In this document: positions 1 through 64,000 of the stretch, piece after piece | How the letters are laid out: each line of letters starts with the position of its first letter | How positions within the stretch are numbered: position 1 is the stretch's first letter | Source of the DNA: a phage | DNA length: 64,000 nt | Sequence record: NC_129898.1 | Strand: one strand, 5' to 3' | Position numbers and translations under genes: made by a program | The notes under the pieces: generated by a model | The model's database searches: none | What the model was told of the DNA's origin: nothing | The model's input: only the letters and a program-made list of their open reading frames with translations

Positions 1-126
1 TTTAACGAAGACATCGAGGGTGCTGAACCTTACTATCAGACCCTTATCGTTGCGGAGTGTGTTGAGCTATCTGCAAACATGCACAGTTTGATTCTTTTTG
101 AGCTTGACTCTGAAGACCTTCAGTAG
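1..126 (+). CDS. 3' end of an upstream gene (partial, unknown product)
   Basis: Frame 1 is open from the window edge to TAG at 124-126; no start in window. Confidence 0.3.
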   Translation, partial: FNEDIEGAEPYYQTLIVAECVELSANMHSLILFELDSEDLQ

Positions 127-147
127 TTAGTAAGACGTGAGTATAAA

Positions 148-165
148 GGGGAGGAACTCCTCCCC
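148..165 (+). promoter_or_regulatory. 5'-leader stem-loop upstream of methyltransferase gene
   Basis: GGGGAGG-AACT-CCTCCCC inverted repeat followed by CA-rich leader and purine-rich RBS before ATG 191; same layout recurs before many genes. Confidence 0.4.
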
Positions 166-190
166 ACAAAACTGGGGAGAGCACCAAACG

Positions 191-1531
191 ATGAGCAAAA
201 CCAAATTAGAGCTTACCTGGACAGGCAAAAACGAGCGAAAAAAGTTAGATCCGTGCATTTTGTTAGAAGATACGAGCAAGTCTTATCACGCCAGTCAAAA
301 GGTTACCGAAAACGATATTTTTGATAATAAACTGATTTTTGGCGATAACTTACTGGCATTGAAGGCACTAGAGCAAGAGTATGCAGGCAAAGTGAAGTGT
401 GTTTACATAGACCCACCATTCAATACCGGAAGGGATTTTGAGCACTACGATGATAGCCTGGAGCACTCCATTTGGCTGGGCTTAATGCGGGACAGGTTAG
501 AAATAATTCGTAATCTGCTAAGCGATGATGGAGTAATATTCGTTCACCTAGATGACTGCGAAATGGCTTATTTAAAAGTTTTGATGGACGAGATTTTTGG
601 TCGTGCAAATCAGTTAAATACCATATCGATGACCACGAACTGTCCTTCGGGCTTTAAGGCAACAGGAACTACAGTTTTCTCCACAGCAAACTTTTTGCTT
701 GTATATGCAAAAGATCGTACCAAGAAGCCGCTTAACAAAATCTATATACCTAAAGGATATGATACGGGATATAACAAATATCTATTAAACCCGGATGACC
801 ATTATAAAAGTTGGACGTGGTGCGGTATTGCCGATGCGTTTGCAAAGGCCAATGGCTATAAAGATACAAAAGAGGCCAAGAAAAAACTGCCTGATACATT
901 TGATGATGAATTAGCACAATTTGCAATTGATAATGCAGAACGTGTATTTCAATCCGTTGCAATTGGCGGCGGTGCTAAGATAAAGAGAAAAGAAACTATC
1001 GAGAAGTCAAAGAAAGACAGGGATAAGGTTTATGTACATCCAAATGAGGATGTCGAAGGCTTTTATATCGTAAATGGTAGGCAAATGGTATTTTACTCTA
1101 ATAGGCTTTTGGAAATTGACGGTGAGATGCAGCCTGCTGAACTAATAACTGATGTTTGGACTGACATTAGTTGGAATGGAATAGCAAATGAAGGAGGCGT
1201 TAGTTTCAAAAATGGGAAAAAACCTGAAGCGCTTTTAAAGCGGATTTTCGAAATGTGTACGCGAGAAGGGGATTTAGTCTTGGATTCGTTCGGCGGTTCA
1301 GGAACTACTGCTGCTGTAGCTCACAAGATGAAAAGACGTTGGATCTCGGTCGAGCTAGGTGATCATTGTCATACCCATATCATCCCGCGCTTGCAAAAAG
1401 TGATCGATGGCGAAGATCAAAGTGGTATTTCTAAATCTGTAAACTGGCAAGGTGGCGGCGGCTTTCGCTATTACAAACTTACCCCGAACTTAGTTGTGAA
1501 AGATAGGTTTGACTCAGAAGAAGATTTATAG
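191..1531 (+). CDS. DNA methyltransferase, beta-class (Type III Mod-like N6-adenine/N4-cytosine family)
   Basis: LELTWTGK N-terminus; motif IV IDPPFNTG precedes motif I LDSFGGSGTT. Start moved from 137 to ATG 191 because 137 lies inside the leader hairpin. Confidence 0.85.
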   Translation: MSKTKLELTWTGKNERKKLDPCILLEDTSKSYHASQKVTENDIFDNKLIFGDNLLALKALEQEYAGKVKCVYIDPPFNTGRDFEHYDDSLEHSIWLGLMRDRLEIIRNLLSDDGVIFVHLDDCEMAYLKVLMDEIFGRANQLNTISMTTNCPSGFKATGTTVFSTANFLLVYAKDRTKKPLNKIYIPKGYDTGYNKYLLNPDDHYKSWTWCGIADAFAKANGYKDTKEAKKKLPDTFDDELAQFAIDNAERVFQSVAIGGGAKIKRKETIEKSKKDRDKVYVHPNEDVEGFYIVNGRQMVFYSNRLLEIDGEMQPAELITDVWTDISWNGIANEGGVSFKNGKKPEALLKRIFEMCTREGDLVLDSFGGSGTTAAVAHKMKRRWISVELGDHCHTHIIPRLQKVIDGEDQSGISKSVNWQGGGGFRYYKLTPNLVVKDRFDSEEDL

Positions 1532-1590
1532 TAATATTTAAAACATCGAAGGGGAGGTCTACTCTCAGCCCGAGATAAGGAGAACACCGA

Positions 1591-1896
1591 ATGATGAAGC
1601 GTTATAAACCCTACACTTTTGAAATCGATTTCGAACTTGACGATATGCTCACTGTAGAGGCTCAGGCAGTTGTCCAGCTGCCAGATCAGGAGTGCTGTGA
1701 TTCTGATGTTGATTATTATGGATTTAGACAAATTACTGATGTGCATGTTTACCACAACGGAGAAGAGGTGGATTTTCACCAGCTGCCAAACGATCTGCGC
1801 CACTCGATTTACAAACGTGCAGCACGTGAACTAGAGTCCTATTTGGATGCAGCAACAACAGCAGCAGCATTTGCTGAAGAAGTAGGAGGCTTCTAA
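1591..1896 (+). CDS. hypothetical protein (101 aa)
   Basis: ORF with AAGGAG RBS; stop overlaps next start; no recognisable motif. Confidence 0.5.
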   Translation: MMKRYKPYTFEIDFELDDMLTVEAQAVVQLPDQECCDSDVDYYGFRQITDVHVYHNGEEVDFHQLPNDLRHSIYKRAARELESYLDAATTAAAFAEEVGGF

Positions 1897-2294
1897 TGAT
1901 TACAGATGTGAAGATTATTCAATACCACTTAACCAAATTGGAAGATGCTGAAAAAGAGCTTGCAGAAGTTCTGAATAGTGGGTATACTTTACTTACATGC
2001 TCCTGTTCAGACACATACATTGTGTGGACACTTGCTAAGAAGGAAGAACCAGCAGGAATCTTGGTGCCAAACCCTAAGATTATTAGTGAGGTGGACGACT
2101 ACTCTCAGGATGGCCTGCCAGAAGGCTGGGAAGCATGGGAAGGTGGTGAAAACCCTGCACCAGGTAAGTGGGTAAAATACAAGCTGCGGAGTGGTACACA
2201 ACATGCTTACTACTCTGATGATCTGGACTGGGGTCACTCTTCACCAGATTCGTTTGAAAGTCAATATGATATCGTTGCTTATCAGGAAGAATAA
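1896..2294 (+). CDS. hypothetical protein (132 aa)
   Basis: ORF start overlaps upstream stop (TAATG); no recognisable motif. Confidence 0.5.
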   Translation: MITDVKIIQYHLTKLEDAEKELAEVLNSGYTLLTCSCSDTYIVWTLAKKEEPAGILVPNPKIISEVDDYSQDGLPEGWEAWEGGENPAPGKWVKYKLRSGTQHAYYSDDLDWGHSSPDSFESQYDIVAYQEE

Positions 2295-2306
2295 GGAGAT
2301 AGTGTT

Positions 2307-2789
2307 ATGTCAGATTTCATGTGGAAGGTAGGCTATGCTTCTCCTGAAATGTGCGAGGCCTGCTTTGTGAAAATAGGTCGAGAGGATATCGATAAAGTGA
2401 TCCTTAAGTTTCGTGATGTGGCTGTAATCGGCAACCGAGTGCTTAAGCACTTAAAGAATCTGAAGCTCACCAAAAAGAAGTTCTTTGGGCTTTTCGAAGA
2501 GAAAGTTGATGCTTGGACCCATTGCATTCAGGAAGCTAAATCTCACTACAGTGCTATCGTTACCCCAGAACGGGTAGCTAAGATGGAAGGATTCATCAAC
2601 AGCACAGAGTTTGAGTGCCTAAAGGCTGCCCTTGATAGCTATCCAAAGTGCCTCAAACACCTTGACAAGTATGTGGAAAAAGATGGGGAAATGTATCTCA
2701 CCCTGGATGCATACTATGAGATGCAAGAAATTTTAAATTTAGATTTGACATTGGTATCCACCGAGTATACAATAGGTATCCGGGTTTAA
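2307..2789 (+). CDS. hypothetical protein (160 aa)
   Basis: ORF with AAGGAGA RBS; no recognisable motif. Confidence 0.5.
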   Translation: MSDFMWKVGYASPEMCEACFVKIGREDIDKVILKFRDVAVIGNRVLKHLKNLKLTKKKFFGLFEEKVDAWTHCIQEAKSHYSAIVTPERVAKMEGFINSTEFECLKAALDSYPKCLKHLDKYVEKDGEMYLTLDAYYEMQEILNLDLTLVSTEYTIGIRV

Positions 2790-2795
2790 CACTAG

Positions 2796-2823
2796 GCCCT
2801 GCCCGAAAGGGTGGGGCTTTTTG
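2796..2823 (+). terminator. intrinsic terminator
   Basis: Hairpin CCCTGCCC-GAAA-GGGTGGGG followed by T-run; same element recurs at 13919-13948. Confidence 0.6.
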
Positions 2824-2840
2824 CATTAGGAGACAGCAAA

Positions 2841-3605
2841 TTGAAATTTATCTACAAAGAACACTACCACAAAGGTGTTGTGTGGAGTCTATTTGACGGG
2901 TCTGGTGGTGCAGTTATTGACTGGGCAAAAGCTGGATATCTGTGCCTGTGCTTTAACGCAGAAGGCGCTGACCATGGCAGTTATGCAGAGGTGATAACCG
3001 ATCATCCAAACATTCACTACGTGGATTATTGGATTGACCCGTGGTTTCCTCAAGAAACTTTTTGCATGTACCCAGCTCCAGACTTTATTCTTGCATTTCC
3101 TCCGTGCACGCATTTAGCAGTATCAGGTGCTGCACATTTTAAGAAAAAGCTGGCTAAGGATCCTCTGATTCAAATTAATGCTGTAAAAGATGCTCGGGTT
3201 GCAGAAGAGTTAGGAGAGATTTACGATTGCCCGTGGCATGTGGAGAATCCTGTGGGAGTTATGTCCACACTGTGGCGAAAACCTGATTACCGTTTTCATC
3301 CTTCAGATTATGGCGGGTATTTACCGGAGGATGATGTAAACCCGTGGTTTCCTGAATTTATAGCTCCACGTGATGCCTACCCAAAAATAACTTGCGGTTG
3401 GATAGGCAATGGATTTATAATCCCAGCCACAAAACCTGTTCCGCAAATAGTAGATGCGGTTAGTGGTTATTCTATGCAACACGCTAAGCTAGGTGGAAAG
3501 AGTGCAAGGACGAAGATGATTCGAAGCCTTACACCACGTGGCTGGGCTAAAGCTGTATTCTTAGCAAACGAGCCTGCAGTAAGGAGCAGAATTAATGGGC
3601 AGTAA
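2841..3605 (+). CDS. C5-cytosine methyltransferase-like protein (divergent, short)
   Basis: Motif I-like LFDGSGG, motif IV-like FPPCT (Cys kept, PCT not PCQ), motif VI-like HVENPV in canonical order. TTG start after AGGAGA chosen because ORF-track start 2811 lies in the terminator. Confidence 0.45.
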   Translation: MKFIYKEHYHKGVVWSLFDGSGGAVIDWAKAGYLCLCFNAEGADHGSYAEVITDHPNIHYVDYWIDPWFPQETFCMYPAPDFILAFPPCTHLAVSGAAHFKKKLAKDPLIQINAVKDARVAEELGEIYDCPWHVENPVGVMSTLWRKPDYRFHPSDYGGYLPEDDVNPWFPEFIAPRDAYPKITCGWIGNGFIIPATKPVPQIVDAVSGYSMQHAKLGGKSARTKMIRSLTPRGWAKAVFLANEPAVRSRINGQ

Positions 3606-5673
3606 ATTCATGGCATCTGCATACAACCGTTTCGGTGAGCCAAACCCGAAAGCAACCAAATATAAAAGTGGGGGGAGTGTGAAACGAGACTATCGTGATG
3701 AAAAAGAGGTCGAAACTGTAGAGACTGTTTTAGAAAATACTAAAATTGTCCCTGTCCCACAACAAAATATCGGACTAATGGCTGCACAATACTTTGGTGT
3801 GCGATCAGCATTGTCTCAAGAAGATGGGGTAACGGTCACTGCAACATATTTCCCATATTACGACCGCTACGGTAATCTATCTGGCTTTAAAAAGCGCGAC
3901 TGGACAATCCCTAAAGAGCAAAGAGGCCATTTCTCAGTTGTTGGCATAGTAAAGGCCAACTCTCAGATGTTTGGTCAAAAGCTGTGTGCATCCTCCAACA
4001 ACCGCAAGCAGATTAACGTTTGTGAGGGGGAAGGGGATGTTATTGCAGCATGGCAAGCTGCATATCAGATACAAGTGAAAGGTATTCTCACCAATGCTAA
4101 AGCCCCCGCGAAGGTGAAGCAGTGGGCTAAAGAAGTTCAGGATGGGATCGATGCAGTTATCAACGGCGGCGATCTGGCAGGAAAACCCTGCCTGCCTTTT
4201 GTTGGAATTAACTGCGGGTGTGCAAACGCCGTAGATACTTTTGCTAACAATGAGAAATTTATCCGTAGCTACGGAACAGTGGTCCTTGCAATGGACAACG
4301 ATGCAGCTAACGAGGTAGAGAAGCAAAAACACGTTATCAAAGGTGTTGAGGCCACACATAATATCGCAGCATTTTTGATGGCTGATAACGTTTACCACGT
4401 GGAATACCCAGGTGAGGTAAACGACCCTGATGGTGTAAAAGATATTCGTGACATGCTGAAGGCTAAAAAGCTGGAAGATATTGTCAACATGTTCCGTCAC
4501 CCAGTTAAATATGTGCCCGATGCTGTATCTGATTTAGAAGACTTCTCCATTGAGTCTCTTCGTAAGAAGACTTCCAATGGCGTGGATATCAGTGCGGAGT
4601 TCCCTAAATTGCAGAAGATGCTGAAAGGGCTCCACAAAGGCACCTTGATGATGCTGACAGGTCCATCTGGCGGTGGTAAAACAACTGTAGCCAAGAAGCT
4701 GGAACACTGCATCGCAAGATACTTGATGGATCCAACATGCCCTAAAGCTGATGATTATGAAGAGGATGATCGCCTGTGTCTGATTCACCTTGAAGAGGAT
4801 CCTGAGGAAGCAATCAACTCTCTGTACGCTAACCAGTTGGGGTTTGATGTTAAAGAGTTTGTTGAAGACCCTAGTCAGTTCCTGACCGACCAGGAGCACG
4901 CTGAGATTCATCAATCTTGGGCCAAGGCCGGAAAAATCAAAGTGTTCAAGCATTTCGGCTCCATCCCTGTGGATGAGCTGATCACTAAGCTTAAACAAAT
5001 GGTGTGCCTGTATCACTGCCGTTACATTGTGCTGGATCACTTGTCTATGGTGATTTCAGGGCTTAATGTTAAGGATGAGCGCAAAGAACTTGACATGGCT
5101 ATGACCCAACTAGCTGCGTTCTGTAAGCAGTTTAATGTGTTTATCCTGGTGATTGCTCACCTGAAACGTACAGAGATTGTACCTCCTAAGGATAAGGATG
5201 GGAATCCGTTGCCTTTCTGGTACCCTGTACGAAAAGAGAACCTTCGTGGTAGTGCCGGATTGGAGCAACTCAGCTGGGTAGTTGTTGGGGTAGAAGCAGA
5301 AGAGATGGTGGATCGTTCTCGTGGGCGTGTCCGTCTAGTAGGTCTTAAAAACCGTCCAGCAAAAACGTTAGGTATTGCGGACACTTTAGTTATGGATCCG
5401 CACACAGGCAAGTTCCACGATGCCAGCAATTGGTACTGGGATAAAGAAATGCAAATGTTTACAGACGGAGAAGGTGGGGAGGTTGTTTGGAGACCTCAGG
5501 CTATGTTTGAGGATCAGGATCATGCAGTTGTGGAAACACCTATGGGCAAGGTTGTGGCTGATAAGGTTGTAACTCCTACTGTTACCCCAGTTGACACACA
5601 GGAAGACCTTCAGTATGATGATCCGTCCTCTAACCACGTTCCTGGTTTTGAAGACGACGAAACACCTTTTTAA
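3595..5673 (+). CDS. DNA primase-helicase (TOPRIM plus T7 gp4-like helicase)
   Basis: TOPRIM-like CEGEGDV and MDNDAANE; Walker A LTGPSGGGKTT; IVLDHLSMV like T7 gp4 helicase motif. Confidence 0.85.
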   Translation: MGSKFMASAYNRFGEPNPKATKYKSGGSVKRDYRDEKEVETVETVLENTKIVPVPQQNIGLMAAQYFGVRSALSQEDGVTVTATYFPYYDRYGNLSGFKKRDWTIPKEQRGHFSVVGIVKANSQMFGQKLCASSNNRKQINVCEGEGDVIAAWQAAYQIQVKGILTNAKAPAKVKQWAKEVQDGIDAVINGGDLAGKPCLPFVGINCGCANAVDTFANNEKFIRSYGTVVLAMDNDAANEVEKQKHVIKGVEATHNIAAFLMADNVYHVEYPGEVNDPDGVKDIRDMLKAKKLEDIVNMFRHPVKYVPDAVSDLEDFSIESLRKKTSNGVDISAEFPKLQKMLKGLHKGTLMMLTGPSGGGKTTVAKKLEHCIARYLMDPTCPKADDYEEDDRLCLIHLEEDPEEAINSLYANQLGFDVKEFVEDPSQFLTDQEHAEIHQSWAKAGKIKVFKHFGSIPVDELITKLKQMVCLYHCRYIVLDHLSMVISGLNVKDERKELDMAMTQLAAFCKQFNVFILVIAHLKRTEIVPPKDKDGNPLPFWYPVRKENLRGSAGLEQLSWVVVGVEAEEMVDRSRGRVRLVGLKNRPAKTLGIADTLVMDPHTGKFHDASNWYWDKEMQMFTDGEGGEVVWRPQAMFEDQDHAVVETPMGKVVADKVVTPTVTPVDTQEDLQYDDPSSNHVPGFEDDETPF

Positions 5674-5731
5674 TGTTTAACCAAGAGTGGGAGGGGTAGT
5701 ACAACCGCCTCCCCTTTAAGGAGAACTGTAT

Positions 5732-8155
5732 ATGAGTATGTGGTCTTTCGATCTGGAGGCCTCTGGCTTGCTGGAAGATCCAGATCTTTATTATCACTGC
5801 GGTTTGTTTAAAGAGCTGAATAAGAACCGTTTTATGCTGTTCCTTCCTCTAAATGACCGCACACACTACTCGGAAGAGGATGTAGAGAAGGCTAAGAACT
5901 TTATTCTGGCAAAGAGAACTCTTTATAAAGATTTTGAGGTTCGCATAGCAGATTTTTCAGAGTTGGAAGGTTGGCTTACAGGCAACTCAGACTGGTCACC
6001 TACGGCTTTGAACTGTCATAACTGCTACAGCTATGACTTTATGCTGATGGAAAGATTATCCGGTGTTCATTTTGATATGTTCCGTGATCCTAAATGTATG
6101 GGGACTATTAACGACCACCAGGTTAATCTGTTTGATACGTTGGCGATGAGTCGAATCTTGTGGCCTGACCGCCCTTTGCCAAAAGGTTGTCCGGACGCAG
6201 TATTCAATCCAGTTACCAAGAAAATGCAGCCTGTTGGGCCTCATGGCCTTATGGCATGGGGCTATGCCCTTGGTAACCAGAAAGTTCAAATCGATGACTG
6301 GCGTGAGCTTCCGCTGTGGAAGTATGTGGATCGTGTGTTCGAGGACGTTATCATCCAGGAGTTGCTCTGGAAAGAGTTGGTAGCGGAATCAAAAGGTGTA
6401 TTCTACGGCAAATCTGACATGCAGAACTTTATGTATGACCCTGCCAAAGAGAAGCCTAAAGGATTCAAGAAGATTACCTGGAAGAATGCATTACGCCGAG
6501 GCATGCTGCAGCATTTCCTGATGGAGCTGCAGGCTCGACAGGGTGTGTATTTCGACATAGATGGGGCTATTGCTTTACGTGACCGCTGCGATGCGTGGAT
6601 GAAAGAGATCGCTGATCGTGTTGAACCACAACTTCCTTTAAAAGAGTTATCAATGTCTCAGCGGCCTAAGTTCCCTGAAAAGCCGTTTAACCAGGATGGG
6701 ACAATCTCCAATAATGGTTGGAAATGGTTAAAAGACAAGCTTGGCTATCCTGTGGATATGAGCGCTTTAGAGTTCAAAGCTCCTCCTAAGCGAGCATTTA
6801 CCTCCACAGGGGATGTCAGTAAAATGGGGATAAAATGGTGTGAAGAGATGGGCTGTAAAGACCCAGATAAGATGGCTGATTTCTTGAGAGGGTATATCAA
6901 AGGAACTTCTACACCACACCCTTTACCTAAAGAGCTAATGGATCAGGCAATAAGTGACCTACAGCAGAAGCGAATGCCTGACTGCAAGATACCTATGAAA
7001 ATCAGCAATCAGGACGACATCAAGCGATACCTGATCAGTGCTGGTTGGCTCCCAACAATGTGGAGAACTAAGGATGTAACTAAAGACAGCAAGAAGAAAG
7101 CTCTGCCTGATGCTGATGTTGATGCACGAGTATATGCATATATGGACGAGCTTTTAGAGTCAGAGTATTGTGACCTAATTATCAACTTCTGGAACAAAAC
7201 TGATGCTAAGTTTCAGACAACCGTGCACAAGTTCCGAAGCTTCCCTAACTCAGAAAGGATTAAAAAGGAAGTGTTTGGGAAGATACGTAGAAAAGCCAGA
7301 GCGCTTATTACTTCTCCGCAACTGAAAGATACGTTTGGACACCTATGTCCGAATCTTGAAAAGTTGAACGGAGAGATGGCTAAAGATATCGTCTTGTGGT
7401 TATCCTTGCGAAACCGTAGATCGGTCCTTGATCCAATCAAGGAGGATAAGGTTGATACTGGTCTTCTTAATCATCCACGTTTGAAGATTGACCATAAGCT
7501 TCCTGCTAAAAGTTCTGGATTAACAAACACTTCCAGACAGAAACACAGCATTTGTGCAAACATGCCTAAACCATCTCCTAAAGTGGTTATGGGTAAAGAG
7601 ATGCGTAGTCTGTGGGGTGTTCCTCCAGGATACTTTGAGATCGGTATTGACGGGTCCAACTTAGAGCAGCTTATCGGGGCTTGGGGTGCCTTTGAGTTCG
7701 ACAACGGCCTGTACTATGATGTTGTAAGTAACGGGGACGCGCACCAAAACAATGCTGAGGCATATACAAAGGTAGCAGGTAGGGAGGTGTCTCGTAACGA
7801 TGGTAAACCTATCACGTATGGGGTTATGTATGGGGCACAAAAAGATAAAGTTGCAGATATGCTGGATATCTCTCCAGAGCTGGGGCAGAGAGTAATCGAT
7901 GCTCTCTGGGATGCCAACCCAGGCCTTAAGGGGCGTAAAGAGGATCTGGAGAAATTCTGGGAAGCAACAGGTAAGAAATTTATCTACTCTTTTGACGGTC
8001 ATGCCATTTGGACCCGCTCTAAACACTCTTTGCTTAATGCATATCAGCAAAATGGCGGTGCATCGTTGTGCGACTTGGTCGGAATCCTCATGCACCACCA
8101 AATGGTGAAGCGTGGATGGTATGATGAGGGTGTTCGTCGTATTATTTATTACCAT
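5732..8155 (+). CDS. DNA polymerase, family A (T7-like), exon 1
   Basis: FDLEASGL exo motif; GIDGSNLEQL (motif A) and RNDGKPITYGVMYG (motif B) align to T7 gp5; frame stops just before expected motif C. Confidence 0.85.
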
Positions 8156-8483
8156 AAATAACATTGTGGCTTCGTGCAGTGATGCACGTCGAAAACCTCT
8201 TTAATTGACGGGAAGGCTAAGTTGACTTTTACACCTAAACATGGTAAAAGCTCAATATGCTAATCCGCAGCGAAGCATCCGAGAGGATGAACGTTCAGAG
8301 ACTATCGAAAGCATAGCTCCAACACAGTTTGGGGTGAAGAAGCGAGTAGAGTAGGCCAGCAAGTGCGGTCGAAATGAGAGGTGCCTTGGTAACAAGGCAG
8401 TGAGATAGTCCGATCCATACGGGAAACTGTATGGCTATGCACGTAATGGTGCGGGGTAGCTTAACGACCTACCTGAACTATTG
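8156..8483 (+). ncRNA. group I self-splicing intron (ORF-less) in DNA polymerase gene
   Basis: 328 nt break between YYH and DEYQ; exon ends in U, intron ends in G; UUGUGG guide can pair CCAU|AA; P7-like CAGAGACUA (8296-8304) and UAGUCC (8406-8411). Confidence 0.65.
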
Positions 8484-8837
8484 GATGAGTACCAACTTCA
8501 AGTCCCTGACACACCTAAGTATAAAACTGTATACACCTTCGACACAATTGAAGAGCTGGAAACATTTAAGTCCCAGCAGGAGGCTAAACTTCATGTGTTC
8601 GACGGTCATAAGTACAAAAAGGCACGCAAGGATGAAGAAGGAAACGAAGTAGTTGACAGTGATGGAAATACGGTATACGATCCTATCTTGAACGATGACG
8701 GAAAGCTTGAACTTATCTGGAGCCCTGTGGGCGAAATGGTGGTACATTGCTTCTGGCAAGCTTCTAAAATGATGGGCGTTCCGTTCCAGATCACAGGTGA
8801 ATACTTGTGTGGACGTAACTGGGGCGATTGTCACTAA
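8484..8837 (+). CDS. DNA polymerase, family A, exon 2
   Basis: Joining restores motif C as YYHDEYQLQV (T7 AWVHDEIQV); C-terminus NWGDCH resembles T7 PNWAICH. Confidence 0.7.
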   Translation, partial: DEYQLQVPDTPKYKTVYTFDTIEELETFKSQQEAKLHVFDGHKYKKARKDEEGNEVVDSDGNTVYDPILNDDGKLELIWSPVGEMVVHCFWQASKMMGVPFQITGEYLCGRNWGDCH

Positions 8838-8886
8838 TGTAAACTATCAACACACGGAAGTGTTGTTAGACAGAGAGGAGACTTTT

Positions 8887-9171
8887 ATGGTAGTAGAACC
8901 GACAAAAACATTCACCTCCATGACTATTCCTGTTATTATGCAGGTAGAGTGCGTTCAGGTGTCCCAAGTGTGGCCAGGTACTAAAATTCCAACAGGGCCT
9001 GATTTCTTCCAGGTTGGAAAGGTGTACAATGTATGGAAGGCACCGGATTGTTACCCTTTCATTAAAGATGACCGTGGAATGTTATGGTATCTAGGAAATG
9101 ATTTGACACTGCATCTTGGAAATGCTATTATTGCAGTGTTCCGGCTCAACAAGAAGGAGACAGATCAATGA
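8887..9171 (+). CDS. hypothetical small protein (KDDxG...W family)
   Basis: GAGGAG RBS before ATG 8887; motif IKDDRGMLWYL shared with neighbouring paralogues. Confidence 0.5.
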   Translation: MVVEPTKTFTSMTIPVIMQVECVQVSQVWPGTKIPTGPDFFQVGKVYNVWKAPDCYPFIKDDRGMLWYLGNDLTLHLGNAIIAVFRLNKKETDQ

Positions 9172-9395
9172 CAACTTTGGTTAAAGCTACGTTTGTAGAA
9201 GAAAAGATGACAGGCTTGTCATTCTTTAAAGAAGGAAAGACCTACAAGGTTTATTACGATAAGGATCGCGGAAACAATATGATCGAAGACGAGGAAGGTA
9301 TTTCCTGGTATATCTCTCACCTGGCAAATGGTGAGTATCATATCTATGGAACCACCCTACTTGCCAAGTTTGTAGCTGTTGAAGAGGATCTATGA
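9168..9395 (+). CDS. hypothetical small protein (KDDxG...W family)
   Basis: Start overlaps upstream stop; IEDEEGISWYI motif. Confidence 0.5.
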   Translation: MTTLVKATFVEEKMTGLSFFKEGKTYKVYYDKDRGNNMIEDEEGISWYISHLANGEYHIYGTTLLAKFVAVEEDL

Positions 9396-9586
9396 AAGTA
9401 AAGTATCTGGCTGAAGGTATGAGTAGGTATTTTACCCTTGGAGAAGAGTATTGGCCCTTTACGGAAAATGGAGATGTATACGTGAAGGATGACCAAGGTG
9501 TGCCGTGGTTTCTGCACCATAATGGGTTGGGGTATTCCATCTACTGCGGTGCAGTGAACAACACAACCCTTGCAGAGTTTGTCTAG
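9392..9586 (+). CDS. hypothetical small protein (KDDxG...W family)
   Basis: Start overlaps upstream stop; VKDDQGVPWFL motif; MKVK N-terminus. Confidence 0.5.
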   Translation: MKVKYLAEGMSRYFTLGEEYWPFTENGDVYVKDDQGVPWFLHHNGLGYSIYCGAVNNTTLAEFV

Positions 9587-9596
9587 AGGAGGCAGA

Positions 9597-9968
9597 ATGT
9601 TAGTAAAAGGTACCCACACAGTCAAGCAACGTATTGAAGTTGAGATCGATGATTGTGAGCTGAAGCATATTTTACGGTCATGCTCCAACGTTTTGCTCCT
9701 TAGTATTCTCCAGGAGCGAGCGGAGAGCGAGTTCCTAAATGCACTAGCAGGCCGTCCTGGGGACTTCTGTGTGCGTAAGCGTGAAGATCATAAGTCATGG
9801 TTGTGGGAAATCGATGCCGACTGGGATTACCACAAAAATGAGGGCATAGATGAGCCTATTCGTGAATTGACAGATAAAGAGATTCAGATGTACAATGAAG
9901 TTTGTCATTGGGCAAAACGCCAACAAATTTACCTCGACCCTGTGTGGATGATTGAAAATAGCCATTGA
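9597..9968 (+). CDS. hypothetical protein
   Basis: GAGGAGG RBS before ATG 9597; no recognisable motif. Confidence 0.5.
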   Translation: MLVKGTHTVKQRIEVEIDDCELKHILRSCSNVLLLSILQERAESEFLNALAGRPGDFCVRKREDHKSWLWEIDADWDYHKNEGIDEPIRELTDKEIQMYNEVCHWAKRQQIYLDPVWMIENSH

Positions 9969-10044
9969 CAAGAAGTAAGATTGGATATAAGATGCTTCAC
10001 ACAAACAGAGAGTTGATTTTTAAATAATTGAGGAGACTGCTAAG

Positions 10045-10299
10045 ATGCAAATCACTTTGAAGCCAGAATGCGTTGCAAATGACCGAGCTTTTAAAGATTG
10101 CACAATCGGTGCAATTTATGAAGCAGAGTTTTGTGAGAACCCTCTGGTAAAAGCTCTTCTGGAAGAAGGGACCTATTTATCACAAGAAGAACTTGATGAG
10201 TTGGAAAACTCAGCCCAGTGCCTTACCTTTAAAGATGATGAAGGAGATTCTGTCTGGTGCACCGTTAACGAAGTAGTTTTTGTAAAACCTGAGCATTAA
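10045..10299 (+). CDS. hypothetical small protein (KDDxG family)
   Basis: GAGGAG RBS; DRAFKDCT and FKDDEGDSVWCT shared with 10363-10635. Confidence 0.5.
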   Translation: MQITLKPECVANDRAFKDCTIGAIYEAEFCENPLVKALLEEGTYLSQEELDELENSAQCLTFKDDEGDSVWCTVNEVVFVKPEH

Positions 10300-10362
10300 T
10301 ACTTGACAACAGCGATAGGGCCTAATATAATGGTCCTATCAAAACGAAAGGAGACCACAACA

Positions 10363-10635
10363 ATGACCAAACAGTATCAACGAATTAAAGCCAAGGTTAA
10401 GCCAGACTACTTGGAGAAGGACTCTGCTTTTCGAGACTGCACCGCAGACAAAGTTTACACAGGTGCCGTTCTGTTAAACGACGAATTTGAAGTGGATGTG
10501 CTGGGTAAAGAGGCTACTATCAAGGACGACCAGGGAGATTATGTTTGTTGCACCACCAGAGAGCTGGAGGTATTAGAATACTTCGGTGAAATCTTCACCT
10601 CTCTTGATGATTACTTAGATGACGAGGAAGAGTGA
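10363..10635 (+). CDS. hypothetical small protein (KDDxG family)
   Basis: AAAGGAG RBS before ATG 10363; DSAFRDCT and IKDDQGDYVCCT; acidic tail. Confidence 0.5.
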   Translation: MTKQYQRIKAKVKPDYLEKDSAFRDCTADKVYTGAVLLNDEFEVDVLGKEATIKDDQGDYVCCTTRELEVLEYFGEIFTSLDDYLDDEEE

Positions 10636-11036
10636 TGAAAAACATTTGGGATATTAATATCTTTGAAGCCTCTGAGCTTGACGGTGCCGATGGTGTTATT
10701 ATAGTTTCTGATGGAAAGGTAACATTGACCTCTGGACTGACCTACTATGACACTACCTACGTATTGGGCGATCTTGCCTTGTTGAAATCAACAGGCGACT
10801 CTCTGGAAGAACGTCTGCAAGGATTTGCCTTTAAAGAAGGCACAAACACCACACTGATGTGCACTACACGCACTGTTCAGTTGGGCAACGGGGTATATAT
10901 GGTCATTGCAGTGTGCCCCAAATTCAGCAACATTAATAAAGATGATGCTGACGCTGTCAACGACGTGGTTGTCCTCTTCGTGGGTGACGCTATGGCAGAT
11001 CTGATGAATGCAGGAGAAGCAGCAAATGAAGACTGA
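10632..11036 (+). CDS. hypothetical protein (134 aa)
   Basis: Start overlaps upstream stop; no recognisable motif. Confidence 0.5.
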   Translation: MMKNIWDINIFEASELDGADGVIIVSDGKVTLTSGLTYYDTTYVLGDLALLKSTGDSLEERLQGFAFKEGTNTTLMCTTRTVQLGNGVYMVIAVCPKFSNINKDDADAVNDVVVLFVGDAMADLMNAGEAANED

Positions 11037-11328
11037 AAACATTACACCAGAAGGATTCCTGAAAGTATACCGTGAACTATTGTATACCACAGAGGATAGT
11101 GTTCTAGAGTACCCAGAATATCTTTTGCTGTATAAGTATCTGCAGGAAGCTGGTGAAAATCTTCCAATTAGCGCAGAAGGTGGTCCAAACTGGGTCTACA
11201 GTGCATGGAGAAAGGTTGACATTCTCCCAGATCCCGGTAAAGATATGGTAGTTTGGCAGCTTATCAACAACATCGGGATTCCAATCTTTGATGAAGCTGT
11301 TAAAATCTATTTTGAACTTGACGATTAA
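11026..11328 (+). CDS. hypothetical protein
   Basis: Overlapping ORF; start 11008 or 11026 uncertain. Confidence 0.45.
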   Translation: MKTENITPEGFLKVYRELLYTTEDSVLEYPEYLLLYKYLQEAGENLPISAEGGPNWVYSAWRKVDILPDPGKDMVVWQLINNIGIPIFDEAVKIYFELDD

Positions 11329-11344
11329 TATCAGGAGACTTAAG

Positions 11345-11590
11345 ATGGCTGAAGTAGTTGCTCGTGCAGGACAGAAAGTGCGTTGTGTTGAAGTGGGTTT
11401 TGGTGGCAAAGGGTGTCAAAACTTGACTCAAGGTAAGGAATACACTGTTATTTCTGGCGGTGGTGACGAAAGTATTGTGTTCGATGATCATATTCTGGAT
11501 GCTGAAAACTTTGAAATAATTGACGATGATGGTGATCCGATCACCTGCCTGCTGAACGGGAGTTGGGGAACTTTCGAAGTAATTGGCTAA
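11345..11590 (+). CDS. hypothetical small protein
   Basis: CAGGAGA RBS; IDDDGDPITCLLNGSWG motif related to KDDxG family. Confidence 0.5.
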   Translation: MAEVVARAGQKVRCVEVGFGGKGCQNLTQGKEYTVISGGGDESIVFDDHILDAENFEIIDDDGDPITCLLNGSWGTFEVIG

Positions 11591-11627
11591 CAAATACCTG
11601 TTGTAATTTACAGAAGGAGATGCTAAA

Positions 11628-12038
11628 ATGGTGTCTCCTTTATGTTGTTCAAATAAAATCGGAGATTCCACAATGGAACAAATGAACGATCAAGCGTCGG
11701 TTGCGATGAACGAGCAAGAACAACCTCAAGACTTTTTCTTAGGGTTAAGCAAAGATCAAGTGTCTCTTCTGTTGGTACTTTCTTCTTTCATGGGGAGACT
11801 TCAGGAGCTTACACAACAACCGGAGGCTGAACAGTTATTTCAGGCCCTGCGTGAAGAAGAAAAATATCGTCGTTTGGATTATGCCTTAGGTTGGGTAGCT
11901 CAACAACGAGATATGCTAATGGCCCTTTCTGGGACAACAAGTTTTGCAATGGGACTGTTGGCTCAAGTCCAGGACAAATTAATTCAGGCAGGGTTTGCAA
12001 ACACAGCGACCACTAACGAAGAACAAGGAGACAAATAA
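11628..12038 (+). CDS. hypothetical protein (136 aa)
   Basis: ORF ends TAATG overlapping next gene; no recognisable motif. Confidence 0.45.
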   Translation: MVSPLCCSNKIGDSTMEQMNDQASVAMNEQEQPQDFFLGLSKDQVSLLLVLSSFMGRLQELTQQPEAEQLFQALREEEKYRRLDYALGWVAQQRDMLMALSGTTSFAMGLLAQVQDKLIQAGFANTATTNEEQGDK

Positions 12039-13309
12039 TGAGCGTTATTCAACAATTCACCAACCCGATGAATCCGCGTGAAACTGTTTTACTGGCTCAC
12101 GGTATGATTAAACGTGTCAGCATCAAGCCTATCAAAGGTGCTGATCCTACAACAGGTATTAAAACCACTGTGTGGCAAGGTAAGAAAATCGAGTCCAGTC
12201 ACACCATCTCTTTACTGATTTCTGAACTGGATTCTTCTGATAACCTACTTCAAGGTGGTGAAGAAGTTTGGATCAGCATGGGTGATAAATTGCTCAAACC
12301 CGGTCATCAAGATTCCGTCTCTGTTAAAATTGATGACAAGTGGGAAACAGTAACGCCAGGATGGATCGTAAATATCCCTTTAAAGGCAAATGAGCATAAC
12401 GGTAAGACCTACTACAAAGGCTCATTGGCTAAAATGGTTAAGCTGGGGGCAGGAGATGCTCCAGCAGCCCCACAGCAACAAAAACAGCAACAAGGCACAC
12501 AATCACAAGGCCAGAAGCAGAAACCTCAGCAGAATGCCAATCAGGACGTTTTACGCATCTATGGTGATGTGACTCAGATTGTTGGTAACGTGGTTACTGT
12601 CAATGACCACAAGATTGGCGAAGGTGCTATGGTTGTCTCCGATGAGCAGCTTAAAGACCTGGTGGTTGGCGGTCGTGTTGCAGCTATTGTTGACAAAGAC
12701 ACCGGGAATATTATCAGCGGCTTCAAGGCCTACCCGCCTAAAGCAGAGAACGGTACACAAGGTTCTGGTGGTAAGCGTAAATCCTCTTACGACCCCATCG
12801 GTGTAGAGACAGGGCACAGTATCAATGCGTTGCAGATCATTCTGGATCGCGGGTTTAAGATTGACAGTCCTTTAGATGTGGCTAAAACACTGCACGTGGT
12901 CACCATCGAGCTTAAGAAAGAGTACGCTCAAGCCACCAACCGAACTGAAGATGAAGTAGGTGCCAGTGTTGGTAATGCGGTATTGAACGCTTGTCGCCGT
13001 ATTGACAAGAAGACGAAAGTTGATGATTTTGCAGTAGCAATTACTGCAGAGGCAAAAGATGTCTTGACTAATCTTGCTGAACCGTTGTATGATTGGATCA
13101 AGAACGGTGCTGGAGCCACTGACCATCAAGAGCCTCAAGCTGCCAAACAGGAAGCCTCCCCACAGCAAAACACTGTAGACGCCCCTCCTGTAGATGATGC
13201 GGAAGATGACCCAATGGATCAGAATCCAGCACAGTATGACTTCTGTGATGACATACCTTTCGCTCCGGTGGGTTTGCAATATGGCAAAAGTAGAATCCAC
13301 GCATTGTAA
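12038..13309 (+). CDS. putative single-stranded DNA-binding protein (SSB-like acidic DDIPF motif)
   Basis: Q-rich linker; acidic region ending DFCDDIPF (matches bacterial SSB tail DDDIPF) but frame continues 16 codons; position after polymerase as in T7-like modules. Confidence 0.4.
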
Positions 13310-13904
13310 GAGGTGCATCAAGTGCGGAGAGGTGAAAAACCTCTCCGAGTTCTACAAACACCCAAAGATGTCTGACGGTCATCTTAATAAGTGCAAAGAG
13401 TGTTGTAAGAAGGCCAGTAGGGAGGCTGACCAGTTTTCCCACGACTCTTCAGAAAAAGGTGTAATACGCGTGTTGTACAAGGCTCAAAAGTGCAACAGCA
13501 AGCAAAGAGGTCACCCTCCTCCGACTTACACCAAAAAAGAGTTTAAGGAGTGGCTATACCTGAACGGTTACAAAGAGTTGTATGACCAGTGGGTAGCCAG
13601 CGGATACGACAAAAGGAAAAAGCCCTCTTGTGACAGGATAGATGATTTCAAAGGGTACTCTTTTGATAATATCCGTTTAACGACCTGGGGAGAAAATAAA
13701 GACAAGCAGACGGAGGATATTCTGTTGCATAGAAGCACCAGCGGTAGACGGTGTAAAAATGTAAGGAGGTTGGACATGAATGGCAACGTTCTTAAAGAAT
13801 GGGTATCCCACAATTCTTGTAGAAGAGAAACCGGAATATGTGTTGATTACTACATTCATGAAAAAATTCCAGCTCCCGATGGATACCTCTATGAATACTT
13901 TTAG
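13281..13904 (+). CDS. HNH_3-like endonuclease-like protein with N-terminal zinc ribbon (possible free-standing homing endonuclease)
   Basis: [11 protein letters not shown]...KCKECC zinc ribbon; [23 protein letters not shown] resembles HNH_3 core with His positions replaced; start overlaps end of SSB-like gene. Confidence 0.45.
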
Positions 13905-13918
13905 CACCTAACTGACAT

Positions 13919-13948
13919 AGCCCTGCCCGAAAGGGTGGGGCATTTTTG
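13919..13948 (+). terminator. intrinsic terminator (repeat of 2796-2823)
   Basis: Same CCCTGCCC-GAAA-GGGTGGGG hairpin followed by T-run. Confidence 0.6.
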
Positions 13949-13966
13949 TATAAGGAGATCTGAAAA

Positions 13967-14383
13967 ATGACATTAGAAGATATCATTGTTAAACCTGAGA
14001 ACTATGACCAATACAATCTATCAACTCAATCTGTGGACCTTGGATGCGCTACGGTCAGTGCGTGGCTGGTTAACGGAAAAGAGCTGGATAAATGCTTAGA
14101 AGCTCACATGACTGTGAACAAGTTCCTTGATGAAAATACTCACTGGCTTGAGGGTGCAGGCGTATATGCTTCATGGTTGGAGAGTATGGGATTCGACTAC
14201 CAATCTGAAGAGGGGTGGTGGAGCTATTTAGCTATCTGTCCAGAGACGCTACAATGCTTCATGAAATATTCTGAAGATTTGGAGTACCGGGCGAGGGTTG
14301 ATAGTGCTATTGCCCGTTATAGCCGTAAACCTTTTTCCCACGACATTAAAACTGTGGAAGAATTTGTTGAAGTTTTCTGTTGA
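13967..14383 (+). CDS. hypothetical protein (138 aa)
   Basis: ORF after terminator; no recognisable motif. Confidence 0.5.
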   Translation: MTLEDIIVKPENYDQYNLSTQSVDLGCATVSAWLVNGKELDKCLEAHMTVNKFLDENTHWLEGAGVYASWLESMGFDYQSEEGWWSYLAICPETLQCFMKYSEDLEYRARVDSAIARYSRKPFSHDIKTVEEFVEVFC

Positions 14384-14479
14384 CACAGATTGAAAGGTGT
14401 GCAATTATAACTTCATAGAACGGGAGGACGTGATGAACGAAGAAAACTGGGATGTATAACTAACAGGAGGCCACTGCCC

Positions 14480-14677
14480 ATGATTTATCGAATCCGTGTA
14501 AGAGAAGATGCACCAGGCTGTTACTTTGACTGGCGTGGGTGGTGGTTTCTCCACCCGATGGATGGACTCACAGATAGAATGCTGGATGCTGCCCTTTATA
14601 CAGATACCGACATAGAATATAATCTCTATCTGAAGGACGGTATAGATAACGGTCTATTTGAAGCAATTCCTGTGTAA
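14480..14677 (+). CDS. hypothetical small protein
   Basis: AGGAGG RBS; no recognisable motif. Confidence 0.45.
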   Translation: MIYRIRVREDAPGCYFDWRGWWFLHPMDGLTDRMLDAALYTDTDIEYNLYLKDGIDNGLFEAIPV

Positions 14678-14745
14678 GAGGATGTGATAGCCATGTTTTA
14701 TGATCTTCCTATAGCGCCACCACCTGTTGAACACGGAGAACTAAG

Positions 14746-15171
14746 ATGACCTATGAAATGCCAAAACTGATTCGTGATGATGCCCAAAACGCTCACACCA
14801 TTATTATGGGCAAACGCATGGATATTATTTGTCATAAAGATTTCTGGGAAGGAAGTTACTTCACAGAGTATTTTGGTAAACTGGACAATGGTCTGCTGAT
14901 CCAGTTCTACACCGATGCGGAAAACAACATTCACTGGGAGTTCGAAACTGAAGATATCCATAAACTTTTCACCTTCCTCGGTATCAAGGTTGAGGCCAAG
15001 TTTGAAGAAGGTGAGTGCGACGATTGTGGATTCTACGAGGTAACAGATTTCTATCTTCCGAGTGGTGAGAACCTTTACTATGAAAGCCACTTCGGTAACT
15101 CTAATATGCCACAGAGCTGGACTGAGTTTTTTGAAATTGTGGAAGAGGAGCTGGCATATCGTGATTATTGA
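14746..15171 (+). CDS. hypothetical protein (141 aa)
   Basis: ORF; no recognisable motif. Confidence 0.5.
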   Translation: MTYEMPKLIRDDAQNAHTIIMGKRMDIICHKDFWEGSYFTEYFGKLDNGLLIQFYTDAENNIHWEFETEDIHKLFTFLGIKVEAKFEEGECDDCGFYEVTDFYLPSGENLYYESHFGNSNMPQSWTEFFEIVEEELAYRDY

Positions 15172-15619
15172 TACTGTAGAGGGAGATTTAATCTCCCTTT
15201 TTAAGAGCGGCACTGGTCACCTGATCCACGGTTGTAACTGCTTCCACACAATGGGTAAGGGTGTAGCAAAACAGATTGCCCGTGAGTTCCCTCAAGCATT
15301 GGAAGCTGATAAAACGACTACCTACGGTTGCCTAAGTAAGCTAGGTGCGTTCTCTCGGTGGGAGCACTTATCTCCGAAAGGTATTGTATACGGAATCAAT
15401 CTGTACACTCAGTTCTACCCAGGGCCTAATGCTGAATATTTCTCAATTCTGAAAGGCTTTGAGCGAGTCAATGAGATATTTAAGGGATCGACTTTACCAT
15501 TCTACATCCCTAAGATTGGGTGCGGCATAGGCGGCTTGAAGTGGGGACACGTGGAGGACGTTATTAACCTTGCCACTTTTGATATAGATATTATCGTGGT
15601 GGAGTACAAAGAGTGTTGA
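15159..15619 (+). CDS. macro-domain protein (ADP-ribose binding / possible ADP-ribosyl hydrolase)
   Basis: GDL...IHGCNCFHTMGKGVAKQI and IPKIGCGIGGL resemble macro-domain signatures; GTG start after GAGGAG inferred. Confidence 0.6.
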
Positions 15620-15870
15620 CAGCAGGATTTTGAGGTGGTATAGTCACCACAACGACTAAGACAGGGGAACACTATGGAGACTAAAATCTTAATTCTAGCT
15701 GTGATAGATACAACAGAAGGAGCCATGTTTGAATCTGCAGGAGGGTATTTCTACCTGCCCTCTGGAAAAAGAACTTCCGAGCCGAGTAAAGATTCAATCC
15801 TTAAAGTGTTCCCGTGTGCTTTCTGGCTGGAGATTCTGATAGAGGATTGCAGAGGATTGGGGAGATAATT

Positions 15871-16065
15871 ATGAGAAACAAGAAAGAGCTTTACTCTGGA
15901 GAGTGGATCAACGATCAACAGGTCGGAGAGGTAACCTGCTTCCGGTGCTTTACTCGGTACAATCTTAAAACTGCACCAAAAAGTGTTCCAAAGACTGATG
16001 GTTATTACATAAAAGAACCTCATTGCCCAAAATGCAAATGCCGATTATACTGGAGTAACCTGTAA
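15871..16065 (+). CDS. small zinc-ribbon protein
   Basis: CFRC...CPKCKC cysteine pairs; ATG 15871 after GGGGAG. Confidence 0.45.
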   Translation: MRNKKELYSGEWINDQQVGEVTCFRCFTRYNLKTAPKSVPKTDGYYIKEPHCPKCKCRLYWSNL

Positions 16066-16128
16066 AAGGTTGACATCTGAAAACTGCAGTATATAATACA
16101 AACATAGACTAGCAGAGAGGAACAAATT

Positions 16129-16320
16129 ATGGTAATTTTTAATCGAGACGGTATCATAGTTAGACAGCACCCATTCCTTGAATACTATCAAATTGAGCAA
16201 TGGTGTTACGGAGATTGCAGTCACTCCTATGGGCAAAGTTGGGGATATCGCACAGTTTTTGAATCAACAGATCTTGATAAAGTAAAACAGAAAGTTTTAG
16301 AACTTCTTAACAACAAGTGA
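16129..16320 (+). CDS. hypothetical small protein
   Basis: ORF after promoter-like TTGACA/TATAAT at 16070-16100. Confidence 0.45.
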   Translation: MVIFNRDGIIVRQHPFLEYYQIEQWCYGDCSHSYGQSWGYRTVFESTDLDKVKQKVLELLNNK

Positions 16321-16330
16321 GTATTATACT

Positions 16331-16663
16331 ATGGTAACATTAGAAAGACGTAAAGCTATCGCCGCCACACTGGCAGACATCTTTTGGGATTGTAATTTAA
16401 AAGATACCCGATATTGCGGCGCATCTATAGATGTATTATTCCCACGGCCCACCATTGTTGCAATGGGTAGCCTACTGGGCGTAGTTGCAGGTGCATGGGA
16501 TAAGGAAGGCGGTTTCTATATCTGGCAGCCTGACTACGGGACCTGGAAAGAAGTAAGAGGTGCTGAGGACTTTGGACCTGCAGCTGCTAAGATGGATGGC
16601 TGGGAAATTTATGTTGGAAACGACATGAAGCTGAAAGGCGAGATTGTTTACTGGTTACCTTAA
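16331..16663 (+). CDS. hypothetical protein (110 aa)
   Basis: ORF in compact array. Confidence 0.45.
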   Translation: MVTLERRKAIAATLADIFWDCNLKDTRYCGASIDVLFPRPTIVAMGSLLGVVAGAWDKEGGFYIWQPDYGTWKEVRGAEDFGPAAAKMDGWEIYVGNDMKLKGEIVYWLP

Positions 16664-16683
16664 GAAAGTGCAGGAGATAAAGT

Positions 16684-16929
16684 ATGAACAAAGGGTGGAC
16701 ATTCGTAGACGGCGTTGAAAACATGCCTCTTGGAAAGTATATCGTAGCCATGGCTGACGAGAATGGCAATGTAGATTTCGGAGCTTGCGAGGTTGTTCTT
16801 GCAGGATCTGGTGACTATGTGCACAAAACTGGGGTAATTAATGGTCAGTTCTACTTTGATCACAACCCTGTTGTAGCGTATACGGCTATGCCAGAGTTCA
16901 AGTTCCCAAAGGAGGGTGCCGATGTTTAA
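16684..16929 (+). CDS. hypothetical small protein
   Basis: AGGAGA RBS; DENGNVDFG motif. Confidence 0.45.
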   Translation: MNKGWTFVDGVENMPLGKYIVAMADENGNVDFGACEVVLAGSGDYVHKTGVINGQFYFDHNPVVAYTAMPEFKFPKEGADV

Positions 16930-17116
16930 GCTTAAATCTGCATGGAACATTGCTGTAGGTGATGAGATCCGCATTCCGGGTGGGAAGACCGTTATGAAGA
17001 TATCTCGTATTGAATACGAAGGTGACCGTGTATTCCACATTTTTGCAAAAGATGGTCGAGAAATTTATATACAGGCAGGCTCACACATCTATATTCGTAA
17101 AGGGGATGACAAATGA
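16916..17116 (+). CDS. hypothetical small protein
   Basis: Overlaps upstream stop; IFAKDGREIYI motif. Confidence 0.45.
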   Translation: MPMFKLKSAWNIAVGDEIRIPGGKTVMKISRIEYEGDRVFHIFAKDGREIYIQAGSHIYIRKGDDK

Positions 17117-17454
17117 CAGAGATCATCATTTCAACTGCAGGGTATGTATTCCTGACAATCATTGCGCTGATCATCTTGGTGGTGGTGTATGGATTTGTTA
17201 TCCTGCCTATTCTTGAGACATTTAGTTTGTGTCGGTGTTGGAGAAAGGCTTACGGACCACAGCCGTGGAAAGACTGGCCTCATCTGTTACGCATAGCGTT
17301 CTCCTATGCCTATGATCACTCCAGCAGTGCATGCATAACTGGGTACCACGCCCACAATTGGAACTGGGAAGGGTTGGGGAGATGGAATGTTACAAAGACT
17401 ATACCTCTACGCATGTACAAAGGAAAAGGTGGGATTGATGGGAATACCTGTTAA
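17113..17454 (+). CDS. hypothetical membrane protein
   Basis: Hydrophobic N-terminal segment (TM helix). Confidence 0.45.
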   Translation: MTEIIISTAGYVFLTIIALIILVVVYGFVILPILETFSLCRCWRKAYGPQPWKDWPHLLRIAFSYAYDHSSSACITGYHAHNWNWEGLGRWNVTKTIPLRMYKGKGGIDGNTC

Positions 17455-18082
17455 AGACAGAAAAGTATGTGGTCGTGGAGTAAACGATTTAAAAGACAAA
17501 GTCCCAATGTACCAATCTGTTAATGGTAAGAGAGTACCAGAACCCCACTATGCTACATGGAAAGCATTATTCCAGAGGTGCTACGGCGATAACTCAAAGT
17601 ACCATACAGGTTGTGAAGTTGTAGAAGATTGGTGGTTGTTCTCAGAATTCTGGAAATGGATGGATACACAAGAGTGGAAAAGAGACGCTAAGAAGTTCAC
17701 TCTTGACAAAGATCTGAAAATCCCTGGAAACAGAATATACTCCCCAGAAACATGCATGTTTGTTCCACCACAAATAAACACCCTATTTGGCATAAGACAG
17801 GCAGCACGAGGGGATTTACCTTTGGGTGTGACACTTAGAAAAGATGTAAACAAGTATCTCGTGCATTGTCATCGAGATGGAAAAATTGTTCATGGCGGTC
17901 ATTTCGATGATCCACAGACAGCACACAAGGTGTGGCAAGAAATGAAACTTGAGGAGATGAAACTTCAGGCTATTAAAAACAAAGATGAGATTTGGCTGTT
18001 CGCCATTAAACGTGCAATAACTATCCTTGAGAATGATTTGAAAAATAATAAGGAGACTATAACATTGGTGAAATTTATTTAA
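17438..18082 (+). CDS. hypothetical protein, possible homing-endonuclease-associated DNA-binding protein
   Basis: HYATWKALFQRCYG...GCEVVEDWWLFSEFWKWM pattern recalled from phage HNH/AP2-type proteins; no catalytic motif identified. Confidence 0.4.
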   Translation: MGIPVKDRKVCGRGVNDLKDKVPMYQSVNGKRVPEPHYATWKALFQRCYGDNSKYHTGCEVVEDWWLFSEFWKWMDTQEWKRDAKKFTLDKDLKIPGNRIYSPETCMFVPPQINTLFGIRQAARGDLPLGVTLRKDVNKYLVHCHRDGKIVHGGHFDDPQTAHKVWQEMKLEEMKLQAIKNKDEIWLFAIKRAITILENDLKNNKETITLVKFI

Positions 18083-18410
18083 GATATTTATGGTAGTATT
18101 TATTTTAAAATTATAAAAATTTTAGGCGATGAGGGAAAATATGTAATGGATTTTCCCTTATTTATCAGATATTTGCAGATATTTGGAAATCCTTAGAAAA
18201 TCAGAAAATGGATCGAAAACTAAAATGGATTTTTTCAAGACAGGCACGATAAGCTGCGCTGCTCATTCTATCGTTCGCACCGTACTTCAAATCACCATTC
18301 CAGATTTTCCGCACATACTCTCACCCCTCTGCCAGAACTTTCCCAACTTACCTTCAGCCTTTTATGACAATAAGTTAATTATTATCAGTAAGTTTTGATA
18401 CATCTCTCTC

Positions 18411-18590
18411 AGTACTCGATCTGTTTTTCATTTCAAAGATTGGATTTTCTGAAAATTTTTCTCGATAAATTTTTCGGTACTCGATCTGTTTTTCGTTTTC
18501 TGAATCGGATTTTCTTGAAATTGGTCCAGCACCAGATCTAAAATTTTTGGGAACGAAAGCGATTTTTCGTTTTCAGAAATGGATTTTTAA
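18411..18590 (+). repeat. tandem imperfect direct repeats (about 60-70 bp period, 3 copies)
   Basis: GTACTCGATCTGTTTTTC[A/G]TTTC...GGATTTTCT at 18411 and 18477, diverged copy at about 18559. Confidence 0.6.
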
Positions 18591-18733
18591 AATTTCTATA
18601 TGGGAATATTTTATGAGGTATTATTTTATATAGAATTGTCACGGTAGGTAATTAGCATGCTAACTAAATTTATGAAATGCGAAAAGTTCTCATTTAGAAT
18701 TTTGAATGATAATCATTCTCGTTTGCAGAATAA

Positions 18734-18758
18734 CGGGCACCCCCGGTGATTGTCTCCC
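18734..18758 (+). repeat. 25-bp element CGGGCACCCCCGGTGATTGTCTCCC
   Basis: Near-copy at 18875-18894; exact inverted copy at 27133-27158. Confidence 0.6.
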
Positions 18759-19064
18759 GGCCCCTACTGCCCCGGCTTGTTATTATAGTATCACACAGGA
18801 CAAAGAAAGCAAGAAGTTTTTGCATAAATTTTTAGACGATAATGATAATCGTTCTCATTTCATGCAGCGCCCATCCCCGGTGGTTGTCTCCCCCGTCACC
18901 GGTGCCTGCCGTCCTTTCGATATGTATATTGTGCCACCTGGCGGGGCCGCTGTCAACACTTTTCAAAAAAATTCTAACCTGATGCGCTAACCGTTGCAAC
19001 CTGGCGGGGCCAGCCTGGTGGGCCTATGCTATAGGATAGTAACAATTGAAGAGGAGGTACAAAA

Positions 19065-19181
19065 ATGGAAGGTAATATGATCCCCCTGGAAAATGTAGCT
19101 ATTAATGACGCTGAGGCTATCGCCCTGGTTGAAAAGGCTATGGCGGGAGCGTTGGAACATAAAGAAGAGTACGAAAAATGA
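19065..19181 (+). CDS. hypothetical small protein (38 aa)
   Basis: GAGGAGG RBS before ATG; below ORF-track length cutoff. Confidence 0.4.
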   Translation: MEGNMIPLENVAINDAEAIALVEKAMAGALEHKEEYEK

Positions 19182-19243
19182 CGGTTAACCTGGCAGGGGC
19201 GGCGGCTGGGGAATTTTGCCCAAAAAATAATTTTAACTAGTGG

Positions 19244-19272
19244 TTGACAGCTCGGACAGTTTTTGTTATTCT
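19244..19272 (+). promoter_or_regulatory. sigma70-like promoter
   Basis: TTGACA - 17 nt - TATTCT upstream of ORF 19326. Confidence 0.5.
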
Positions 19273-19325
19273 TATCCTCGCAAGGTGAACAACACCACAC
19301 TAATTAACAGAGAGGATAAAAAATC

Positions 19326-19523
19326 ATGAACGCCTACGGAATCAAAGTACGTCGCAGCACTCGCCAGGTGGTCACCGATCAAATGATTTGCCAGGTGGAT
19401 GTGACCATCAACAACGGGCAAGGCCTTTATAAATTCCGTCGCGGTCAGAGCTATACCCGGCAACAGCTTAATCGTTGCGCCCTGACAAAAGGCCAGATCA
19501 ACCACTGGTTTAATAAAAAATAA
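19326..19523 (+). CDS. hypothetical small protein
   Basis: Promoter and GAGAGGA RBS upstream. Confidence 0.5.
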   Translation: MNAYGIKVRRSTRQVVTDQMICQVDVTINNGQGLYKFRRGQSYTRQQLNRCALTKGQINHWFNKK

Positions 19524-19526
19524 GTA

Positions 19527-19555
19527 TTGACATATAGGCCGACACCAAATACACT
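19527..19555 (+). promoter_or_regulatory. sigma70-like promoter
   Basis: TTGACA - 17 nt - TACACT upstream of ORF 19588. Confidence 0.5.
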
Positions 19556-19587
19556 AAAAGCACAAAAGACACTGAGAGGATAAAATC

Positions 19588-19986
19588 ATGAAAACCACCA
19601 CCTTTAATTTTGATAATGCGGACTTTTCTTTTTCTGATGTCAAAAACTGCCGCCGTGATCGTGGATTTTACAAGGCCTATAATCTGGTGGGCCTGGACGA
19701 TGACAATAATTTGCACGAAGTAGCTGAGATCCGGTATTATGCCGCCGCCAGCGGGAACACTTACTACTGCGTTTTTTGGATACACGACAACAAGAACAAT
19801 AAGTACGGCTATACTGGCGGCAAGGCGAGCGGTCACGGTTACGATAAAGCTAACGCAGCACTTGAGAGCGCATTAAATGCTATGGGGATCACTGCCGACG
19901 GCTGGATCTACGAAGAAGAGTTTTTGTCGGCACTTGCTGCCCATCTAGGGTATAAAAAGCACATTGTGACATGTGCCCACGAATAA
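19588..19986 (+). CDS. hypothetical protein (132 aa)
   Basis: Promoter and GAGAGGA RBS upstream. Confidence 0.5.
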   Translation: MKTTTFNFDNADFSFSDVKNCRRDRGFYKAYNLVGLDDDNNLHEVAEIRYYAAASGNTYYCVFWIHDNKNNKYGYTGGKASGHGYDKANAALESALNAMGITADGWIYEEEFLSALAAHLGYKKHIVTCAHE

Positions 19987-20068
19987 AAATCATTGACACG
20001 CTGCAAAATTCAAGTAAACTAGACACAAAAGGCGGGAATGTTTCCCGCCAACACAAAGGAAAAAGATC

Positions 20069-20473
20069 ATGAATAAGAACGTACGCCGCATCATGAACGA
20101 GTTGGCAAACGATGAAAAAATTATTGACATGCATTTGATCAACATTTGCCGCCGTTGTGTAACATATAACAACCGCGCCGCAAAAGCGCGTGAGATGAAC
20201 GCAAAAGGCACCTTAAAGCCATTCCAGGTGGTGGTAAAGGCCATTAAAAATGTAACTAATACGGCAAACCAGGTACAGGGGAACACCAACGAGAGTACCA
20301 ATATTGATCCGGCTTACATCATGAAACGGATCCGGACCTATAAGAACAAAGAGCAAGTGTATAATGTTATAGACTGGTTGGATTCTATGGGCGACGTGGT
20401 GTACAATAGATTCTCGGCAGCTATTGAGATCCAGCTTGACAGGTTGGACGGTAAAGTACTGAAAACTTATTAA
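20069..20473 (+). CDS. hypothetical protein (134 aa)
   Basis: Promoter 19992-20019, hairpin GGCGGGAATGTTTCCCGCC, CA-rich leader, RBS. Confidence 0.5.
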   Translation: MNKNVRRIMNELANDEKIIDMHLINICRRCVTYNNRAAKAREMNAKGTLKPFQVVVKAIKNVTNTANQVQGNTNESTNIDPAYIMKRIRTYKNKEQVYNVIDWLDSMGDVVYNRFSAAIEIQLDRLDGKVLKTY

Positions 20474-20521
20474 GTTTATTTTTAGATGGCCTTGACTCTA
20501 GGGCCATCAATAAAGTAAACT
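20474..20521 (+). repeat. conserved intergenic hairpin/promoter-like module (copy 1 of 4)
   Basis: ATTTATTTTTAGATGGCCTTGACTCTAGGGCCATCAATAAAGTAAAC; stem GATGGCC/GGCCATC with TTGAC in loop. Confidence 0.55.
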
Positions 20522-20553
20522 AGTCTCAACTAAGCGAAAAAGGGGGCTTTAAG

Positions 20554-20673
20554 ATGAGCACTACACGCCAATACACAAAGGTAACTATTATCGTTTGCGT
20601 TGTCGGTTACATCCTGGCGCAAATGTTAATGAGTAGCGCCAACAGTTTTGCAAAATTTTTCTTAAATTTTTAA
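20554..20673 (+). CDS. hypothetical small membrane peptide (39 aa)
   Basis: AAAGGGGG RBS; hydrophobic core. Confidence 0.35.
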   Translation: MSTTRQYTKVTIIVCVVGYILAQMLMSSANSFAKFFLNF

Positions 20674-20701
20674 TTGACAAGTAAATCTCAATAAGTATAC
20701 T
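20674..20701 (+). promoter_or_regulatory. sigma70-like promoter
   Basis: TTGACA - 16 nt - TATACT; near-identical promoter at 22512-22539. Confidence 0.55.
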
Positions 20702-20752
20702 TAAACACGTAAACGGGAAAACTTCCCAGAACACACAAAAGGAGAAAACACC

Positions 20753-21094
20753 ATGACTACTATGACCGCCGCAGAAAAAGCTATGCAGATCGCCGCGCTG
20801 AAAAAACAGATCGCAGACCTTGAGAACAAGATCGATAACTTTGAAATCGACGAGGACAAGTACGACGAAAACTATAATGAATGGCTAGACGAGATCCACG
20901 GCGAAATTATGATCGGTAACATTTCTTTTCTTCCGTCGCGTATCCTCAAAGAGTTAGATCCTATTGCTTACCGCTGCGGATTTAGCGATTACATCGATAG
21001 CCTGGATATTGAGGACGATGAAGAGTACCAAGAATTGCAGATAGAGCTGGGAGAAGTGAAAGAGGAGCTTTCAAAGCTGGAAGAGAACGAGTAA
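20753..21094 (+). CDS. hypothetical acidic coiled-coil protein
   Basis: Promoter, hairpin, leader, AGGAGA RBS. Confidence 0.5.
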   Translation: MTTMTAAEKAMQIAALKKQIADLENKIDNFEIDEDKYDENYNEWLDEIHGEIMIGNISFLPSRILKELDPIAYRCGFSDYIDSLDIEDDEEYQELQIELGEVKEELSKLEENE

Positions 21095-21095
21095 A

Positions 21096-21143
21096 ATTTA
21101 TTTTTAGATGGCCTTGACTCCAGGGCCATCAATAAAGTAAACT
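21096..21143 (+). repeat. conserved intergenic hairpin/promoter-like module (copy 2)
   Basis: Near-identical to 20474-20521. Confidence 0.55.
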
Positions 21144-21181
21144 TTACACTGTTAACACTGAACTAATGAGGAGTTAAAACT

Positions 21182-21427
21182 ATGGCAGCACTAATCACCA
21201 AATATTATGCGCCTACCAACACAAAAAGCGCCCGTATCATGGTAAAAGGCTTCGGACGTAAAAAGGTTTACGCCTGGGACTATTCCCTAGATATGGAAGA
21301 CAATTATACCAACGTAATGACCGATTTTATTAATGATCTGAATAAACAGATCTTAACCGACTACAAAGTGACCGATATTGCTTACATAGGTGAAGGCGGG
21401 ATCTGTTTTGTAGGCATTGTGAAATAG
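21182..21427 (+). CDS. hypothetical small protein
   Basis: GAGGAG RBS. Confidence 0.5.
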   Translation: MAALITKYYAPTNTKSARIMVKGFGRKKVYAWDYSLDMEDNYTNVMTDFINDLNKQILTDYKVTDIAYIGEGGICFVGIVK

Positions 21428-21470
21428 TTATTTTTCGGTGGTCCTGGTTGCAGGGCCATCTATAAAGATA
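21427..21470 (+). repeat. conserved intergenic hairpin module (diverged copy 3)
   Basis: TTATTTTTCGGTGGTCCTGGTTGCAGGGCCATCTATAAAG. Confidence 0.4.
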
Positions 21471-21502
21471 ATTTATTAACACCATGAAAGGAGAAAGTAC
21501 AC

Positions 21503-21856
21503 ATGATCAGCGGGGCTAGTTTTATTATTGGCGCTATTGCTACGGCTTTAATTGTAAACAAGATCCAGGATAAAAAGGAAAGAGGAAGTACCGCCCTTGC
21601 AGAATATCCATTTTGGACATTTAACGATAACGAAGATTATATTATAAAGTATAAAAATAAAGAAGGCGACCAAGTAACACCGCGACCGATCCCGGCTTAC
21701 AAAATGCAGGAAACACTATACCGCTTGGAGGCGGGGGGCGCAAAAATTGTTGACTTTTGGGGATACGACCACACAGATCAGGAAGTTATAAAGCGCCGTA
21801 TCCGGGCTATTCAGGCCAATATTGAGGTTAACAAGGGGGGAATATATGAAAATTAA
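21503..21856 (+). CDS. hypothetical membrane-anchored protein
   Basis: N-terminal hydrophobic helix; AAGGAGA RBS. Confidence 0.5.
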   Translation: MISGASFIIGAIATALIVNKIQDKKERGSTALAEYPFWTFNDNEDYIIKYKNKEGDQVTPRPIPAYKMQETLYRLEAGGAKIVDFWGYDHTDQEVIKRRIRAIQANIEVNKGGIYEN

Positions 21857-22043
21857 TTTCGAGAAAATTGTAAAGCGCCCTCATGATTCCGAAGAGTTGC
21901 CAGAACGCCGACAGCGCAACAATAAACTGAATAAGCCAAAAAGGTTTGGGAAGATCTGGCGGAATCATTATGATCGTAAATTGCCCGGCCTACTTTTGGA
22001 ACGTGAACGACAGGCAGAACGATACCGCCATAAAGACAAATAA
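21846..22043 (+). CDS. hypothetical basic small protein
   Basis: ATG 21846 after AAGGGGGG; Arg/Lys-rich. Confidence 0.4.
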   Translation: MKINFEKIVKRPHDSEELPERRQRNNKLNKPKRFGKIWRNHYDRKLPGLLLERERQAERYRHKDK

Positions 22044-22051
22044 CAACCAAC

Positions 22052-22080
22052 GCCCCGCCATTGTGCGGGGCTTTTTATTT
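22052..22080 (+). terminator. intrinsic terminator
   Basis: CCCCGC-CATTGT-GCGGGG hairpin followed by CTTTTTATTT. Confidence 0.55.
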
Positions 22081-22261
22081 CTATCCTACGAATAGCGCCC
22101 CTGGTTGGCCCTGTAAGCGCCAAAAAGGCCCCCACCTATGCAATCGCCCCCTTTAACCTGAAAACATCGCTCAGGGCCGTTTTATAGCGTTAAAAATATC
22201 ATTGACATCGTCAACAGGTTAGCTATACTAACCACATCAAAGAGAGAAAGGAGTAAACGCC

Positions 22262-22522
22262 ATGCGTAAATTAAAAAATTTTGATAAAGTTGATGTTATC
22301 CTGAATAATTTTTACTACTGCAACAACAAGGCTATTTGGTGGCGGGATAGTTCCACCGATAAAGTCAAGGCGCGCTTTCTTCAGGGGCACTGGCAAGGCC
22401 GCCCAGTGATTAAAATCATGGGGCAATTGGTAGCGTTTAAAAATTGCCGCCGTGTTGATGACGTTGAGGAGATTTTAAACATTTTGCGCCACAATAATTT
22501 AAAAAATAGTGTTGACAAGTAA
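22262..22522 (+). CDS. hypothetical small protein
   Basis: Promoter-like TTGACA at 22203; GGAG RBS. Confidence 0.45.
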   Translation: MRKLKNFDKVDVILNNFYYCNNKAIWWRDSSTDKVKARFLQGHWQGRPVIKIMGQLVAFKNCRRVDDVEEILNILRHNNLKNSVDK

Positions 22523-22539
22523 ATCTCAATAAGTATAAT
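22512..22539 (+). promoter_or_regulatory. sigma70-like promoter (consensus -10)
   Basis: TTGACA - 16 nt - TATAAT; followed by hairpin GGCGGGAAAACTTCCCGCC. Confidence 0.6.
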
Positions 22540-22596
22540 TAAACACACAGGCGGGAAAACTTCCCGCCACTAACAAAGAAAACAGGAGAAAATATC

Positions 22597-23220
22597 ATGA
22601 CCACCGTTAACATTACCACAGGTTACAATTTATCTTTCGACGTGCTGACCGACGAACAAAAAGAAAAAGCCATTGAAATGGTCCGCGAAAGAGAAGAACG
22701 CAGCGGGGATGATTTTTTCGCAGAAAATGTAATTGATTACTACAAAGAATATATCTTTCCAGAGTACGGCCTTGAGGATACCGAAGTACATTGGTCCGGC
22801 TTTTGGTGTCAAGGCGATGGCGCATCGATTAGTGCTGAAAATGTAGACTTAGAAAAATTCTTGCGTAAAGTCAAGGCCCTGACCAAGTTCAGATCAATTC
22901 GTCACTTGTTCGGCACAATGCACGATGGCGAACTATCCGCCAGTGTTGAACGCGACAAGTACAGCCATTACAGCCATGAAAACACTGTAAGCGGGTACAT
23001 TGATACCACTTGGATAGATCTGACCGCCAAACAAGAAAACAAAGTGGAAGATCTGGAAGAATTGATCACCGAGACGGTACGGGAGCTATCCCGCAAGGTT
23101 TACGTAGACCTTGAGGAGGCCTATCTAGAACAGTTCACCGCAGAAAACCTGATCGGCCTTATTCAGGCCAATGATTGGCGGTTTGATGTCGATGAATATG
23201 GTGAGATGACTTTTTCATAA
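22597..23220 (+). CDS. hypothetical acidic protein (207 aa)
   Basis: Largest ORF of the small-gene block; promoter, hairpin, leader, AGGAGA RBS. Confidence 0.55.
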   Translation: MTTVNITTGYNLSFDVLTDEQKEKAIEMVREREERSGDDFFAENVIDYYKEYIFPEYGLEDTEVHWSGFWCQGDGASISAENVDLEKFLRKVKALTKFRSIRHLFGTMHDGELSASVERDKYSHYSHENTVSGYIDTTWIDLTAKQENKVEDLEELITETVRELSRKVYVDLEEAYLEQFTAENLIGLIQANDWRFDVDEYGEMTFS

Positions 23221-23313
23221 ATAAAGTGTTGCAATAACCTAAAAACCTGCTATATTAAAACTCAAGGCGGGCGAGACGTTTGCCCGCCAACACAAAACAA
23301 AGAGGATAACATC

Positions 23314-23694
23314 ATGAAAAATACTACCAAGGCTATTGACACCGTTATGTTTAACCTGGTTACATTCCGTGAAGATATGAAAGATCTTCCGCGTGAAACA
23401 GTGTGCGACCATATCGAAAACTATCGCAAACTAATCAAAGAGTTGCCTTTAAAACGTGATCAATATGCGGCTAACGCCATGCTTAATGCCATGATCAAAA
23501 AGATGATCCAGTGTGATTTAACCCTGGCCTATGATTATGCAGGCGGTCGTTTTGCAGTATACAATCAGCCCGTGCCCGGTATGAGTACCACCGAAGAATT
23601 GCACGCGCTCAATCTAAAACAGGACGTGTGGGATAGTATGCCTCGCGTGGTGGTATGGGTAGAAAGCGGAAAGATTTACGGCGATAATTTTTAA
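23314..23694 (+). CDS. hypothetical protein (126 aa)
   Basis: Promoter-like TTGCAA/TATATT, hairpin GGCGGGCGAGACGTTTGCCCGCC, RBS. Confidence 0.5.
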   Translation: MKNTTKAIDTVMFNLVTFREDMKDLPRETVCDHIENYRKLIKELPLKRDQYAANAMLNAMIKKMIQCDLTLAYDYAGGRFAVYNQPVPGMSTTEELHALNLKQDVWDSMPRVVVWVESGKIYGDNF

Positions 23695-23758
23695 TCAGGT
23701 AGCAGGCGGCATATTTGCCGCCTTATTGTTGATCAGAACTGCAAAAGAGGTACATAGA

Positions 23759-24130
23759 ATGGAATTTATTATTTTGGCTGTATTGGTTGCCTTATTTAAC
23801 GCCTGGATCGCTGGCAAGATGGGAAGATCCGCCTTTTTATGGTTTATTATATCTATTTTCCTGGGGGTGGTTGCAACTATTGTATTGGTTATCCTTGCAA
23901 TTGTTGACAAGGGGAATAATAGAAAGGGTAAAGTATTTTCAGACCTGTACGACGCTCAAACTTTTGTTAACGCCTATTATAGTGATCTCCCAGTCTCCCT
24001 ACGTTGCAGCCTTGCACAACAGGTTTTCGATGAAGCTAAAACCAGAGACCACGCCCATGAGATTTGTTTAACTGAGGCGGATCGCTTATTTGAGAGGAAT
24101 AGAAAATATGTGGGCCAGCCGTTTAAATAA
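23759..24130 (+). CDS. hypothetical membrane protein
   Basis: Two predicted TM helices; ATG 23759 after AAGAGG. Confidence 0.45.
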   Translation: MEFIILAVLVALFNAWIAGKMGRSAFLWFIISIFLGVVATIVLVILAIVDKGNNRKGKVFSDLYDAQTFVNAYYSDLPVSLRCSLAQQVFDEAKTRDHAHEICLTEADRLFERNRKYVGQPFK

Positions 24131-24349
24131 TACCACGTTAATTAATCCATTTAGTGAAGATTTGAGGCCAGCCGCCTGGCGGGATGGATTCAATAACGAA
24201 AAATTTACTTTTAGGCCTGATCTTGAGGAATTTTATAACAATGGATCGAACAACGACAGAGATAATTTTTCTTGCGGTGTGTGTCGTGATCGGACTACTG
24301 GGAGCCATTGCAAACCACGTAACCGCTAACAGAAGGAAAGGGGGAGACG

Positions 24350-24469
24350 ATGACACCCAAGGATAAGCCCCGCACCGATAAGGCGCGCCGTGTTATGGTA
24401 TGGCTGGAGATCATCGCCCTTGAAATATTGTTAGGCGTAGGGATGTATTTTATCGCCGTACGTACCTGA
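24350..24469 (+). CDS. hypothetical small membrane peptide (39 aa)
   Basis: AGGGGGAG RBS; hydrophobic C-terminus. Confidence 0.35.
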   Translation: MTPKDKPRTDKARRVMVWLEIIALEILLGVGMYFIAVRT

Positions 24470-24615
24470 TAACGGCCCCCGATCCCTGGGGGCCTGACTT
24501 TTTTCAAAAAAATTTTTCTTCCGGGGTGTTGCAATCCGGTCCGGGATATGGATAATAACAATCAACGGGGAGACACTCCCCACCACACAGACAAAGTTCC
24601 AAAAGGAGAAACAAA

Positions 24616-24816
24616 ATGAGCAACAATATCCGCGTTATTAATTTCAAAAAAGAAGAAAAAATCGCTGTGCTGGTTGATGGTCAAGAAATATTCAAGGGGT
24701 ATTATGAAGATCATCAGGCGGCGATCAGTATTACCCGCGTAATTGGTTACCATAATTTTTACCCTCAAGGCGCTGAGGCAGCAGTAAAACGAATTAAAGA
24801 GATCGTAGGCCTGTAA
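24616..24816 (+). CDS. hypothetical small protein
   Basis: Hairpin GGGGAGACACTCCCC, CA-rich leader, AAGGAGA RBS. Confidence 0.5.
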   Translation: MSNNIRVINFKKEEKIAVLVDGQEIFKGYYEDHQAAISITRVIGYHNFYPQGAEAAVKRIKEIVGL

Positions 24817-24817
24817 A

Positions 24818-24866
24818 ATTTATTTTTAGATGGCCTTGACCCCAGGGCCATCAAATAAAGTAAATT
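24818..24866 (+). repeat. conserved intergenic hairpin/promoter-like module (copy 4)
   Basis: Near-identical to 20474-20521. Confidence 0.55.
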
Positions 24867-24908
24867 TAAACCCTGCTAAAATAATCAGTGCAAAAAGGAG
24901 CAATGATC

Positions 24909-25208
24909 ATGTTTATACCCGCCAATAATCTTTATTTCTTTGATGGTCAGATCGTAGACGGCGTGGAAGTTGAGATCACTGGATGTCAAGGCGGCCAGGT
25001 AATGATCTTCCGCAATAGTGCCTTTAACGATCATTTTATTACAATGACTGTGGAAGTTAAAAAGCTGGATGATAAGAAAACACTCATTGACTATTCCGTG
25101 AAAGATCATCCAGACTACCACATGATCTATGGTGATTTGTGCATTGTTGACCGTGACAAGGTGGGCGGCATTGTGATCGCTATTGTGAACGATGTTTTCT
25201 CTGAATAA
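24909..25208 (+). CDS. hypothetical small protein
   Basis: AAGGAG RBS; start ATG 24903 or 24909. Confidence 0.45.
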   Translation: MFIPANNLYFFDGQIVDGVEVEITGCQGGQVMIFRNSAFNDHFITMTVEVKKLDDKKTLIDYSVKDHPDYHMIYGDLCIVDRDKVGGIVIAIVNDVFSE

Positions 25209-25430
25209 TTCCGGCAAATGATGCAAAATAAGGCCCATGGCAGGGCCTGCAGCGATATAATCACACAAAGGCTATGCGGTTGCATGGCCTTTTTTATTTT
25301 AGCGCTACAGCGGCCCCCAAGGCGTTTAAAAAATTTTTAAAAGTACTTGCATCAAGTCCGACAATATGGATAATAAGACTTATCAGGGGGCGGCCCCCAA
25401 TCATTAACCGGATAGATAGGAGTTAAAATC

Positions 25431-25715
25431 ATGGCTATTGTTACTGTTGGCGATGTAGTAGAAATGGAAGCAAAATACTTAAAAGCGGGTATGCATATCC
25501 TACGCAACGATCTTGAACTAGTCCTGACAATGGTCGACTATAATCCCGGTCAGGATTATCCAAGCATCGACTACTTTTTCCAGTATGTTGATGAAGAATT
25601 AAAAGAGGATGAGGCTTATCAGGGTGAATTTTGTAATTTCTTTTGCCCTGACGAGATTGTAAAAGTTATCTATCAACCTGGCGTACCTTTCCCGTTGCAC
25701 GCCATCAATAAATAA
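25431..25715 (+). CDS. hypothetical small protein
   Basis: Hairpin GGGGGCGGCCCCC, leader, AGGAG RBS. Confidence 0.5.
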   Translation: MAIVTVGDVVEMEAKYLKAGMHILRNDLELVLTMVDYNPGQDYPSIDYFFQYVDEELKEDEAYQGEFCNFFCPDEIVKVIYQPGVPFPLHAINK

Positions 25716-25778
25716 GCCTGGCGGGGCCGAAAAAGGCCCCTCCTGAAAATATGAAAAAATAAAGATAGGTGAATCATC

Positions 25779-26012
25779 ATGATGGAACAAATTAAACGCG
25801 CTGAGGCTATTAATGGTAATGTGATCTATTTTGTCAGCAAAAACGAAAAAGGCGTACCCTATGCGGCGGTAATAGTACAGCCTGACGGCGATTATTGGTG
25901 CACTGTGTACGGCGCTTATTCTTTTGGGCGTCCAGTGCATGATAAAATTTTGAAAGTAGCGAACCCTACCGGGAAAAATATCACAGCAGAAAAATTTTTT
26001 GAAAATAGTTGA
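25779..26012 (+). CDS. hypothetical small protein
   Basis: ORF after hairpin GGGGCC-GAAAAA-GGCCCC. Confidence 0.45.
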   Translation: MMEQIKRAEAINGNVIYFVSKNEKGVPYAAVIVQPDGDYWCTVYGAYSFGRPVHDKILKVANPTGKNITAEKFFENS

Positions 26013-26076
26013 CAACAAACAACAATCTAACAAAGCATAATACATAAGGCGGCAATGATGCCGCCAACATGACAGA

Positions 26077-26340
26077 ATGAGAAACATCATTTACAGACTG
26101 ACAAAACGCAACATTATGATCGCCACCGTGATCGCTTGCCTTTTCGCTTTCGTGAGTAACGCAACGTTTAACGCCGTGGGCGGGGCGATGTTTAATGCTG
26201 GCAGCGTTTCAACAGCTAACACAATGATCGATTGTTTGCAACTTTTCTTTTATGTTGCCTTTCGTTTAAAAATAGCTTGCAAGGTAGACCGTTTTGATTT
26301 ACCTTTCATTTGTGGCGGCGTGATCGCTATCGTATGTTAA
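26077..26340 (+). CDS. hypothetical membrane protein
   Basis: Hydrophobic segments; hairpin GGCGGCAATGATGCCGCC upstream. Confidence 0.45.
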   Translation: MRNIIYRLTKRNIMIATVIACLFAFVSNATFNAVGGAMFNAGSVSTANTMIDCLQLFFYVAFRLKIACKVDRFDLPFICGGVIAIVC

Positions 26341-26613
26341 GGATCAGAAGATGGGAAAACTCTCAATTCTGTTGTTTTATCAAAAACCTTGACAATATCA
26401 GAATGTACAGACGGTTAAAAATAATTGTTGACACCAGGCGCGGATCTGGTAAAGTGTACGACATAGGGCGGGGCAATAAGGCAACGCCCATTAATGATGG
26501 TGGAATCATGTTAGAAAAAATTTTCACGGTTGTAGTAGTTGGCATGGCATTATCGGTTGGAGTGGTTGCAACTATGGCTAACATGATCCTATCTTCCCAC
26601 GGTATCGGGTAAG

Positions 26614-26838
26614 GTGAAACAAATGATCACGAACAAAACAGGGAAAACGGAATTTTTACGCGGCTTGCAAATAGGCAAGCCTGAGATCTGGCATTGCACT
26701 AAAACACCACGTGACGAAATGAAAGACTTTACCGCCACGCTGAAGCGGGTAAAAATATCCATTACGCAGAAAAAAGCCTTGATAGTGGTGGAAGGTGAGA
26801 TCCCTCAAACCGTTGTTATTGTTGAGCGTACAGCATAG
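26614..26838 (+). CDS. hypothetical small protein
   Basis: ORF; start GTG 26614 or ATG 26623. Confidence 0.4.
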   Translation: MKQMITNKTGKTEFLRGLQIGKPEIWHCTKTPRDEMKDFTATLKRVKISITQKKALIVVEGEIPQTVVIVERTA

Positions 26839-26927
26839 TTTAATCTATACCGTACGCCCCATTGACTAACAAAGCATAAGCAGGCGGCGGTGACCGCCTT
26901 GAACGCAACAGAAAGAGAATAGAAAAC

Positions 26928-27062
26928 ATGAGAAAGATAATTATTACCATGGGGATCGTGGCGGCAATGTTGGCGATCTTTCCCTTTATGGTTAGGTATG
27001 TGCTGATCAGTGTTGTCCTGATAGGCAGTGATCTATTGGAAACGGTTGGCAACTGGTTTTAA
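26928..27062 (+). CDS. hypothetical small membrane peptide (44 aa)
   Basis: Hairpin GGCGGCGGTGACCGCC, leader, AGAGAA RBS; hydrophobic. Confidence 0.35.
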   Translation: MRKIIITMGIVAAMLAIFPFMVRYVLISVVLIGSDLLETVGNWF

Positions 27063-27132
27063 GATAATAAACAGGGCTTGAAATGGTCCTGTTTTTTGTT
27101 ATACTTATCTCACGGGTGGCACCTGGCGACGG

Positions 27133-27158
27133 GGGGAGACAATCACCGGGGGTGCCCG
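27133..27158 (-). repeat. inverted copy of the 25-bp element at 18734
   Basis: GGGGAGACAATCACCGGGGGTGCCCG is the reverse complement of the 18734-18758 element. Confidence 0.6.
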
Positions 27159-27265
27159 TTATATAAAAAACTATAAAAACAGTTGACATCTGCCAGGTGG
27201 TTAGGTAACATTTATCTTGAAGGGGCAAAAGTGCCCACACAACAACCGGAAGAGAGGAAAACATT

Positions 27266-27538
27266 ATGTCAAGCTGGATTAATCAAGAAATCGAATCACG
27301 TTTTAATGCTATTTGGGATCTCATCGAAAAAGAGGACGGAACATCAAGCCCTTATCTCAATAACCTGGAATTTCATTTTGTGGAAGCGATGAACGCAGAA
27401 CATGATCACGAAGGTGGCGCGGATGAGTTCGCTCAAGGGTATGGCTTCAACAATGCCAACGAAATGATTGAGGCGGTTGTACTTCAGGCTGAGGAAGATT
27501 ATCAATTAAAAACACTTGAATTTTGCCGCCGTAAGTAA
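27266..27538 (+). CDS. hypothetical acidic small protein
   Basis: Promoter TTGACA 27184, hairpin GGGGCAAAAGTGCCC, leader, AGAGAGGA RBS. Confidence 0.5.
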   Translation: MSSWINQEIESRFNAIWDLIEKEDGTSSPYLNNLEFHFVEAMNAEHDHEGGADEFAQGYGFNNANEMIEAVVLQAEEDYQLKTLEFCRRK

Positions 27539-27599
27539 TAAGATAATGACACTGGCCAAAAGGCCCACCAAACCAGAACCCCATAAAGAGGAAAACATC

Positions 27600-27863
27600 A
27601 TGAAACGCCTTGATCAGCTCAAACTAGTTCAGTACATGGCCTACAAAGTTATTGAAGTCCAAAAAGGTAGTAAAAAGGAGGTTTGCGAGAAAGCGTACAA
27701 GATCTTTACTCGTAAAAAAGATGATTGGATGTTGCGCCAGACCAAAAAGGCTGATATCCTGGGGTACCTGGAAGAAGAGATCCGGCTTGAAGAGCAAGAA
27801 GAGATCCGCCGAAGTGAGGCAGATTATCAGGCAGCTTGGGAAAGCTGGATGAGCAACAAATAG
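27600..27863 (+). CDS. hypothetical small protein
   Basis: AAAGAGGA RBS; last gene of + arm. Confidence 0.5.
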   Translation: MKRLDQLKLVQYMAYKVIEVQKGSKKEVCEKAYKIFTRKKDDWMLRQTKKADILGYLEEEIRLEEQEEIRRSEADYQAAWESWMSNK

Positions 27864-27877
27864 TACAACATTATCAA

Positions 27878-27906
27878 GGGGCCTTAAGGCCCCTTTCTTT
27901 TTTGTT
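27878..27906 (+). terminator. intrinsic terminator ending the + strand arm
   Basis: GGGGCC-TTAA-GGCCCC hairpin followed by TTTCTTTTTTGTTTT. Confidence 0.7.
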
Positions 27907-28511
27907 TTCTCTTTTCCTACCATAAACGGCCCCGCCTGGCAAGTGGAATAATTAACGAGCCATCAATCCCGCACACTGTACAAATATACATGTAAAATAG
28001 TTATTGCATAACCTTTCATTGTGTGGTAGCGGTGCTATTTTTACCTGTTTTCTCTCCCAAAATTGCACGTAATGCAGCTATTGCACAAAATTTAACCTGA
28101 TGCACATCTTCAGTATACTGTCAACAATTAAAAACCCTTATAAGTCATACACTTACACAAACCAAAAAGCGCGTCCTACGTGAAAAATCGGGTGTAACTA
28201 TAGCCGACAGATCTCAGAATCCACGTACGATCACCATTCTATAGCCTGCAAAGTATTTATTCCAACCACAGAATAACGGAATAGTCAATACCTGTACAAA
28301 ATAATTATTCGTACAAACTGCATAACATAAACCTGCCCAGGTGTCAACATTTTTCGTAAACAGTTAGAAATTGTCACGATAGGTTACTATAATCAGAGAA
28401 ATATTTAGTCGTCTAATGTTTACTGTACATAACTATACTGACTGGAATCATTAGATGACTAAGAGAAAGATAAGAAATAGTTAACAATGTAATTGTTTTA
28501 CCTGTAACAAT

Positions 28512-28688
28512 AAGGCAACTATGCAAACGAATGGCATGGCGCGACGGAGTCGCGACATAATATAAAAGCAGTAACAATCACCCCCGTGATAGTTTGTCTG
28601 CAATCTATTAATCAGATCATAGTTGCCTTGTATTTAGTTAATCATGACATAACAAGCAAGGCAACTATAGATCTTCTAATAGTTGCCC
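28512..28688. repeat. paired inverted repeats AAGGCAACTAT / ATAGTTGCC
   Basis: AAGGCAACTAT at 28512 and 28658; reverse complement at 28619 and 28679; palindrome GCGAC-GGA-GTCGC at 28541. Confidence 0.6.
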
Positions 28689-28761
28689 TGCTTTTATATT
28701 ATGTCATAGAAACGCCCGAAGGGGTGACCTAGTCACCTGGCATAGCCAGCGAAATATTATT

Positions 28762-28821
28762 AACTTGTTAATTGTCAGCTTGTTGGCTGTTAGCTTGTCA
28801 ATTGTTAACTTGCTAATTGTT
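28762..28821. repeat. tandem 15-bp repeats (4 units)
   Basis: CTTGTTAATTGTCAG / CTTGTTGGCTGTTAG / CTTGTCAATTGTTAA / CTTGCTAATTGTTAA, contiguous. Confidence 0.65.
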
Positions 28822-30459
28822 AAACTCGGGAGCATAGCCCTCGTCTCAAGGGTGTTATCATGCAAACGAATGTCATGGCTTATCATCTATGCGTAAACTG
28901 TCAGGGTGTAGACTATTCAGGCGTAAACAGTCTATGCGGGAACAATCTATACGTGAACAGTGAAATATGAAATAATAACAGTCGTTATTGTATCGAAAGT
29001 GTATAAGGTGTCAGATTATGGCATATTGTGTGACATTGTGTCAGACAAGTTTTTCTCCTCTTTGTCAAGTGCTGCATGGAAAATTTACAATCTGGTATGG
29101 TAGCATTTTTGCGGCCCTGTTTACATTCAGGAGTGTATGTATAACCCTTGTTGTGTGGGCGTTTAGACGTCTGGACGGTCAGAAGTCTGCAGGTTAATAT
29201 CTAATCTATTGGTCGCTAACTATATCCCCCACAAATAATAAGAAATGCAATTGTTATATGCGTAAACAGTAACTCATGTTATCAATCCCTGTATGTATCG
29301 CCAGTGGTGCGCATAATGGGTATTATGTTAAATTGCCCGTAATGATAACAGTTCTCACAATGATAGGTATTCTCATTCACCCCCACAAAATAGATTGCAA
29401 ATGTTGTGCCACTGTGTGAACGGCCTCGCCTATTAATTTGCCTCACTGCTCCGATATTTGAGAATTGTTATAAGAATGAGAAGTATTCCCATTTCGTCCG
29501 CCTGGCAGCGCTCCTGTAGGTCAGGTCAAAATCGTGGTAGAACTGGACCCCTTCAGATATTTCTAGCTGACTCTTCAGGCCTGTGTGGGAAAAGCCAACC
29601 TCTCCGGCGGGGCAGGGGGGTCAATTAAAAAATTTACGTAGGGTACGAAGCGCTCTTCAGGTAAGGCATGTATTAGAGGATGAAACCCTCTTCAGGTGAT
29701 GATATTTGTGGGTGTGATATTTGCTGGAAAGCCAGATATGACGGGACTACCGGCGGGGATGGGGTAGTATAGGCAGGGAAAATGTGGAGAATGTGGTTGG
29801 TAAATTTATCAGGCAGGTAGAGTATGGGATATGTTACAGGTATGTTAAATATGGAGGTAGGATATTTGTAAGATTTGTGTGTAAAATCAAAGACTTAAGT
29901 GGTGTTGTGGTATTTTCTATAAATAATTCAAGTTTAATAGGTAATATTTGTCTCTATCCACTTTGTGGGGTAAACAGATTCTAATTGAATTGGTTTACAA
30001 GTGTATATAAAGTATACAAATTAAAGATATAAGAAACCCCCCTCCCCCTTCGGCTACCATTCACCTTTTCCTCTGACTGGTACTTAAACACTTATTCAGA
30101 CTCTTCAGGTTATCACCCATATACTATATGGCAGTGACTGGTGTCCTCTGGCCCCTCTTTCGTCACCCGTCCGCTTCGCCATGCTAATGCCATAGCTAAA
30201 GGTTCGGTTGTTCACCCTGTTCACTCAGGTGTATCTCCATACCCCTTCAAACCGAAGAGAACAGAAAACCCGAATTACTCGGTAAAAGAAAAGAGAAGAA
30301 CTTAATTTTATCAGGATAGGCAAGAATGTCAAGGCATGACTGCTCACTAAACAAGCAAACAGTCATGTGTGGGAGGTAAGTGATTGTGGTGGTAGGAAAT
30401 TTAGTTGAAAGATGTGTTATAGGTGCTTCCAGCACTTTAGCCGGGCAGCTAATTGTGTG

Positions 30460-30675
30460 TCAGTCCAGCGGTTCATCCTCTACTTCACTGAAATCGATGT
30501 TCAGGGTCTCTTCCCAACCATCGATCTCAGCACAAGAGTGGAGTTCTTTAGGGTTTACTCCCAAAGCCTCAGCAACAGCGTCTATATTTAACACCTCTGG
30601 CAGGTATGATTCATCAAATTCAAGGTAAATCAGGCCACGAGTGTTGTCAGCTCCACCAAATATTTCTATCTTCAT
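30460..30675 (-). CDS. hypothetical small protein (MKIEI family)
   Basis: Starts MKIEIFGG; last gene of - arm. Confidence 0.45.
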   Translation of the reverse strand: MKIEIFGGADNTRGLIYLEFDESYLPEVLNIDAVAEALGVNPKELHSCAEIDGWEETLNIDFSEVEDEPLD

Positions 30676-30795
30676 AAAATCTCCTCTGGAAATGAGAGTG
30701 TGAACAGGGTTATACGTTCCAATGCGCAGGAATTTATATACGTTTGCCTCTTCAGGCCATGCTTTAGCATGATAAACTTATGTGGGCTCGGTGCT

Positions 30796-31185
30796 TCATA
30801 GTCTGCCACCTCTGAACTCTTCGTGCTCAGGCAGGATAGATAACCAGATGTCTAAGATGTCTTCCCACGTCAGGTCATCAGCCTCAGGATCCACCTGAGA
30901 CGGAGATAAAGAATCCTCAGAATTGAAGTTTTCCTCTGTAGTCACTTCTTCAGATGACTCTTTAGGTGCATGTGTGTTGGTCATGTTCCACCCGTTAGTA
31001 TTCCGGCAACAGCTGCTATGGACGTAATGATCATCAGGATCACCACCAAAACCTCGGACAATGTTTTCATTGCGTATTCCATATTCTCCAAACGATGTGT
31101 GGATACTATCACAGGAGCTGTAATGTGTCAACAGAAACACCGCGAGGGTTTGGTTAAAATCCGAGCGTATGGTGATTTGGGTCAA
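30796..31185 (-). CDS. hypothetical protein (acidic)
   Basis: ORF; start uncertain. Confidence 0.3.
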   Translation of the reverse strand: MTQITIRSDFNQTLAVFLLTHYSSCDSIHTSFGEYGIRNENIVRGFGGDPDDHYVHSSCCRNTNGWNMTNTHAPKESSEEVTTEENFNSEDSLSPSQVDPEADDLTWEDILDIWLSILPEHEEFRGGRL

Positions 31186-31344
31186 AACGGACGTGCGTTC
31201 TCGCCACGCTCGAAATAGAGAGTTGTTTGCAGACCGCTCTTAAACGCTCTGTAGCGAGATTATTCATCTAAGGTATGCAATCGTGCACCAGATAAAGAAA
31301 AGGACGCCACAGAGCGTCCTAGGTGTCTTAAATTTGATATTTTG

Positions 31345-31644
31345 CTATACCCATGAGGGCTTATCAAGGTTGGAGTAGCTAAAAGGTGTCAAAAGGTGAC
31401 TGTCAAAATCTTTCAAACTATCCAAATCTTTTTCCTCGTCCTGACACCATCTGTGCCTACATTTATTGTTGTAGTGCATGGAATGCATAGCGTTCTGCAA
31501 TTTAACAGGCACAAGTGATTCAGGAGTAGATAGTATTGTAGGGTATGCCAGAACCACCTCAAACAGTGGAAACACATCGAAACTAAAGTCTACCTCTGCA
31601 GAGGTTGATGGCATATAGGAGTATTTAGCCGCCTTTGTAGACAT
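31345..31644 (-). CDS. hypothetical small protein
   Basis: GAGGTGG RBS before ATG 31644. Confidence 0.45.
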   Translation of the reverse strand: MSTKAAKYSYMPSTSAEVDFSFDVFPLFEVVLAYPTILSTPESLVPVKLQNAMHSMHYNNKCRHRWCQDEEKDLDSLKDFDSHLLTPFSYSNLDKPSWV

Positions 31645-31652
31645 AATCCACC

Positions 31653-31979
31653 TCACACAGGTTTGATAATACCTTTACCGAATAACTCTTCGTATCTAAT
31701 CTTATCCGGATCCCACTCCTGGATAATTTCGAAGACAATATCTAACCCAGGGATAATCACTTCTCCAGTGTCAAGTTTGGCAAGAACAAAACCAGAAGGC
31801 TGAATGGTTTCCCAGTTGCGACGATTGGAATAGAAGACCTCAAAAATATCACCGACCTCGATCTGTTGATCAAGATGTTCAAGATTCTCTTTCATACGGA
31901 CGCAGCGGATTTTTCGTGCAGGCCATAGACCACCTGCATCACGTTCATTCAACTCTTTTACAGTGATCGGTATACCCAT
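31653..31979 (-). CDS. hypothetical small protein
   Basis: ORF in compact array. Confidence 0.45.
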   Translation of the reverse strand: MGIPITVKELNERDAGGLWPARKIRCVRMKENLEHLDQQIEVGDIFEVFYSNRRNWETIQPSGFVLAKLDTGEVIIPGLDIVFEIIQEWDPDKIRYEELFGKGIIKPV

Positions 31980-32034
31980 CTCAAATCTCCTTCATAGATA
32001 GTAAAAAGAGGGGCCCAAGCCCCTCTCTTTGTCA

Positions 32035-32340
32035 TTATTCTACAGAGCGTTTGAACAGAATGTCTGCCTCGGACATGTGTTCAACCTCTTCTTCGATTTT
32101 AGCTCGACGTTTTTCAGCCTCATAGCGAATATCGAACTCGGTAGCCACTAGAGATTTGATGAATTTAGGAGAATACAGATGATCCTGCTTCTCAACAAGA
32201 ATGATATCCTTGATGGCATCTTTCAGATCTTTAATCTGAAGCTGGAGTTCCACCAGTTCTTCGATTGTTTTGCGAAGGCGATCACGTTCTGCAGTGTCAG
32301 AAGGAAGAGAGGTGAACAGTTCAACTTTAGATTTAGCCAT
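32035..32340 (-). CDS. hypothetical coiled-coil protein
   Basis: Charged heptad-like sequence. Confidence 0.45.
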   Translation of the reverse strand: MAKSKVELFTSLPSDTAERDRLRKTIEELVELQLQIKDLKDAIKDIILVEKQDHLYSPKFIKSLVATEFDIRYEAEKRRAKIEEEVEHMSEADILFKRSVE

Positions 32341-32368
32341 AGTAAGAGTCTCCTTATGTTGTTTTAAA

Positions 32369-32686
32369 TTAACGTTCTACAAAAATACCGTTCAGTTCAA
32401 TAACCAGGAATTTCTGGTCTTCACTATCGTCACGAGCCAGCACCTCGCAGACGTAGCGGTCATCTCCGTCATCATCACAGTCAAATACAAGGCTGAGGAC
32501 TTTATCATGATAAATCTTCGACACTACTGCCTCGTAAGTATTGCCGATTGTGAATCCAAGATAATCCCCGATGCATTTGACAACAACATGGTCGCCAGCA
32601 TTTAAGTCAATCTTCGTCATTACTGTGCTCCTTGGGTGATAATATGGTATGTAAAACTTTAACCAGAGATGTGAATAACGCCCCAA
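32369..32686 (-). CDS. hypothetical small protein
   Basis: ORF; start uncertain. Confidence 0.4.
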   Translation of the reverse strand: MGRYSHLWLKFYIPYYHPRSTVMTKIDLNAGDHVVVKCIGDYLGFTIGNTYEAVVSKIYHDKVLSLVFDCDDDGDDRYVCEVLARDDSEDQKFLVIELNGIFVER

Positions 32687-32775
32687 AACACACAGATAGC
32701 GCTAAAACGGATAAGGCCATCATTAAAGCTTCAGTAAAATCAGTCCTTCCTCACCTCTTGTTAGTAACTATACTA

Positions 32776-33039
32776 TCATTTATCTTCGCCGTCAAGAACT
32801 TTTTTAAATCTCTCAGGAATATCTCCTGTTCTTAGATAGCTCATGACCTCCCAAGGTTTCCACTTGAACTTCTTGCACAGTAAGGCAGCCGAGATCGTCT
32901 CGTTGCGAAAAGAAAGGATATTAATATCCCACTCTGAGAACCCCAATTTCCGAAGAGTGGCTATAGAAATCCTCACAGCAACCCAACAAGAGAGGCACGC
33001 AACAAACGCCACTGCCACAACCCACATCAGGATGTTCAT
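32776..33039 (-). CDS. hypothetical membrane protein
   Basis: N-terminal TM helix MNILMWVVAVAFVACLSCWVAV. Confidence 0.45.
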   Translation of the reverse strand: MNILMWVVAVAFVACLSCWVAVRISIATLRKLGFSEWDINILSFRNETISAALLCKKFKWKPWEVMSYLRTGDIPERFKKVLDGEDK

Positions 33040-33128
33040 ACAGCCCCCTTAATGAAATACAAGGCATAGTGTTAAGGTTGCTACCCAGCAAATAATTAAC
33101 AGTGCCGTTGCAACCTTGGCAAGATTTA

Positions 33129-33416
33129 TCATAGTGTCTCTAAAATTTCATACCCTTCGGGTCGGAAAACAAGCCACTCAGGTGCTCCATTTGGTCGATA
33201 CGCTTTATACAGAACAACCTGATCTCGGCACATGCACATGGCTACATAGTTTTCATCAACACCTGCCTCCTGCATTGCATCTTCTTCTCCGGCAACAGCC
33301 TTGCTTACAACTTCCTTGGTAGGCAGGTGGGCGATCAGCTCGTCACCATCGTTAATTCCAAAATGACTGAGTTCTCCATTGGTATCTTTAATCTTGATCT
33401 TAACCAAATCTTTCAT
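33129..33416 (-). CDS. hypothetical small protein (MK-I/V family)
   Basis: C-terminal EGYEILETL resembles family tail. Confidence 0.45.
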   Translation of the reverse strand: MKDLVKIKIKDTNGELSHFGINDGDELIAHLPTKEVVSKAVAGEEDAMQEAGVDENYVAMCMCRDQVVLYKAYRPNGAPEWLVFRPEGYEILETL

Positions 33417-33745
33417 TAGTCTTCCTCCAGGTTCAAAGGTCCTAAGATTTCATATGCTAGATTAGAAGTTACCAGAGGGTCTTCTGCATCTTTAGTATTA
33501 TACCATCCGTGAATAACCAGAGTCCCACTTTGCTTCATGTCTAACTGGAACTGTTCTGCCGTTTCCTCATCCATCTCCAAGATCTCCATGAGGTATTTGA
33601 TGTTAGGAAGGTATGCAGCTGTTACAGTCCCCTCTACCAGGCCTTCAGGCCAACCTACATCCGGATGACAAGTAGGGACCAGAGAGGTCAGCTTGATAGT
33701 GTATGCTTTTTCTGCACGAGCCTTCAGTAACGGATCAATTTTCAT
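33416..33745 (-). CDS. hypothetical small protein (MK-I/V family)
   Basis: MKIDPLL start; overlapping start/stop with neighbours. Confidence 0.45.
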   Translation of the reverse strand: MKIDPLLKARAEKAYTIKLTSLVPTCHPDVGWPEGLVEGTVTAAYLPNIKYLMEILEMDEETAEQFQLDMKQSGTLVIHGWYNTKDAEDPLVTSNLAYEILGPLNLEED

Positions 33746-34095
33746 TATTCTTCCTCCTCTTCGGTGCCTGCTTCCAGTAGTAAGTTAAGAACATCTTCAG
33801 CAGAAGGTTCGTAGAACTCTTGGCCTTCGTTGTCGATGATGCGATAGTCATCACCCCGAATAATCAGAGGATCGTCATCAAAACCTTCAAGACCTTTAAC
33901 AACGACAACACGGTCGATTGCCATCATTGTAAGAACTTTATCGACATCTTCCTCTGCTACACCATACTGCAGCAGAATGTCTTTGGTAGGAGGGACAGCA
34001 TCCACCACAACACCGTTACCAAAACCTTCCGGAAGTTTAGCTAAAATATCTTCCGGAACCACATTCATATCAAAACCTGTGATCTCTACTTTCAT
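33745..34095 (-). CDS. hypothetical small protein (MK-I/V family)
   Basis: MKVEITGFD start; acidic tail. Confidence 0.45.
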   Translation of the reverse strand: MKVEITGFDMNVVPEDILAKLPEGFGNGVVVDAVPPTKDILLQYGVAEEDVDKVLTMMAIDRVVVVKGLEGFDDDPLIIRGDDYRIIDNEGQEFYEPSAEDVLNLLLEAGTEEEEE

Positions 34096-34356
34096 TTACA
34101 GAACCTCTTCGTCAACTACTTCATAAAAATGGCTTGGGATTGCAATGGCGTTCTCGCCTTCACCTAAGAACACTGTCCCACTAACGATTAACATTAGAAG
34201 AACGTCTGCGATACCTTCCTCGGGGACGTTGCCAAAACCTTTAATCAGCTCGTAGGTTGGAAGATTTACCTCTAAGATGTCACCATCTTTGGAGCGGAAA
34301 TCAACACCATCCTGAATCTCTGCCGTTTCAAGGTTTTTCAATTTAATCTTCATCAA
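34096..34356 (-). CDS. hypothetical small protein (MK-I/V family)
   Basis: MMKIKLKNL start; YEVVDEEVL tail. Confidence 0.45.
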   Translation of the reverse strand: MMKIKLKNLETAEIQDGVDFRSKDGDILEVNLPTYELIKGFGNVPEEGIADVLLMLIVSGTVFLGEGENAIAIPSHFYEVVDEEVL

Positions 34357-34432
34357 TCAGTCTCCTGTCTTGTTAAGATGAAGGTATTATTGCACACAGG
34401 GTTGGTGTTGTCAACACCTGTGTGGAATAAAA

Positions 34433-34828
34433 TTACTGAAACAGTGCAGATAAATTACCTTCTGGTGGGAACTTATCTGCCAAGAACGGAGTCAGAACAG
34501 TGGCCTTCTGAAGATCTGGAGTCCACTCGTTGTTCAGAACATCCCAGTAGTACGCAATGTTGCTGTGTGGGTGCCGCATTACGAACTTTTTCCCTTCGTA
34601 GTCAGTTGAAACCTCTACAGAAGAAATAACAACAGAATCTTCAAGAGTTTCTTCATAGAAAGATCCACCCTCGAATTTCCAACGAGATGCAAGAGCTCCT
34701 GCCTTAAACGCTGCAGATAACGGACTGTCGGCAAGAACATACATTTCTTGCACTCTGTCGCTACGATCTTTGCTTCTTACGTTGTATACAGTATCTGAGC
34801 TATACTCAACACGGTATAGACTTACCAT
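34433..34828 (-). CDS. hypothetical protein (paralogue of 36644-37042)
   Basis: AGALASRWKFEG and KFVMRHPHSNIAYYWDVLNNEWTP match paralogue. Confidence 0.5.
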   Translation of the reverse strand: MVSLYRVEYSSDTVYNVRSKDRSDRVQEMYVLADSPLSAAFKAGALASRWKFEGGSFYEETLEDSVVISSVEVSTDYEGKKFVMRHPHSNIAYYWDVLNNEWTPDLQKATVLTPFLADKFPPEGNLSALFQ

Positions 34829-35160
34829 TACCGCACCTCCTCAATAACTTCCACATCTGAACCTACCACAAATGCAAAAGGGCAGGTTTCATGAAAGACA
34901 TCCGGATCGCCGCCAAGCTTGCTAACTATTTCTCCACCACTAATAAACACAAGCTCACCGATATTCATCAGATTGCTGAAATAGTATCCATAATGATTAA
35001 AGAATGCAGCAGGGTCAGGCAGACTGGTAGCCTCAAGCTCTACATCGGTTGAGATTACTTTCTTATCATACCCTCTGGCCTTTTGAGATGCAAGATCTGC
35101 AGAATCCTCAGGCGACCGGAGATGCACAGGAATTGTTTCACCAATAAAGCGTACTTTCAT
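34828..35160 (-). CDS. hypothetical small protein (MKV family)
   Basis: MKVRFIGE start preferred; DVEVIEEVR tail. Confidence 0.45.
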   Translation of the reverse strand: MKVRFIGETIPVHLRSPEDSADLASQKARGYDKKVISTDVELEATSLPDPAAFFNHYGYYFSNLMNIGELVFISGGEIVSKLGGDPDVFHETCPFAFVVGSDVEVIEEVR

Positions 35161-35164
35161 ATTC

Positions 35165-35428
35165 TCACCCAACAACCATAGCTTCAAAAGGGGTCATAAA
35201 CGAATAAACAGCATTATCATCTGCTTCAGGAAATGCCCCCAAAGACTTCATGTCTGAGCCCTTGACAAATACAAGGTTCTGATCAAAAGCTTCTTGTGGA
35301 TCAATCCGATACATATTTCGTAGGGTATCACTTACCTCCTCATCAAGAGGTGAGTATGCTGTGCACGTTTTTCCGATCAAGCTTTGAGAATCAGGATATC
35401 CACCTGAAGTTTTAAAATAAACAATCAT
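35165..35428 (-). CDS. hypothetical small protein (MKV family)
   Basis: VKGSDMKSLGA motif shared with family. Confidence 0.45.
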   Translation of the reverse strand: MIVYFKTSGGYPDSQSLIGKTCTAYSPLDEEVSDTLRNMYRIDPQEAFDQNLVFVKGSDMKSLGAFPEADDNAVYSFMTPFEAMVVG

Positions 35429-35523
35429 ATAGTATCACCTCTAGTAAGAGATTGGGATTCCTTTCCCACAAATAATTACAAACTTTTCTTTTTATTGAGA
35501 GAAGTATGCTAATCCAAGCAGGA

Positions 35524-35793
35524 TTACTCTTCTACAATCTCATACACATCAGGAGTTACAATCAACTCTTCTCCGTTACCCGGTGCAACAAACACCACCA
35601 AGCCTTCAGGTGTGTGCTTTTTAGCCATCTCGATAACATCTTCTCGCAGAGCTGGCTCCATCAGATCAAAGCCTTCACCCAAGGCATCACGAACTACCTT
35701 CATGTAGTCCACTGGTTGTGCTTCAACGATCATGCCTTCAACCAGTCCGCAGTTTTTGTCTTCCAGCTCAGTTTTGAATAATTTAATTTTCAT
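35524..35793 (-). CDS. hypothetical small protein (MK-I/V family)
   Basis: MKIKLFK start; DVYEIVEE tail. Confidence 0.45.
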   Translation of the reverse strand: MKIKLFKTELEDKNCGLVEGMIVEAQPVDYMKVVRDALGEGFDLMEPALREDVIEMAKKHTPEGLVVFVAPGNGEELIVTPDVYEIVEE

Positions 35794-35930
35794 TTAGAGG
35801 TCTCCTCAATTATTTGATATTAATAGCCGTAACCTAACACATTAACTACAACTGCGATTGCAAACATAATTTCAAAGCATGCAATCTCTACATTTGGGAC
35901 TAATTTCTTAATCACGCCCATTGTAGCACC

Positions 35931-36248
35931 TCATTCTCCAAAGTAAATCTTTACTTTGCCTTTCCCTTTACCTTTCTTTCCACCGCATTTAGCCAACTGA
36001 CGTGCTGCAACATCTACCATACGGTCAGTTGCCTCGTAAGCGTCACTGCCTTTAGCTTTGGCAATAACTTCTTTTCCGGAAGTGTCAAAAATGAACGCCA
36101 TGACTTCCTGGTGATCATTTTCAACTTTTACACTCACACGTGCATAGTTGGCAGAGGGGTGCAAACGCTCCAGCTTAGACATTTTGTGGGAAATGAAAGA
36201 CACCATACCTTCAGTGATTTCTACGTTGCCAGTGATTTCAATTTGCAT
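35931..36248 (-). CDS. hpf: ribosome hibernation promoting factor homologue (HPF/YfiA family)
   Basis: MQIEITGNVEITEGM...KLE...VKVE...AKAKGSDAYEATDRMVDVAARQLAK aligns along its length with E. coli Hpf as recalled; Lys/Gly-rich tail. Confidence 0.75.
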   Translation of the reverse strand: MQIEITGNVEITEGMVSFISHKMSKLERLHPSANYARVSVKVENDHQEVMAFIFDTSGKEVIAKAKGSDAYEATDRMVDVAARQLAKCGGKKGKGKGKVKIYFGE

Positions 36249-36335
36249 AACGTGCTCCTTTTAAGGAAGAGAGAATAACAACCATCTCTCTTTGAAAACA
36301 ATAATACTATAGCTGAAGCGTTGTGTCAACAGTTT

Positions 36336-36626
36336 TTACAACTTATTATCGATAGTATCTAAAATATCTACAGCAAGATCTGCCATTTTTCGAACATACT
36401 CTGCAAACTCAACAGGATCCTTGATCAAAGAATTCACAGGGTCGTACCCTAGAGCGTTCAAAATGGCTGCAGCATCTACAACCTTCTCATCATTTGCGAA
36501 GATCTCTCCGTCAAACTTGTGGGTCCATTTTGAGTCAATCTTGGCAGAGCATGGTTGGTCAATGCTTGTTACACCATCGTCTTTAAACTCTCCTGCGTTA
36601 TCAATATTCAGAACTAAATCCATCAT
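36336..36626 (-). CDS. hypothetical small acidic protein
   Basis: ORF in array. Confidence 0.45.
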   Translation of the reverse strand: MMDLVLNIDNAGEFKDDGVTSIDQPCSAKIDSKWTHKFDGEIFANDEKVVDAAAILNALGYDPVNSLIKDPVEFAEYVRKMADLAVDILDTIDNKL

Positions 36627-36643
36627 AGTGGCACCTCACTGTT

Positions 36644-37042
36644 TCAGTCTAGCTTTTCTTCAACAACCCCGTAGCTCGGGGCAGAGTCAAGAGCTTTTTG
36701 GTTTAAAAGTGGTGTAGCAGAATCTGCAAACGGTGTCCAAGTTTTTGTTCTGGCATTCCAGTAATGCTTCACTCTGGAATCTGGATGCACTATAACAAAA
36801 ACTTTTTCACTTGTCAACACATTAATTTCTTCTACACCCTTGCTGATAATTTCTCCGTCATAGCCCCCAGTCTGGTATCCTTCGTACCAGGTTCTTGCAT
36901 AGGCATAGCCAGCCTGCCAGCATGCAGCCTCCTCCGAGGTGGAGACTACGTAGAAGTCTTTCTCAAATTCTGGGATACGTCCTTGCTTTACGCTCCAAGC
37001 TCCGCGAATTTTCATTGTTACTTTGAAAAGCTTGTTCTTCAT
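36644..37042 (-). CDS. hypothetical protein (paralogue of 34433-34828)
   Basis: AGYAYARTWYEG and VFVIVHPDSRVKHYWNARTKTWTP. Confidence 0.5.
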   Translation of the reverse strand: MKNKLFKVTMKIRGAWSVKQGRIPEFEKDFYVVSTSEEAACWQAGYAYARTWYEGYQTGGYDGEIISKGVEEINVLTSEKVFVIVHPDSRVKHYWNARTKTWTPFADSATPLLNQKALDSAPSYGVVEEKLD

Positions 37043-37043
37043 A

Positions 37044-37298
37044 CTACCGCTCTACAATCTCTACGTCTGTTCCTACACCGAAGGCATAGTAATGTTCTTC
37101 CCCAAAGTAATACTTGGGGACACCAGCTTTGATCAGGTCTAACCCGCGAATAAATACCACACCGTGTGATACAGTGGAATGCTTCTGACGCACAGGATCG
37201 TTGTCAGGCAACCATTCAAAGTACACCGCAGGTACAACCTTCCCTTTAAGAAAGGATTGCCCCAAGTAGACGTTAGAATCAAGAATTTTGACCTTCAT
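37044..37298 (-). CDS. hypothetical small protein (MKVK family)
   Basis: MKVKILDSNVYLGQ...IRGLDLIKAG...DVEIVER. Confidence 0.5.
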   Translation of the reverse strand: MKVKILDSNVYLGQSFLKGKVVPAVYFEWLPDNDPVRQKHSTVSHGVVFIRGLDLIKAGVPKYYFGEEHYYAFGVGTDVEIVER

Positions 37299-37512
37299 GA
37301 TCGTCCTCCACTATCTCCACATCCTCCCCTAGGGCAAAGTTGTAGGTCCACTGACTGTCAAAGCAGTCCTGAGATGCTCCAGCGGCAATAAGATCTGCAC
37401 CCTTTATTTTTAAAAGGTCAGGATAATCTTCGTTAGGGACAGCGGTAAACACTTTACCCACTAAAGGCTCCTGACCAATATAGAAGTTTGAATCTAAAAC
37501 TTTAACTTTCAT
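37279..37512 (-). CDS. hypothetical small protein (MKVK family)
   Basis: MKVKVLDSNFYIGQ...IKGADLIAAG...DVEIVED. Confidence 0.5.
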   Translation of the reverse strand: MKVKVLDSNFYIGQEPLVGKVFTAVPNEDYPDLLKIKGADLIAAGASQDCFDSQWTYNFALGEDVEIVEDDHEGQNS

Positions 37513-37796
37513 CAGCGGTCTCCATCGGGCGGTTGTGGAACGTAAACACTGTTACGAATCTCGTCAGCAGTGTAGTAACAAGTTTTCCCCTCTCTGTCCC
37601 TGGCAGCAATGTATTCAGCTATACCAATAAGTGCCATAGCCTTGGTGGCGTATCTCTTAAGCTCGTTAGCTCCCCAGCAAAATCTCTGCCAAAACGGTAT
37701 GAAACCGAATAGGTACACCTTCTGTTTCACTATCCAATAAGTTCCTTTACAGATCACTTTAAACTCTGCAGCACTGTTACTGACACCATTGCTCAT
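37512..37796 (-). CDS. hypothetical small protein
   Basis: Overlapping start/stop with neighbours. Confidence 0.45.
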   Translation of the reverse strand: MSNGVSNSAAEFKVICKGTYWIVKQKVYLFGFIPFWQRFCWGANELKRYATKAMALIGIAEYIAARDREGKTCYYTADEIRNSVYVPQPPDGDR

Positions 37797-37808
37797 TATC
37801 TTCTCCTT

Positions 37809-38093
37809 TTATTTTTCTGGGTTTGGCAGATATTGCACATTGGCAGGAGGAACACCGGATAGCTCCCAAACAACCATAGTGCTGTACCCTGGCACACTTC
37901 TAACATTTAAAAGAGTAGGAGCACCAACACATTTAAACTTCCTTTTCCCAAATCCGTTCTCCATCATAACCCAGTATCCTGTATCCTGATCACCTGGAAT
38001 TTGTGTTCCATCATCGTCCACCCAGCGGACGGTCCATTTCGATACAGCAACGGCTCGGTATTTAAACTTTTTAAACCACTCAAACAGTTTCAT
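37809..38093 (-). CDS. hypothetical small protein
   Basis: ORF in array. Confidence 0.45.
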   Translation of the reverse strand: MKLFEWFKKFKYRAVAVSKWTVRWVDDDGTQIPGDQDTGYWVMMENGFGKRKFKCVGAPTLLNVRSVPGYSTMVVWELSGVPPANVQYLPNPEK

Positions 38094-38188
38094 AATTCAG
38101 CCTCGCATAGCCATAATAACTATAAACAGACAAATAATGAATCCGAATGCCACGCCACCCATAAACGTTAATATTGATGCGACCATAA

Positions 38189-38374
38189 TCAATCATCCTC
38201 GTTTGGCAGCTCTTCCATTTTGACATACCGGAAAGTGTTGCCGTAATAGTTGATCCATGACATCAGCTCGCTTTCTTGCTCTTCCTCTGGGATTGACTCT
38301 CGTATGCTGACAAGTTTTAAGAAAATCCAATCACAATCTGCACCCATCCTACCAGACAGGCAATAGTGCTTCAT
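38189..38374 (-). CDS. hypothetical small protein
   Basis: ORF in array. Confidence 0.4.
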   Translation of the reverse strand: MKHYCLSGRMGADCDWIFLKLVSIRESIPEEEQESELMSWINYYGNTFRYVKMEELPNEDD

Positions 38375-38392
38375 AGAACCCTCCCGACCGGT

Positions 38393-38587
38393 TTAGAATA
38401 TTGCTTCTTCCATTGCACCTGAGAGCAATAAAGAGGTAATATGGCTAACATTCATCTCAGACTCTACTTCCTCCCCTTTGAAAGGTTCGCGGCAGAATAG
38501 GACTGTTTCAGGACTTTTACTTCGAACAATATAATACAAATCATTCAAAGTGTTGTAGTAATAAGTGTTAAAACGTAAGTTTTTCAT
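38393..38587 (-). CDS. hypothetical small protein
   Basis: ORF in array. Confidence 0.4.
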   Translation of the reverse strand: MKNLRFNTYYYNTLNDLYYIVRSKSPETVLFCREPFKGEEVESEMNVSHITSLLLSGAMEEAIF

Positions 38588-38871
38588 TTTCTAGTCCCCT
38601 TCTTAGATTTTTGTGAAGAAACGCTTTCTGCAATACGAGACAGGCGTTCTTCTGAAGCTTTACCTACCCCAGGTTTCTTGAGCGGGTTATCTTTATGACC
38701 GCAATCCAATTGGATGCTAGATACCTCCCCAACCTTGTAAGTCAATTCTAGCAAAAGGTTGTCGTCCTTGTCAAATGTTTTTACGATAAATTTTTTATCG
38801 TTCTCCTGAACTTCATATCTGGTACCTGCAGTATACAGCATGGTGCCATCAGCATAGGATATCCAGATCAT
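38584..38871 (-). CDS. hypothetical small protein
   Basis: Overlapping start/stop. Confidence 0.45.
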   Translation of the reverse strand: MIWISYADGTMLYTAGTRYEVQENDKKFIVKTFDKDDNLLLELTYKVGEVSSIQLDCGHKDNPLKKPGVGKASEERLSRIAESVSSQKSKKGTRK

Positions 38872-39215
38872 TGAGCCTCCTTCTGCTGCAACAGCATTAA
38901 CTCTTTGTTGGAAATCTTTACTGCTGTCTTTATTGTTCCATCTTCACGGAACCACGACCAGAATTCTACAGTGTCACCACTATCAAGCAAGGCATGACCA
39001 TGGTAAAAATCCTTGTCCTTAGACAGTTTCTCATCTATATCTGCATCGACACATTCGTGATCCATAGCATTTTGCCTGAATGCATCGGTTATGCCAATGC
39101 ATGCCTTGCTCTCAAGACTGGCATATCCGATATCTTTTAATTCAGTTTCCCAAACCCAGAACCCTATAAAAGCCACAACAGCTACCCACATTAATATCGA
39201 TTTAATCTTTGACAT
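38868..39215 (-). CDS. hypothetical protein with N-terminal TM/signal segment
   Basis: ILMWVAVVAFIGFWVW hydrophobic N-terminus. Confidence 0.45.
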   Translation of the reverse strand: MSKIKSILMWVAVVAFIGFWVWETELKDIGYASLESKACIGITDAFRQNAMDHECVDADIDEKLSKDKDFYHGHALLDSGDTVEFWSWFREDGTIKTAVKISNKELMLLQQKEAQ

Positions 39216-39275
39216 TCTCTCTACCTCTTTCTTAATTTGTTTAATTATGGCACATCCTTTGTGCCTTGTTGCACA

Positions 39276-39746
39276 CTACTTAGACAACAGTTCAAAATAG
39301 TGCAAAATTAACAGAAGTTGAATTACGCCTAGCACAACGGCAAGTATGTTAATCTTAGAATCAAAAAACTTCTTAACTTTTACTCTAAAAGGTTCCTTAA
39401 TGTCCTTTACGATCCTATCTATAGATGACCTCATATCTCTGATTACCATCCTGAACATTAAAGACGGATGCTCCCCCATCTCTGTAACGGAATCGAAAAC
39501 ATACTCTCTTCGGTCATAAGGGCCGCCAGCTCTGCGTATTAACCTCTCCACAGAGACCTCGAACGTCACACCTGTAACGTAATCATCTATAACAAGTCGT
39601 GACGGGTCTTTACCTTTACTATCAAGAGGTATCAAAGTTATCTTTCCAGATTTTGTTAAAATTTCTCCTTTTTCAAGCAAGGTGTACCAATGCTCTCTAC
39701 CAAGATTGTTGAGGCACGTTTTTACATATTTAACAAACATCGTCAC
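39276..39746 (-). CDS. hypothetical protein with C-terminal TM anchor
   Basis: C-terminal ILAVVLGVIQLLLILHYF. Confidence 0.45.
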   Translation of the reverse strand: MTMFVKYVKTCLNNLGREHWYTLLEKGEILTKSGKITLIPLDSKGKDPSRLVIDDYVTGVTFEVSVERLIRRAGGPYDRREYVFDSVTEMGEHPSLMFRMVIRDMRSSIDRIVKDIKEPFRVKVKKFFDSKINILAVVLGVIQLLLILHYFELLSK

Positions 39747-39946
39747 CCCTTATCGCACGTCTGATATAACCATTCTATGAAATCTTGATACCACTCTCCC
39801 TCTGAGCGCTCCGTAGGCCAATAATCTTCCCCCTCTCTTGCATTAAAATCTGAGTATTCGACTTTCCACTCCTTTACCAGCTCGTGGAGAAGGTTTTCAG
39901 CCTGTTCTAAGGATTTATTTTTTGTCATTACTGTCCCCTTTTTCAA
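39743..39946 (-). CDS. hypothetical small protein
   Basis: Overlapping start/stop. Confidence 0.45.
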   Translation of the reverse strand: MKKGTVMTKNKSLEQAENLLHELVKEWKVEYSDFNAREGEDYWPTERSEGEWYQDFIEWLYQTCDKG

Positions 39947-40148
39947 GATAATTATACATCAGTGCCGCGCCACCCAAAATGGCTACTAGCAGTAATACTC
40001 CAGAGAGCATTTCAATAAACATGGCTTGAAACATTAGAAGGCCCCCTCTAATTTCACGCACCATTTTAAATACATACTCTTTTCCCATGAAGATGCTAAA
40101 CTAAGGTCTGTATAGAATGCAATCTCCCTAAGAACAGCATAAACAGTT

Positions 40149-40385
40149 TCAGGCACTGTTACCATTCTTATCTGCCTCCTTCATTTTCCTGACGGTTTTA
40201 CAGTGATCTACCAAGCACATAACCACAATGAAGAGAACAACAGGCCAAAAAGGTGCGGCAGTGATTATAGTTATAAAGTCGTCAAACTTAATTTTTCTAC
40301 AAGATATGATGCAAAGAGTTGCTAAAACAACCATTGTCAGAAAGGTCAATGCGCAATACCAAACCAGCACAGTGTCTATAGTCAT
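40149..40385 (-). CDS. hypothetical membrane protein
   Basis: Two hydrophobic helices. Confidence 0.45.
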   Translation of the reverse strand: MTIDTVLVWYCALTFLTMVVLATLCIISCRKIKFDDFITIITAAPFWPVVLFIVVMCLVDHCKTVRKMKEADKNGNSA

Positions 40386-40386
40386 A

Positions 40387-40914
40387 CTATATCTCCTGGT
40401 TCAAACTGTTAAGAAAGGATACCCTGTCTTCGCTATTTTTCTCTGTGATGTACCCTCCAAACATGGAAAGAATCACATGCTTCAAGTAATCTTTTTCTGG
40501 GTCGCTTAGATGATTGCGTGGCTTTATTTCCACATCATGGTAGTCATACAATCCACAATCATGATACCCCCAGTATCGACACACCTCAATACTGATCGGG
40601 AGTTTTTTGTCACACGAAACTTTCCAACGGGTTACGTTGTTACCAGGAGATAAATCCTCTCCCACCTTCACGAATGACAAATCATAATTCATAAACTTTT
40701 CGTACAGTTTAAGTACAAAACCTTCTACCTGTGGAGAAACACCAGCCACTAGCTGGGCGTATCTATATTTACTTTCAATAATTTTTCGGCGCTTTGCTGT
40801 AAGGTTTATTGCAGCAATTTGACTCTCCGAGTATCTCCAAGGCTTATATATAAATGCTTTCGGGTCTTTATCGCCATAAAAATCTTTCCAATCAACTAGC
40901 AGCATACCTGTCAC
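40387..40914 (-). CDS. hypothetical protein (175 aa)
   Basis: ORF in array. Confidence 0.5.
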   Translation of the reverse strand: MTGMLLVDWKDFYGDKDPKAFIYKPWRYSESQIAAINLTAKRRKIIESKYRYAQLVAGVSPQVEGFVLKLYEKFMNYDLSFVKVGEDLSPGNNVTRWKVSCDKKLPISIEVCRYWGYHDCGLYDYHDVEIKPRNHLSDPEKDYLKHVILSMFGGYITEKNSEDRVSFLNSLNQEI

Positions 40915-41144
40915 TCCTCCACAACTTCAAGGCCTTTGCCGCCTCGTTCTGGTAGATTACTTAAAGACAGGTAATACGTATAGTCAGGAGAGATCCTACC
41001 AGACTCTGCACCTGCAGATAGTAAATCTTTTCCCTTAACCATGACAACATTATCGTTTGCAGATAGTCGTTTTGCTTCCACAATTTTACCAACGCAGTCA
41101 ACCAAGGAAGGGTACCCTAAATCTGTAAGAAATTTAACTTTCAT
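40911..41144 (-). CDS. hypothetical small protein (MKVK family)
   Basis: MKVKFLTDLGYPSL...VKGKDLLSAG...LEVVEE. Confidence 0.5.
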   Translation of the reverse strand: MKVKFLTDLGYPSLVDCVGKIVEAKRLSANDNVVMVKGKDLLSAGAESGRISPDYTYYLSLSNLPERGGKGLEVVEE

Positions 41145-41183
41145 GCTACCTCCTACTTCTACCGTCCCTAGTAAGATAAATTA

Positions 41184-41582
41184 TTACTGAACAAAGCGCG
41201 GAGCTGGGAAGGATAACTCTTCTAAAGAGAAGATTTCATTCCCCACAATCCATGTTGCAGGATCATCCGGGTTGACTGGATAGATGATCATCACCTCGTC
41301 AGTGTTACATACCCGCTTTTTACCTGTGGAGTCATCAGCAACCAGCATGCGCGGTTCTTCAGAAATGCACAGGTAGCCTCCTCGGCCCACTGTTCCTTCC
41401 ACAGGGTCTTGTCCTTTGATCACGATGATTATCTTCTCTCCTGAGGCGATATTACCTTGCACACTCACCGTTTGACCAACCTTGGATGTGCCAATCTTAG
41501 TGACTTCGAACATTACATCCCGAATTACCGTTGCATAATCGCCAGACACTTTCTTACCTTCTTTAGTGATCTCAATCTTCAT
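41184..41582 (-). CDS. hypothetical protein (MKIEI family)
   Basis: MKIEITKEG start. Confidence 0.45.
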   Translation of the reverse strand: MKIEITKEGKKVSGDYATVIRDVMFEVTKIGTSKVGQTVSVQGNIASGEKIIIVIKGQDPVEGTVGRGGYLCISEEPRMLVADDSTGKKRVCNTDEVMIIYPVNPDDPATWIVGNEIFSLEELSFPAPRFVQ

Positions 41583-41818
41583 ACACTGGGCTCCTTAAAT
41601 GAATCTATGTAATCAATTAAATCCCAAGCATCCCTATGACCTGTCAGAGGGTATACTTCTTCAAGAGGGATCATAGCAGTAAGTCTATCAAAAACCCAAT
41701 CCGGACGCAACATCTTATGGTGATATTCCCACTCACCTTCTACAGACTTTTTCTGAGTGATCAGAATCTCTGTGTAGTGTTTTGCCTGTCTTGAGTAAAT
41801 TGAAAATGACTTATACAT
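41579..41818 (-). CDS. hypothetical small protein
   Basis: Overlapping start/stop. Confidence 0.45.
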   Translation of the reverse strand: MYKSFSIYSRQAKHYTEILITQKKSVEGEWEYHHKMLRPDWVFDRLTAMIPLEEVYPLTGHRDAWDLIDYIDSFKEPSV

Positions 41819-41855
41819 AGATGACCCTCCCTCTTGTTGAAAACAAAATACACTA

Positions 41856-42134
41856 CTACCAAGTCACTGTCAAGTAGGCAACCGTGTTATTTTTCTCCGG
41901 AGAGATGCCAACAACATCCACCTGCAGACCTCCTGCCCTCAAATCTCCAACGATGTGTGGAAAGTAGTCTGAGAGGTGTGATGGGAGATTTATCGAAAAT
42001 CCACATCCCAGAAAGCCTGCTAACGCTTTATTTTGTATATCCCCTACAATCGCATCATAAATAGAGTTAAGCTCGTCAGGAAGCGTTACAGGACGTTTTA
42101 GAGCTAACTGGTGCAACTTGTCCTTAGCACTCAT
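41856..42134 (-). CDS. hypothetical protein
   Basis: Start trimmed to ATG 42134 to avoid overlap with upstream methyltransferase. Confidence 0.4.
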   Translation of the reverse strand: MSAKDKLHQLALKRPVTLPDELNSIYDAIVGDIQNKALAGFLGCGFSINLPSHLSDYFPHIVGDLRAGGLQVDVVGISPEKNNTVAYLTVTW

Positions 42135-42136
42135 TT

Positions 42137-42670
42137 TCATTTCAAGTCTGCCTCTGGTGGTGCCAACCACATAAATGGCGGCAAGTCTAGACGGTTTTTC
42201 TTGTCCCATACAAAATATGCATATGCCTGCCCATCCGTTCTACCATTGGATTGGAATGACGGACGCTTAGATATTGTGATCACAGTGGTAGGTGCATTAT
42301 CAAGCCACCATTCAAATCTGGCCTTGCTTTCCAGAAAATTAAGACGCAAAAGCATAATAACTACATCGGCATCTTTCAACGCCTTGTCTACAAACTCACG
42401 AGCCAAGCTGTACGGTGGGTTGGTGATAATACAGTCAACATGGTTGTATTCTGTATTCAGATAGTCAACACCTTCTTGGATTTCTCCCCATGCAGATCCT
42501 AACGGCATACGGGAGTAGAACACACCTGAGGCACTATTCCTGCAAGGCTCTAAGTAAGTCCAGTCTTCTGGGAACGGAATAAGGTCATACAGCCCTTCTG
42601 CACACCACTCCGGTGTCACATACTCATCGTAAGCGTTACGTTGTTCATCAGGTTTTCTAGCACAAGTCAT
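42137..42670 (-). CDS. DNA N6-adenine methyltransferase (phage Dam-like, small)
   Basis: YVTPEW N-terminal motif and DCIITNPPY catalytic motif. Confidence 0.8.
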   Translation of the reverse strand: MTCARKPDEQRNAYDEYVTPEWCAEGLYDLIPFPEDWTYLEPCRNSASGVFYSRMPLGSAWGEIQEGVDYLNTEYNHVDCIITNPPYSLAREFVDKALKDADVVIMLLRLNFLESKARFEWWLDNAPTTVITISKRPSFQSNGRTDGQAYAYFVWDKKNRLDLPPFMWLAPPEADLK

Positions 42671-42721
42671 GCAAATCTCCAGATCATAAAAGCCCTCCGA
42701 AGAGGGCTTTAGGATTAATGT

Positions 42722-43771
42722 TTAAGCTTCTTCGACAATTCCTGCGCCCAGGATTTTTTCATTGAGCTCTTTTGCTGTTTTAATAATATTGTCCACCAGA
42801 CGCTTACGAGTCTTATCTTTCACCTGAACTTCTTCTCCGCCGTTCAGGGTGGTTTTCAATTGGGACAAAATGTCCTGAAGCTCTACCACAGAGAATCGCT
42901 GCAGATCTTCCGAGGTAATCTCACCCAGTGCAATCTTAACGGTCTCACCACTCTCCATCTGCAGATTCAGGAACACAGTGTGAACATCACCTTTCATACC
43001 ATTTTCTTTTGCAGACTCAACAGCATGAACCAGCTCGTCCAAAGATGTGCATTGGTGAATCTCTGGCAGGCCTGCTTCGCCTAGCACACCTTCTTCATCA
43101 CTTTTTGCCAAAAGCTTTTTCGGTTTCTGTCCATTCTGAATGCGCTGAATGTTTTCATCGTCCAGAATAATAGCACCAGTTCGAGATGCCAGCTCTTCTC
43201 CATCTAACCACACTTCGCCGCCAGCTGTGATGGATGCGATCTCATCTTCTGTTAGCACTCCACCGTAGTATTTTTCGATCAGGCGTTCAAAACGTTTCTT
43301 CCAGTAGTTGACCTGGGTATTCATGTTCACACCGTTACCATAGGTGCCACCTTGATAATAGTGGAACATAAATTCTGTGTCCGGAGCCACAGTTCGTTCT
43401 TTGCAACCCATCCATAAGATTGTTCCTGCTGAACAGCACATCCCTTCAGCGTGTACAACAACGCTTGCCTGAGACTCGCGGAATGCCTGCAAATACGCCA
43501 TAGCAATGTGAACGCAACCACCAGGGCTGTTAATGATTACACGGATACTTTCTTCTGGCTGAGCCATACGAATCGTCTGTAGACGAGACATATGATCTTG
43601 CAGGTCGTCCAAATCGTCAATATAAAGAACGTGGTCAACAACAGGTGTTGGGTAGCTGTATGTTTCCATAATACCACCCGGCATACCAAACATTTTGTTA
43701 CTCATAGGTTCGAAACCGTTCTGTTTTTCTTTCATGCCGTGTACCATGGTGCTGCGAGGTGTTAAATTCAT
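42722..43771 (-). CDS. ClpP/S14-family serine peptidase-like protein with C-terminal extension
   Basis: INSPGGCV and EGMCCSAGTILW resemble ClpP-fold motifs around the catalytic Ser. Confidence 0.55.
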   Translation of the reverse strand: MNLTPRSTMVHGMKEKQNGFEPMSNKMFGMPGGIMETYSYPTPVVDHVLYIDDLDDLQDHMSRLQTIRMAQPEESIRVIINSPGGCVHIAMAYLQAFRESQASVVVHAEGMCCSAGTILWMGCKERTVAPDTEFMFHYYQGGTYGNGVNMNTQVNYWKKRFERLIEKYYGGVLTEDEIASITAGGEVWLDGEELASRTGAIILDDENIQRIQNGQKPKKLLAKSDEEGVLGEAGLPEIHQCTSLDELVHAVESAKENGMKGDVHTVFLNLQMESGETVKIALGEITSEDLQRFSVVELQDILSQLKTTLNGGEEVQVKDKTRKRLVDNIIKTAKELNEKILGAGIVEEA

Positions 43772-43831
43772 GAGAAATCCTTAATATTGGAAGTTGAAAG
43801 CTATTTATTTAAACCTGATTCACATTTACCT

Positions 43832-44191
43832 TTATTTAGCAATCACTATAGAATACTTACGATTGTCAGAAGCATCACAGCTCAATGATTGCCAGTCTAC
43901 CACATACCACGTATCATTGTCAACAATTACTTTATCGCCTGTTCTGTAGCAGGTGCTGCTTTCAATAATCCTAGACTCGATAAAGAATCTGTGTCGGCGC
44001 TCACGTAGCAACGCTAAGTTGATTATATTACCACCACTGTCCTTGGTCCACACATTCTTGGATCCTTTATTTGCCAAAATTGTCTCGCCGTTATATACAA
44101 ACAGGCAGTATATTTTATTCAGTCTCTCTTGTATTGTAGCCATACTGTGTCCTTCTCCTTGTTTTGTCCAGTAATAATATCTAAAGCTCAC
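43832..44191 (-). CDS. hypothetical protein
   Basis: ORF; start possibly internal (MATIQERL). Confidence 0.45.
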   Translation of the reverse strand: MSFRYYYWTKQGEGHSMATIQERLNKIYCLFVYNGETILANKGSKNVWTKDSGGNIINLALLRERRHRFFIESRIIESSTCYRTGDKVIVDNDTWYVVDWQSLSCDASDNRKYSIVIAK

Positions 44192-44246
44192 CTGTTTGTC
44201 AACAACTGTTTTAGATATTTAAGGGTGGAATAACCACCCTTCTGTA

Positions 44247-45035
44247 TTACTCGGAAACAGGAGTCCAAATATGATTTGCACGATCCTCAATAAGATTGAG
44301 TGCAATCTGACGGCCTAACCCGGAACGAACGACATCGTCTGGACTATCAAAGCTAATCATTCCAACCTCAGGATCTGGATGACGCGTAAAGAAATCTGTC
44401 ACCCATGCAAGGCCAGATTTACCAGGGATGTCACGTTGGCTGTTATCGCCCATAATTACAAGGGTGGCCTGATCAGAGATCCTTGTGATAATTGACAACA
44501 TTTCTTCAGGATTGGTTTGCTGTGCTTCATCAATAAGGACAAAGCATCGTTCATCAAAACTACGACCACGAATGCTTTCAACCTCACAAATCTCGATACG
44601 GCTGTTCTGACCGTCTCCAAGCATTGCTGCAAAAGCACCTTTGCCAACACGACGACAAATCGTGTCCATCATGCTTCTAAGATAGGGCCACAGTTTCTGC
44701 ATTGCATTTCCAGGTTTAAATCCTGAAGTCTTTCCTGTCTGAACGTAAGGGCGTGCAACAATGATCTTATCAATCTCGTTCTTGCGCAGAAGATCCCCTG
44801 CATATGCAGATGCCATGAATGTCTTACCGGATCCAAACACACCGTTTACAATGATAATCTTACGCGACCCTAGATAATCAAGATACTTTTGCTGCTTTTT
44901 ATTCATTGGTCGGAGAGCTGGAGCGGTGTGCTCTCGTTCGTCAGCAAATTTTTCAGCAGCCTTACGCAGGCGATCAGATTTGCGAGCCTCTCTAGCTTCA
45001 TCACGCATGCGTTTTGTTTCTTTAGCTCGACCCAT
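44247..45035 (-). CDS. phoH: PhoH-like ATPase
   Basis: Walker A GVFGSGKTF, Walker B LIDEAQ, PhoH-like layout. Confidence 0.8.
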   Translation of the reverse strand: MGRAKETKRMRDEAREARKSDRLRKAAEKFADEREHTAPALRPMNKKQQKYLDYLGSRKIIIVNGVFGSGKTFMASAYAGDLLRKNEIDKIIVARPYVQTGKTSGFKPGNAMQKLWPYLRSMMDTICRRVGKGAFAAMLGDGQNSRIEICEVESIRGRSFDERCFVLIDEAQQTNPEEMLSIITRISDQATLVIMGDNSQRDIPGKSGLAWVTDFFTRHPDPEVGMISFDSPDDVVRSGLGRQIALNLIEDRANHIWTPVSE

Positions 45036-45073
45036 GTTGGGACTCCTTTCAGATTGAGATGTGCCAAGTACTT

Positions 45074-45424
45074 TTACTGCAATAGTTTTTCAATAGCCGC
45101 TTCCATGCTGCTTGCAACAGCCTGAACTCGGATATTCATCTCTTCTTGGTGGATCAGCTCCTTAAGCTCTTTAATGGTAAATTCTTTAGAGAAACCTTCT
45201 ACCATAATCTTGTGTAAGGCTTCTTGCGTGTCTACCTGCAAGAACTTTTCCAGTTTGTTGGCAGAGGCTTCTAAATCAGCCCGAATACGAGGGTCATCTG
45301 TGCGATTCAGCATCAGGCGTAAGCCATCAAGATTAGTAGAAATAGCGTCTGCATGTTGAGTAACTAATCGTGGCAAAATGAGATCTACAAACTTATTAGC
45401 CAAATCGATACGTTCTTGTGTCAC
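45074..45424 (-). CDS. hypothetical protein (116 aa)
   Basis: GTG start overlapping upstream stop (GTGA). Confidence 0.45.
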   Translation of the reverse strand: MTQERIDLANKFVDLILPRLVTQHADAISTNLDGLRLMLNRTDDPRIRADLEASANKLEKFLQVDTQEALHKIMVEGFSKEFTIKELKELIHQEEMNIRVQAVASSMEAAIEKLLQ

Positions 45425-45534
45425 TGTTGCACCCCCTCTTCATCCTCATGATGTTTCTTTTCACGCTTGTGTTTTTTCTTAAGCTCAAGCGCAATCTCTT
45501 TTTTGTACGCCTTCTTCAAGGCCTTTTTAGCCAT
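45421..45534 (-). CDS. hypothetical small basic protein (37 aa)
   Basis: GAGGAGG RBS before ATG 45534; Lys-rich; below ORF-track cutoff. Confidence 0.35.
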   Translation of the reverse strand: MAKKALKKAYKKEIALELKKKHKREKKHHEDEEGVQQ

Positions 45535-45596
45535 TTGGCACCTCCTCTGCTTTCATTACGCTAATTATAACCAACTTAACAAGACTTTGTCAACAA

Positions 45597-46070
45597 TTAG
45601 TCAACCTGAACCCAACCGCCTGCTACCTTTTTAAACATTCTTTGGTTATCACTGCCTCGGAATGGTTTCTTGGTTGGTAAATCTTTTACATACTTTCCAT
45701 CAATGACGATATCAGCCAGTTTAAGAACATCACTAGAGATATGCTCAAATGTGAACCCAGTATACACAAGAATAGTTTTCTTGTCACCAAACTTTTCCTT
45801 AATTCTCCTCATAAGGTTGATAATATCTGGCTCATTATAAGTAGCCAAAGGCTCTCCACCAAGTAAAGAAATACCGCATACAGATTCATTGTCTAAATCC
45901 AACAAAATTTTCTGCAAATCTTCTTCGGTGAACTCTCTTCCTTTATCTTTTGACCAAAATGCTTGATTAAAGCAACTGGGACAAGCGTGTGGGCACCCAG
46001 ATACCCACAAAGCTGTCCTAATACCTGGCCCCTCGGTGTAAGATATCTCTGTATACCCGACAATATTCAT
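45597..46070 (-). CDS. nrdG: anaerobic ribonucleotide reductase activating protein (radical SAM)
   Basis: GCPHACPSC cysteine cluster near N-terminus; next to nrdD; start set to ATG 46070. Confidence 0.75.
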   Translation of the reverse strand: MNIVGYTEISYTEGPGIRTALWVSGCPHACPSCFNQAFWSKDKGREFTEEDLQKILLDLDNESVCGISLLGGEPLATYNEPDIINLMRRIKEKFGDKKTILVYTGFTFEHISSDVLKLADIVIDGKYVKDLPTKKPFRGSDNQRMFKKVAGGWVQVD

Positions 46071-46183
46071 ACATACTCCGCATCGCATTTAGGACAATGC
46101 CAAATAAAATCGTCCAGTGCCTTACACCAACGAAGATTGCAATGACAACCACACTTGCAAATTTTATAAATACCTGTAGACAT
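46067..46183 (-). CDS. hypothetical small Cys-rich protein (38 aa)
   Basis: AGGAGG RBS; four Cys pairs; stop overlaps nrdG start (ATGA). Confidence 0.4.
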   Translation of the reverse strand: MSTGIYKICKCGCHCNLRWCKALDDFIWHCPKCDAEYV

Positions 46184-46246
46184 GCTGCACCTCCTAGTTT
46201 ACTGTGTGACAACAATATGCAACATCCTTGTGACTTTTGTCAAGTA

Positions 46247-47209
46247 TCAGCAACCACAACTTCCGTAGTGCTTAACCCGTTCTATAACCTCCGCTTGCTT
46301 ACCTTTATTGTAAGGACGGGAGTTTGGACTGGACAGATACCCGGATACACGTCTAATCACACTGATCGTTCCCTCTTCATGGTTTCCACACTCTGGGCAT
46401 ACAAAGCCTTTAGCTGTTGCACTGAACTCACCAGAGAATCCACACTTAAGACATTTATCCACAGGCTGGTTAATACCAAAATACATAATGTGTTTATATC
46501 CGAAATCAACAAGAGCTTCCAAAGCATCTAAGTTGTTTTTCAGATTTGGTGTCTCTATGTACCCAATGTTGCCACCAGAGGAGATCATAGCAAAACCTTC
46601 CTCATACTTCCACTTATCAAAAGGCGAGCTATTGATCCATACTGGCTGATGGAAACTGTTGGTGAGGTATTCATGCTCGTGCTTCAACACTTCTGGGTAT
46701 TCACGATCCAGACAGGTTGCAGCTTTATAGCATAAACTCTCAGAAGGTGTGCCGTACAAGCTAAATGCTAGTCCACTTTCCTTCTTGTATCGCTCACAAG
46801 CATCTTTCATGTGCTGAAGGATTCCAAGAGCTAAAGCCTTGTCACCCTCTCTGCCCAAAATCTGACAGGTTTCATACACACCAATATACCCAATACTGAT
46901 GGAAGCGTACCCGTCATAGAAGAGTTTATCGATACTCTCTTCAGGATCCAGGCTAGCAAGAGCTCCTTCACACCACATGATAGGGTTATGCCCTGCCTTT
47001 GTTCCTTTTAGACGGTTAACTCTTACAAGGTGAGCCTCATATGCCAAATCCAAATATTCGTCAAGAACTGCAAAGAAATCAACACCTTCCGTTTTAGCTT
47101 TTGCCGCAATCATTGGTAGGTTAAGGCTAACAACACCCAAGTTGAATCTGCCAAGGTATTTCTCCTCGCCTGTTACAGGGTCGCTATATTTCGATAAGAA
47201 ACTTCTACA
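46247..47209 (-). CDS. nrdD: anaerobic ribonucleoside-triphosphate reductase, exon 2
   Basis: Glycyl-radical motif RRVSGYL; zinc ribbon CLKCG...CPECG; begins CRSFL. Confidence 0.8.
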   Translation of the reverse strand, partial: CRSFLSKYSDPVTGEEKYLGRFNLGVVSLNLPMIAAKAKTEGVDFFAVLDEYLDLAYEAHLVRVNRLKGTKAGHNPIMWCEGALASLDPEESIDKLFYDGYASISIGYIGVYETCQILGREGDKALALGILQHMKDACERYKKESGLAFSLYGTPSESLCYKAATCLDREYPEVLKHEHEYLTNSFHQPVWINSSPFDKWKYEEGFAMISSGGNIGYIETPNLKNNLDALEALVDFGYKHIMYFGINQPVDKCLKCGFSGEFSATAKGFVCPECGNHEEGTISVIRRVSGYLSSPNSRPYNKGKQAEVIERVKHYGSCGC

Positions 47210-47971
47210 CATTATGTTCAAGGTGGTTCGCAAGGCCACCCCCGCACCATTACGTGCTGCTGCATGTCCCCATGCAGATCAGACTATATCTTCACACTTA
47301 GTGTGTCTACCATTTCGAGTGTCATCAGCTTACACCCTACACCGCTACATTCATCACGGTTAGTCGTTAGGCATTTCGTAACAGAACTCGTAATCATAGT
47401 TATTAGGTGCACCACGTTTCAGGATAGCAGATATTCTTTTTCTATCTATTCCTAAAACATCAGCACAACATCTCAGACTCTTAAAGTGAATAACCACACC
47501 AGTTAATTTGTGGGTGGCTTTCACCCCGTGACATCTTGTGTAAAAAGCATAACAGTTGTTGTCGTATCCTTCTTGAGTATTGTCTGGGCAAGCTCCCCAC
47601 TCAAGGTTGTATACGCTGTTATCTTTCCTGTTGTCACCTTTGTGCTTAACATATGGTAAATTGTCTGGATTTGGTAAAAACGCTTCAGCAACAAGTCTGT
47701 GAACCCTTAGGCAAACAGTCTTTTTGTTCTTGCGTATCCTGACAAGACGGTAACCTGTGTTTATCTCTTCCCACGAATGAATAATTCTTTCATTTTCGTA
47801 TCGGGTGCAATAAACATTGCCCATCTCGTCAATTTCATAACCTTCAAAATCACGAATTTGTTTTCTCATTTCAGGACTCCTCTTAGTCAGGAGTTCTGTT
47901 ACGTTTAGCACGGGATTGTCCGTTCTGGAGTTTCCCCGTTTAGATAGATTTTACATGAGCAGTTATAGTTT
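47210..47971 (-). mobile_element. group I intron in nrdD carrying an HNH homing endonuclease gene
   Basis: 762 nt break between ...TSMG and CRSFL...; exon ends in U, intron ends in G; HNH ORF in a different frame; P7-like GACUAA and UAGUCUGA downstream of the ORF. Confidence 0.65.
47360..47911 (-). CDS. intron-encoded HNH homing endonuclease
   Basis: HRLVAEAF...VKHKGDNRKDN...NLEW HNH core; C-terminal helix-turn-helix-like IDRKRISAILKRG; AAGAGGAG RBS. Confidence 0.8.
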   Translation of the reverse strand: MLNVTELLTKRSPEMRKQIRDFEGYEIDEMGNVYCTRYENERIIHSWEEINTGYRLVRIRKNKKTVCLRVHRLVAEAFLPNPDNLPYVKHKGDNRKDNSVYNLEWGACPDNTQEGYDNNCYAFYTRCHGVKATHKLTGVVIHFKSLRCCADVLGIDRKRISAILKRGAPNNYDYEFCYEMPND

Positions 47972-49132
47972 ACCCATGCTTGTTACTTTGCCGTCTGTTG
48001 AACCTGTCACTTTACGATTTAGTGGAACAGAAACAAAGTCAGGATAAATCCGCTCTGCAGAGCATTCTAGAGCCAATCGTTTCAAATCGTAGTTAGGATC
48101 CCCAGGGTTCATGTTGACACCCTCCTCTAAGAAGAACAGCACTTTAGGAAACACAGGGGTGATCCGTTCTTCACCAAGACCCATTTTGTGGACTTTCAAG
48201 TAGTTTTTGGTAATCATTCTACCAAAGACCGAGGTATCCAGTCCTAAACTTAATGTGATGAATGGAGTTTGCCCGTTGACAGAAGTTAACGTATTGATTT
48301 GGTAGAGCAAAGTTTGCATACTATCAAACACGTCTTTATCTGTCATTTGCATTGCAACAGTCTCAGCATCTGGCAACCAATGCTCCTGACAAAATTTAAG
48401 GTTCTTCTCATAGGTTGCTTCAGCATACTGTGCCAGATAATGATCAATATGGCTCATGGTTTGACCACCATATTGAGCACTAGCTACTGCACTAGAGATT
48501 TGGCTAAGGATTGTTGTTGCAACCCCTATTGACTTCGGCTTACTGACATGGGCGTTGCCAATGTTGAATCCGTTTTCCAGCATATCCGGATAATTTACCA
48601 AACAACAGTTTGTTAACGGACTGATCAGGTAGTCAAGATCATGCACATGGATGAAGCCTTTGTTGTGCTCTTCGGAGACACGGTCTGGCAGGATCTGTGT
48701 TGATGCAAGATGTTTGCTAAGGATGCCTGCAAGCAGGTCACGATGAGTGTGTACATGATTAGTAGGCTTATTTGCGTTTTCTTTTGTAAATTCATCACAA
48801 GTACGATCCAAGAAGCCACTAATATCTGCAAGCAGTTTTCCACCTGCCTCTCTGTTATTATCTCTTGTCTGTCTATACTGGATGTATTCTCTGGCTGCAC
48901 ATTTTAAACCCATATCCATAAGAGCATCTTCAACAAGGATATGGATATTTTTTACAGAGATCGTGCACTGGTCGGTTGGCAGATTGTTGGCAACAACTTC
49001 ATTAACCGCACAGGCAATCCGGTAAGCTTCTTCTTCAGTATGTCCAGACTCAAGTAAGGCGGACTCTGCCGCCTTGATCACCTTAATTCCGTTATAAAAC
49101 TCTTCTCTACCGTCCCGTTTTACAACTTTCAC
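47972..49132 (-). CDS. nrdD: anaerobic ribonucleoside-triphosphate reductase, exon 1
   Basis: ATP-cone-like N-terminus MKVVKRDGREEF; frame stops 3 codons after inferred splice point. Confidence 0.8.
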
Positions 49133-49407
49133 TTTTTCTCTCCAAAACCATTCTTAACAAAAGAGATGAAATCGTCAGCACCACCTATGTGGATACTGTC
49201 AAGGTTGCTTTCCAAGAAGATCTGAGGCAACGTTCTGGGAACAAATGGGCTACACTTCTCGATAAGCTCTTCTTTTGTGTATCCCTCACCTAGCGTCTTG
49301 TATACGAAAGGTATGCCTTTGCTGACTGCAAATTCTTTTGCTCTTACACAATGTGGGCAGTTATCCTTGCCGTAAATGATGATGAAAAAAGATTTTTCGC
49401 AGCTCAT
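49129..49407 (-). CDS. glutaredoxin-like protein
   Basis: Active site YGKDNCPHC; between nrdB and nrdD. Confidence 0.75.
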   Translation of the reverse strand: MSCEKSFFIIIYGKDNCPHCVRAKEFAVSKGIPFVYKTLGEGYTKEELIEKCSPFVPRTLPQIFLESNLDSIHIGGADDFISFVKNGFGEKK

Positions 49408-49410
49408 ATA

Positions 49411-50499
49411 TTAAAACTCCCAAATTTCTTCTTCAGCGTCGTTAACGGTTGTGTTGACGCGGTAGTCGGTGTTAGACATTTCCTGGTTAGCCGTCTGTTG
49501 CAGTGAAGGTTTCATCCACACCTGCATAAACGGTAGCGGGTCCTTTGTTGGCGGCACAAAGTCTTTGTCGATGTCGTAATAATCATAAATCGGTGAGCAG
49601 TTATAGTCAACCCATTCTTTAAGCAACGGGGAATTAAGACCTATAATCGCTCTTCCTTCGCTGAAAATATAGTCACTCCAACCGTACTCCTTGGTCCGCA
49701 CTTCGTCAAGAATTTCTTTTAACTCACCCTTAATCTCAAGAAAGCTTTGCTCCCATGCAGGATCATCAAGCAGGATATCGATGATAGCAAAATCACCTTT
49801 CGAATGCAGCATTTCATCAAGCATAATTTTTTGAACAAGTTGTGCCACTTGAACAAAAATACCTTGCTCAGCTACTGCGAACGTACATGCAAAACTTGCA
49901 ATAAACTCAATACTTTCTAGAGCTAAAAGTGCAAAAAGTGCTCTAAGGATACATTTCCGTACAACATCTTCTTCAACACTGGAAGGATCCAGTCGGTATT
50001 TTGCACCAATAACCTCAAGCTCTTGCATATATTTGACAATAACTCCAGATCTGCTCAGCACGTTCTGGTTTTCCTGAATCTCTTCTATAATCTCGCGAGC
50101 ATTAGGAAGGCATTGTCTAACAATCTCTGAGTAAGTTAGTGCATGAAGAACCTCAATCTCAGACTGCTTCATCAACAAGGTGAAAAGCTCACTGTTGGTG
50201 ATAAATGGTGAAAACAGACAAATGATAGATCTTGCTGCAACACTGTCTGCCTCCCATTGCCACATCAGTGTCTGCACCATCACATCGTAAGTTGACTTTG
50301 AGCATGTTACGAAATCAGAAATAGACTGTGACAAATCTACTTCGTCCTCTGCCCAATCTTGTTCTTTTTGTTTTTTGTATAGTTCAAACAGCTGTGGATA
50401 CTTTTTGTTAATAGAGTCGTACATCCCCATCTGCTGTCCTAGAAACAGCGGATAATCACCAGTTTTATGAGCAGTGTTCTCAGTATTAAATACGGACAT
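49411..50499 (-). CDS. nrdB: ribonucleotide reductase small subunit (class Ia)
   Basis: Ferritin-like helices; directly downstream of nrdA. Confidence 0.8.
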   Translation of the reverse strand: MSVFNTENTAHKTGDYPLFLGQQMGMYDSINKKYPQLFELYKKQKEQDWAEDEVDLSQSISDFVTCSKSTYDVMVQTLMWQWEADSVAARSIICLFSPFITNSELFTLLMKQSEIEVLHALTYSEIVRQCLPNAREIIEEIQENQNVLSRSGVIVKYMQELEVIGAKYRLDPSSVEEDVVRKCILRALFALLALESIEFIASFACTFAVAEQGIFVQVAQLVQKIMLDEMLHSKGDFAIIDILLDDPAWEQSFLEIKGELKEILDEVRTKEYGWSDYIFSEGRAIIGLNSPLLKEWVDYNCSPIYDYYDIDKDFVPPTKDPLPFMQVWMKPSLQQTANQEMSNTDYRVNTTVNDAEEEIWEF

Positions 50500-50537
50500 T
50501 ATTCTACCTCTAAAATGGGGCCGAAGCCCCTTTTAAA

Positions 50538-52853
50538 TTACAGTGCACAACTTTCGCAATACGGATCTTCAACTGAACTATCTGCAATCAAAGGATAGTT
50601 CTTTCTGGTTTCATCTTCAGCCTGTTTCTTCGCGTGAAGCTCCTCTGTCAAAGAGTCACCAGCACCAACCCGAGAGTTTAAGTAATACCATGTCTTCATC
50701 CCGAATTTAGTAGCACGGATAAGATACCCAAGCTGCTCCTTCATTGAAATTTTACCATCTTTCAACTTGGTGTAATCAATATATAGGTCAGCACTGATTG
50801 CCTGTCCTGTGAATTTTTGAATCACAGCATACATATCAATCATGTCGTTAGTATCAACGTCCCAAGCCGAGGTATAATACTCTTTCAGTTCATCATATTC
50901 AGGAACGATAAACAGCACCTGCCCTTGTGGTGACTTTTTAAAGATAATGTGTTCACGGACAGGATAAACCCCGTTAGTGGTGTTTGTTGCCAACGAAGAG
51001 CTTTCATTAGGCATGTATGCTTCAAGAACGCTATTACGTAGTCCACCGTTTTCAATAATTTCTTTACGTAACCCTTCCCAATCCTGCTTAAGAGAAGGAT
51101 CTTTCACCACACTATCGACCTCTTTGTTATAAGTGTCGATTGGTAACCAACCATCTGGGTATTTTGTTTTATGCATCCACTCGCAGACACCACGCTCTTT
51201 TGCCAATCGTAAACTTGCCTTATGCAAGCTGTAGCTGTGGAGCTCTGCAAGATCGTGAACAAGCTGTTTACTTTCAGGAGATCCGTAAGCAACCTTGTGG
51301 CTGGCAATAAAATGTGCAACATTGGTAAGGCCAACCCCGATGGATCTGCGTTTTTTAACAGTGCTCTCCATATTTTCATACGGATATGTCATGATTTCCA
51401 TAACATTGTCAATCATAAGCACAGTGTAGTATGCAACATCCTCATACTCCTCTGGGGTAACCCTTCCCGCTACAAGAGATGACAGGAAGCACAATGCAAC
51501 TTCGCCATCATCAACATCGTACTTGAAGATATTACGCATATCTGAATAGCCTTTTGTCGGGAGGGCTATTTCTGCACACAGGTTACTTGAATAGATTACA
51601 TCTTTAAAAGGTGTATGTCTATTCATCTCATCTGTCCAGTACACATACAATCTGCCAACCTCGGTACGCTGAGTGATCAGTTCAACAGCAAGGTCTCTAG
51701 CACGGATCCATGTTTTAGGAATGCTGTCATCTTTAGCAATACGATCAACCTCTGCATCAAACTCCTCCATAGACATGGTGAAGATACCCTCGTGCAGTTG
51801 AGGCGCGTGCTTATAGGAAACAAGCATCCAATCTAAATTCTTAGCCACACGGTTGATAAATGACCTATTAATACCTATAGAGTAGTCCATGGTGTTGATT
51901 CTTTTTGAAGCAACAGTCATAGGGTTTCTCAAACGGATTAGCTCATCAATCTGTGGGTCTAGCGCAAGAAATGATACCGTTGCCGAACCTCCGCGTGATT
52001 GTTGTCTATTCTCCTTAACCCCAGCATCAATACCTCGATAATATGGAAGCTTACCCATATGTTTAATAGTGTTACCACGAACACCATCACCTGCAGATCT
52101 TGATGATAAATAGTAGCCAATACCTGCTTGGTTAACCGTCATTGTGTACGCAACTTCACGTGCCACACCAATAGATTTTGCTGTATCGTCAGCTTTTATT
52201 ACACAACAAGATGCATACCCTGTCTTACCTGTGCGTAGACCGTTTAAGTACGGTGTCGGGGCATTGATCTTTAAGTCTGACAGATAAGTGTATAATTTTA
52301 CAACATCGTCAATACGGCGTTCTTTCGGCATATTTTTCATGACAGCCATCGCTATCCCCATGAACATCATCTGTGGGGATTCGAACAGGGTGTCTTTAAG
52401 AGTATCCTTGATCCCGTATTTGTCTCGAAACTGTTTAAGGACTGCATAGCCATAACCAAGGTCTTTACTGTGATCAATAACAGTGTCTAAAGTGTTTAAC
52501 TCGGTAAAGCTATAACCCATATCCTCCCAATACCCTTTATCAACCATGGTGTTGTAAAATGATGGTAAGGAAGGGATCTTTGTAAATCCTCCAAAAGCCT
52601 CTTTATAAATCTGACCGATAAGAACACGACCAGCCATACGAGAATGTGCTTCGTCCTTACGGCTAACACAGGAGTCTATAATAGCTTGGTTAACTTCTTT
52701 GGTTGTGCATCCATCATACAGCCGTTTGTATGCATCAAGTGCAATATGTGACCAATTGCCGTTACCGTCGTCACCGAAAATAGCTGCCTTATTTAAACGT
52801 TCCGGATCGAATGCCACTTCACATCCGTTGCTTTTAATTACCTTGGTGATCAA
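50538..52853 (-). CDS. nrdA: ribonucleotide reductase large subunit (class Ia)
   Basis: SSNLCAEIALPT active-site region; C-terminal CESCAL tail; aligns to E. coli NrdA. Confidence 0.9.
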   Translation of the reverse strand: MITKVIKSNGCEVAFDPERLNKAAIFGDDGNGNWSHIALDAYKRLYDGCTTKEVNQAIIDSCVSRKDEAHSRMAGRVLIGQIYKEAFGGFTKIPSLPSFYNTMVDKGYWEDMGYSFTELNTLDTVIDHSKDLGYGYAVLKQFRDKYGIKDTLKDTLFESPQMMFMGIAMAVMKNMPKERRIDDVVKLYTYLSDLKINAPTPYLNGLRTGKTGYASCCVIKADDTAKSIGVAREVAYTMTVNQAGIGYYLSSRSAGDGVRGNTIKHMGKLPYYRGIDAGVKENRQQSRGGSATVSFLALDPQIDELIRLRNPMTVASKRINTMDYSIGINRSFINRVAKNLDWMLVSYKHAPQLHEGIFTMSMEEFDAEVDRIAKDDSIPKTWIRARDLAVELITQRTEVGRLYVYWTDEMNRHTPFKDVIYSSNLCAEIALPTKGYSDMRNIFKYDVDDGEVALCFLSSLVAGRVTPEEYEDVAYYTVLMIDNVMEIMTYPYENMESTVKKRRSIGVGLTNVAHFIASHKVAYGSPESKQLVHDLAELHSYSLHKASLRLAKERGVCEWMHKTKYPDGWLPIDTYNKEVDSVVKDPSLKQDWEGLRKEIIENGGLRNSVLEAYMPNESSSLATNTTNGVYPVREHIIFKKSPQGQVLFIVPEYDELKEYYTSAWDVDTNDMIDMYAVIQKFTGQAISADLYIDYTKLKDGKISMKEQLGYLIRATKFGMKTWYYLNSRVGAGDSLTEELHAKKQAEDETRKNYPLIADSSVEDPYCESCAL

Positions 52854-53158
52854 TTTGCTTCCTCCACTTCATCAACGTATTTATCAAGGCAGGTATCAGT
52901 ATCTTGTTGGATAAAGGTATCCTCTTCTACGGAGATATTTATAATTTTACCTGTATACTCGTCATAATAAACATCATCATACATTTTAATATCATTTGTC
53001 AGGCCGTTGAACCAAAGCCAACCAACATACTCTGACCGACTTGCAAAACCAAGATCCTTCCACTTGGAGTTATGACTCATCTTCACCACCTTAGCTTTCA
53101 ATACCGAATAATTTTTCCAGGCGATGCAGATCTTCAAAATTGAAAGGTTCATCAACAA
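52850..53158 (-). CDS. hypothetical protein
   Basis: ORF overlapping nrdA start. Confidence 0.4.
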   Translation of the reverse strand: MLMNLSILKICIAWKNYSVLKAKVVKMSHNSKWKDLGFASRSEYVGWLWFNGLTNDIKMYDDVYYDEYTGKIINISVEEDTFIQQDTDTCLDKYVDEVEEAN

Positions 53159-53591
53159 TATGAATATCTTCAGCCTTTTCAGATTGTTTTGTATACTTTC
53201 TTACATTAACACGATCTTCTACAGGGATATCATACGGAAGATCTTGAACAAGCATTGCCTCACCGGGTGCTTTATCTACATCTAAAATATCTACACCGTT
53301 ATACATTTGCGGGTATCTAAAGTCTGCACGCATGACACCAGCAAATACATCTGCCTTTCGATAATGGGTTGGCTTATTTTTGCATCGAACGTTTTTTCCA
53401 CGAAGAACATCAATATTTTTTAAATCAAACCCTACAGCAAAGAGTGCAGCTCGGAGACCGTTTCGTGTGCGAACGTTAAATCCGGGAACAGTAGATAGGA
53501 AATCTAAAGTAACTGAAATAAATGTCTTTTTAGGAATCATAACATTACTCATATCTGTCTCCATTTCTGGCTCACCAACAAAGTGAGCCAT
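53091..53591 (-). CDS. hypothetical protein (166 aa)
   Basis: ORF between thyX and nrdA; no recognisable motif. Confidence 0.45.
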   Translation of the reverse strand: MAHFVGEPEMETDMSNVMIPKKTFISVTLDFLSTVPGFNVRTRNGLRAALFAVGFDLKNIDVLRGKNVRCKNKPTHYRKADVFAGVMRADFRYPQMYNGVDILDVDKAPGEAMLVQDLPYDIPVEDRVNVRKYTKQSEKAEDIHIVDEPFNFEDLHRLEKLFGIES

Positions 53592-53650
53592 TATTATAGA
53601 TTATCTGATGCTATTAGTCAACACAAAAGTTACCTATCGCTGTGATAGGA

Positions 53651-54634
53651 TTAACCTTTCATGAAGTGGTTATTAAGCAGCTGTCTGTGCTGAACCCACC
53701 CACAAAAGTTGGCAGACCAGAATTTACCATCACGGTCTTGATGGGTTACACCTTCCTGCCAAACACAGCTGTCCTGTGTGATTTCACATGAAGACAGGTA
53801 GTAGTTTAAACGTTCCATTGCGTTATCGTGATCCATAGGTGTTGCCTGGTGCTCGTAGGGGCTTGCATGAATACGATCCCCACCAATCAATTTTTTAGCC
53901 ACACTGTCTGCCTTTTCAAACGTGCTGTCAATATTTCGATAAGATACTTGTGCACAGCAACTAGCACTAATAGACAGAGCTTCTTTAGTATCGAGAATGC
54001 AGAGCTTTCCTTCTGTGTCACGTACAGCGTAGTTAAACTCTCCGTCCAAATAAACATGCTCTACATATGGGGTGTGCCATTGACCCGGTTTAAGGATTTC
54101 AGGAGTGCTATTCATAATAGCATCCTGCATGCAATTAGCCAACATCTGAATCGTAGGATCCGCATCGTGCCAGCAACGTAGGTGGAAAAAATTATTCCAC
54201 TCGGTGCTTGTTACAACTGTTTTCATGCGCTGAAACGGCTCTACTAAGCGGTTACATACTTGCTTATGGTAACCAGCAAGGGCGAACTTCTCTGCATGCC
54301 AAGCGGCGTTTTTTGCAGCTTCTTTCCAAAACTCTTCAGGGGTCATCTCCATGTCAGTGTATTCTACACGGATCTTTTGATCGTGTTCCCCTCCATCTTC
54401 CATTCCTCGCTTATTTACACCGAAGCGAACTGGCATTGCCGGATTCTCAACAATCTGCTGCAGCATCTTGCTGACAGGCACTGCACGAGAAGACATGGCG
54501 TTTCGGCTGAACATTCGATGTGTCATAAGCTCTGAGTGAATAATTCGAGGATATTCTAGCTCAAAAGTAGTGATACGCTTACCTTTCTCGGAAATGCTGT
54601 CGGCAATAATCTTTGCAGTGCACAGTTTTAGCAT
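53651..54634 (-). CDS. thyX: flavin-dependent thymidylate synthase
   Basis: ThyX signature region ELMTHRMFSRNAMSSR (variant of RHRx7S). Confidence 0.7.
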   Translation of the reverse strand: MLKLCTAKIIADSISEKGKRITTFELEYPRIIHSELMTHRMFSRNAMSSRAVPVSKMLQQIVENPAMPVRFGVNKRGMEDGGEHDQKIRVEYTDMEMTPEEFWKEAAKNAAWHAEKFALAGYHKQVCNRLVEPFQRMKTVVTSTEWNNFFHLRCWHDADPTIQMLANCMQDAIMNSTPEILKPGQWHTPYVEHVYLDGEFNYAVRDTEGKLCILDTKEALSISASCCAQVSYRNIDSTFEKADSVAKKLIGGDRIHASPYEHQATPMDHDNAMERLNYYLSSCEITQDSCVWQEGVTHQDRDGKFWSANFCGWVQHRQLLNNHFMKG

Positions 54635-54834
54635 TATTTAGCTCTCCTTGTTTTAATTTTGGAAATTTCGTCTGGGTTTATGTTGGCCTTAAATGCAAGG
54701 TATCTGTTAAACATATCGGAGCACATATCTTGGGTGATCCTAGAGGCATACACCAGCTTACCGCCCAGATCATACACCTCTATCCAGTCACCGTATCTGA
54801 CTACAGGATCGCCACCTTTAGAACATCTGCCCAT
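54634..54834 (-). CDS. hypothetical small protein
   Basis: Overlapping start/stop. Confidence 0.4.
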   Translation of the reverse strand: MGRCSKGGDPVVRYGDWIEVYDLGGKLVYASRITQDMCSDMFNRYLAFKANINPDEISKIKTRRAK

Positions 54835-54835
54835 T

Positions 54836-55429
54836 TCAAATACCTTCTAAAAACTTCCCTATTTTATACCAGCTGTTAGCGGTATAGTCAACACTAACCT
54901 TCAACTCCTCGAATTGCTCGTAAGGAGTGTCTTTTAAGATTTTAATAACTTCAGGACGTGAAGCGAATTGATTCAGGTATTCATGCCTGTCGTCAATTAT
55001 AACATCTACAGCCACATTACCTTTGAAATGTGTGGCGTAGAAGCCGTGACCCTGGGTGTGATCGTCCAGATCCATAAAATCGCTGGTCCAACGCTTTAAG
55101 AACCTTGATTTAGATGCAAGGTGACCTTTCTTACATACAGAGATAAATGCAAGCTTGTGACCACGAGCCACCAAATCTTTCATAACCTCAATAGCCCCCT
55201 CTTCAGGCTTAAGAAAGTCGTAGAGGAACGGGTCACTCCAGAAATCAAAAGGCCCTATGATGTTTTCTTTGGGGCGATCAGGCCAATACTTTGACAGATC
55301 GTAATACATCAGTCCGTTAGAAGGTTTAGCGACTGTCTTGCTGGCTGGGCCATACAAACGCTCTAGCCATTCCCACCATGCTGTTCCTGAGTCTACCAGT
55401 GTTAAATCTACATCAATTCCGATCAGCAT
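54836..55429 (-). CDS. HAD-superfamily phosphatase (probable 5'-nucleotidase)
   Basis: HAD motif I IGIDVDLTLVD and motif IV-like VIIDDR. Confidence 0.6.
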   Translation of the reverse strand: MLIGIDVDLTLVDSGTAWWEWLERLYGPASKTVAKPSNGLMYYDLSKYWPDRPKENIIGPFDFWSDPFLYDFLKPEEGAIEVMKDLVARGHKLAFISVCKKGHLASKSRFLKRWTSDFMDLDDHTQGHGFYATHFKGNVAVDVIIDDRHEYLNQFASRPEVIKILKDTPYEQFEELKVSVDYTANSWYKIGKFLEGI

Positions 55430-55434
55430 TGTTC

Positions 55435-56037
55435 TCAGACCTCTTTAGCATCAATATACTTGCACACAATCTCAGATGCGCACTCCCAAGGAGCTCCCTC
55501 AGGGTTAACAACATCAAACTCGATACCTTTTATCCCGTTCTTCTCTAGGCTAAGGTAAGTTCTGGAATCATTTCCCCAATCATATCCTGCACGGTGGATA
55601 CGGAACAGTAGAAGATCGCCACCTGTGCTGTATGCGTACTCGCCAAGGCATGCCAGCTCCTCTTTGAAGCCACCATCGGAGTAAACAACAACCCCTTTAC
55701 CTTCAGGGAAATCTTTCTTCAAGGATGCGACTGCGGCCTTACCGAAAGCATCTTCACCAAAGATAGGTTTAATCAGATTTTCACTACAATGGATCATCCA
55801 TTCTCGCGGAGAAACATGCTTGCCGTCTATCATTAAGAACGGGCACGGTTCTTCTTTGTAGCGGCGATCATAAAGTGCATTCCACAACTGTGGTGAAATA
55901 CCAGCTGCCTTAATTGCCACACTGAATAGCATTTCCTTTACCTCGCGGTGATGCGAGTTTGGAATGGCTTCCAACAAAAGATCTGCGATATGGTCTTTTC
56001 CAGAACTTGGTGGAGCATTAAGAACAATAATATCCAT
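55435..56037 (-). CDS. nucleotide kinase (dNMP kinase-like P-loop protein)
   Basis: N-terminal IIVLNAPPSSGKDHIADL resembles T4 gp1 dNMP kinase P-loop. Confidence 0.5.
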   Translation of the reverse strand: MDIIVLNAPPSSGKDHIADLLLEAIPNSHHREVKEMLFSVAIKAAGISPQLWNALYDRRYKEEPCPFLMIDGKHVSPREWMIHCSENLIKPIFGEDAFGKAAVASLKKDFPEGKGVVVYSDGGFKEELACLGEYAYSTGGDLLLFRIHRAGYDWGNDSRTYLSLEKNGIKGIEFDVVNPEGAPWECASEIVCKYIDAKEV

Positions 56038-56240
56038 TAAAAACCTCCGTGGTATTCTTCAACTGCATCAATAATACTTTTACACTTATCTACCAGTTCG
56101 TTAGCTACTACGGCATCGTCTTCCCAAACAGCCTCCTCAATCTGATCAAGCAGTGATCGCATCTTATTCATCATTTCTGGAACAAAGCTTTCTGAAAAGC
56201 TGTCTGGGATTGTTAACTCTGGTGTCATTGCGGTCTCCAA
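56037..56240 (-). CDS. hypothetical small acidic protein
   Basis: Overlapping start/stop. Confidence 0.4.
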   Translation of the reverse strand: METAMTPELTIPDSFSESFVPEMMNKMRSLLDQIEEAVWEDDAVVANELVDKCKSIIDAVEEYHGGF

Positions 56241-56255
56241 TCATACTGTGCGTTA

Positions 56256-56714
56256 TTAGAAGTTTGTTTTTACACGTCCCTTTTCATCTACTTCGTTGTT
56301 AGCTAAAAGCGTTACAAAGTCTGTAAAACGAACATGAAGAACTCTTTTCTTATCCAGGTATCCTAAAGCCACACCTGAGAAATTTACCATCAAAGGTGCT
56401 AAAGAAGCTCTAGCACTGAAATGCTGCTGTTCCACTCTTCCAACACCCTTAGTATAAGAAGGGTTGAGATTGTAAGTTCTGAATCCAAGTTTTGTTGGAG
56501 CTTTAGAATTAAAAACAACTTTATAACGTTTCTTACTCAGCTTATGTTCCAGAATAAGCATGCCCTTTTCGCCACGGATAAGCTGAAAATCTGTAAAATG
56601 CTCTTTTAAGACAAAAGGTAGTGCCAGCCCCATAGCCTGCCCCCTTTGCACGGCTGTCTCACCAAAAGCTTTTGCATCAGTAAGCTCTTTAGTCAAGTCT
56701 ATACTTTTGATCAT
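56256..56714 (-). CDS. hypothetical protein next to methyltransferase
   Basis: Overlaps 3' end of the methyltransferase gene by 26 nt; weak D-x15-E-H-K pattern. Confidence 0.45.
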   Translation of the reverse strand: MIKSIDLTKELTDAKAFGETAVQRGQAMGLALPFVLKEHFTDFQLIRGEKGMLILEHKLSKKRYKVVFNSKAPTKLGFRTYNLNPSYTKGVGRVEQQHFSARASLAPLMVNFSGVALGYLDKKRVLHVRFTDFVTLLANNEVDEKGRVKTNF

Positions 56715-57525
56715 ACCTGGTCTCCAAAATGTATTGTAGTTCTTTCTTGCCTATACTCTTCATTCCAGCAGTCTTACCTGCTTCTTCTTGAAAAGAAGAA
56801 TAGCATTCAGCAAACACTCTGTCAACACCATCAACTAAAGATTTTATGAAATATGTTGATTCTTCAGATTTTGGGTCATCCTTCCCCAATACTTTTCCAG
56901 CATTATACCCAACACGCCTTATGCAGAAGTCGTAGTCATCTGGTGTACTAAAAGAAAATAGCTTATTCTCCCCAATCTCTACAGGATCCCTATTGCACAC
57001 CTTTTTCTCCCAAATTTGGAAAACACATGGCACGTCATAAGGTTTGCCGTTGAGTAAAAACGAGTTCTTGGGGCACCTTTCGCTGTAAATAAGGTGCATC
57101 GACATGTCCAGTTTGTTTGCAAAAAATATTTTTTCAAATGTCCGTGGCAAGATGAAGGCTATAGCCCCACCAGGCTCTAGCAATGATGCACAGTGGTTAA
57201 AAAACTTGCAAGCTAAAGACGAATTTTTGCCGAATGGAGGATTACCTATGAAGACATCAGCTTTAGGGTACACCTCTAAGAAGTTTGCCTTAATACACGG
57301 TGTTGGGCCTTCAAATTCAGGATCTGGTACCAAATCGTACGACAGTATCTCTGAAAATAGTTTTGAAAAAGAACCCTTTCCAGCAGAAGGCTCAACGTAT
57401 GCACAACTCCCATACTTACCTTTTACTTTACCAACAAGATATTCTGCATACTCAGGGTCTGTGTAATATTTGTCGTTGGACTCTTTCTTGCTCAAGGTGC
57501 CTCCAAAATGAAAAGGGAGGCGCAA
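56689..57525 (-). CDS. DNA N6-adenine methyltransferase (gamma-class)
   Basis: Motif I EPSAGKGSF precedes motif IV GNPPFG. Confidence 0.75.
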   Translation of the reverse strand: MRLPFHFGGTLSKKESNDKYYTDPEYAEYLVGKVKGKYGSCAYVEPSAGKGSFSKLFSEILSYDLVPDPEFEGPTPCIKANFLEVYPKADVFIGNPPFGKNSSLACKFFNHCASLLEPGGAIAFILPRTFEKIFFANKLDMSMHLIYSERCPKNSFLLNGKPYDVPCVFQIWEKKVCNRDPVEIGENKLFSFSTPDDYDFCIRRVGYNAGKVLGKDDPKSEESTYFIKSLVDGVDRVFAECYSSFQEEAGKTAGMKSIGKKELQYILETRYDQKYRLD

Positions 57526-57540
57526 GCCTCCCTCTACTTG

Positions 57541-58524
57541 TCAGATTATCTGAATCAGGGTGTTTTTCATCTCTTCTCGGGTACGGATGTTGTTACGATC
57601 ACGAACAACAGACCCACAACCTTCGCAGCGGTAGGTTTTAAATGCACTCAGTTGAGTATACGCCAAAGCCTCTTCCTCGTGAAGGTGTTCTCCACCACAA
57701 CGTGGGCAACGAACTTTTGACTCCTCATCTTGGTAGTACAACGACATGTTGGGGTGCTGCTTAGCAAACGGACGCGCCAGCAAATACAGTCCTTCCAGAG
57801 ACAAGATGTCCCCAACATTATACTCCCGCATCTGTTTAAACGCCTCAAGATCACCATGAACACACTTGATCCACATTTCAAATGTGTGGTCAATTAGTTT
57901 CTGTCTGGCCAGTTGGAAGTATTTACATGCATACTCTAACGTGTTTGCATTCAAACGGAATGCCTTTTTAATCATCTTGAGGGTGTCAACCTCTTTGTAT
58001 GGGCTTGTTGGCGGCAAACCGTGAAATGCAAATCGTTGGTTAGCCCACCCACAGTCAAAACCAGAGTTGTGTGCTACTGCGACATCACATTTATCCAAAT
58101 AATACCACAAATCTTGAATCAGCTCAAGATCGTTGTGGATATCCTCGCCCCACATTTTGTAATCAGGAAGAGCACAGTCAACCACGCTAGGGCTGTCTAA
58201 CCATTTACCTGCGAAAGTTAGCATATAGGGCATAATTTCAATACCGCAGGTTTGAATGTTGGTCTTATAATGCCCAAAGAACCAGCCGTTTGTTGGGGAT
58301 GTCTCTGTATCATACACCCAAACTTTAGCACCTTTGTGTTCTTCAAGGAAGCGCTCCGTTGCCTCTCCTACAATCTCTGACATATTCTCTTGTGCACGTT
58401 TAAGCTGTAGCCGGATCCAGCTCTCACGTGACTCACTACCTAAAAATTCACGAGCAATTTGTCTATTAGTGTATCCCTGTTGCTTCAGTGTTAAAATTTG
58501 CTCAAGAGTTAACTTTGTCATCAT
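57541..58524 (-). CDS. DnaQ-like 3'-5' exonuclease with N-terminal HTH and C-terminal zinc ribbon
   Basis: Exo I VWVYDTETS, Exo II HNSGFDCGW, Exo III YNVGD; CPRCGG...CEGCG. Confidence 0.6.
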   Translation of the reverse strand: MMTKLTLEQILTLKQQGYTNRQIAREFLGSESRESWIRLQLKRAQENMSEIVGEATERFLEEHKGAKVWVYDTETSPTNGWFFGHYKTNIQTCGIEIMPYMLTFAGKWLDSPSVVDCALPDYKMWGEDIHNDLELIQDLWYYLDKCDVAVAHNSGFDCGWANQRFAFHGLPPTSPYKEVDTLKMIKKAFRLNANTLEYACKYFQLARQKLIDHTFEMWIKCVHGDLEAFKQMREYNVGDILSLEGLYLLARPFAKQHPNMSLYYQDEESKVRCPRCGGEHLHEEEALAYTQLSAFKTYRCEGCGSVVRDRNNIRTREEMKNTLIQII

Positions 58525-58536
58525 CGTTAAGATTCC

Positions 58537-58752
58537 TTAGTAAAACTGAAGAATGTCTTTTAAAGCGAAGTCACGATATTCGCCCTTGTCTACATCAAAT
58601 GCATGCATCAACCACTGCTCTTCTTTATGATACTCTGTAGATCCAAACCATAAACTAGGCTCAGTAACGCAGCGATCTGCAACAACACCTTTCCAGTTAC
58701 GGTATTTCATTCTGATCAGAACTGAATCGCAAGGATTGAATACCTTTTTCAT
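58537..58752 (-). CDS. hypothetical small protein
   Basis: ORF; start uncertain. Confidence 0.35.
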   Translation of the reverse strand: MKKVFNPCDSVLIRMKYRNWKGVVADRCVTEPSLWFGSTEYHKEEQWLMHAFDVDKGEYRDFALKDILQFY

Positions 58753-59302
58753 CCCCATAGAAATCTCTCTCCTCAGTTTTCTTTATAAACTCCTGCATGT
58801 ATGCCTCAATAGCCTCATGCTTGGTGTACTCTGAATTAATGACAAGATCGAGATCCGATTCTGCCCGTGCAATAATCGTAGCCTTAGAGCATCTCCTCAA
58901 GAACTTTGTCATATCATCTCTGTAGTTTTTGTGGAGCGGGAAGTCGCTGTAGTCTTTCTCCAGATAGTCAGCCATCCGGCGCAACGCCTCTGATAAACTG
59001 CAATCTGTGTACTCGTTACAGTATTTCATCCAGTATTTAAGCACATACCCCTCGAAGGTATTAGTGCATTGGGACAAAACACCCCTGCAACGACCAGTCA
59101 GATGATCATGATCTAAACAAGGCTTACGAAGTGGTTCACACAAGATCGGATCAAGACCATCCTGCTCTTCTGACAATTCTTTTCGAAAGTTGGCTATGTC
59201 CTTAGAATCTTTTAGCCACCCGCTATGAACGGGGGCTTTGACAGCTTTCTTTCTTATTTTACGCTTTGCGATAATCCCTCCAGATGCGCCCTGCCTATCC
59301 AA
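58697..59302 (-). CDS. endonuclease VII-family protein
   Basis: CLDHDHLTGRCRGVLSQCTN matches Endonuclease_7 hallmark. Confidence 0.7.
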   Translation of the reverse strand: MDRQGASGGIIAKRKIRKKAVKAPVHSGWLKDSKDIANFRKELSEEQDGLDPILCEPLRKPCLDHDHLTGRCRGVLSQCTNTFEGYVLKYWMKYCNEYTDCSLSEALRRMADYLEKDYSDFPLHKNYRDDMTKFLRRCSKATIIARAESDLDLVINSEYTKHEAIEAYMQEFIKKTEERDFYGDEKGIQSLRFSSDQNEIP

Positions 59303-59883
59303 TAAGCATCTGCAAGATCGGCCTTACCTTGTACCAAATTGATCCCATCCAGGAACCCCGGTTCAGATACTTCGCAGGCCTTAACCATCAACTTTTTATC
59401 CATCGTAACAGGTTTCTTCACAGTATGCTCTTTACCTGTCCTTTTGTCAAGCTTTTTCTTCTCCTCAAAAGCAAGTTCTTCAGGAAGATGACTACGAGCA
59501 AACTTTTTGGCAGTTGTTGGTGTCACTGTGTGGACCTTAAACAGGCCGTCATTTTCACAATCTGCTAAAGCATCCCAAAGCATAACTTCAAGACCATAAA
59601 ACAACCCAGCCAGTTCACGTGTGGCATCTCCTCGCGATCCGAAGGAGAGCCCTTCCATAACCACGGTGTCAACGCCGTGCGTGTGGATATAATATCTAAC
59701 CTGTTTGCAGATCCAGTCAATACGCTCAGCAGCTGTTGCAAAAGAAACCGTCCCTGGTTTCTTTTCTTTTGCAGACGAGCTTTGGGTTCGTAACACAACC
59801 TTATGAACAGGCCTACCATCGTCCCATACAACGCAGGCCGTGTGGGTAAGAGACTGGTCTATAGACAGCAGTCTTTCTCTCAT
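59254..59883 (-). CDS. RuvC-like Holliday junction resolvase
   Basis: LLSIDQSLTHTACVVWD N-terminus, MEGLSFGSRG and DAYWIGRAHL. Confidence 0.6.
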   Translation of the reverse strand: MRERLLSIDQSLTHTACVVWDDGRPVHKVVLRTQSSSAKEKKPGTVSFATAAERIDWICKQVRYYIHTHGVDTVVMEGLSFGSRGDATRELAGLFYGLEVMLWDALADCENDGLFKVHTVTPTTAKKFARSHLPEELAFEEKKKLDKRTGKEHTVKKPVTMDKKLMVKACEVSEPGFLDGINLVQGKADLADAYWIGRAHLEGLSQSVK

Positions 59884-60206
59884 GCTGTCTCCTCTTCATC
59901 TGGGGCATAAGCTTTGTCTTTGAACAACACAAGGGAGCAAAGCTTAACATCTGTTTCCACACTGGTAAACATGCATAACCGCTCGCCCTCGATCAGCTCA
60001 CAGTCCTCTTTTAAAACAGCAGACCATACACGATCATCTGCGTAATCATCAGTATACAAGATGTATGCAATAGTGTCATCTTCATACAACCGCCACATAC
60101 CTGTGGCAACAATAAATGTATTTTTTGTTTTAATGGTGCCTGTTGTATGGTCATCCTCAAAAACAGCTTCCATAATTGCATTATCTACAGAGTTTTTAGT
60201 CATCAA
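59880..60206 (-). CDS. hypothetical protein
   Basis: Overlapping start/stop. Confidence 0.45.
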   Translation of the reverse strand: MMTKNSVDNAIMEAVFEDDHTTGTIKTKNTFIVATGMWRLYEDDTIAYILYTDDYADDRVWSAVLKEDCELIEGERLCMFTSVETDVKLCSLVLFKDKAYAPDEEETA

Positions 60207-61342
60207 ATTGCTCCAACATTTCTAAGAACATTAACAAGTTTTGTTTGGTCATTGAATGATCGCTTCATATACAAACAGTCGAAAATTATACTCATCCACT
60301 GACCTACGGAAATCCTACGGTCGATACCATTGAAATCAGTATACTTAACGGCACCTTTCGGAAACCATTTTTTATACTGATCAATGATTGCTAACCACAT
60401 CTCCTTCGGTGTGCTGCACTGAGACAGCAAGGAGAATGCAGATGCATCTCCAAACTTTCCTTTACCAATAAGCCCTTGGTAAGGCTTAATATTGTCAGCT
60501 GAGTCACCACATAGCATTTGATAACCGAAGAACAACATTCCATACCCACCAACATCTCCGTTTGGTTTCATGAATATGTTACCCATACCGTTATCAATAA
60601 GCATAGGAGTTTCTCTTACAAAATCACCTTTATCGTTCCTCATCGGATCGAATACAAGCCCAGGAAGTGTTCGCTGGTCCTTATCTATAGAGATAATAAA
60701 CTTGTTGAACTTACCTGTTTTCTGGTAGTGGTTCCAACCTTCAAATTGCTGGATAGCTAACCAGTCGTCAGCTTCAATACCGTTGATCACCTGAGCGTTA
60801 TACTGCTTTTGGAGATACTGTCTTGCATCTTCAAGCAACAGTGGTCGAAGAGTATTGTTACGGTTGGCTTTATATCGTTCCGGCATGGGAAGATCTAGTC
60901 TGAAATTACCTGTGCCTCCAAGCACTCCTACGCACCGATCTTCAGGAATACCAAGATAGTTAAGGACTGCGTTAGCTTTACACTTAATTGTGTGCAAGCA
61001 GTTCTCTACAGGATCAGGGGTTTGGATATCCAAGACATCGAAATCTTCACGTGTCCACGGAATAAACTCCTTGCCAGCTTTTTTACATGCAGCTTCACGG
61101 TTGGTGTTCTCAGCCTTTAACCAACCGCCAACTGCGTTCTTCTGCCTCCCCCAAAACTCTGTTCGTGTTTTGAACACCTTCTTACGTCCGGAGGCTTTAT
61201 GTGTTACCTCAATTGTCCTTTTTTCACAACTTGCTGCAGCTTGATATGCAACCTGATCGAAGTCATAATAAACTATAGCGTCAGGTTCAAGAAGATCAGC
61301 TAGACAATCTATGGACTCAATAAGTGGATATTCTCTACTCAA
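60203..61342 (-). CDS. 5'-3' exonuclease / flap endonuclease
   Basis: GIEADDW and GDSADNI motifs typical of phage FEN/5'-3' exonucleases. Confidence 0.75.
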   Translation of the reverse strand: MSREYPLIESIDCLADLLEPDAIVYYDFDQVAYQAAASCEKRTIEVTHKASGRKKVFKTRTEFWGRQKNAVGGWLKAENTNREAACKKAGKEFIPWTREDFDVLDIQTPDPVENCLHTIKCKANAVLNYLGIPEDRCVGVLGGTGNFRLDLPMPERYKANRNNTLRPLLLEDARQYLQKQYNAQVINGIEADDWLAIQQFEGWNHYQKTGKFNKFIISIDKDQRTLPGLVFDPMRNDKGDFVRETPMLIDNGMGNIFMKPNGDVGGYGMLFFGYQMLCGDSADNIKPYQGLIGKGKFGDASAFSLLSQCSTPKEMWLAIIDQYKKWFPKGAVKYTDFNGIDRRISVGQWMSIIFDCLYMKRSFNDQTKLVNVLRNVGAI

Positions 61343-61643
61343 AGACCCTCCTGTTAGTTACTCTGCAAGATGGTTGGATGCTGTAATGGAATGCATCATC
61401 ACTCTCTGCAATAAGCGACTCAACATCCCAATATTTTTCAAAAAGGAACGGATTAGACCCCCAGTGGTGGGTTATTTTCATCAAGGAGTCTGGTATCAGA
61501 TAACCAGAGATCTTAACTACATCACCAGGTTGAATTGTGTTTTCATGAAGGTTGCTTGCCTTCTTCAGGATCATACCTTTATGATTCTCGTTTGCATACA
61601 ACTGGACAATATCTTTATCTTCAACAATAAAAATTTTAAGCAT
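61335..61643 (-). CDS. hypothetical protein
   Basis: ORF in array. Confidence 0.4.
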   Translation of the reverse strand: MLKIFIVEDKDIVQLYANENHKGMILKKASNLHENTIQPGDVVKISGYLIPDSLMKITHHWGSNPFLFEKYWDVESLIAESDDAFHYSIQPSCRVTNRRVFE

Positions 61644-61702
61644 ACCTAGTTCTCCTAGTTTATAAATATCTGACTGATACTATCAGATTAATGACACTTT
61701 TG

Positions 61703-61996
61703 TCAAGACTTTTTAGTCTTCCTTGGAGAGCTTTTTGTTGATCTTTTCCGTTTGTGGTAGATTCCAAGTGCAGCGTTTTCTTGTGCGCACGTTTTAACAG
61801 TTCTCAGACAAGAACTTTCAGCTTTAGGCAGGTTTAACTCCCACCAACCAAGCCAGTAAAGTTCTGATTCAGACAACTGCTCAGATTCAGCCTTCCGATA
61901 CAATGATTGCATACCTCTAATAATGTCGTCCAGAGGCGTATCGAATACAAAAGCTGTCTTATCAAATTTCTCTTTTACAGGTTTCTTAGCCATCAA
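61703..61996 (-). CDS. hypothetical protein (basic C-terminus)
   Basis: ORF in array. Confidence 0.4.
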   Translation of the reverse strand: MMAKKPVKEKFDKTAFVFDTPLDDIIRGMQSLYRKAESEQLSESELYWLGWWELNLPKAESSCLRTVKTCAQENAALGIYHKRKRSTKSSPRKTKKS

Positions 61997-62450
61997 GGTA
62001 ACCCTCTATCCACGAAAAGTCAGTCTTCCATTCCGGAACTTTACTAAGCTCACGCCACTCTGCAAAGCAGTCTCGGTAATAGGCCTCTGCCATACCTTTA
62101 GTGATCTTATTCACCTTAGCCAACTGATTAACTGCCTGAGCATACTTCCCACGGATATTTGCTAACCCAGGGTGCACCGATGTGTGACAATCCGGGCACA
62201 GAGCTATCAGTCCGACAAGCCGGATCACCCCCTCTTCGAAGGTGTAAAGTTCATGACACTCCACAGGGTGTTTGCTACCTTTGCCGCCACACACCTCGCA
62301 AGTGTAGTTGGCCTCTCTGTAGCACTTCTTACGGATCTTATCCCACTCACTCTTCTTCACAGCGTTTCGGAGGTTATTATACCAAGCTGTTTCTGGGATC
62401 AGTTGTACAATAAGCCTGCGTTCAGACTTCATTAAACGTCCGTCTTCCAC
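61986..62450 (-). CDS. HNH-type nuclease
   Basis: CEVCGG...HPVECHE...LCPDCHTSVH HNH-like Cys/His spacing. Confidence 0.5.
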   Translation of the reverse strand: MEDGRLMKSERRLIVQLIPETAWYNNLRNAVKKSEWDKIRKKCYREANYTCEVCGGKGSKHPVECHELYTFEEGVIRLVGLIALCPDCHTSVHPGLANIRGKYAQAVNQLAKVNKITKGMAEAYYRDCFAEWRELSKVPEWKTDFSWIEGYLDG

Positions 62451-62459
62451 GTATCCTCC

Positions 62460-62666
62460 TCATTCAAAGAAATGGGTGCGAGGGCAGGAACCTGCCTCAC
62501 CTTGCTTCACAAGCTCATATAGCTCACCTTGGCTTGTCTCATAAAGGCAAATACGTTTACCATTGTCCCGATATACATCTACAAGGTACGCTGTCTCACC
62601 TGCAAACACGACACCACAGGCAAGGCATGCAGCCATGAACAAAATTGCCAACAGAAAATCTTTCAT
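62460..62666 (-). CDS. putative lipoprotein
   Basis: Signal peptide with lipobox-like LAC(G); directly after lysozyme gene. Confidence 0.45.
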   Translation of the reverse strand: MKDFLLAILFMAACLACGVVFAGETAYLVDVYRDNGKRICLYETSQGELYELVKQGEAGSCPRTHFFE

Positions 62667-62729
62667 AGTTAAATCCTCCTTAACATTCTATGAGGTAACA
62701 ATACCACGTCCGTGTGGTCATGTCAATGA

Positions 62730-63200
62730 TTAATCTAGGACAACACCGCCTGACTTTTTAAACACCTCGATCAACTTTTCGATCTTCTGTTCGTGCTGAC
62801 CGTACCCTGCACCTGGAAGGCTTGCCCATCGAGATCTGCAAAGATGGATGGCCTGGTGAATACGACCTTCATCAATATCATCGAGCGCCTTACACTCACG
62901 GATCAGTTGCAACGCAATCTTGTCCTGACTGGCAGGGCCAAAATCTGGTAATCCTAACTGTTTCATATAGTGTTTAGCAAACTTCTCCAGAATCTGGTAA
63001 CGCCCAGCAGCAGAGGAGGTAAGTTTAGCATTTAGCTTAACGTAAACACCTGGATGCTTACTGTAATCGCTAAACAGCTTGCCCCCGACTATGACATCGT
63101 AGCCCCGATCCTTGGTAGGTTGTCTACCATTATCTGTACCTTCTGAATATGCGATCATATCCAAGAAAGCTTTTCGTTGAACATTTTTATCAAGTTTCAT
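62730..63200 (-). CDS. endolysin, lambda R-type lytic transglycosylase
   Basis: QRKAFLDMIAYSEGTDNGRQ...GYDVIVGG...AGRYQIL...WASLPGAGYGQ closely matches lambda R. Confidence 0.9.
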   Translation of the reverse strand: MKLDKNVQRKAFLDMIAYSEGTDNGRQPTKDRGYDVIVGGKLFSDYSKHPGVYVKLNAKLTSSAAGRYQILEKFAKHYMKQLGLPDFGPASQDKIALQLIRECKALDDIDEGRIHQAIHLCRSRWASLPGAGYGQHEQKIEKLIEVFKKSGGVVLD

Positions 63201-63341
63201 TTTTCATACTCTCCAGTTCACTCATAACGAGCCCTGATCAGCACGTGGCTAGGTTGCACAGTGCATACATCAGGGCATATGTAGGTGCCAATTGAAAACA
63301 CTCATTCAATTGGCTACCGTTATCTACTAAACATACCTACA

Positions 63342-64000
63342 CTATTCCAGAACATCCCAAGTGTCTGGATTAACATTTCGGACGCAGATACCGACAGGGA
63401 ATTGGTAGTTGTTGTCTTCTGTCCTTGCTTGATATTTAAAGGTGACAAACTTGCCGATCATTTCCTGCATCCTGCTATAGCTACGCTCCTCGTGCGTGCC
63501 TTTCATCTTCATTTTAACAACGATGCCTTCCTTGTCAACGCAGATAAGAACACCCTCATCATTCTTATCTTTCTCAACGTCAATAACTTTCACCTCTGCG
63601 TCGTTGAACTTTTTCCATTTCAATGCTTCAGATGTTCGCTGACCGTATTCGTATTTACCACAGAAGTTACGCATGATAGTACCTTCATACCCTTCGGACA
63701 TGAATACACCAACAGATTCTTCGCAATGATCAACTGTGTACGCAATCTCTGCGTCAACAACCTTGATATGGTCAAGCATCAGAGTGGTAATGGTATCTTC
63801 TGCATCCATAAGATCCTTGCAGCGTCCAGACTCTGTTTCTGGATCCCACCACACCTTGTCACTAGGGATATCAAAAATGTGATACTCTAAGTCATAGCTA
63901 CAGTACCCTCCGTAACGCAAATCATCACGAACAGGCTCAACATCAACAGGAATATCTACCTTATTGAAGTTTTTGTATGTTGATAAGCCTGCCTTAATTG
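63342..64000 (-). CDS. ATP-dependent DNA ligase (3' portion; gene continues past window end)
   Basis: Motif IV-like EGYEGTIMR and motif V-like LKWKKF; frame stays open upstream of 63920 to the window edge. Confidence 0.6.
   Translation of the reverse strand, partial: IKAGLSTYKNFNKVDIPVDVEPVRDDLRYGGYCSYDLEYHIFDIPSDKVWWDPETESGRCKDLMDAEDTITTLMLDHIKVVDAEIAYTVDHCEESVGVFMSEGYEGTIMRNFCGKYEYGQRTSEALKWKKFNDAEVKVIDVEKDKNDEGVLICVDKEGIVVKMKMKGTHEERSYSRMQEMIGKFVTFKYQARTEDNNYQFPVGICVRNVNPDTWDVLE

Follow-up and report, generated by a model that had tools for sequence, protein, structure and literature searches.

Why does one phage carry four DNA methyltransferases of different classes, and what would their marks do for it? 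The window analysed here, a 64 kb stretch of sequence record NC_129898.1, belongs to a Vequintavirus, an rV5/FV3-like E. coli myophage; in nucleotide comparisons its DNA is nearer to FV3 than to Bas51 (Escherichia phage WalterGehring). The original prediction for this stretch had named four methyltransferase genes and taken them as heavy methylation serving anti-restriction. All four ORFs are present with their catalytic motifs intact, and the class assignments are borne out: a Type III Mod-like beta-class enzyme (A), a C5-like enzyme (B, by motifs and fold), a Dam (C) and an enzyme with the gamma motif order (D). We consider it probable (roughly 0.7 for the reading as a whole) that these are four orphan Vequintavirus methyltransferases, with no cognate restriction enzyme, that perform narrow, motif-by-motif self-marking of phage DNA. 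The four-enzyme observation is confirmed yet already known, as over 100 sister phages have these genes annotated and a C homolog is a proven GATC methylase; the sole new lead is the gene pair formed by D and a small neighbouring ORF, E.

Four methyltransferase genes without a restriction partner

Enzyme A (191..1531, plus strand; 446 aa) contains motif IV (DPPF), a central recognition domain and motif I (FGGSG). It matches PF01555 (E=3.9e-42) and, over its full length, the PADLOC model of Type III methyltransferases (MTase_III, E=9.6e-205), and its best PDB matches are the Mod subunits of H. pylori (6k0w, 2.5e-30) and EcoP15I (4zcf, 1.7e-23). Over residues 1-440 it is 60% identical to a Mod encoded on a Salmonella IncFIB plasmid (WP_176704763, 562 aa), where a 912-aa DEAD/DEAH protein follows and completes a Mod-Res pair. 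No counterparts of the tail of this Mod or of its Res were found in the window, and there is no Res beside the A ortholog in Bas51 (bas51_0070, 95.5% identical), where the upstream helicase is PIF1-like. Based on these comparisons, A is a C-terminally truncated beta-class N6-adenine enzyme derived from a Type III Mod; because it lacks both the Mod tail and a nearby Res, it counts as an orphan that belongs to no restriction system.

Enzyme B (2841..3605, plus strand; 254 aa) carries FDGSGG (motif I), PPC (motif IV, with the catalytic Cys89) and ENP (motif VI). It has no Pfam or NCBIfam match above thresholds and matches phrog_757 (E=5e-87). Its family comprises ~3,550 proteins of roughly 230 aa each, a few of which carry PF00145, and the residues P88-C89 and E135-N136-P137, which include the catalytic Cys and Glu, are invariant. 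The AF2 model (pLDDT 90, pTM 0.89) retrieved exclusively C5 methyltransferases among its top 50 Foldseek matches in the PDB, including DNMT3A/3B/3C and 3g7u from prophage CP-933R (E ~1e-5, TM ~0.5). The Bas51 ortholog (bas51_0074, 98.8% identical) is annotated as a 'Dcm-like C5 cytosine methyltransferase'. From its motifs and predicted fold, B is a compact C5-cytosine methyltransferase-like enzyme, and it would add 5mC at some short motif.

Enzyme C (42137..42670, minus strand; 177 aa, with ITNPPY at residues 82-87) matches phrog_799 (E=5e-67). Its scores against the Dam families are sub-threshold (19.2 vs 28.1 bits for PF05869; 16.1 vs 97 bits for TIGR01712), and a match to the EcoRI methylase also falls under the Pfam cut-off. 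C is 100% identical to bas51_0176 of Bas51, an N6-adenine GATC methylase and retron trigger (PMC12548924). The mutations D69G, D79G and T83P in bas51_0176 cause loss of function and retron escape (PMC12548924), and among proteins A-D only C fits them, having D69, D79 and T83. By its identity to this characterised enzyme, C is a functional Dam making Gm6ATC.

Enzyme D (56689..57495, minus strand) has EPSAGKG followed by NPPF. It had been predicted at 56689-57525; the gene and its gamma class stand, but the start is most likely a TTG at 57495 with a GGAGG ribosome-binding site, giving 268 aa, since homologs begin at an aligned MSK and the BASEL annotation has 268 aa. The protein matches phrog_5172 (E=5e-125) and, over its full length, the PADLOC model MTase_II (PDLC03255, E=2.4e-32). 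Residues E35-P36, G39 and N85-P86-P87-F88 are invariant across the 821 members of its family, and D is 95.9% identical to bas51_0200. These motifs and matches identify D as a gamma-class Type II-like N6-adenine methyltransferase.

The genes for A and B lie within a replication module and those for C and D within a nucleotide-metabolism module. The four genes fall in two regions (1-12000 and 41000-58600) that were used as queries, and some 110 Vequintavirus records align with each of them at a coverage of 80% or more, so the set is no chance cluster; in more than 100 genomes the orthologs show 95-99% conservation, and those in Bas51 are 95-100% identical. When all window ORFs of 80 aa or longer were scanned for motifs, no fifth plausible methyltransferase emerged. 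The inspected parts of Bas51, which exclude 78-104 kb, have no annotated methyltransferase besides these four; the window approximately matches that excluded segment, and its scan there gave no fifth candidate. Nothing resembling Res or a restriction enzyme turned up in the window, in agreement with the earlier remark that, ORF 56256-56714 possibly excepted, no cognate restriction enzyme was obvious.

Methylated motifs and what they could protect

In the published nanopore data for Bas51, in which m6A was called and 5mC was not, wild-type DNA has 1405 m6A sites at GATC, 509 at GTAC and 576 at other sequences, and DNA of the T83P mutant has 35, 511 and 349, respectively (PMC12548924). In this near-identical phage, virion DNA thus carries methylation that host patterns do not account for, at GTAC and also at GATC, where the phage enzyme is required. 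The drop from 1405 to 35 GATC sites shows that, in Bas51, host Dam is no substitute for C on phage DNA. No GTAC methylase is known from E. coli K-12, so a phage enzyme is needed for that mark, and since it is independent of C (509 vs 511 sites), either A or D makes it. M.HpyAXII, which produces GTm6AC, belongs to the small gamma enzymes of the M.TaqI kind, and its catalytic residue is N87; by analogy we favour D over A, and D would make GTm6AC, built like M.HpyAXII and probably with E as a small partner. A, which would be a Type III Mod that was captured and shortened, may methylate a short asymmetric motif among the unassigned 'other' m6A sites. For A and B, activity in Vequintavirus is predicted.

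It is doubtful that at least one of the four is no active DNA methyltransferase, with D acting on RNA like METTL5 or A being a decaying Mod relic. D has weak similarity to PDB profiles, the best being Ta1320/METTL5 (5e-4 to 0.05, vs 0.12 for M.TaqI), and this resemblance to an rRNA m6A methylase counts against our preferred reading; JGI names some D homologs 'predicted RNA methylase', A is missing the C-terminal 127 aa of Mod, and Bas51 resolves only two m6A motifs against three adenine methyltransferase genes. However, the full-length match of D is to Type II DNA methyltransferase models, catalytic motifs are intact throughout, the strong conservation described above extends to all four, and a third motif could be hidden among the 349 unassigned m6A sites.

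The window contains 344 GATC and 133 GTAC sites, densities that scale to the Bas51 counts if nearly all such sites are methylated. GATC is not avoided (O/E 1.02) and GTAC is depleted (O/E 0.67), which is unexpected under the self-marking reading if GTAC is fully protected. Could the four enzymes form a broad shield, methylating heavily and letting the phage escape many host R-M systems? Their different classes and intact motifs, the near-complete, phage-dependent methylation of GATC and GTAC in Bas51 and the lack of GATC avoidance would agree with this. However, full methylation of both motifs would modify only ~2.6% of adenines, and many 6-bp palindromes are avoided in the window, suggesting site avoidance over masking. 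Moreover, the BASEL study described Vequintavirinae as 'exceptionally susceptible' to R-M systems, apparently without 'any effective protection', based on a panel of six (EcoKI, EcoCFT_I, EcoRI, EcoRV, EcoCFT_II and EcoP1_I), none of which takes its name from GATC or GTAC sites. Protection, if there is any, must therefore be motif-specific, and general restriction immunity is not given by these enzymes; we consider the shield unlikely. Of the original prediction, phage-dependent methylation holds, 'heavy' was an overstatement and general protection falls. Susceptibility to all six systems also weighs against the self-marking reading, for which the defensive benefit is putative.

Self-marking of replicating phage DNA would be narrow, blocking only nucleases that read the same motifs in unmethylated form: those of the MboI/DpnII type, those of the RsaI/HpyAXII/PabI type, and the Type III lineage ancestral to A. 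It comes at a cost, as retron defence systems sense the activity of C.

A further possibility, which we regard as rather improbable, is that methylation is chiefly for the phage's own handling of its DNA and not for defence, for example as a mark on replicated DNA for packaging or gene timing (as with Dam at P1 pac), or by keeping GATC fully methylated in fast-replicating DNA, out of reach of host MutH and SeqA. The genes are embedded in replication and nucleotide-metabolism modules, host Dam leaves the DNA unmethylated when C is inactive, all four genes are kept in ~110 genomes although no R-M protection was measured, and the literature names control of P1 packaging among the roles of methylation in viruses. 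Yet loss-of-function mutants of bas51_0176 (D69G, D79G, T83P) are viable and plate like wild type without retrons (PMC12548924), and in the window, which does not include the terminase and pac region, neither GATC nor GTAC sites cluster more than expected by chance.

The D-E gene pair

The start of ORF E (56256..56714, minus strand; 152 aa) lies 26 nt inside the end of D. The protein belongs to phrog_9938, of unknown function, and its AF2 model (pLDDT 49) gives no usable fold. A search of 1.84 billion representative proteins brought up only five relatives. Y64, K65, P85, S86, K89, G90 and R93 are invariant. In Phapecoctavirus an E-like gene precedes a D homolog (53% identical to D of the window), and in marine viral contigs an E-like gene overlaps one (41% identical); the two are thus adjacent or overlapping in all three groups, Vequintavirus included, with their order swapped between viruses. 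This arrangement indicates that E is a conserved and genuinely linked partner of D.

E had been proposed as a possible restriction enzyme, which would make D-E a phage-borne R-M pair, with E a novel small endonuclease cutting unmethylated GTAC (e.g. in host DNA) and D protecting the phage. The linkage across distant viruses and the GTAC methylation of Bas51 would fit, as would the GTAC systems HpyAXII and PabI, in which a gamma-class methylase is paired with an unusual nuclease. Type II restriction enzymes are also notoriously hard to detect by sequence. Nevertheless, E matches no nuclease or restriction model (no hit in Pfam, NCBIfam, PADLOC or PDB), its alignment contains no invariant Asp, Glu or His, the apparent D42...E55-x-K57 is unconserved, the proteins are small (132-152 aa), and some D homologs (e.g. 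GAP32, KIL3) have no detectable E. E is not demonstrably a nuclease, and we regard such a pair as very unlikely.

Relation to known methylation systems

A shares with Type III Mod subunits (4zcf, 6k0w, WP_176704763) the beta-class order, DPPF and FGGSG, and the central recognition domain. It differs from WP_176704763 in missing the last ~127 residues and in having no Res in the window. B, like the C5 methyltransferases of PF00145 (M.HaeIII, the DNMT3A/3B catalytic domain, 3g7u), has FxGxG, PC and EN(V/P) with invariant Cys and Glu, and its predicted Rossmann-type fold is best matched by these enzymes. It is far shorter, with a minimal recognition domain, sub-threshold scores and a TM of only ~0.5.

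D resembles M.TaqI and M.HpyAXII in having motif I before motif IV (NPPF/Y), in its small size and in where the catalytic Asn lies (N85 vs N87); its resemblance to M.HpyAXII is an analogy. D has no PabI-type restriction partner beside it, and its conserved small partner E is not a feature of these enzymes.

C has the same protein sequence as bas51_0176 and the same neighbourhood, with a ClpP-like protease upstream and a glycosidase downstream; no difference between the two was detectable, although the genomes that carry them differ. C scores under the thresholds of both T1-type Dam families, PF05869 and TIGR01712. Like these and the Dam enzymes of P1 and T-even phages, it is phage-borne, without a restriction partner, and GATC-methylating. 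In Certrevirus CB7, a relative within the Vequintavirinae, a Dam and a cytosine methylase have been reported, and ClaI digests were consistent with Dam methylation.

Four methyltransferase genes in a Vequintavirus

The window belongs to a Vequintavirus, one of the rV5/FV3-like E. coli myophages, with 96-98% identity to phage FV3 and EPFV3-03/2025; in about 110 records, both query regions that hold the candidate genes are covered to 80% or more (megablast). As the original prediction held, four methyltransferase ORFs are present at this locus and all carry catalytic motifs; when every window ORF of 80 aa or longer was scanned for motifs, no fifth credible methyltransferase emerged. The four genes, which we refer to as A to D, are already annotated in genomes of the BASEL collection. 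In its member Bas51, A corresponds to bas51_0070 (95.5% identity), C to bas51_0176 (100%) and D to bas51_0200 (95.9%), each a 'putative N6 adenine methyltransferase', and B to bas51_0074, a 'Dcm-like C5 cytosine methyltransferase' (98.8%). Many GenBank Vequintavirus records likewise label the four genes methyltransferases. Public knowledge thus covers the four genes and the class of each, one of the activities and the methylome of a near-identical phage, and the finding as it stands brings little new.

Two further observations concern the relatives. Around 20-27 GenBank records of the MG0656xx series ('Campylobacter phage' A1xx/Cxx, labelled C. jejuni) match both query regions of this E. coli Vequintavirus at 91-95% identity, and the Campylobacter host attribution of these records looks doubtful. 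Homing-endonuclease content varies between the window phage and its close relative Bas51: the DNA polymerase ORF of the window (5732-8161, + strand) is unbroken and encodes 809 aa, and the Bas51 polymerase (L002 6897-10516) is annotated as a join of two pieces, with genes for homing endonucleases both within it and next to it. No tRNA genes were identified in the whole window.

Gene A (191-1531, + strand) encodes a 446-aa protein that matches PF01555 far above the cut-off (145 bits vs 26.7, E=3.9e-42) and is covered over its whole length by the PADLOC MTase_III model (E=9.6e-205; profile positions 2-446 of 575). Its nearest PDB relatives are Type III Mod subunits, from H. pylori (6k0w, 2.5e-30), EcoP15I (4zcf, 1.7e-23) and Mbo45V. 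The motifs follow the beta-class order (motif IV, recognition domain, motif I), with VYIDPPFN at about residue 75 and LDSFGGSGTT at about residue 365, a spacing from DPPF to FGGSG of ~290 residues. A 562-aa homolog encoded on Salmonella IncFIB plasmids shares 60% identity across residues 1-440 of A, which align with its residues 1-435. Directly after the plasmid gene comes one for a DEAD/DEAH protein of 912 aa, an arrangement classic for Mod-Res pairs. The last 127 residues of the plasmid Mod have no counterpart anywhere in the window, a tblastn search with a cognate-type Res found no Res-like sequence there, and the ORFs downstream of A have no Pfam or PADLOC match. A helicase encoded upstream of the Bas51 ortholog was considered as a Type III Res and rejected, being PIF1-like. 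Like a Type III Mod in family match and motif order, but lacking both the Res neighbour and the C-terminal region, A is by these comparisons a captured, C-terminally shortened, orphan Mod. Directly after A lies an ORF of 101 aa (1591-1896, + strand) that matches phrog_4240 (unknown function) and, weakly, phrog_1573 'DNA methyltransferase' (E=6.5e-4); the C-terminal tail that A lacks relative to the plasmid Mod is not matched by this ORF.

Gene B (2841-3605, + strand) encodes a compact protein with the motifs FDGSGG, PPC and ENP and a match to phrog_757 (E=5e-87). Its family comprises ~3,550 hits, phage and prophage proteins of ~230 aa, a few of which carry PF00145. P88-C89 of the PC motif is invariant among 36 homologs, as is E135-N136-P137, and G20-S21-G22 is nearly so. 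B itself has no Pfam, NCBIfam or PADLOC match, and a profile of the family retrieved only C5 methyltransferases from the PDB, weakly (E ~0.2-0.5; DNMT3B and M.HaeIII included). The AlphaFold2 model of B is confident (pLDDT 90, pTM 0.89), and the best 50 PDB matches in Foldseek are all C5 cytosine methyltransferases (probability 1.00, E ~1e-5, TM 0.4-0.56), among them 3g7u, an enzyme of E. coli prophage CP-933R, and the catalytic domains of DNMT3A, 3B and 3C. B therefore resembles the C5 cytosine methyltransferases in motifs I, IV and VI and in predicted fold, although it does not reach the PF00145 or NCBIfam thresholds, and its assignment as a C5-like putative methyltransferase is supported on both counts. 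The nanopore data available for Bas51 were called for 6mA only.

GATC and GTAC methylation

Gene C (42137-42670, - strand) encodes a Dam-like protein with a catalytic ITNPPY at residues 82-87 and a match to phrog_799 (E=5e-67). Matches to the T1-type phage Dam families are below threshold (PF05869, 19.2 bits vs 28.1; TIGR01712, 16.1 vs 97), as is an EcoRI-methylase match. Direct evidence on this enzyme comes from a 2025 study in PLoS Biology, in which every Bas51 escapee from two retrons was mutated in 'an adenine methyltransferase', and the engineered substitutions D69G, D79G and T83P in this methyltransferase abolished retron defence (PMC12548924). The enzyme was toxic when expressed alone and was sensed by the retrons (PMC12548924). 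Nanopore 6mA calls in Bas51 gave the motif GATC, nearly gone in T83P: wild-type phage had 1405 m6A sites at GATC, 509 at GTAC and 576 elsewhere, and T83P had 35, 511 and 349, respectively (PMC12548924). D69, D79 and T83 occur together only in C among the window candidates, T83 being the T of ITNPPY. Given the GATC loss in T83P, these three residues and the 100% identity to bas51_0176, C is a functional Dam that methylates the adenine of GATC, an activity carried over from the literature; that the published GATC result carries over to the window phage we regard as certain. The fall from 1405 to 35 sites also indicates that host Dam is no substitute for the phage enzyme during infection.

The same study bears on a neighbouring gene. 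About 1.2 kb downstream of C, an ORF of 175 aa (40387-40914, - strand; phrog_13467, unknown function) is by position and size the counterpart of the 'putative glycosidase' bas59_0152/bas51_0171. A premature stop at R87 of the Bas51 glycosidase gene co-occurred in four of eight retron escapees and alone relieved Retron-Asa1 defence (PMC12548924).

Gene D (56689-57495, - strand) encodes a protein with EPSAGKG followed by NPPF, and matches phrog_5172 (E=5e-125). The TTG at 57495 is a better start for D than 57525 and gives a predicted 268 aa: it has a GGAGG ribosome-binding site, it is where homologs begin, and the length agrees with the 268 aa annotated in Bas59. Motif I lies N-terminal to motif IV (NPPF), the gamma-class arrangement, and 34 homologs all retain E35, P36, G39 and N85-P86-P87-F88. 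The PADLOC Type II methyltransferase model PDLC03255 covers residues 8-253 (E=2.4e-32; profile positions 2-249 of 269), the Pfam Eco57I match is below the cut-off (17.7 bits vs 25.3), and the PDB profile matches, all weak, go partly to METTL5/Ta1320 and partly to M.TaqI. Many homologs of D (P0136, P0147, P0168 and others) carry a precomputed Pfam label, PF26055, which our Pfam-A search returned neither for D nor for those homologs.

The GTm6AC mark of Bas51 does not depend on C, as shown by its 509 sites in the wild type and 511 in T83P. No methylation of GTAC is known from E. coli K-12. The other adenine-methyltransferase candidates, in the inspected Bas51 regions and in the window, are A and D only, which narrows the GTm6AC activity to two genes. 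The window contains 344 GATC sites (O/E 1.02) and 133 GTAC sites (O/E 0.67), and these counts, scaled to 140 kb and both strands, fit the published ones if nearly every site is modified. A characterised GTm6AC enzyme, M.HpyAXII, is a small, M.TaqI-like gamma-type methyltransferase with catalytic N87, and GTm6AC is known to prevent cutting by RsaI (PMC2588503). By description D is similar, a small gamma enzyme with N85 in the corresponding motif. Type III Mods typically read short asymmetric sites, and the 349 'other' m6A sites left in T83P could hold such a motif. On the strength of these analogies we prefer, at roughly 65:35, the assignment of GTm6AC to D and of an asymmetric motif to A.

A possible, narrow effect of methylation on restriction

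The original prediction took the four enzymes to indicate heavy DNA methylation as anti-restriction. 'Heavy' is an overstatement, because GATC and GTAC together, fully methylated, would account for ~2.6% of adenines. A protective effect can only be narrow and motif by motif, and general resistance is contradicted by BASEL phenotyping, in which the Vequintavirinae were 'exceptionally susceptible' to a panel of six R-M systems (EcoKI, EcoCFT_I, EcoRI, EcoRV, EcoCFT_II and EcoP1_I). We found no further Vequintavirus nanopore methylation literature, and related literature adds only the Vequintavirinae relative Pectobacterium phage CB7, which is reported to encode Dam and cytosine methylases and to give ClaI digests that fit Dam methylation.

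The window lacks many 6-bp palindromes rich in G+C, including CGATCG, CCGCGG, GGCGCC, CCCGGG and CTCGAG; for CGATCG, 9.1 occurrences were expected under a maximal-order Markov model and none was observed. These absences suggest restriction-site avoidance as a strategy parallel to methylation. The most depleted 4-mers are CTAG (O/E 0.64) and GTAC (O/E 0.67). We also considered a switch like that at P1 pac and rejected it, as neither GATC nor GTAC clusters beyond chance in the window. The longest GATC-free gap (28670-30523, 1.85 kb) and the longest GTAC-free gap (30080-34550, 4.5 kb) both fall at the ORF-poor region near 28-30 kb, the point at which GC skew changes sign along with the coding strand.

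The most likely mechanism is one in which orphan enzymes, encoded among replication genes (A and B) and nucleotide-metabolism genes (C and D), would methylate a small number of short motifs in the phage DNA as it replicates. Such marking would stop only nucleases that read those same motifs, and its price would be detectability by retrons. In this group of phages, possession of four methyltransferases is not the same as resistance to restriction, and the Dam-like enzyme works against the phage, since retrons sense it.

The small gene adjoining D

A small ORF, E (56256-56714, - strand; 'hypothetical' in Bas51, 98.0% identity), had been put forward as a possible restriction enzyme. E has no match in Pfam, NCBIfam, PADLOC (restriction-enzyme models included) or PDB sequences, and the E profile retrieved nothing meaningful from the PDB. 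No signature of a PD-(D/E)xK, HNH, GIY-YIG, PLD or half-pipe nuclease could be recognised. Two candidate nuclease signatures were rejected: a PD-(D/E)xK pattern (D42...E55-H-K57) is not conserved in distant homologs, and a GIY-YIG-like RYK...SYTKG..R has the wrong spacing, no conserved Glu and no Pfam match. The invariant residues are Y64, K65, P85, S86, K89, G90 and R93; none of them is acidic (D or E) or a histidine. An exhaustive HMMER search found five relatives among 1.84 billion representative proteins, and the AlphaFold2 model, built on a 7-sequence alignment, falls short of the quality that a fold search needs (pLDDT 49, pTM 0.37). We consider it very improbable that E is a restriction enzyme.

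E is clearly tied to D genetically. In Vequintavirus the two genes share 26 nt, at the start of E and the end of D. The D homolog gp120 of Phapecoctavirus tuntematon (53% identity) is directly preceded by an E-like gene, gp119. On a TARA marine contig the D homolog (41% identity) lies downstream of an E-like gene and overlaps with it, an arrangement repeated on a second short contig. Some D homologs, such as those of GAP32 and KIL3, occur with no detectable E, and those in two large bacterial contigs have no recognisable restriction partner. E is best read as an accessory partner of D.

The conserved, overlapping and order-swapped linkage, which extends from coliphages to marine viruses, raises a more specific though unlikely idea, that D and E form a two-gene viral module not recognised before, either R-M-like or a methyltransferase with its activator. 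Within such a module, E would be either an endonuclease or glycosylase of new fold acting on unmethylated GTAC, or an obligatory specificity or activator subunit. If the endonuclease or glycosylase version were true, the pair would constitute a phage-carried mini R-M system directed against host or competitor DNA. The D-E pair, together with B as an unusually small C5-type protein of a ~3,550-member family, offers cheap targets for finding new methyltransferase specificities and partners. In its activator version, the D-E module, a minimal gamma-class methyltransferase with a small partner, would resemble TRMT112 with METTL5.

What the first reader, a model, noticed from the sequence alone, without database searches (positions are those of the whole stretch)
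8156..8483. ORF-less group I intron splits the T7-like DNA polymerase gene at motif C
The polymerase frame stops at YYHK*, and 328 nt later the sequence resumes with DEYQLQV and ends NWGDCH. Joining 8155 to 8484 restores motif C (YYHDEYQLQV versus T7 AWVHDEIQV). The exon ends in U and the intervening sequence ends in G; UUGUGG at the intron 5' end can pair with exon CCAU|AA, and CAGAGACUA / UAGUCC resemble P7 strands. Group I introns in phage family A polymerase genes are known, so this is probably an instance of a known class; the exact sequence may be new.
Basis: partly seen in the sequence, partly recalled or inferred. Interest (0 to 1): 0.7.

Follow-up and report, generated by a model that had tools for sequence, protein, structure and literature searches.

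The report
ORF-less group I intron in phage polymerase

Summary
The polymerase frame (5732-8155) stops one codon into an insert of 328 nt (8156-8483) and resumes at 8484. Joining 8155 to 8484 gives a 925-aa family A polymerase, the same length as intron-less alleles of close relatives, whose DNA reads CCAT|GATGAG across the junction. Rfam's group I model scores 75.6 bits (threshold 50). A hand-drawn P1-P10 structure with P7.1/P7.2 (subgroup IA2) and P9.1/P9.2 holds across nine divergent homologues: 92.6% of cells are paired against about 39% in slid controls, and 31 pairs show compensatory changes. No endonuclease gene is present. A 14-nt GNRA-capped P6a hairpin sits where FV3 and about 30 related records carry a 528-nt HNH homing-endonuclease cassette.

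The window is a Vequintavirus, 99.3% identical to phage HMD-6. The element is not new. The same intron is in GenBank, BASEL-collection records annotate a sister intron as a spliced CDS, the homologue in Pectobacterium phage CB7 splices by RT-PCR, and the T7-like phages PhiI and W31 are reported to carry an IA2 intron at the same polymerase position (Pol I site 881).

In passing I found a second, endonuclease-carrying intron of the same family, splitting nrdD at 46247-49132 on the minus strand.

The parts
5732..8155 (+). Exon 1 of the family A DNA polymerase gene (808 codons, ends ...IIYYH, last base U8155)
   Evidence: ORF list. It is collinear with the intron-less DrSchubert polymerase of 2778 nt.
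8156..8483 (+). Group I intron, subgroup IA2, 328 nt, with no endonuclease ORF
   Evidence: RF00028 scores 75.6 bits, E = 2e-17. Boundaries are fixed by the intron-less alleles. Covariation is shown. The MFE fold has z = -2.85 and recovers most helices.
8484..8837 (+). Exon 2 of the polymerase (117 codons plus stop; DEYQLQV...NWGDCH*)
   Evidence: The Pfam DNA_pol_A match spans residues 620-822, across the junction at 808|809.
8152..8169 (+). P1 hairpin: exon CCAU plus intron AA (8152-8157) pairs with the guide sequence UUGUGG (8164-8169). U8155.G8166 is the wobble pair at the 5' splice site.
   Evidence: Rfam alignment. All 6 pairs are invariant in 9 homologues.
8162..8165 (+). P10 guide (CAUU), which pairs with the first four bases of exon 2 (GAUG, 8484-8487)
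   Evidence: Read directly from the sequence. The pairing is kept, with C to U (G-C to G.U), in phage 24-2-1.
8173..8188 (+). P2: CGUGCA / UGCACG with a GUGA (GNRA) loop
   Evidence: All 6 pairs show compensatory changes among the homologues and 100% of cells are paired.
8195..8201 (+). P3 5' strand (ACCUCUU), which pairs with 8376-8382 (GAGAGGU)
   Evidence: 3 of 7 pairs have compensatory changes. The long-range helix is also found by the MFE fold.
8206..8269 (+). P4 (8206-8212 with 8264-8269) enclosing the extended P5/P5a/P5b arm (8216-8260)
   Evidence: Rfam alignment and MFE fold. P5a/b varies in length among homologues, so covariation there is not informative.
8271..8293 (+). P6 with the P6a hairpin CAUCC-GAGA-GGAUG (8276-8289). 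This is the site where relatives carry the HNH endonuclease cassette.
   Evidence: Alignment to FV3: 528 nt carrying a 168-aa HNH ORF replace these 14 nt. P6a covaries with MaxTheCat's CGCUC-AAAA-GAGCG.
8300..8304 (+). P7 5' strand (GACUA), which pairs with 8406-8410 (UAGUC). G8300-C8410 is the presumed guanosine-binding pair.
   Evidence: 100% of cells are paired. U-A changes to C-G in MaxTheCat and SSE121. The G-C pair is invariant.
8305..8370 (+). P7.1 (8305-8345, with the P7.1a extension 8317-8334), a linker ending in GUA, and P7.2 (8354-8370). This is the hallmark of subgroup IA2.
   Evidence: The 68-nt block lies between P7 and P3' in the Rfam alignment. P7.2 covaries (2 of 4 pairs). In SSE121 the linker is exactly GUA.
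8383..8398 (+). P8: GCCUUG / CAAGGC with a GUAA loop
   Evidence: 4 of 6 pairs have compensatory changes.
8415..8434 (+). P9 hairpin
   Evidence: 98% of cells are paired and 2 pairs have compensatory changes.
8439..8473 (+). P9.1 (8439-8452) and P9.2 (8455-8473), peripheral hairpins beyond the end of the Rfam match
   Evidence: Both are 100% paired, with 2 compensatory pairs each. A homologous tail is present in the nrdD intron of the same window.
8483..8483 (+). Terminal guanosine (omega G) at the 3' splice site
   Evidence: Position fixed by the intron-less alleles. G is conserved in all 10 homologous introns examined.

Best explanation

**Proposed mechanism (inferred from the anatomy):**
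1. The pre-mRNA folds into P1-P9 with P7.1/P7.2 and P9.1/P9.2.
2. A free guanosine bound at the G8300-C8410 pair of P7 attacks after U8155, which is held in P1 by the guide sequence UUGUGG.
3. P10 (exon GAUG with intron CAUU) and the terminal G8483 then position the 3' splice site.
4. The 3'-OH of U8155 attacks there and joins 8155 to 8484.

The spliced mRNA encodes one 925-aa polymerase with an intact motif C (YYHDEYQLQV). Unspliced RNA would terminate after one extra codon (AAA-TAA) and would lack the catalytic Asp and Glu.

The intron has no homing endonuclease gene. P6a is a 14-nt GNRA-capped hairpin where sister introns (FV3 and others) hold an HNH endonuclease cassette. This copy therefore cannot promote its own spread. 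It is inherited, or moved by recombination or by an endonuclease supplied by a co-infecting relative.

**Shown here:** boundaries, fold, covariation, absence of an ORF, restoration of the reading frame. **Inferred:** the splicing chemistry itself.
For: - **Model score:** RF00028 scores 75.6 bits against a gathering score of 50, E = 2e-17, and is the only Rfam hit above gathering score in the window.
- **Junction:** the spliced length of 2778 nt equals the intron-less DrSchubert polymerase, and the intron-less alleles read CCAT|GATGAG. tblastn with the joined protein gives single-piece, 100%-coverage matches at about 98% identity in intron-less relatives.
- **Motif C:** the joined sequence aligns to T7 gp5 VHDEIQV.
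- **Covariation:** 84 proposed pairs across 9 homologues give 92.6% of cells paired against 38-40% for slid controls. 31 pairs have changes on both sides, and 0 of 500 shuffles reach the observed covariation.
- **Independent fold:** the MFE fold recovers P1, P2, P3, P4-P6a, P7.1, P7.2, P8, P9 and P9.2 (z = -2.85).
- **Conserved site:** introns sit at the same site, with the same P1 and guide sequence, in four genera of Vequintavirinae and in Vibrio phage S4-7.
- **Splicing in a homologue:** the CB7 homologue (same boundaries) was shown to splice by RT-PCR and Sanger sequencing (PMC7344957).
- **Existing annotation:** the BASEL record MZ501094 annotates the sister intron as a joined CDS.
- **No independent start for exon 2:** the only candidate start is TTG 8481, with no Shine-Dalgarno sequence upstream.
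Against: - No RNA data exist for this phage, so splicing itself is inferred.
- The first proposed P3 pair (A8195-U8382) is unpaired in 6 of 9 homologues, and the P5a/b arm is poorly alignable, so those details of the drawing are soft.
- Pfam DNA_pol_A scores 31.7 bits, just under its 34.3 cut-off. The polymerase assignment therefore rests on E = 1e-7, the T7 gp5 alignment and homologue annotations.
Confidence: 0.93

Rival explanations
1. The insert does not splice. The polymerase is made as two polypeptides (809 aa and about 118 aa) that assemble after translation, as reported for the mobE-split NrdA of Aeromonas phage Aeh1.
For: GenBank records such as HMD-6, FV3 and JLBYU08 annotate two separate polymerase CDSs. 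Non-splicing split genes do exist in phages, as discussed in PMC7344957.
Against: - The split falls between His and Asp-Glu of catalytic motif C.
- Exon 2 has no ATG or GTG start and no ribosome-binding site. Its only candidate start is TTG 8481, inside the intron.
- A non-functional spacer would not keep 31 base pairs through compensatory changes.
- The homologous CB7 intron does splice.
Confidence: 0.04
2. The insert is a decayed intron remnant that has lost self-splicing. The polymerase gene is then a pseudogene, or splicing depends entirely on a protein cofactor.
For: Loss of the endonuclease gene is the expected first step of intron degeneration in the homing cycle (established model; my own knowledge).
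Against: - All core elements are intact and the Rfam score is well above threshold.
- The gene is essential, and a 99.3% identical phage (HMD-6) is a propagated isolate.
- The intron core is 99.0% identical to the endonuclease-bearing FV3 copy, with no sign of relaxed constraint.
Confidence: 0.02
3. The insert is an assembly or sequencing artefact, or an intein or other kind of insertion.
For: None found.
Against: - The same architecture is present in dozens of independently sequenced genomes.
- There are stops in all three frames, which rules out an intein.
- The fold is specific to group I introns.
Confidence: 0.01

Closest known systems
Polymerase intron of Vequintavirus phages FV3, rV5_ev146, APECc02 and others (the HNH-carrying form)
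   Same: Same insertion site and same ribozyme. It is 99.0% identical (311 of 314 nt) outside P6a.
   Different: Those copies carry a 528-nt cassette in P6a encoding a 168-aa HNH / I-HmuI-like endonuclease. Here a 14-nt hairpin, CAUCC-GAGA-GGAUG, takes its place.
ORF-less polymerase introns already in GenBank: HMD-6, JEP1 and JLBYU08 (328/329 nt); Avunavirus 24-2-1 (317 nt); BASEL phages MaxTheCat and RudolfGeigy (276 nt, MaxTheCat annotated as a joined CDS)
   Same: Same site, same architecture and no ORF. HMD-6 is 99.4% identical.
   Different: The 276-nt form has shorter P5 and P7.1 arms and a core only about 69% identical, although its first 18 nt and last 50 nt are identical to the window.
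Polymerase intron of Pectobacterium phages CB7 and phiTE (Certrevirus), containing HNH CB7_50
   Same: Same splice-site sequences (TACCAT|AAGTAACATTGTGG ... TTG|GATGA) and a homologous 3' half. Splicing was demonstrated by RT-PCR and sequencing (PMC7344957).
   Different: It is 687 nt and carries a different, shorter HNH gene that starts in the P5 arm and runs through P4' and P6.
Group IA2 introns in the DNA polymerase genes of the T7-like coliphages PhiI and W31 (Bonocora and Shub 2004)
   Same: Reported to be self-splicing, subgroup IA2 and inserted at E. coli Pol I position 881, the His of the HDE motif. That corresponds to the site used here. Their endonuclease sits in P6a, as in FV3 (PMC3428280; T7 alignment).
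   Different: Those are podoviruses and their introns carry an HNH ORF. I could not obtain the sequences or the primary paper, so homology of the RNAs is untested.
Other phage IA2 introns: T4 td, nrdB and nrdD(sunY); SPO1, Bastille and Pf-WMP3 polymerase introns
   Same: Same subgroup features (P7.1/P7.2 joined by GUA) and the same habit of sitting in conserved catalytic regions of DNA-metabolism genes (PMC3428280; partly my own knowledge).
   Different: The SPO1, Bastille and Pf-WMP3 introns sit at polymerase site 674 and phiL7 at site 676, not 881.

Membership tests
Group I catalytic intron (Rfam RF00028) | Covariance-model score at or above the curated gathering score | tested here: met
   75.6 bits against 50, full-length model match 1-253, E = 2e-17.
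Group I catalytic intron (Rfam RF00028) | P1 helix formed by the 5' exon end and an internal guide sequence, with a U.G wobble at the 5' splice site | tested here: met
   CCAU|AA (8152-8157) pairs with UUGUGG (8164-8169), with U8155.G8166 at the splice site. The helix is invariant in 9 homologues.
Group I catalytic intron (Rfam RF00028) | Conserved core P3-P8 including the P3/P7 pseudoknot and a G-C pair in P7, supported by covariation | tested here: met
   92.6% of cells paired against about 39% in slid controls. 31 pairs have double changes. P7 is 100% paired and its G-C pair is invariant.
Group I catalytic intron (Rfam RF00028) | Terminal guanosine at the 3' splice site, and P10 pairing with the 3' exon | tested here: met
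   G8483 precedes exon 2. GAUG (8484-8487) pairs with CAUU (8162-8165). The boundary is fixed by the intron-less alleles.
Group I catalytic intron (Rfam RF00028) | Removal restores an uninterrupted, conserved coding sequence | tested here: met
   The joined gene is 2778 nt, equal to the intron-less DrSchubert gene. Single-piece tblastn matches occur in intron-less relatives, and motif C HDE is restored.
Group I catalytic intron (Rfam RF00028) | Guanosine-dependent self-splicing of the RNA | not testable with these tools
   Needs in vitro transcription with GTP, or RT-PCR. Only the CB7 homologue has RT-PCR evidence (PMC7344957).
Subgroup IA2 | Two extra helices, P7.1 and P7.2, between P7 and P3', joined by a G-U-A linker (criterion as quoted in PMC3428280) | tested here: met
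   P7.1 is 8305-8345 and P7.2 is 8354-8370, with GUA (8351-8353) immediately before P7.2. The linker is exactly GUA in SSE121. P7.2 covaries.
Mobile (homing) group I intron | Encodes a homing endonuclease | tested here: not met
   No ORF exceeds 47 aa. None has a Pfam match and all overlap the ribozyme core. P6a is a 14-nt hairpin where FV3 carries its HNH gene.
PhiI/W31-type polymerase intron (Pol I site 881) | Insertion after the His codon of motif C (HDE) | tested here: met
   The joined YYH|DE aligns to T7 gp5 VH|DE, residues 653|654. Site 881 for PhiI and W31 is taken from PMC3428280. The equivalence of Pol I H881-D882 with T7 H653-D654 is from my own knowledge.
PhiI/W31-type polymerase intron (Pol I site 881) | Sequence homology of the intron RNA to the PhiI and W31 introns | not tested
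   AY769989 and AY769990 are not in the collections and the primary paper is not held. No T7-like phage appeared among the listed blastn hits of the intron.
Family A (T7-like) DNA polymerase (host gene) | Match to the family profile and to a solved member across motifs B and C | tested here: inconclusive
   Pfam DNA_pol_A gives E = 1e-7 but 31.7 bits against a cut-off of 34.3. T7 gp5 matches at E = 2e-5 over residues 522-658. Homologues are annotated as family A polymerases.

The most novel reading that the evidence does not exclude
The endonuclease-less intron may not be a mere passenger. It could be kept because it breaks the target site of the HNH homing endonuclease encoded by the sister intron, which about 30 related phage records carry, and so protects this phage's polymerase gene from cleavage and gene conversion in mixed infections. 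The evidence neither excludes nor establishes this. The intron core is more similar to FV3 (99.0%) than the flanking exons are (91.7% and 94.0%). Intron and exon histories are decoupled across the group, which points to ongoing exchange of intron variants.
Probability: 0.25. Interest if true: 0.35.

Novelty: already known. Interest (0 to 1): 0.15.

Why it matters
The practical value is for annotation. HMD-6, FV3, JLBYU08 and other records list this polymerase as two separate genes, and the rV5 genome paper gives the polymerase as 775 aa and discusses introns only in the terminase gene. The correct product is one spliced 925-aa enzyme.

For biology, the locus adds a well-supported example to a known pattern: IA2 introns sitting in the catalytic motifs of phage DNA-metabolism genes. 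Vequintaviruses also offer a natural series for studying the homing cycle, with an intron-less form, two ORF-less forms and an HNH-carrying form all at one site. None of this is surprising to a specialist.

Tried and rejected
- **3' splice site at 8433, the end of the Rfam match.** Rejected. It would shift the frame by 50 nt and contradicts the intron-less alleles. Positions 8434-8483 form the covarying P9.1 and P9.2.
- **Intein.** Rejected, because there are stops in every frame.
- **Hidden endonuclease remnant in the intron.** The three internal ORFs (37-47 aa) have no Pfam match. MAFFT's placement of the P6a hairpin against part of the FV3 HNH gene is only a short chance match.
- **Detecting the endonuclease-containing homologues with Rfam.** This failed, because the large inserts break the model. 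I excised the cassettes by hand instead.
- **Reading Bonocora and Shub 2004 or fetching the PhiI and W31 sequences.** Neither is held, so the link to those introns rests on a secondary source.
- **Looking for T7-like phages through the FV3 endonuclease protein.** This returned only a very broad I-HmuI-like HNH family, with no informative T7-like polymerase hit among the rows listed.
- **A second copy of the P4'-P6 segment in the window**, as seen in the terminase gene of relatives. None was found.
- **P9.0 pairing.** I looked at it by eye, but it is not conserved among homologues and I do not claim it.

Full report
**1. The observation**

- The long ORF 5732-8161 ends ...RRIIYYHK*, with CAT at 8153-8155 followed by AAA TAA.
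- 328 nt later, at 8484, a frame opens with DEYQLQV and runs to NWGDCH* at 8837.
- The interval has stop codons in all three forward frames and no ORF longer than 47 aa on either strand.
- Joining 8155 to 8484 gives a 2778-nt, 925-codon gene reading ...RRIIYYHDEYQLQV....

**2. It is a group I intron**

- A scan of the whole window against Rfam gives one match above threshold: RF00028, 8146-8433, 75.6 bits against a gathering score of 50, E = 2e-17, covering the full model.
It also shows a 68-nt block between the 5' strand of P7 and the 3' strand of P3.
- The thermodynamic fold of 8146-8491, which knows nothing of group I rules, recovers P1, P2, the long-range P3, P4-P6a, P7.1, P7.2, P8, P9 and P9.2. 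Its energy lies 2.85 SD below shuffled sequences.

**3. What the window is, and where the exact boundaries lie**

- The region is 99.3% identical to Escherichia phage HMD-6 and 92-96% identical to FV3, rV5_ev146, APECc02 and many other Vequintavirus genomes.
- tblastn with the joined protein finds close relatives (DrSchubert, Pr121LW, EdH4, nimi, magaca) in which the 235-aa query matches in one uninterrupted piece at about 98% identity. These are intron-less alleles.
- DrSchubert's polymerase CDS is 2778 nt, the same as the joined length here.
- Their DNA reads ...TATTACCAT|GATGAGTACCAA... (Pr121LW). This fixes the intron as 8156-8483 with no freedom to slide.
- The Rfam match stops 50 nt short of the true 3' end only because the generic model lacks P9.1 and P9.2.

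**4. Structure and covariation**

I collected homologous introns at the same site from:
- JLBYU08;
- MaxTheCat (a divergent 276-nt form);
- the Avunaviruses 24-2-1 and Av-05;
- the Seunavirus SSE121;
- phage A73;
- FV3;
- Vibrio phage S4-7.

Where an endonuclease cassette was present I cut it out, then aligned the sequences.

A hand-drawn structure of 84 pairs was scored on that alignment. It comprised P1, P2, P3, P4, P5/5a/5b, P6/6a, P7, P7.1/7.1a, P7.2, P8, P9, P9.1 and P9.2.
- 92.6% of cells are standard pairs, against 38-40% when the 3' partners are slid by 1-3 columns.
- 31 pairs change on both sides, against 3-8 in the slid controls.
- None of 500 shuffles reaches the observed covariation score.
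- P2 (6 of 6 pairs), P8 (4 of 6), P3, P6a, P7, P7.2, P9, P9.1 and P9.2 all carry compensatory changes.
- P1 is invariant, as expected when the exon side is a conserved codon.
- Weak points are the first P3 pair and the length-variable P5a/b arm.

P7.1 and P7.2 lie between P7 and P3' with GUA directly before P7.2; in SSE121 the linker is exactly GUA. Under the criterion quoted in PMC3428280, this places the intron in subgroup IA2. P10 can form between exon GAUG (8484-8487) and CAUU (8162-8165).

**5. ORF-less, and what sits there in relatives**

- Against FV3 the intron is 99.0% identical (311 of 314 nt) except in P6a.
- There FV3 has 528 nt encoding a 168-aa HNH / I-HmuI-like endonuclease. The window has the 14-nt hairpin CAUCC-GAGA-GGAUG instead.
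- tblastn with that endonuclease finds 31 records at 90% identity or more.
- From the spans listed, about half of the roughly 120 matching records carry an intron at this site. About 30 have the HNH gene. About two dozen have the 276-nt ORF-less form. Only HMD-6, JEP1 and JLBYU08 share the 328/329-nt ORF-less form. These counts are approximate, because only 40 rows were listed.

**6. How it most likely works**

This is the standard group I pathway.
1. Guanosine bound in P7 attacks after U8155.
2. P10 and the terminal G8483 then dock.
3. The exons are ligated.

The chemistry is inferred; the anatomy is shown. Three points bear on the alternatives.
- Unspliced RNA would yield an 809-aa product lacking the motif C Asp and Glu.
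- The joined protein aligns YYHDEYQL to T7 gp5 AWVHDEIQV, residues 650-658, and the Pfam DNA_pol_A match runs across the junction.
- Exon 2 has no credible start or ribosome-binding site of its own, which argues against a two-polypeptide enzyme.

**7. Comparison with what is known**

- Pectobacterium phage CB7 has an intron with the same splice-site sequences, 687 nt long and holding HNH CB7_50. That intron was reported to splice by RT-PCR with Sanger confirmation (PMC7344957).
- The BASEL record for MaxTheCat already annotates its polymerase as a two-piece joined CDS.
- The T7-like phages PhiI and W31 are reported to carry self-splicing IA2 introns at Pol I position 881, with an HNH gene in P6a (PMC3428280 citing Bonocora and Shub 2004). 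Position 881 is the His of HDE, the site used here. I could not obtain those sequences, so shared ancestry is untested.
- The rV5 genome paper describes introns only in the terminase gene and gives the polymerase as 775 aa (PMC3606486). The polymerase intron is therefore under-reported in the literature, although it is present in the databases.

**8. Verdict**

- The element is an instance of an already known intron, with a near-identical copy in GenBank.
- The specific ORF-less allele has not been characterised experimentally, but nothing about it departs from expectation.
- Interest is low.

**9. Side observations**

- **A second intron in the window.** A sub-threshold RF00028 hit (47260-47494, minus strand, 32.9 bits) lies in a split anaerobic ribonucleotide reductase gene. 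The NrdD N-terminal part is 47963-49132, an HNH / I-HmuI-like ORF is 47360-47911, and the NrdD C-terminal part is 46247-47239. The two NrdD parts both break at Pfam NRDD profile position 263.
- **A shared 3' tail.** The 3' end of that intron (P7', P9.1 GCACGUAAUGGUGC, P9.2) is clearly homologous to the polymerase intron's tail. One intron family therefore occupies at least two genes in this genome.
- **Decoupled histories.** The intron is 99.0% identical to FV3 while the flanking exons are 91.7% and 94.0% identical. Against MaxTheCat the intron is about 69% identical and the exons about 92%.

Noticed in passing
window 46247-49132, minus strand (Rfam hit 47260-47494): A second group I intron, this one carrying an endonuclease gene, splits the anaerobic ribonucleotide reductase gene nrdD. 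Exon 1 is 47963-49132 (ATP-cone plus NRDD profile 1-263). A 183-aa HNH / I-HmuI-NUMOD-like ORF lies at 47360-47911. Exon 2 is 46247-47239 (NRDD 263-562 plus the glycyl-radical domain). RF00028 scores only 32.9 bits (E = 1.3e-4), because the endonuclease ORF interrupts the model. The arrangement resembles the T4 nrdD (sunY) intron (my own knowledge).
   Followed up: partly
window 8400-8483 (+) compared with window 47215-47300 (-): The 3' domains of the polymerase and nrdD introns are homologous. P9.1 is identical (GCACGUAAUGGUGC), followed by GGGG and a P9.2 hairpin with compensatory changes (GGUAG...CUACC against GGUGG...CCACC), then UGAAC. One intron family has colonised at least two genes of this genome.
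   Followed up: partly
window 8261-8311; relatives DrSchubert (terminase large subunit), JES2013, slur16 and others: Intron bases 106-156 (P4'-P6-P6a-P7) match a 51-nt stretch at 94% identity in or near the terminase large-subunit gene of many Vequintaviruses. This is probably the terminase intron noted in the rV5 paper. No such copy is in this window.
   Followed up: partly
L003 (MaxTheCat) 3557-3832 compared with window 8156-8483: Intron variants are mosaics, and their history is decoupled from that of the exons. MaxTheCat's intron shares its first 18 nt and last 50 nt exactly with the window. Its P2 is close to JLBYU08's (stem identical, tetraloop GUAA against GUGA). Its P7 and P9 are identical to those of the Seunavirus SSE121, and its P7.1 is the same kind of short GAAA-capped hairpin. 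Overall it is about 69% identical while its exons are about 92% identical. FV3's intron core is 99.0% identical while its flanking exons are 92-94% identical.
   Followed up: partly
relatives JEP1 (MT740314), VB-EcoM-WM (PQ014731) and Mangalyan (OR449013); region homologous to window 7600-8155: These records span about 970 nt more than the window within exon 1. This points to a second insertion site (intron and/or endonuclease gene) in the polymerase gene of some relatives. phiTE, CB7 and Vibrio phage S4-7 also have a second upstream polymerase intron. That site is empty in this window.
   Followed up: no
L004 (DrSchubert, intron-less) around 1846-1866 compared with window 8147-8155 and 8484-8495: The intron-less DrSchubert allele differs from intron-containing alleles by four synonymous changes just downstream of the insertion site (GAC GAA TAT CAG against GAT GAG TAC CAA). 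A fifth synonymous change, 9 nt upstream of the junction (ATC against ATT), is shared with the intron-less Pr121LW, whose downstream codons are identical to the window's. The DrSchubert changes could affect recognition by the HNH endonuclease.
   Followed up: no
L002 (FV3) about 3685-4245: In the endonuclease-carrying form, a 9-nt stretch between the ribosome-binding site and the ATG (GGTGTAGTT) is complementary to the last codons of the HNH ORF (AACTACACC). This forms a long-range P6a stem that could mask translation initiation. In phiTE (L011, about 712-745) the endonuclease gene is preceded by a promoter-like TTGACA-16 nt-TATGAT inside the P5 arm. Both were read from the sequences and were not tested.
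   Followed up: no
public records MG0656xx ('Campylobacter phage C12, C7, A147 ...'): About 20 records labelled as Campylobacter jejuni phages are 92-93% identical to this E. coli rV5-like polymerase region. Their host labels look doubtful.
   Followed up: no

What the first reader, a model, noticed from the sequence alone, without database searches (positions are those of the whole stretch)
8887..11590. Second small-protein paralogue family on the + arm
Proteins at 8887, 9168, 9392, 10045, 10363 and 11345 (and possibly 16684, 16916) share a hydrophobic-K/E-D-D/E-x-G-x-x-W/V core (IKDDRGMLWYL, VKDDQGVPWFL, IEDEEGISWYI, FKDDEGDSVWCT, IKDDQGDYVCCT). 10045 and 10363 also share D(R/S)AF(K/R)DCT. 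One member begins MKVK like the - arm family.
Basis: seen in the sequence. Interest (0 to 1): 0.5.

Follow-up and report, generated by a model that had tools for sequence, protein, structure and literature searches.

The report
Small beta-barrel phage paralogue family
Six small early genes beside the DNA polymerase gene of an rV5-like E. coli phage are diverged copies of one small beta-barrel domain; the one copy modelled is predicted to have the rare fold of phage Bas11 Gp54, a protein that sets off the bacterial CapRel defence, but what these proteins do is still unknown.

Summary
The window is a Vequintavirus (rV5/FV3-like coliphage). In the window's 146-ORF proteome, [ILVFM][KEI]D[DE]xG occurs six times, only in the six named proteins (0.76 expected).

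Pairwise statistics support only two groups:
- A: 8887, 9168, 9392.
- B: 10045, 10363.

Profiles enriched with divergent orthologues and outside homologues join all six:
- 11345 to A plus outside homologues: hhalign P 3.8e-6; outside-only HMM E 5e-5.
- B to the rest: hhalign P 3.8e-5, 54 columns; 1 of 300 column shuffles reaches it.

16684 and 16916 are not members. 32369-32620 (-) is a probable seventh member.

All six genes are under purifying selection (dN/dS 0.01-0.14).

Outside homologues occur singly, as 2-5 tandem repeats, or fused to DUF3310. The four outside loci examined all lie in phage early/replication modules.

Function is inferred only: most likely early protein-binding accessory factors (host takeover, anti-defence or defence-sensed). 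This is a new member of a known kind and of moderate interest.

The parts
8887..9171 (+). p8887, 94 aa, subfamily A. It has an N-terminal extension; the motifs are FFQVGKVYNV and IKDDRGMLWYL.
   Evidence: Ribosome-binding site GAGAGGAGA before the ATG. dN/dS 0.01. Smith-Waterman z 10.9 to p9168. Outside-only HMM E 1.3e-6. Own family phrog_12922.
9168..9395 (+). p9168, 75 aa, subfamily A. This is the member that was modelled. The motifs are FFKEGKTYKV and IEDEEGISWYI. Its start overlaps the p8887 stop as ATGA.
9392..9586 (+). p9392, 64 aa, subfamily A. The motifs are YFTLGEEYWP and VKDDQGVPWFL. Its start overlaps the p9168 stop as ATGA.
   Evidence: Smith-Waterman z 10.3 to p9168. Outside-only HMM E 1.4e-9. 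dN/dS 0.11.
10045..10299 (+). p10045, 84 aa, subfamily B. The motifs are DRAFKDCTIGAIYEA and FKDDEGDSVWCT, with a roughly 30-residue insert between strands 2 and 3.
   Evidence: Smith-Waterman z 11.9 to p10363 and hhalign 7.5e-11. Expanded B profile against the rest of the superfamily P 3.8e-5. dN/dS 0.10-0.13.
10363..10635 (+). p10363, 90 aa, subfamily B. The motifs are DSAFRDCTADKVYTG and IKDDQGDYVCCT, followed by an acidic C-terminal tail DDYLDDEEE.
11345..11590 (+). p11345, 81 aa, a third subfamily. The motifs are NLTQGKEYTV and IIDDDGDPITC.
   Evidence: Outside-only HMM E 5.1e-5 with 0 of 200 decoy proteomes reaching it. hhalign P 3.8e-6 against A plus outside homologues. Its family phrog_4927 is also hit by the 5-repeat protein P0094 at 2e-18. 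dN/dS 0.12-0.13.
32369..32620 (-). Probable seventh member on the minus arm, 83 aa: GDHVVVKCIGDYLGFTIGNTYEAVV...FDCDDDGDDRYVCEV.
   Evidence: hhalign P 1e-4 over 71 columns against the superfamily profile. HMM scores 12.4-13.5; no decoy reaches 12.4 with the A5 profile, and 1 in 200 decoy proteomes reaches 12 with the S2 profile. Own family phrog_12851, with a cross-hit from Bas11 gp61.
10303..10331 (+). Perfect sigma-70 consensus (TTGACA-17-TATAAT), ending 32 nt upstream of the p10363 start.
   Evidence: 12 of 12 matches in the promoter scan. This is a consensus match only; transcription was not measured.
9965..9993 (+). Sigma-70-like site (TTGACA-17-TAAGAT) upstream of p10045.
   Evidence: 10 of 12 matches. 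Consensus match only.

Best explanation
What it is. The six + strand genes, and probably 32369-32620 on the minus strand, are anciently diverged paralogues of one small domain. The proteins are 60-95 aa and mostly acidic. The shared signature is an aromatic or Cys-Thr pair, then x-G-K-x-Y-x-V at the start of strand 2, then h-x-D-D/E-x-G-x-x-(W/V) forming the strand 3-4 hairpin. The one subfamily A member modelled is predicted to fold as the rare six-stranded barrel seen in the crystal structure of Bas11 Gp54. The subfamily B member modelled is predicted to be a five-stranded SH3-like version with an extra C-terminal helix.

How it most likely works (inferred). The genes appear to be transcribed early by host RNA polymerase, and they are not virion components. 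I think each copy is a compact protein-binding module that docks on a host or phage partner. One possible mode is the one the cited paper reports for Gp54 on CapRelSJ46: the terminal strands come loose and the remaining strands extend the partner's beta-sheet. The conserved residues would keep the scaffold, and the variable surfaces would let different copies hit different targets. This fits host takeover, anti-defence, or conversely being sensed by defence systems.

Shown: paralogy, purifying selection, the predicted fold match, copy-number change between lineages, and the genomic context.
Inferred: early expression, binding as the activity, and any relation to defence.
For: Family:
- Smith-Waterman z 10-12 within A and within B.
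- An HMM built only from outside homologues finds p9168, p9392, p8887 and p11345 at E 1e-10 to 5e-5. No decoy in 200 shuffled proteomes reaches the p11345 score.
- hhalign: 11345 family against A plus outside homologues P 3.8e-6; outside-only profile against B P 5.6e-4.
- hhalign: B against the rest P 3.8e-5 over 54 columns spanning strands 1 to 4; 1 of 300 column shuffles reaches it.
- PHROG cross-hits tie phrog_12623, 12802, 12922, 3523, 3249 and 4927 together through P0094, P0098 and P0090.

Real genes: dN/dS 0.01-0.14 in three comparisons per gene.

Fold:
- p9168 pLDDT 92.3, pTM 0.81, no templates used.
- The two motifs fall on the same secondary-structure elements in the A and B models.

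Scaffold-like behaviour:
- The same domain occurs singly, as 2, 4 or 5 tandem repeats, and fused to DUF3310.
- Subfamily A has 3 copies here and 5 in a divergent lineage.
- BFVD (predicted viral protein structures) holds many small uncharacterised coliphage proteins with this fold, TM 0.6-0.8.

Early or accessory character:
- Sigma-70 consensus sites in front of the B genes.
- Position just after the primase-helicase and polymerase genes.
- No clear counterparts in the matching region of other Vequintavirinae genera.
- Net charge -4 to -13 for five of the six.

Gp54 precedent: it binds CapRelSJ46 directly (Kd 0.8 uM), with strands 1 and 6 unfolding, and it is non-essential (PMC11578894).
Against: - No function has been tested for any member.
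- No sequence similarity to Gp54 is detectable (hhalign P 0.09-0.16; Gp54 is phrog_7421 with no cross-hit). The fold match could therefore be convergence.
- The link from B to the rest depends on profiles I assembled. With the original shallow profiles it was marginal: P 0.0044, with 5 of 300 shuffles reaching it.
- The D-x-G-x-x-W hairpin also turns up in unrelated beta-propeller and other repeat proteins, so the motif alone is weak evidence.
- Promoter matches are consensus hits only.
- The paper reports that close homologues of Gp54 do not trigger CapRelSJ46, so no defence phenotype can be transferred to these proteins.
Confidence: 0.5

Rival explanations
1. Replisome or nucleotide-metabolism accessory modules. 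The barrels would be adaptor subunits that tether or regulate phage replication or nucleotide-kinase proteins, and would not be directed at the host.
For: - Every locus examined places family members inside replication modules. In the window they follow the primase-helicase and DNA polymerase genes.
- P0094 lies between DnaB-like helicase and Toprim primase genes, with RecA downstream.
- P0090 and P0095 lie near Prim-Pol or D5-type primase genes and DUF3310 genes.
- P0098 fuses two copies to a DUF3310 domain of the 'nucleotide kinase' type.
- p10363 ends in an acidic tail, DDYLDDEEE. From my own knowledge, this is reminiscent of the tails of phage single-stranded-DNA-binding proteins that contact replisome partners.
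Against: - The genes are not conserved next to the polymerase in other Vequintavirinae genera whose polymerase is 60-66% identical. That argues against a core replisome role.
- Early accessory genes of many phages sit beside replication genes for transcriptional reasons alone.
- Copy number varies from 3 to 5 between close lineages.
Confidence: 0.25
2. Two or three unrelated small-protein families that merely share a convergent beta-hairpin motif. A (with 11345) and B would not be homologous.
For: - Pairwise A against B z is 2.3 or less.
- Ortholog-level hhalign E is 0.07 or more.
- HMMs score p10045 at noise level.
- The B model matches generic SH3 domains and not 9AXB.
- B shares no PHROG cross-hit with the rest.
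- The same hairpin motif produces false hits in beta-propeller and other repeat proteins.
Against: - Expanded profiles align over 54 columns, covering strand 1, the G-K-x-Y strand and the hairpin, at P 3.8e-5, and only 1 of 300 column shuffles reaches this.
- An outside-only profile against B gives P 5.6e-4.
- The divergent B ortholog L018_8457 carries the canonical T-K-G-K-V-Y.
- The motifs sit on equivalent secondary-structure elements in both models.
- The B genes lie between A and 11345 in one 2.7-kb cluster.
Confidence: 0.12
3. Small virion-associated (decoration or minor structural) proteins.
For: - One repeat of P0094 and Bas11 gp61 weakly hit phrog_14592 'virion structural protein'.
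- A BFVD fold hit is a 78-aa phage isim protein annotated 'putative minor capsid protein'.
Against: - The genes lie in the early/replication arm, with sigma-70 consensus sites.
- The structural annotations are unverified labels.
- I could not find the isim protein in this cluster.
- The paper describes Gp54 as non-essential.
Confidence: 0.05
4. Nucleic-acid-binding small barrels (Sm, cold-shock or KOW-like) acting on phage or host RNA or DNA.
For: - The genomic context is a replication module.
Against: - Five of the six proteins are strongly acidic (pI 4.1-4.9, net -4 to -13), with no basic patch evident in the sequence.
- No Pfam nucleic-acid-binding family is matched.
Confidence: 0.05

Closest known systems
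Gp54 of Escherichia phage Bas11 (JohannLBurckhardt), PDB 9AXB; trigger of the CapRelSJ46 fused toxin-antitoxin defence (Nature 2024, PMC11578894)
   Same: - Small (66 aa) and mildly acidic.
- Encoded among small early ORFs of a lytic coliphage, with function unknown.
- The best (non-significant) sequence register puts the near-invariant Gly of F-x-x-G-K-x-Y on Gp54 G24, the site of the G24D escape mutation, and G-x-x-W on Gp54 S-G-L-T-W.
   Different: - No significant sequence similarity (P 0.09-0.16). Gp54 belongs to a different PHROG (7421) and lacks the K-D-D-x-G hairpin.
- Gp54 is a single-copy gene of Drexlerviridae and relatives (215 records). Here there is a 6-7 member array in a 137-kb myovirus.
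- CapRel activation is specific even among close Gp54 homologues, so it cannot be assumed here.
SH3-like small beta-barrels (SH3, FeoA, KOW and GW domains)
   Different: - The modelled subfamily A member has a sixth strand in place of the 3-10 helix.
- No sequence relation to any Pfam SH3-clan family.
- The scores are in the range expected for generic small barrels.
PHROG families of unknown function phrog_3523 (multi-repeat, 315 aa), phrog_3249, phrog_4927 and phrog_16833, and the N-terminal repeats of DUF3310 proteins of Enterococcus phages (for example vB_EfaS-DELF1)
   Same: Same sequence domain. P0090, P0094, P0095 and P0098 hit these PHROGs and also the window's own PHROGs (12623, 12802, 4927). 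The A profile retrieves them from 1.84 billion representative proteins.
   Different: - Those proteins carry 2-5 tandem copies or a C-terminal DUF3310 domain, whereas the window proteins are single-domain.
- None has a known function, so the comparison adds distribution and not mechanism.

Membership tests
Bas11 Gp54-like proteins (PDB 9AXB; phrog_7421) | Six-stranded small beta-barrel with a prominent loop between strands 1 and 2 | tested here: met
Bas11 Gp54-like proteins (PDB 9AXB; phrog_7421) | Detectable sequence homology to Gp54 | tested here: not met
   hhalign of the A3, A5 and S2 profiles against a 6-sequence Gp54 family alignment gives P 0.086, 0.16 and 0.14. An HMM search of PDB sequences does not return 9AXB. 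Gp54 hits only phrog_7421.
Bas11 Gp54-like proteins (PDB 9AXB; phrog_7421) | Direct binding and activation of CapRelSJ46 | not testable with these tools
   This needs co-expression toxicity or binding assays. The paper shows that even close Gp54 homologues fail to activate.
The + arm small-barrel superfamily defined here (signature x-G-K-x-Y-x-V ... h-x-D-D-x-G-x-x-W/V; linked to phrog_3523, 3249 and 4927) | Significant match to a profile built without the candidate itself | tested here: met
   - p9168, p9392, p8887, p11345: outside-only HMM E 1e-10 to 5e-5.
- 11345 family: hhalign P 3.8e-6.
- Subfamily B: hhalign P 3.8e-5, with 1 of 300 shuffles reaching it. HMM E is only 0.008-0.6.
- 32369-32620 (-): hhalign P 1e-4.
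The + arm small-barrel superfamily defined here | Membership of the two hedged candidates 16684-16929 and 16916-17116 | tested here: not met
   Smith-Waterman z 1 or less against all six. hhalign P 0.35 and 0.15 against the superfamily profile. Separate PHROGs 7252 and 14110 with no cross-hits.
SH3-like small beta-barrel fold class | Five-stranded barrel superposable on SH3 or SH3-like domains | tested here: inconclusive
Any curated Pfam family or PADLOC defence model | Score above the curated threshold | tested here: not met
   No Pfam hit reaches its gathering score for any of the eight proteins. No PADLOC hit at E 0.1 or better.

The most novel reading that the evidence does not exclude
The fold that the Gp54 paper called very rare in nature may in fact be the scaffold of a large, unrecognised and fast-evolving superfamily of phage early proteins. 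In this reading the superfamily spans Vequintavirus, Drexlerviridae, Enterococcus phages and others, as single domains, tandem repeats and fusions. Its members would work as metastable strand-swapping binders aimed at host defence or takeover targets. The 6-7 copy array in rV5-like phages would then be an anti-defence or decoy arsenal, and some of its members would be the unknown triggers or inhibitors that explain how defence systems act on Vequintavirinae.
Probability: 0.2. Interest if true: 0.7.

Novelty: new member of a known kind. Interest (0 to 1): 0.4.

Why it matters
- It turns six or seven 'hypothetical proteins', filed under six or seven separate PHROGs, into one domain family with a confident structural model for one member and an experimentally solved structural relative.
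- It suggests that the Gp54 barrel, described as nearly unique, recurs widely in phage early regions.
- It gives a short, testable list of candidates for defence triggers or anti-defence factors in Vequintavirus phages. Close relatives are in the BASEL collection (for example AlexBoehm, JeffSchatz, RudolfGeigy), where genetics and defence-system panels already exist.

If the proteins turn out to be ordinary accessory genes, the result is still a useful annotation but nothing more.

Tried and rejected
Searches that found nothing further:
- Word-indexed homologue searches and tblastn of p9168 and p10363 against phages found only Vequintavirus orthologues.
- A degenerate-pattern scan of IMG/VR with the B alignment gave 2 close loci only.
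- HMM searches of PDB sequences gave only noise.
- Pfam and PADLOC gave nothing.

Hits and links rejected:
- Five of the 16 hits of the exhaustive search (P0089, P0091, P0093, P0096, P0099) are beta-propeller or other repeat proteins that match only a short stretch of the profile. I rejected them as chance.
- Sequence link to Gp54: rejected as unsupported.
- Link to the minus-arm MKVK family: rejected.
- 38584-38871 (-) as a member: too weak. Outside-only HMM E 1.6e-3, but hhalign P 0.015 and it drops with better profiles.

Other negative results:
- No DNA-level repeats within 8800-11700, so there has been no recent duplication.
- Syntenic regions of Mydovirus, Seunavirus, Certrevirus and a phi92-like phage hold no clear homologue. 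The best is a 64-aa Certrevirus ORF at E 0.005.
- Literature searches for Vequintavirus escape mutants or triggers in these genes found nothing relevant.
- I could not locate the isim 'minor capsid protein' fold hit.

Full report
**Setting**

The 3.7 kb around the finding is 96% identical to Escherichia phage FV3 and 90-96% identical to more than 100 other Vequintavirus (rV5-like) genomes. GC skew and ORF density show + strand genes up to about 30 kb and minus strand genes beyond.

The finding lies directly downstream of the primase-helicase and DNA polymerase genes, in a run of short ORFs. Public records annotate all of them as hypothetical proteins.

**Observation**

All quoted motif strings are present.

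In a 146-ORF proteome derived from the window, [ILVFM][KEI]D[DE]xG occurs six times, only in these six proteins. Residue shuffles give a mean of 0.76 and a maximum of 4. The pattern was chosen after seeing the data, and paralogy reduces the six occurrences to about three independent events.

A second shared element, G-K-x-Y preceded by FF, YF, CT or LT, lies 10-36 residues upstream in all six.

All six are real genes under purifying selection, with dN/dS 0.01-0.14 against three other genomes. The three subfamily A genes are joined by ATGA stop-start overlaps. No DNA-level repeats remain, so the duplications are old.

**Is it one family?**

Pairwise Smith-Waterman scores against 1000 shuffles support only two groups:
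- A: 8887/9168 z 10.9, 9168/9392 z 10.3, 8887/9392 z 5.1.
- B: 10045/10363 z 11.9.
- 11345 is marginal to B (z 3.9 and 2.1).
- A against B is at noise level (z 2.3 or less).

hhalign on shallow ortholog alignments says the same, and PHROG cross-hits stay within A and within B. All three word-indexed searches and two tblastn searches returned only Vequintavirus orthologues.

The exhaustive HMM search with the A alignment found just 16 proteins at E 1e-3 or better among 1.84 billion representatives. Five are unrelated repeat proteins that match only a short stretch of the profile. The true outside homologues are informative:
- P0097 has a single domain.
- P0095 and P0098 have two tandem copies. 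P0098 also carries a C-terminal DUF3310 domain and resembles a protein of Enterococcus phage DELF1.
- P0090 has four copies.
- P0094 has five copies.

An HMM built only from these outside repeats finds the following in the window proteome:

| Protein | E-value |
|---|---|
| p9168 | 1.3e-10 |
| p9392 | 1.4e-9 |
| p8887 | 1.3e-6 |
| p11345 | 5.1e-5 |

No decoy in 200 shuffled proteomes reaches the p11345 score. P0094 also hits p11345's own family, phrog_4927, at 2e-18. hhalign of A plus outside homologues against the 11345 family gives P 3.8e-6 over 62 columns. So 11345 belongs with A.

Group B was at first only suggestive: hhalign P 0.0044, reached by 5 of 300 column shuffles. A divergent Vequintavirus-like contig (L018, from an E. 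coli assembly) then supplied orthologues at 46-65% identity and two extra A copies. Its p10363 ortholog reads DCTKGKVYDG, the canonical motif.

With these added to both sides, the superfamily profile (no B sequences) against the B profile gives probability 71%, P 3.8e-5, over 54 columns running from strand 1 through the hairpin. One of 300 column shuffles reaches this score. The outside-only profile against B gives P 5.6e-4. I therefore accept B as a divergent branch, at roughly 85% confidence.

Other candidates:
- 16684 and 16916 fail every test.
- 32369-32620 (-) scores P 1e-4 over 71 columns and is a probable extra member.
- 38584-38871 (-) is too weak.

The minus-arm 'MKVK' proteins are a separate, real family with no detectable link to this one.

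**Structure**

AlphaFold2 without templates, run on the A alignment, gives p9168 a pLDDT of 92.3 and a six-stranded barrel with a long loop between strands 1 and 2.

I extracted the Gp54 sequence and five homologues. No significant sequence similarity to the window family exists (P 0.09-0.16). The best register does align F-K-x-G and G-x-x-W, placing the family's near-invariant Gly on Gp54 G24. This detail is tentative.

Foldseek of the p9168 model against BFVD (predicted viral protein structures) lists dozens of small uncharacterised proteins at TM 0.6-0.8. Most are from Drexlerviridae, with up to four per genome. Others are from Cronobacter phage CR9, phAPEC8 and the DELF1 DUF3310 protein.

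**Distribution and context**

- Each of p9168, p10363 and p11345 has close tblastn matches (80% identity or more) in about 115 phage records, essentially all Vequintavirus. p11345 also has 9 distant hits in Klebsiella, Erwinia, Pantoea and Aeromonas phages.
- The corresponding regions of four other Vequintavirinae lineages (polymerase 60-66% identical) hold no clear homologue.
- Subfamily A copy number is 3 here and 5 in L018.
- Bas11 itself encodes weak sequence-family members, gp61 and gp48, in addition to Gp54.
- The outside homologues P0094, P0090 and P0095 all lie in phage replication modules.
- A perfect TTGACA-17-TATAAT ends 32 nt upstream of p10363, and a 10 of 12 site precedes p10045.
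- Five of the six proteins are acidic, with net charge -4 to -13.

**How it most likely works**

Shown:
- One diverged domain family.
- Purifying selection.
- A Gp54-like predicted fold for the modelled subfamily A member.
- Modular reuse as repeats and fusions.
- Lineage-specific copy number.
- Location in an early/replication region.

Inferred:
- The proteins are early, non-structural, protein-binding modules.
- The residues conserved across the family (an aromatic before the Gly, Gly, Tyr, the Asp-Gly turn, Trp or Val, and a C-terminal aromatic) look like core and turn positions. If so, selection would keep the scaffold while the surfaces diverge. This is what is expected of binders aimed at different partners.
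- The Gp54 precedent suggests binding by partial unfolding and strand addition.
- Whether the partners are host defence or takeover targets (my preferred reading, about 35%) or replisome or nucleotide-kinase proteins (about 25%) cannot be decided here.
- The acidity argues against nucleic-acid binding, and the genomic position argues against a virion role.

**Comparison and novelty**

By fold, the nearest known protein to the modelled member is Gp54 of Bas11. By sequence the family is not a member of the Gp54 family, and I keep these two statements apart in the membership table. There is no Pfam family, and PHROGs splits the window members across separate families of unknown function.

I found no paper that links these proteins to one another or to Gp54. 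I rate the finding as a new member of a known kind: small Gp54-like or SH3-like barrel proteins of phage early regions. Interest is moderate (0.4). Paralogous small ORFs are commonplace in large phages, but the fold link gives an experimental handle and suggests the 'rare' barrel is widespread.

**Limits**

- Only two structures could be predicted, and the models could not be superposed on each other.
- The B link rests on profiles I assembled from few, partly similar sequences.
- Promoters are consensus matches only.
- No functional data exist for any member.

Noticed in passing
window 8146-8433 (+): A group I intron (Rfam RF00028, 75.6 bits, E 2e-17) interrupts the DNA polymerase gene. The exon ORFs are 5732-8161 and 8481-8837. 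Phage LL12 annotates the same gene as intron-interrupted. Phage isim has an HNH endonuclease gene between the two polymerase ORFs; this window does not.
   Followed up: partly
window 13194-13904 (+) and 17387-18082 (+): Two endonuclease genes: phrog_1035 'endonuclease VII'/HNH-like at E 2e-41, and phrog_953 HNH endonuclease at E 5e-65. Neither has a Pfam hit. The first is absent from the corresponding position in LL12 and isim, so it is probably a mobile endonuclease insertion.
   Followed up: partly
window 15062-15619 (+): A 185-aa protein with a Macro domain (Pfam PF01661, above the gathering score; phrog_335 'phosphatase') in the same early arm. It is a possible ADP-ribose-related host-takeover or anti-defence gene.
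   Followed up: no
window 34828-35187, 35165-35428, 37044-37298, 37279-37512, 40911-41144 (all -): A separate, real paralogue family of small 'MKVK...VEIVE' proteins on the minus arm (BLASTP down to 1e-15; family HMM also picks up 34828-35187 at 4.5e-6). No sequence link to the + arm family (hhalign P 0.07 or more).
   Followed up: partly
window 34433-34828 and 36644-37042 (-): Another pair of paralogues, about 131 aa each (BLASTP E 5e-9, 28% identity over 111 residues).
   Followed up: no
window 32369-32620 (-): An 83-aa acidic protein (phrog_12851) that matches the + arm superfamily profile over nearly its full length (hhalign P 1e-4). It resembles Bas11 gp61. It is a probable family member on the opposite arm.
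   Followed up: partly
L018 (AATLQU010000010.1, 93813-106016), genes at 4930-7111 and 7771-8043: A divergent Vequintavirus-like contig from an E. coli assembly has five subfamily A copies instead of three, and an Ead/Ea22-like gene inserted among them. A homologue (34% identity) of the window's minus-arm gene 33745-34095 sits inside the + arm cluster. Small genes therefore move between arms and their copy number changes.
   Followed up: partly
window 8400-12100 against GenBank phage records: Sixteen records named 'Campylobacter phage' (MG0656xx) are about 90% identical to this E. coli Vequintavirus region. The host label of those records looks doubtful.
   Followed up: no
L002 (Bas11, MZ501085.1) 17370-17555 (+) and 12579-12944 (-): Besides Gp54, Bas11 encodes gp61 (61 aa, FIAGKTYQAKY...VVDEDGDARYL) and gp48 (121 aa). 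Both weakly match the window family's profiles (E 0.03 and 0.017 among 1012 ORFs). So the sequence family and the Gp54 fold co-occur in one Drexlerviridae genome.
   Followed up: partly
window 11008-11328 (+): The 106-aa protein between p10363 and p11345 matches Pfam DUF7238 (30.7 bits against a gathering score of 27). It is 96% identical in the divergent contig L018, far more conserved than its neighbours, which are 46-70% identical.
   Followed up: no
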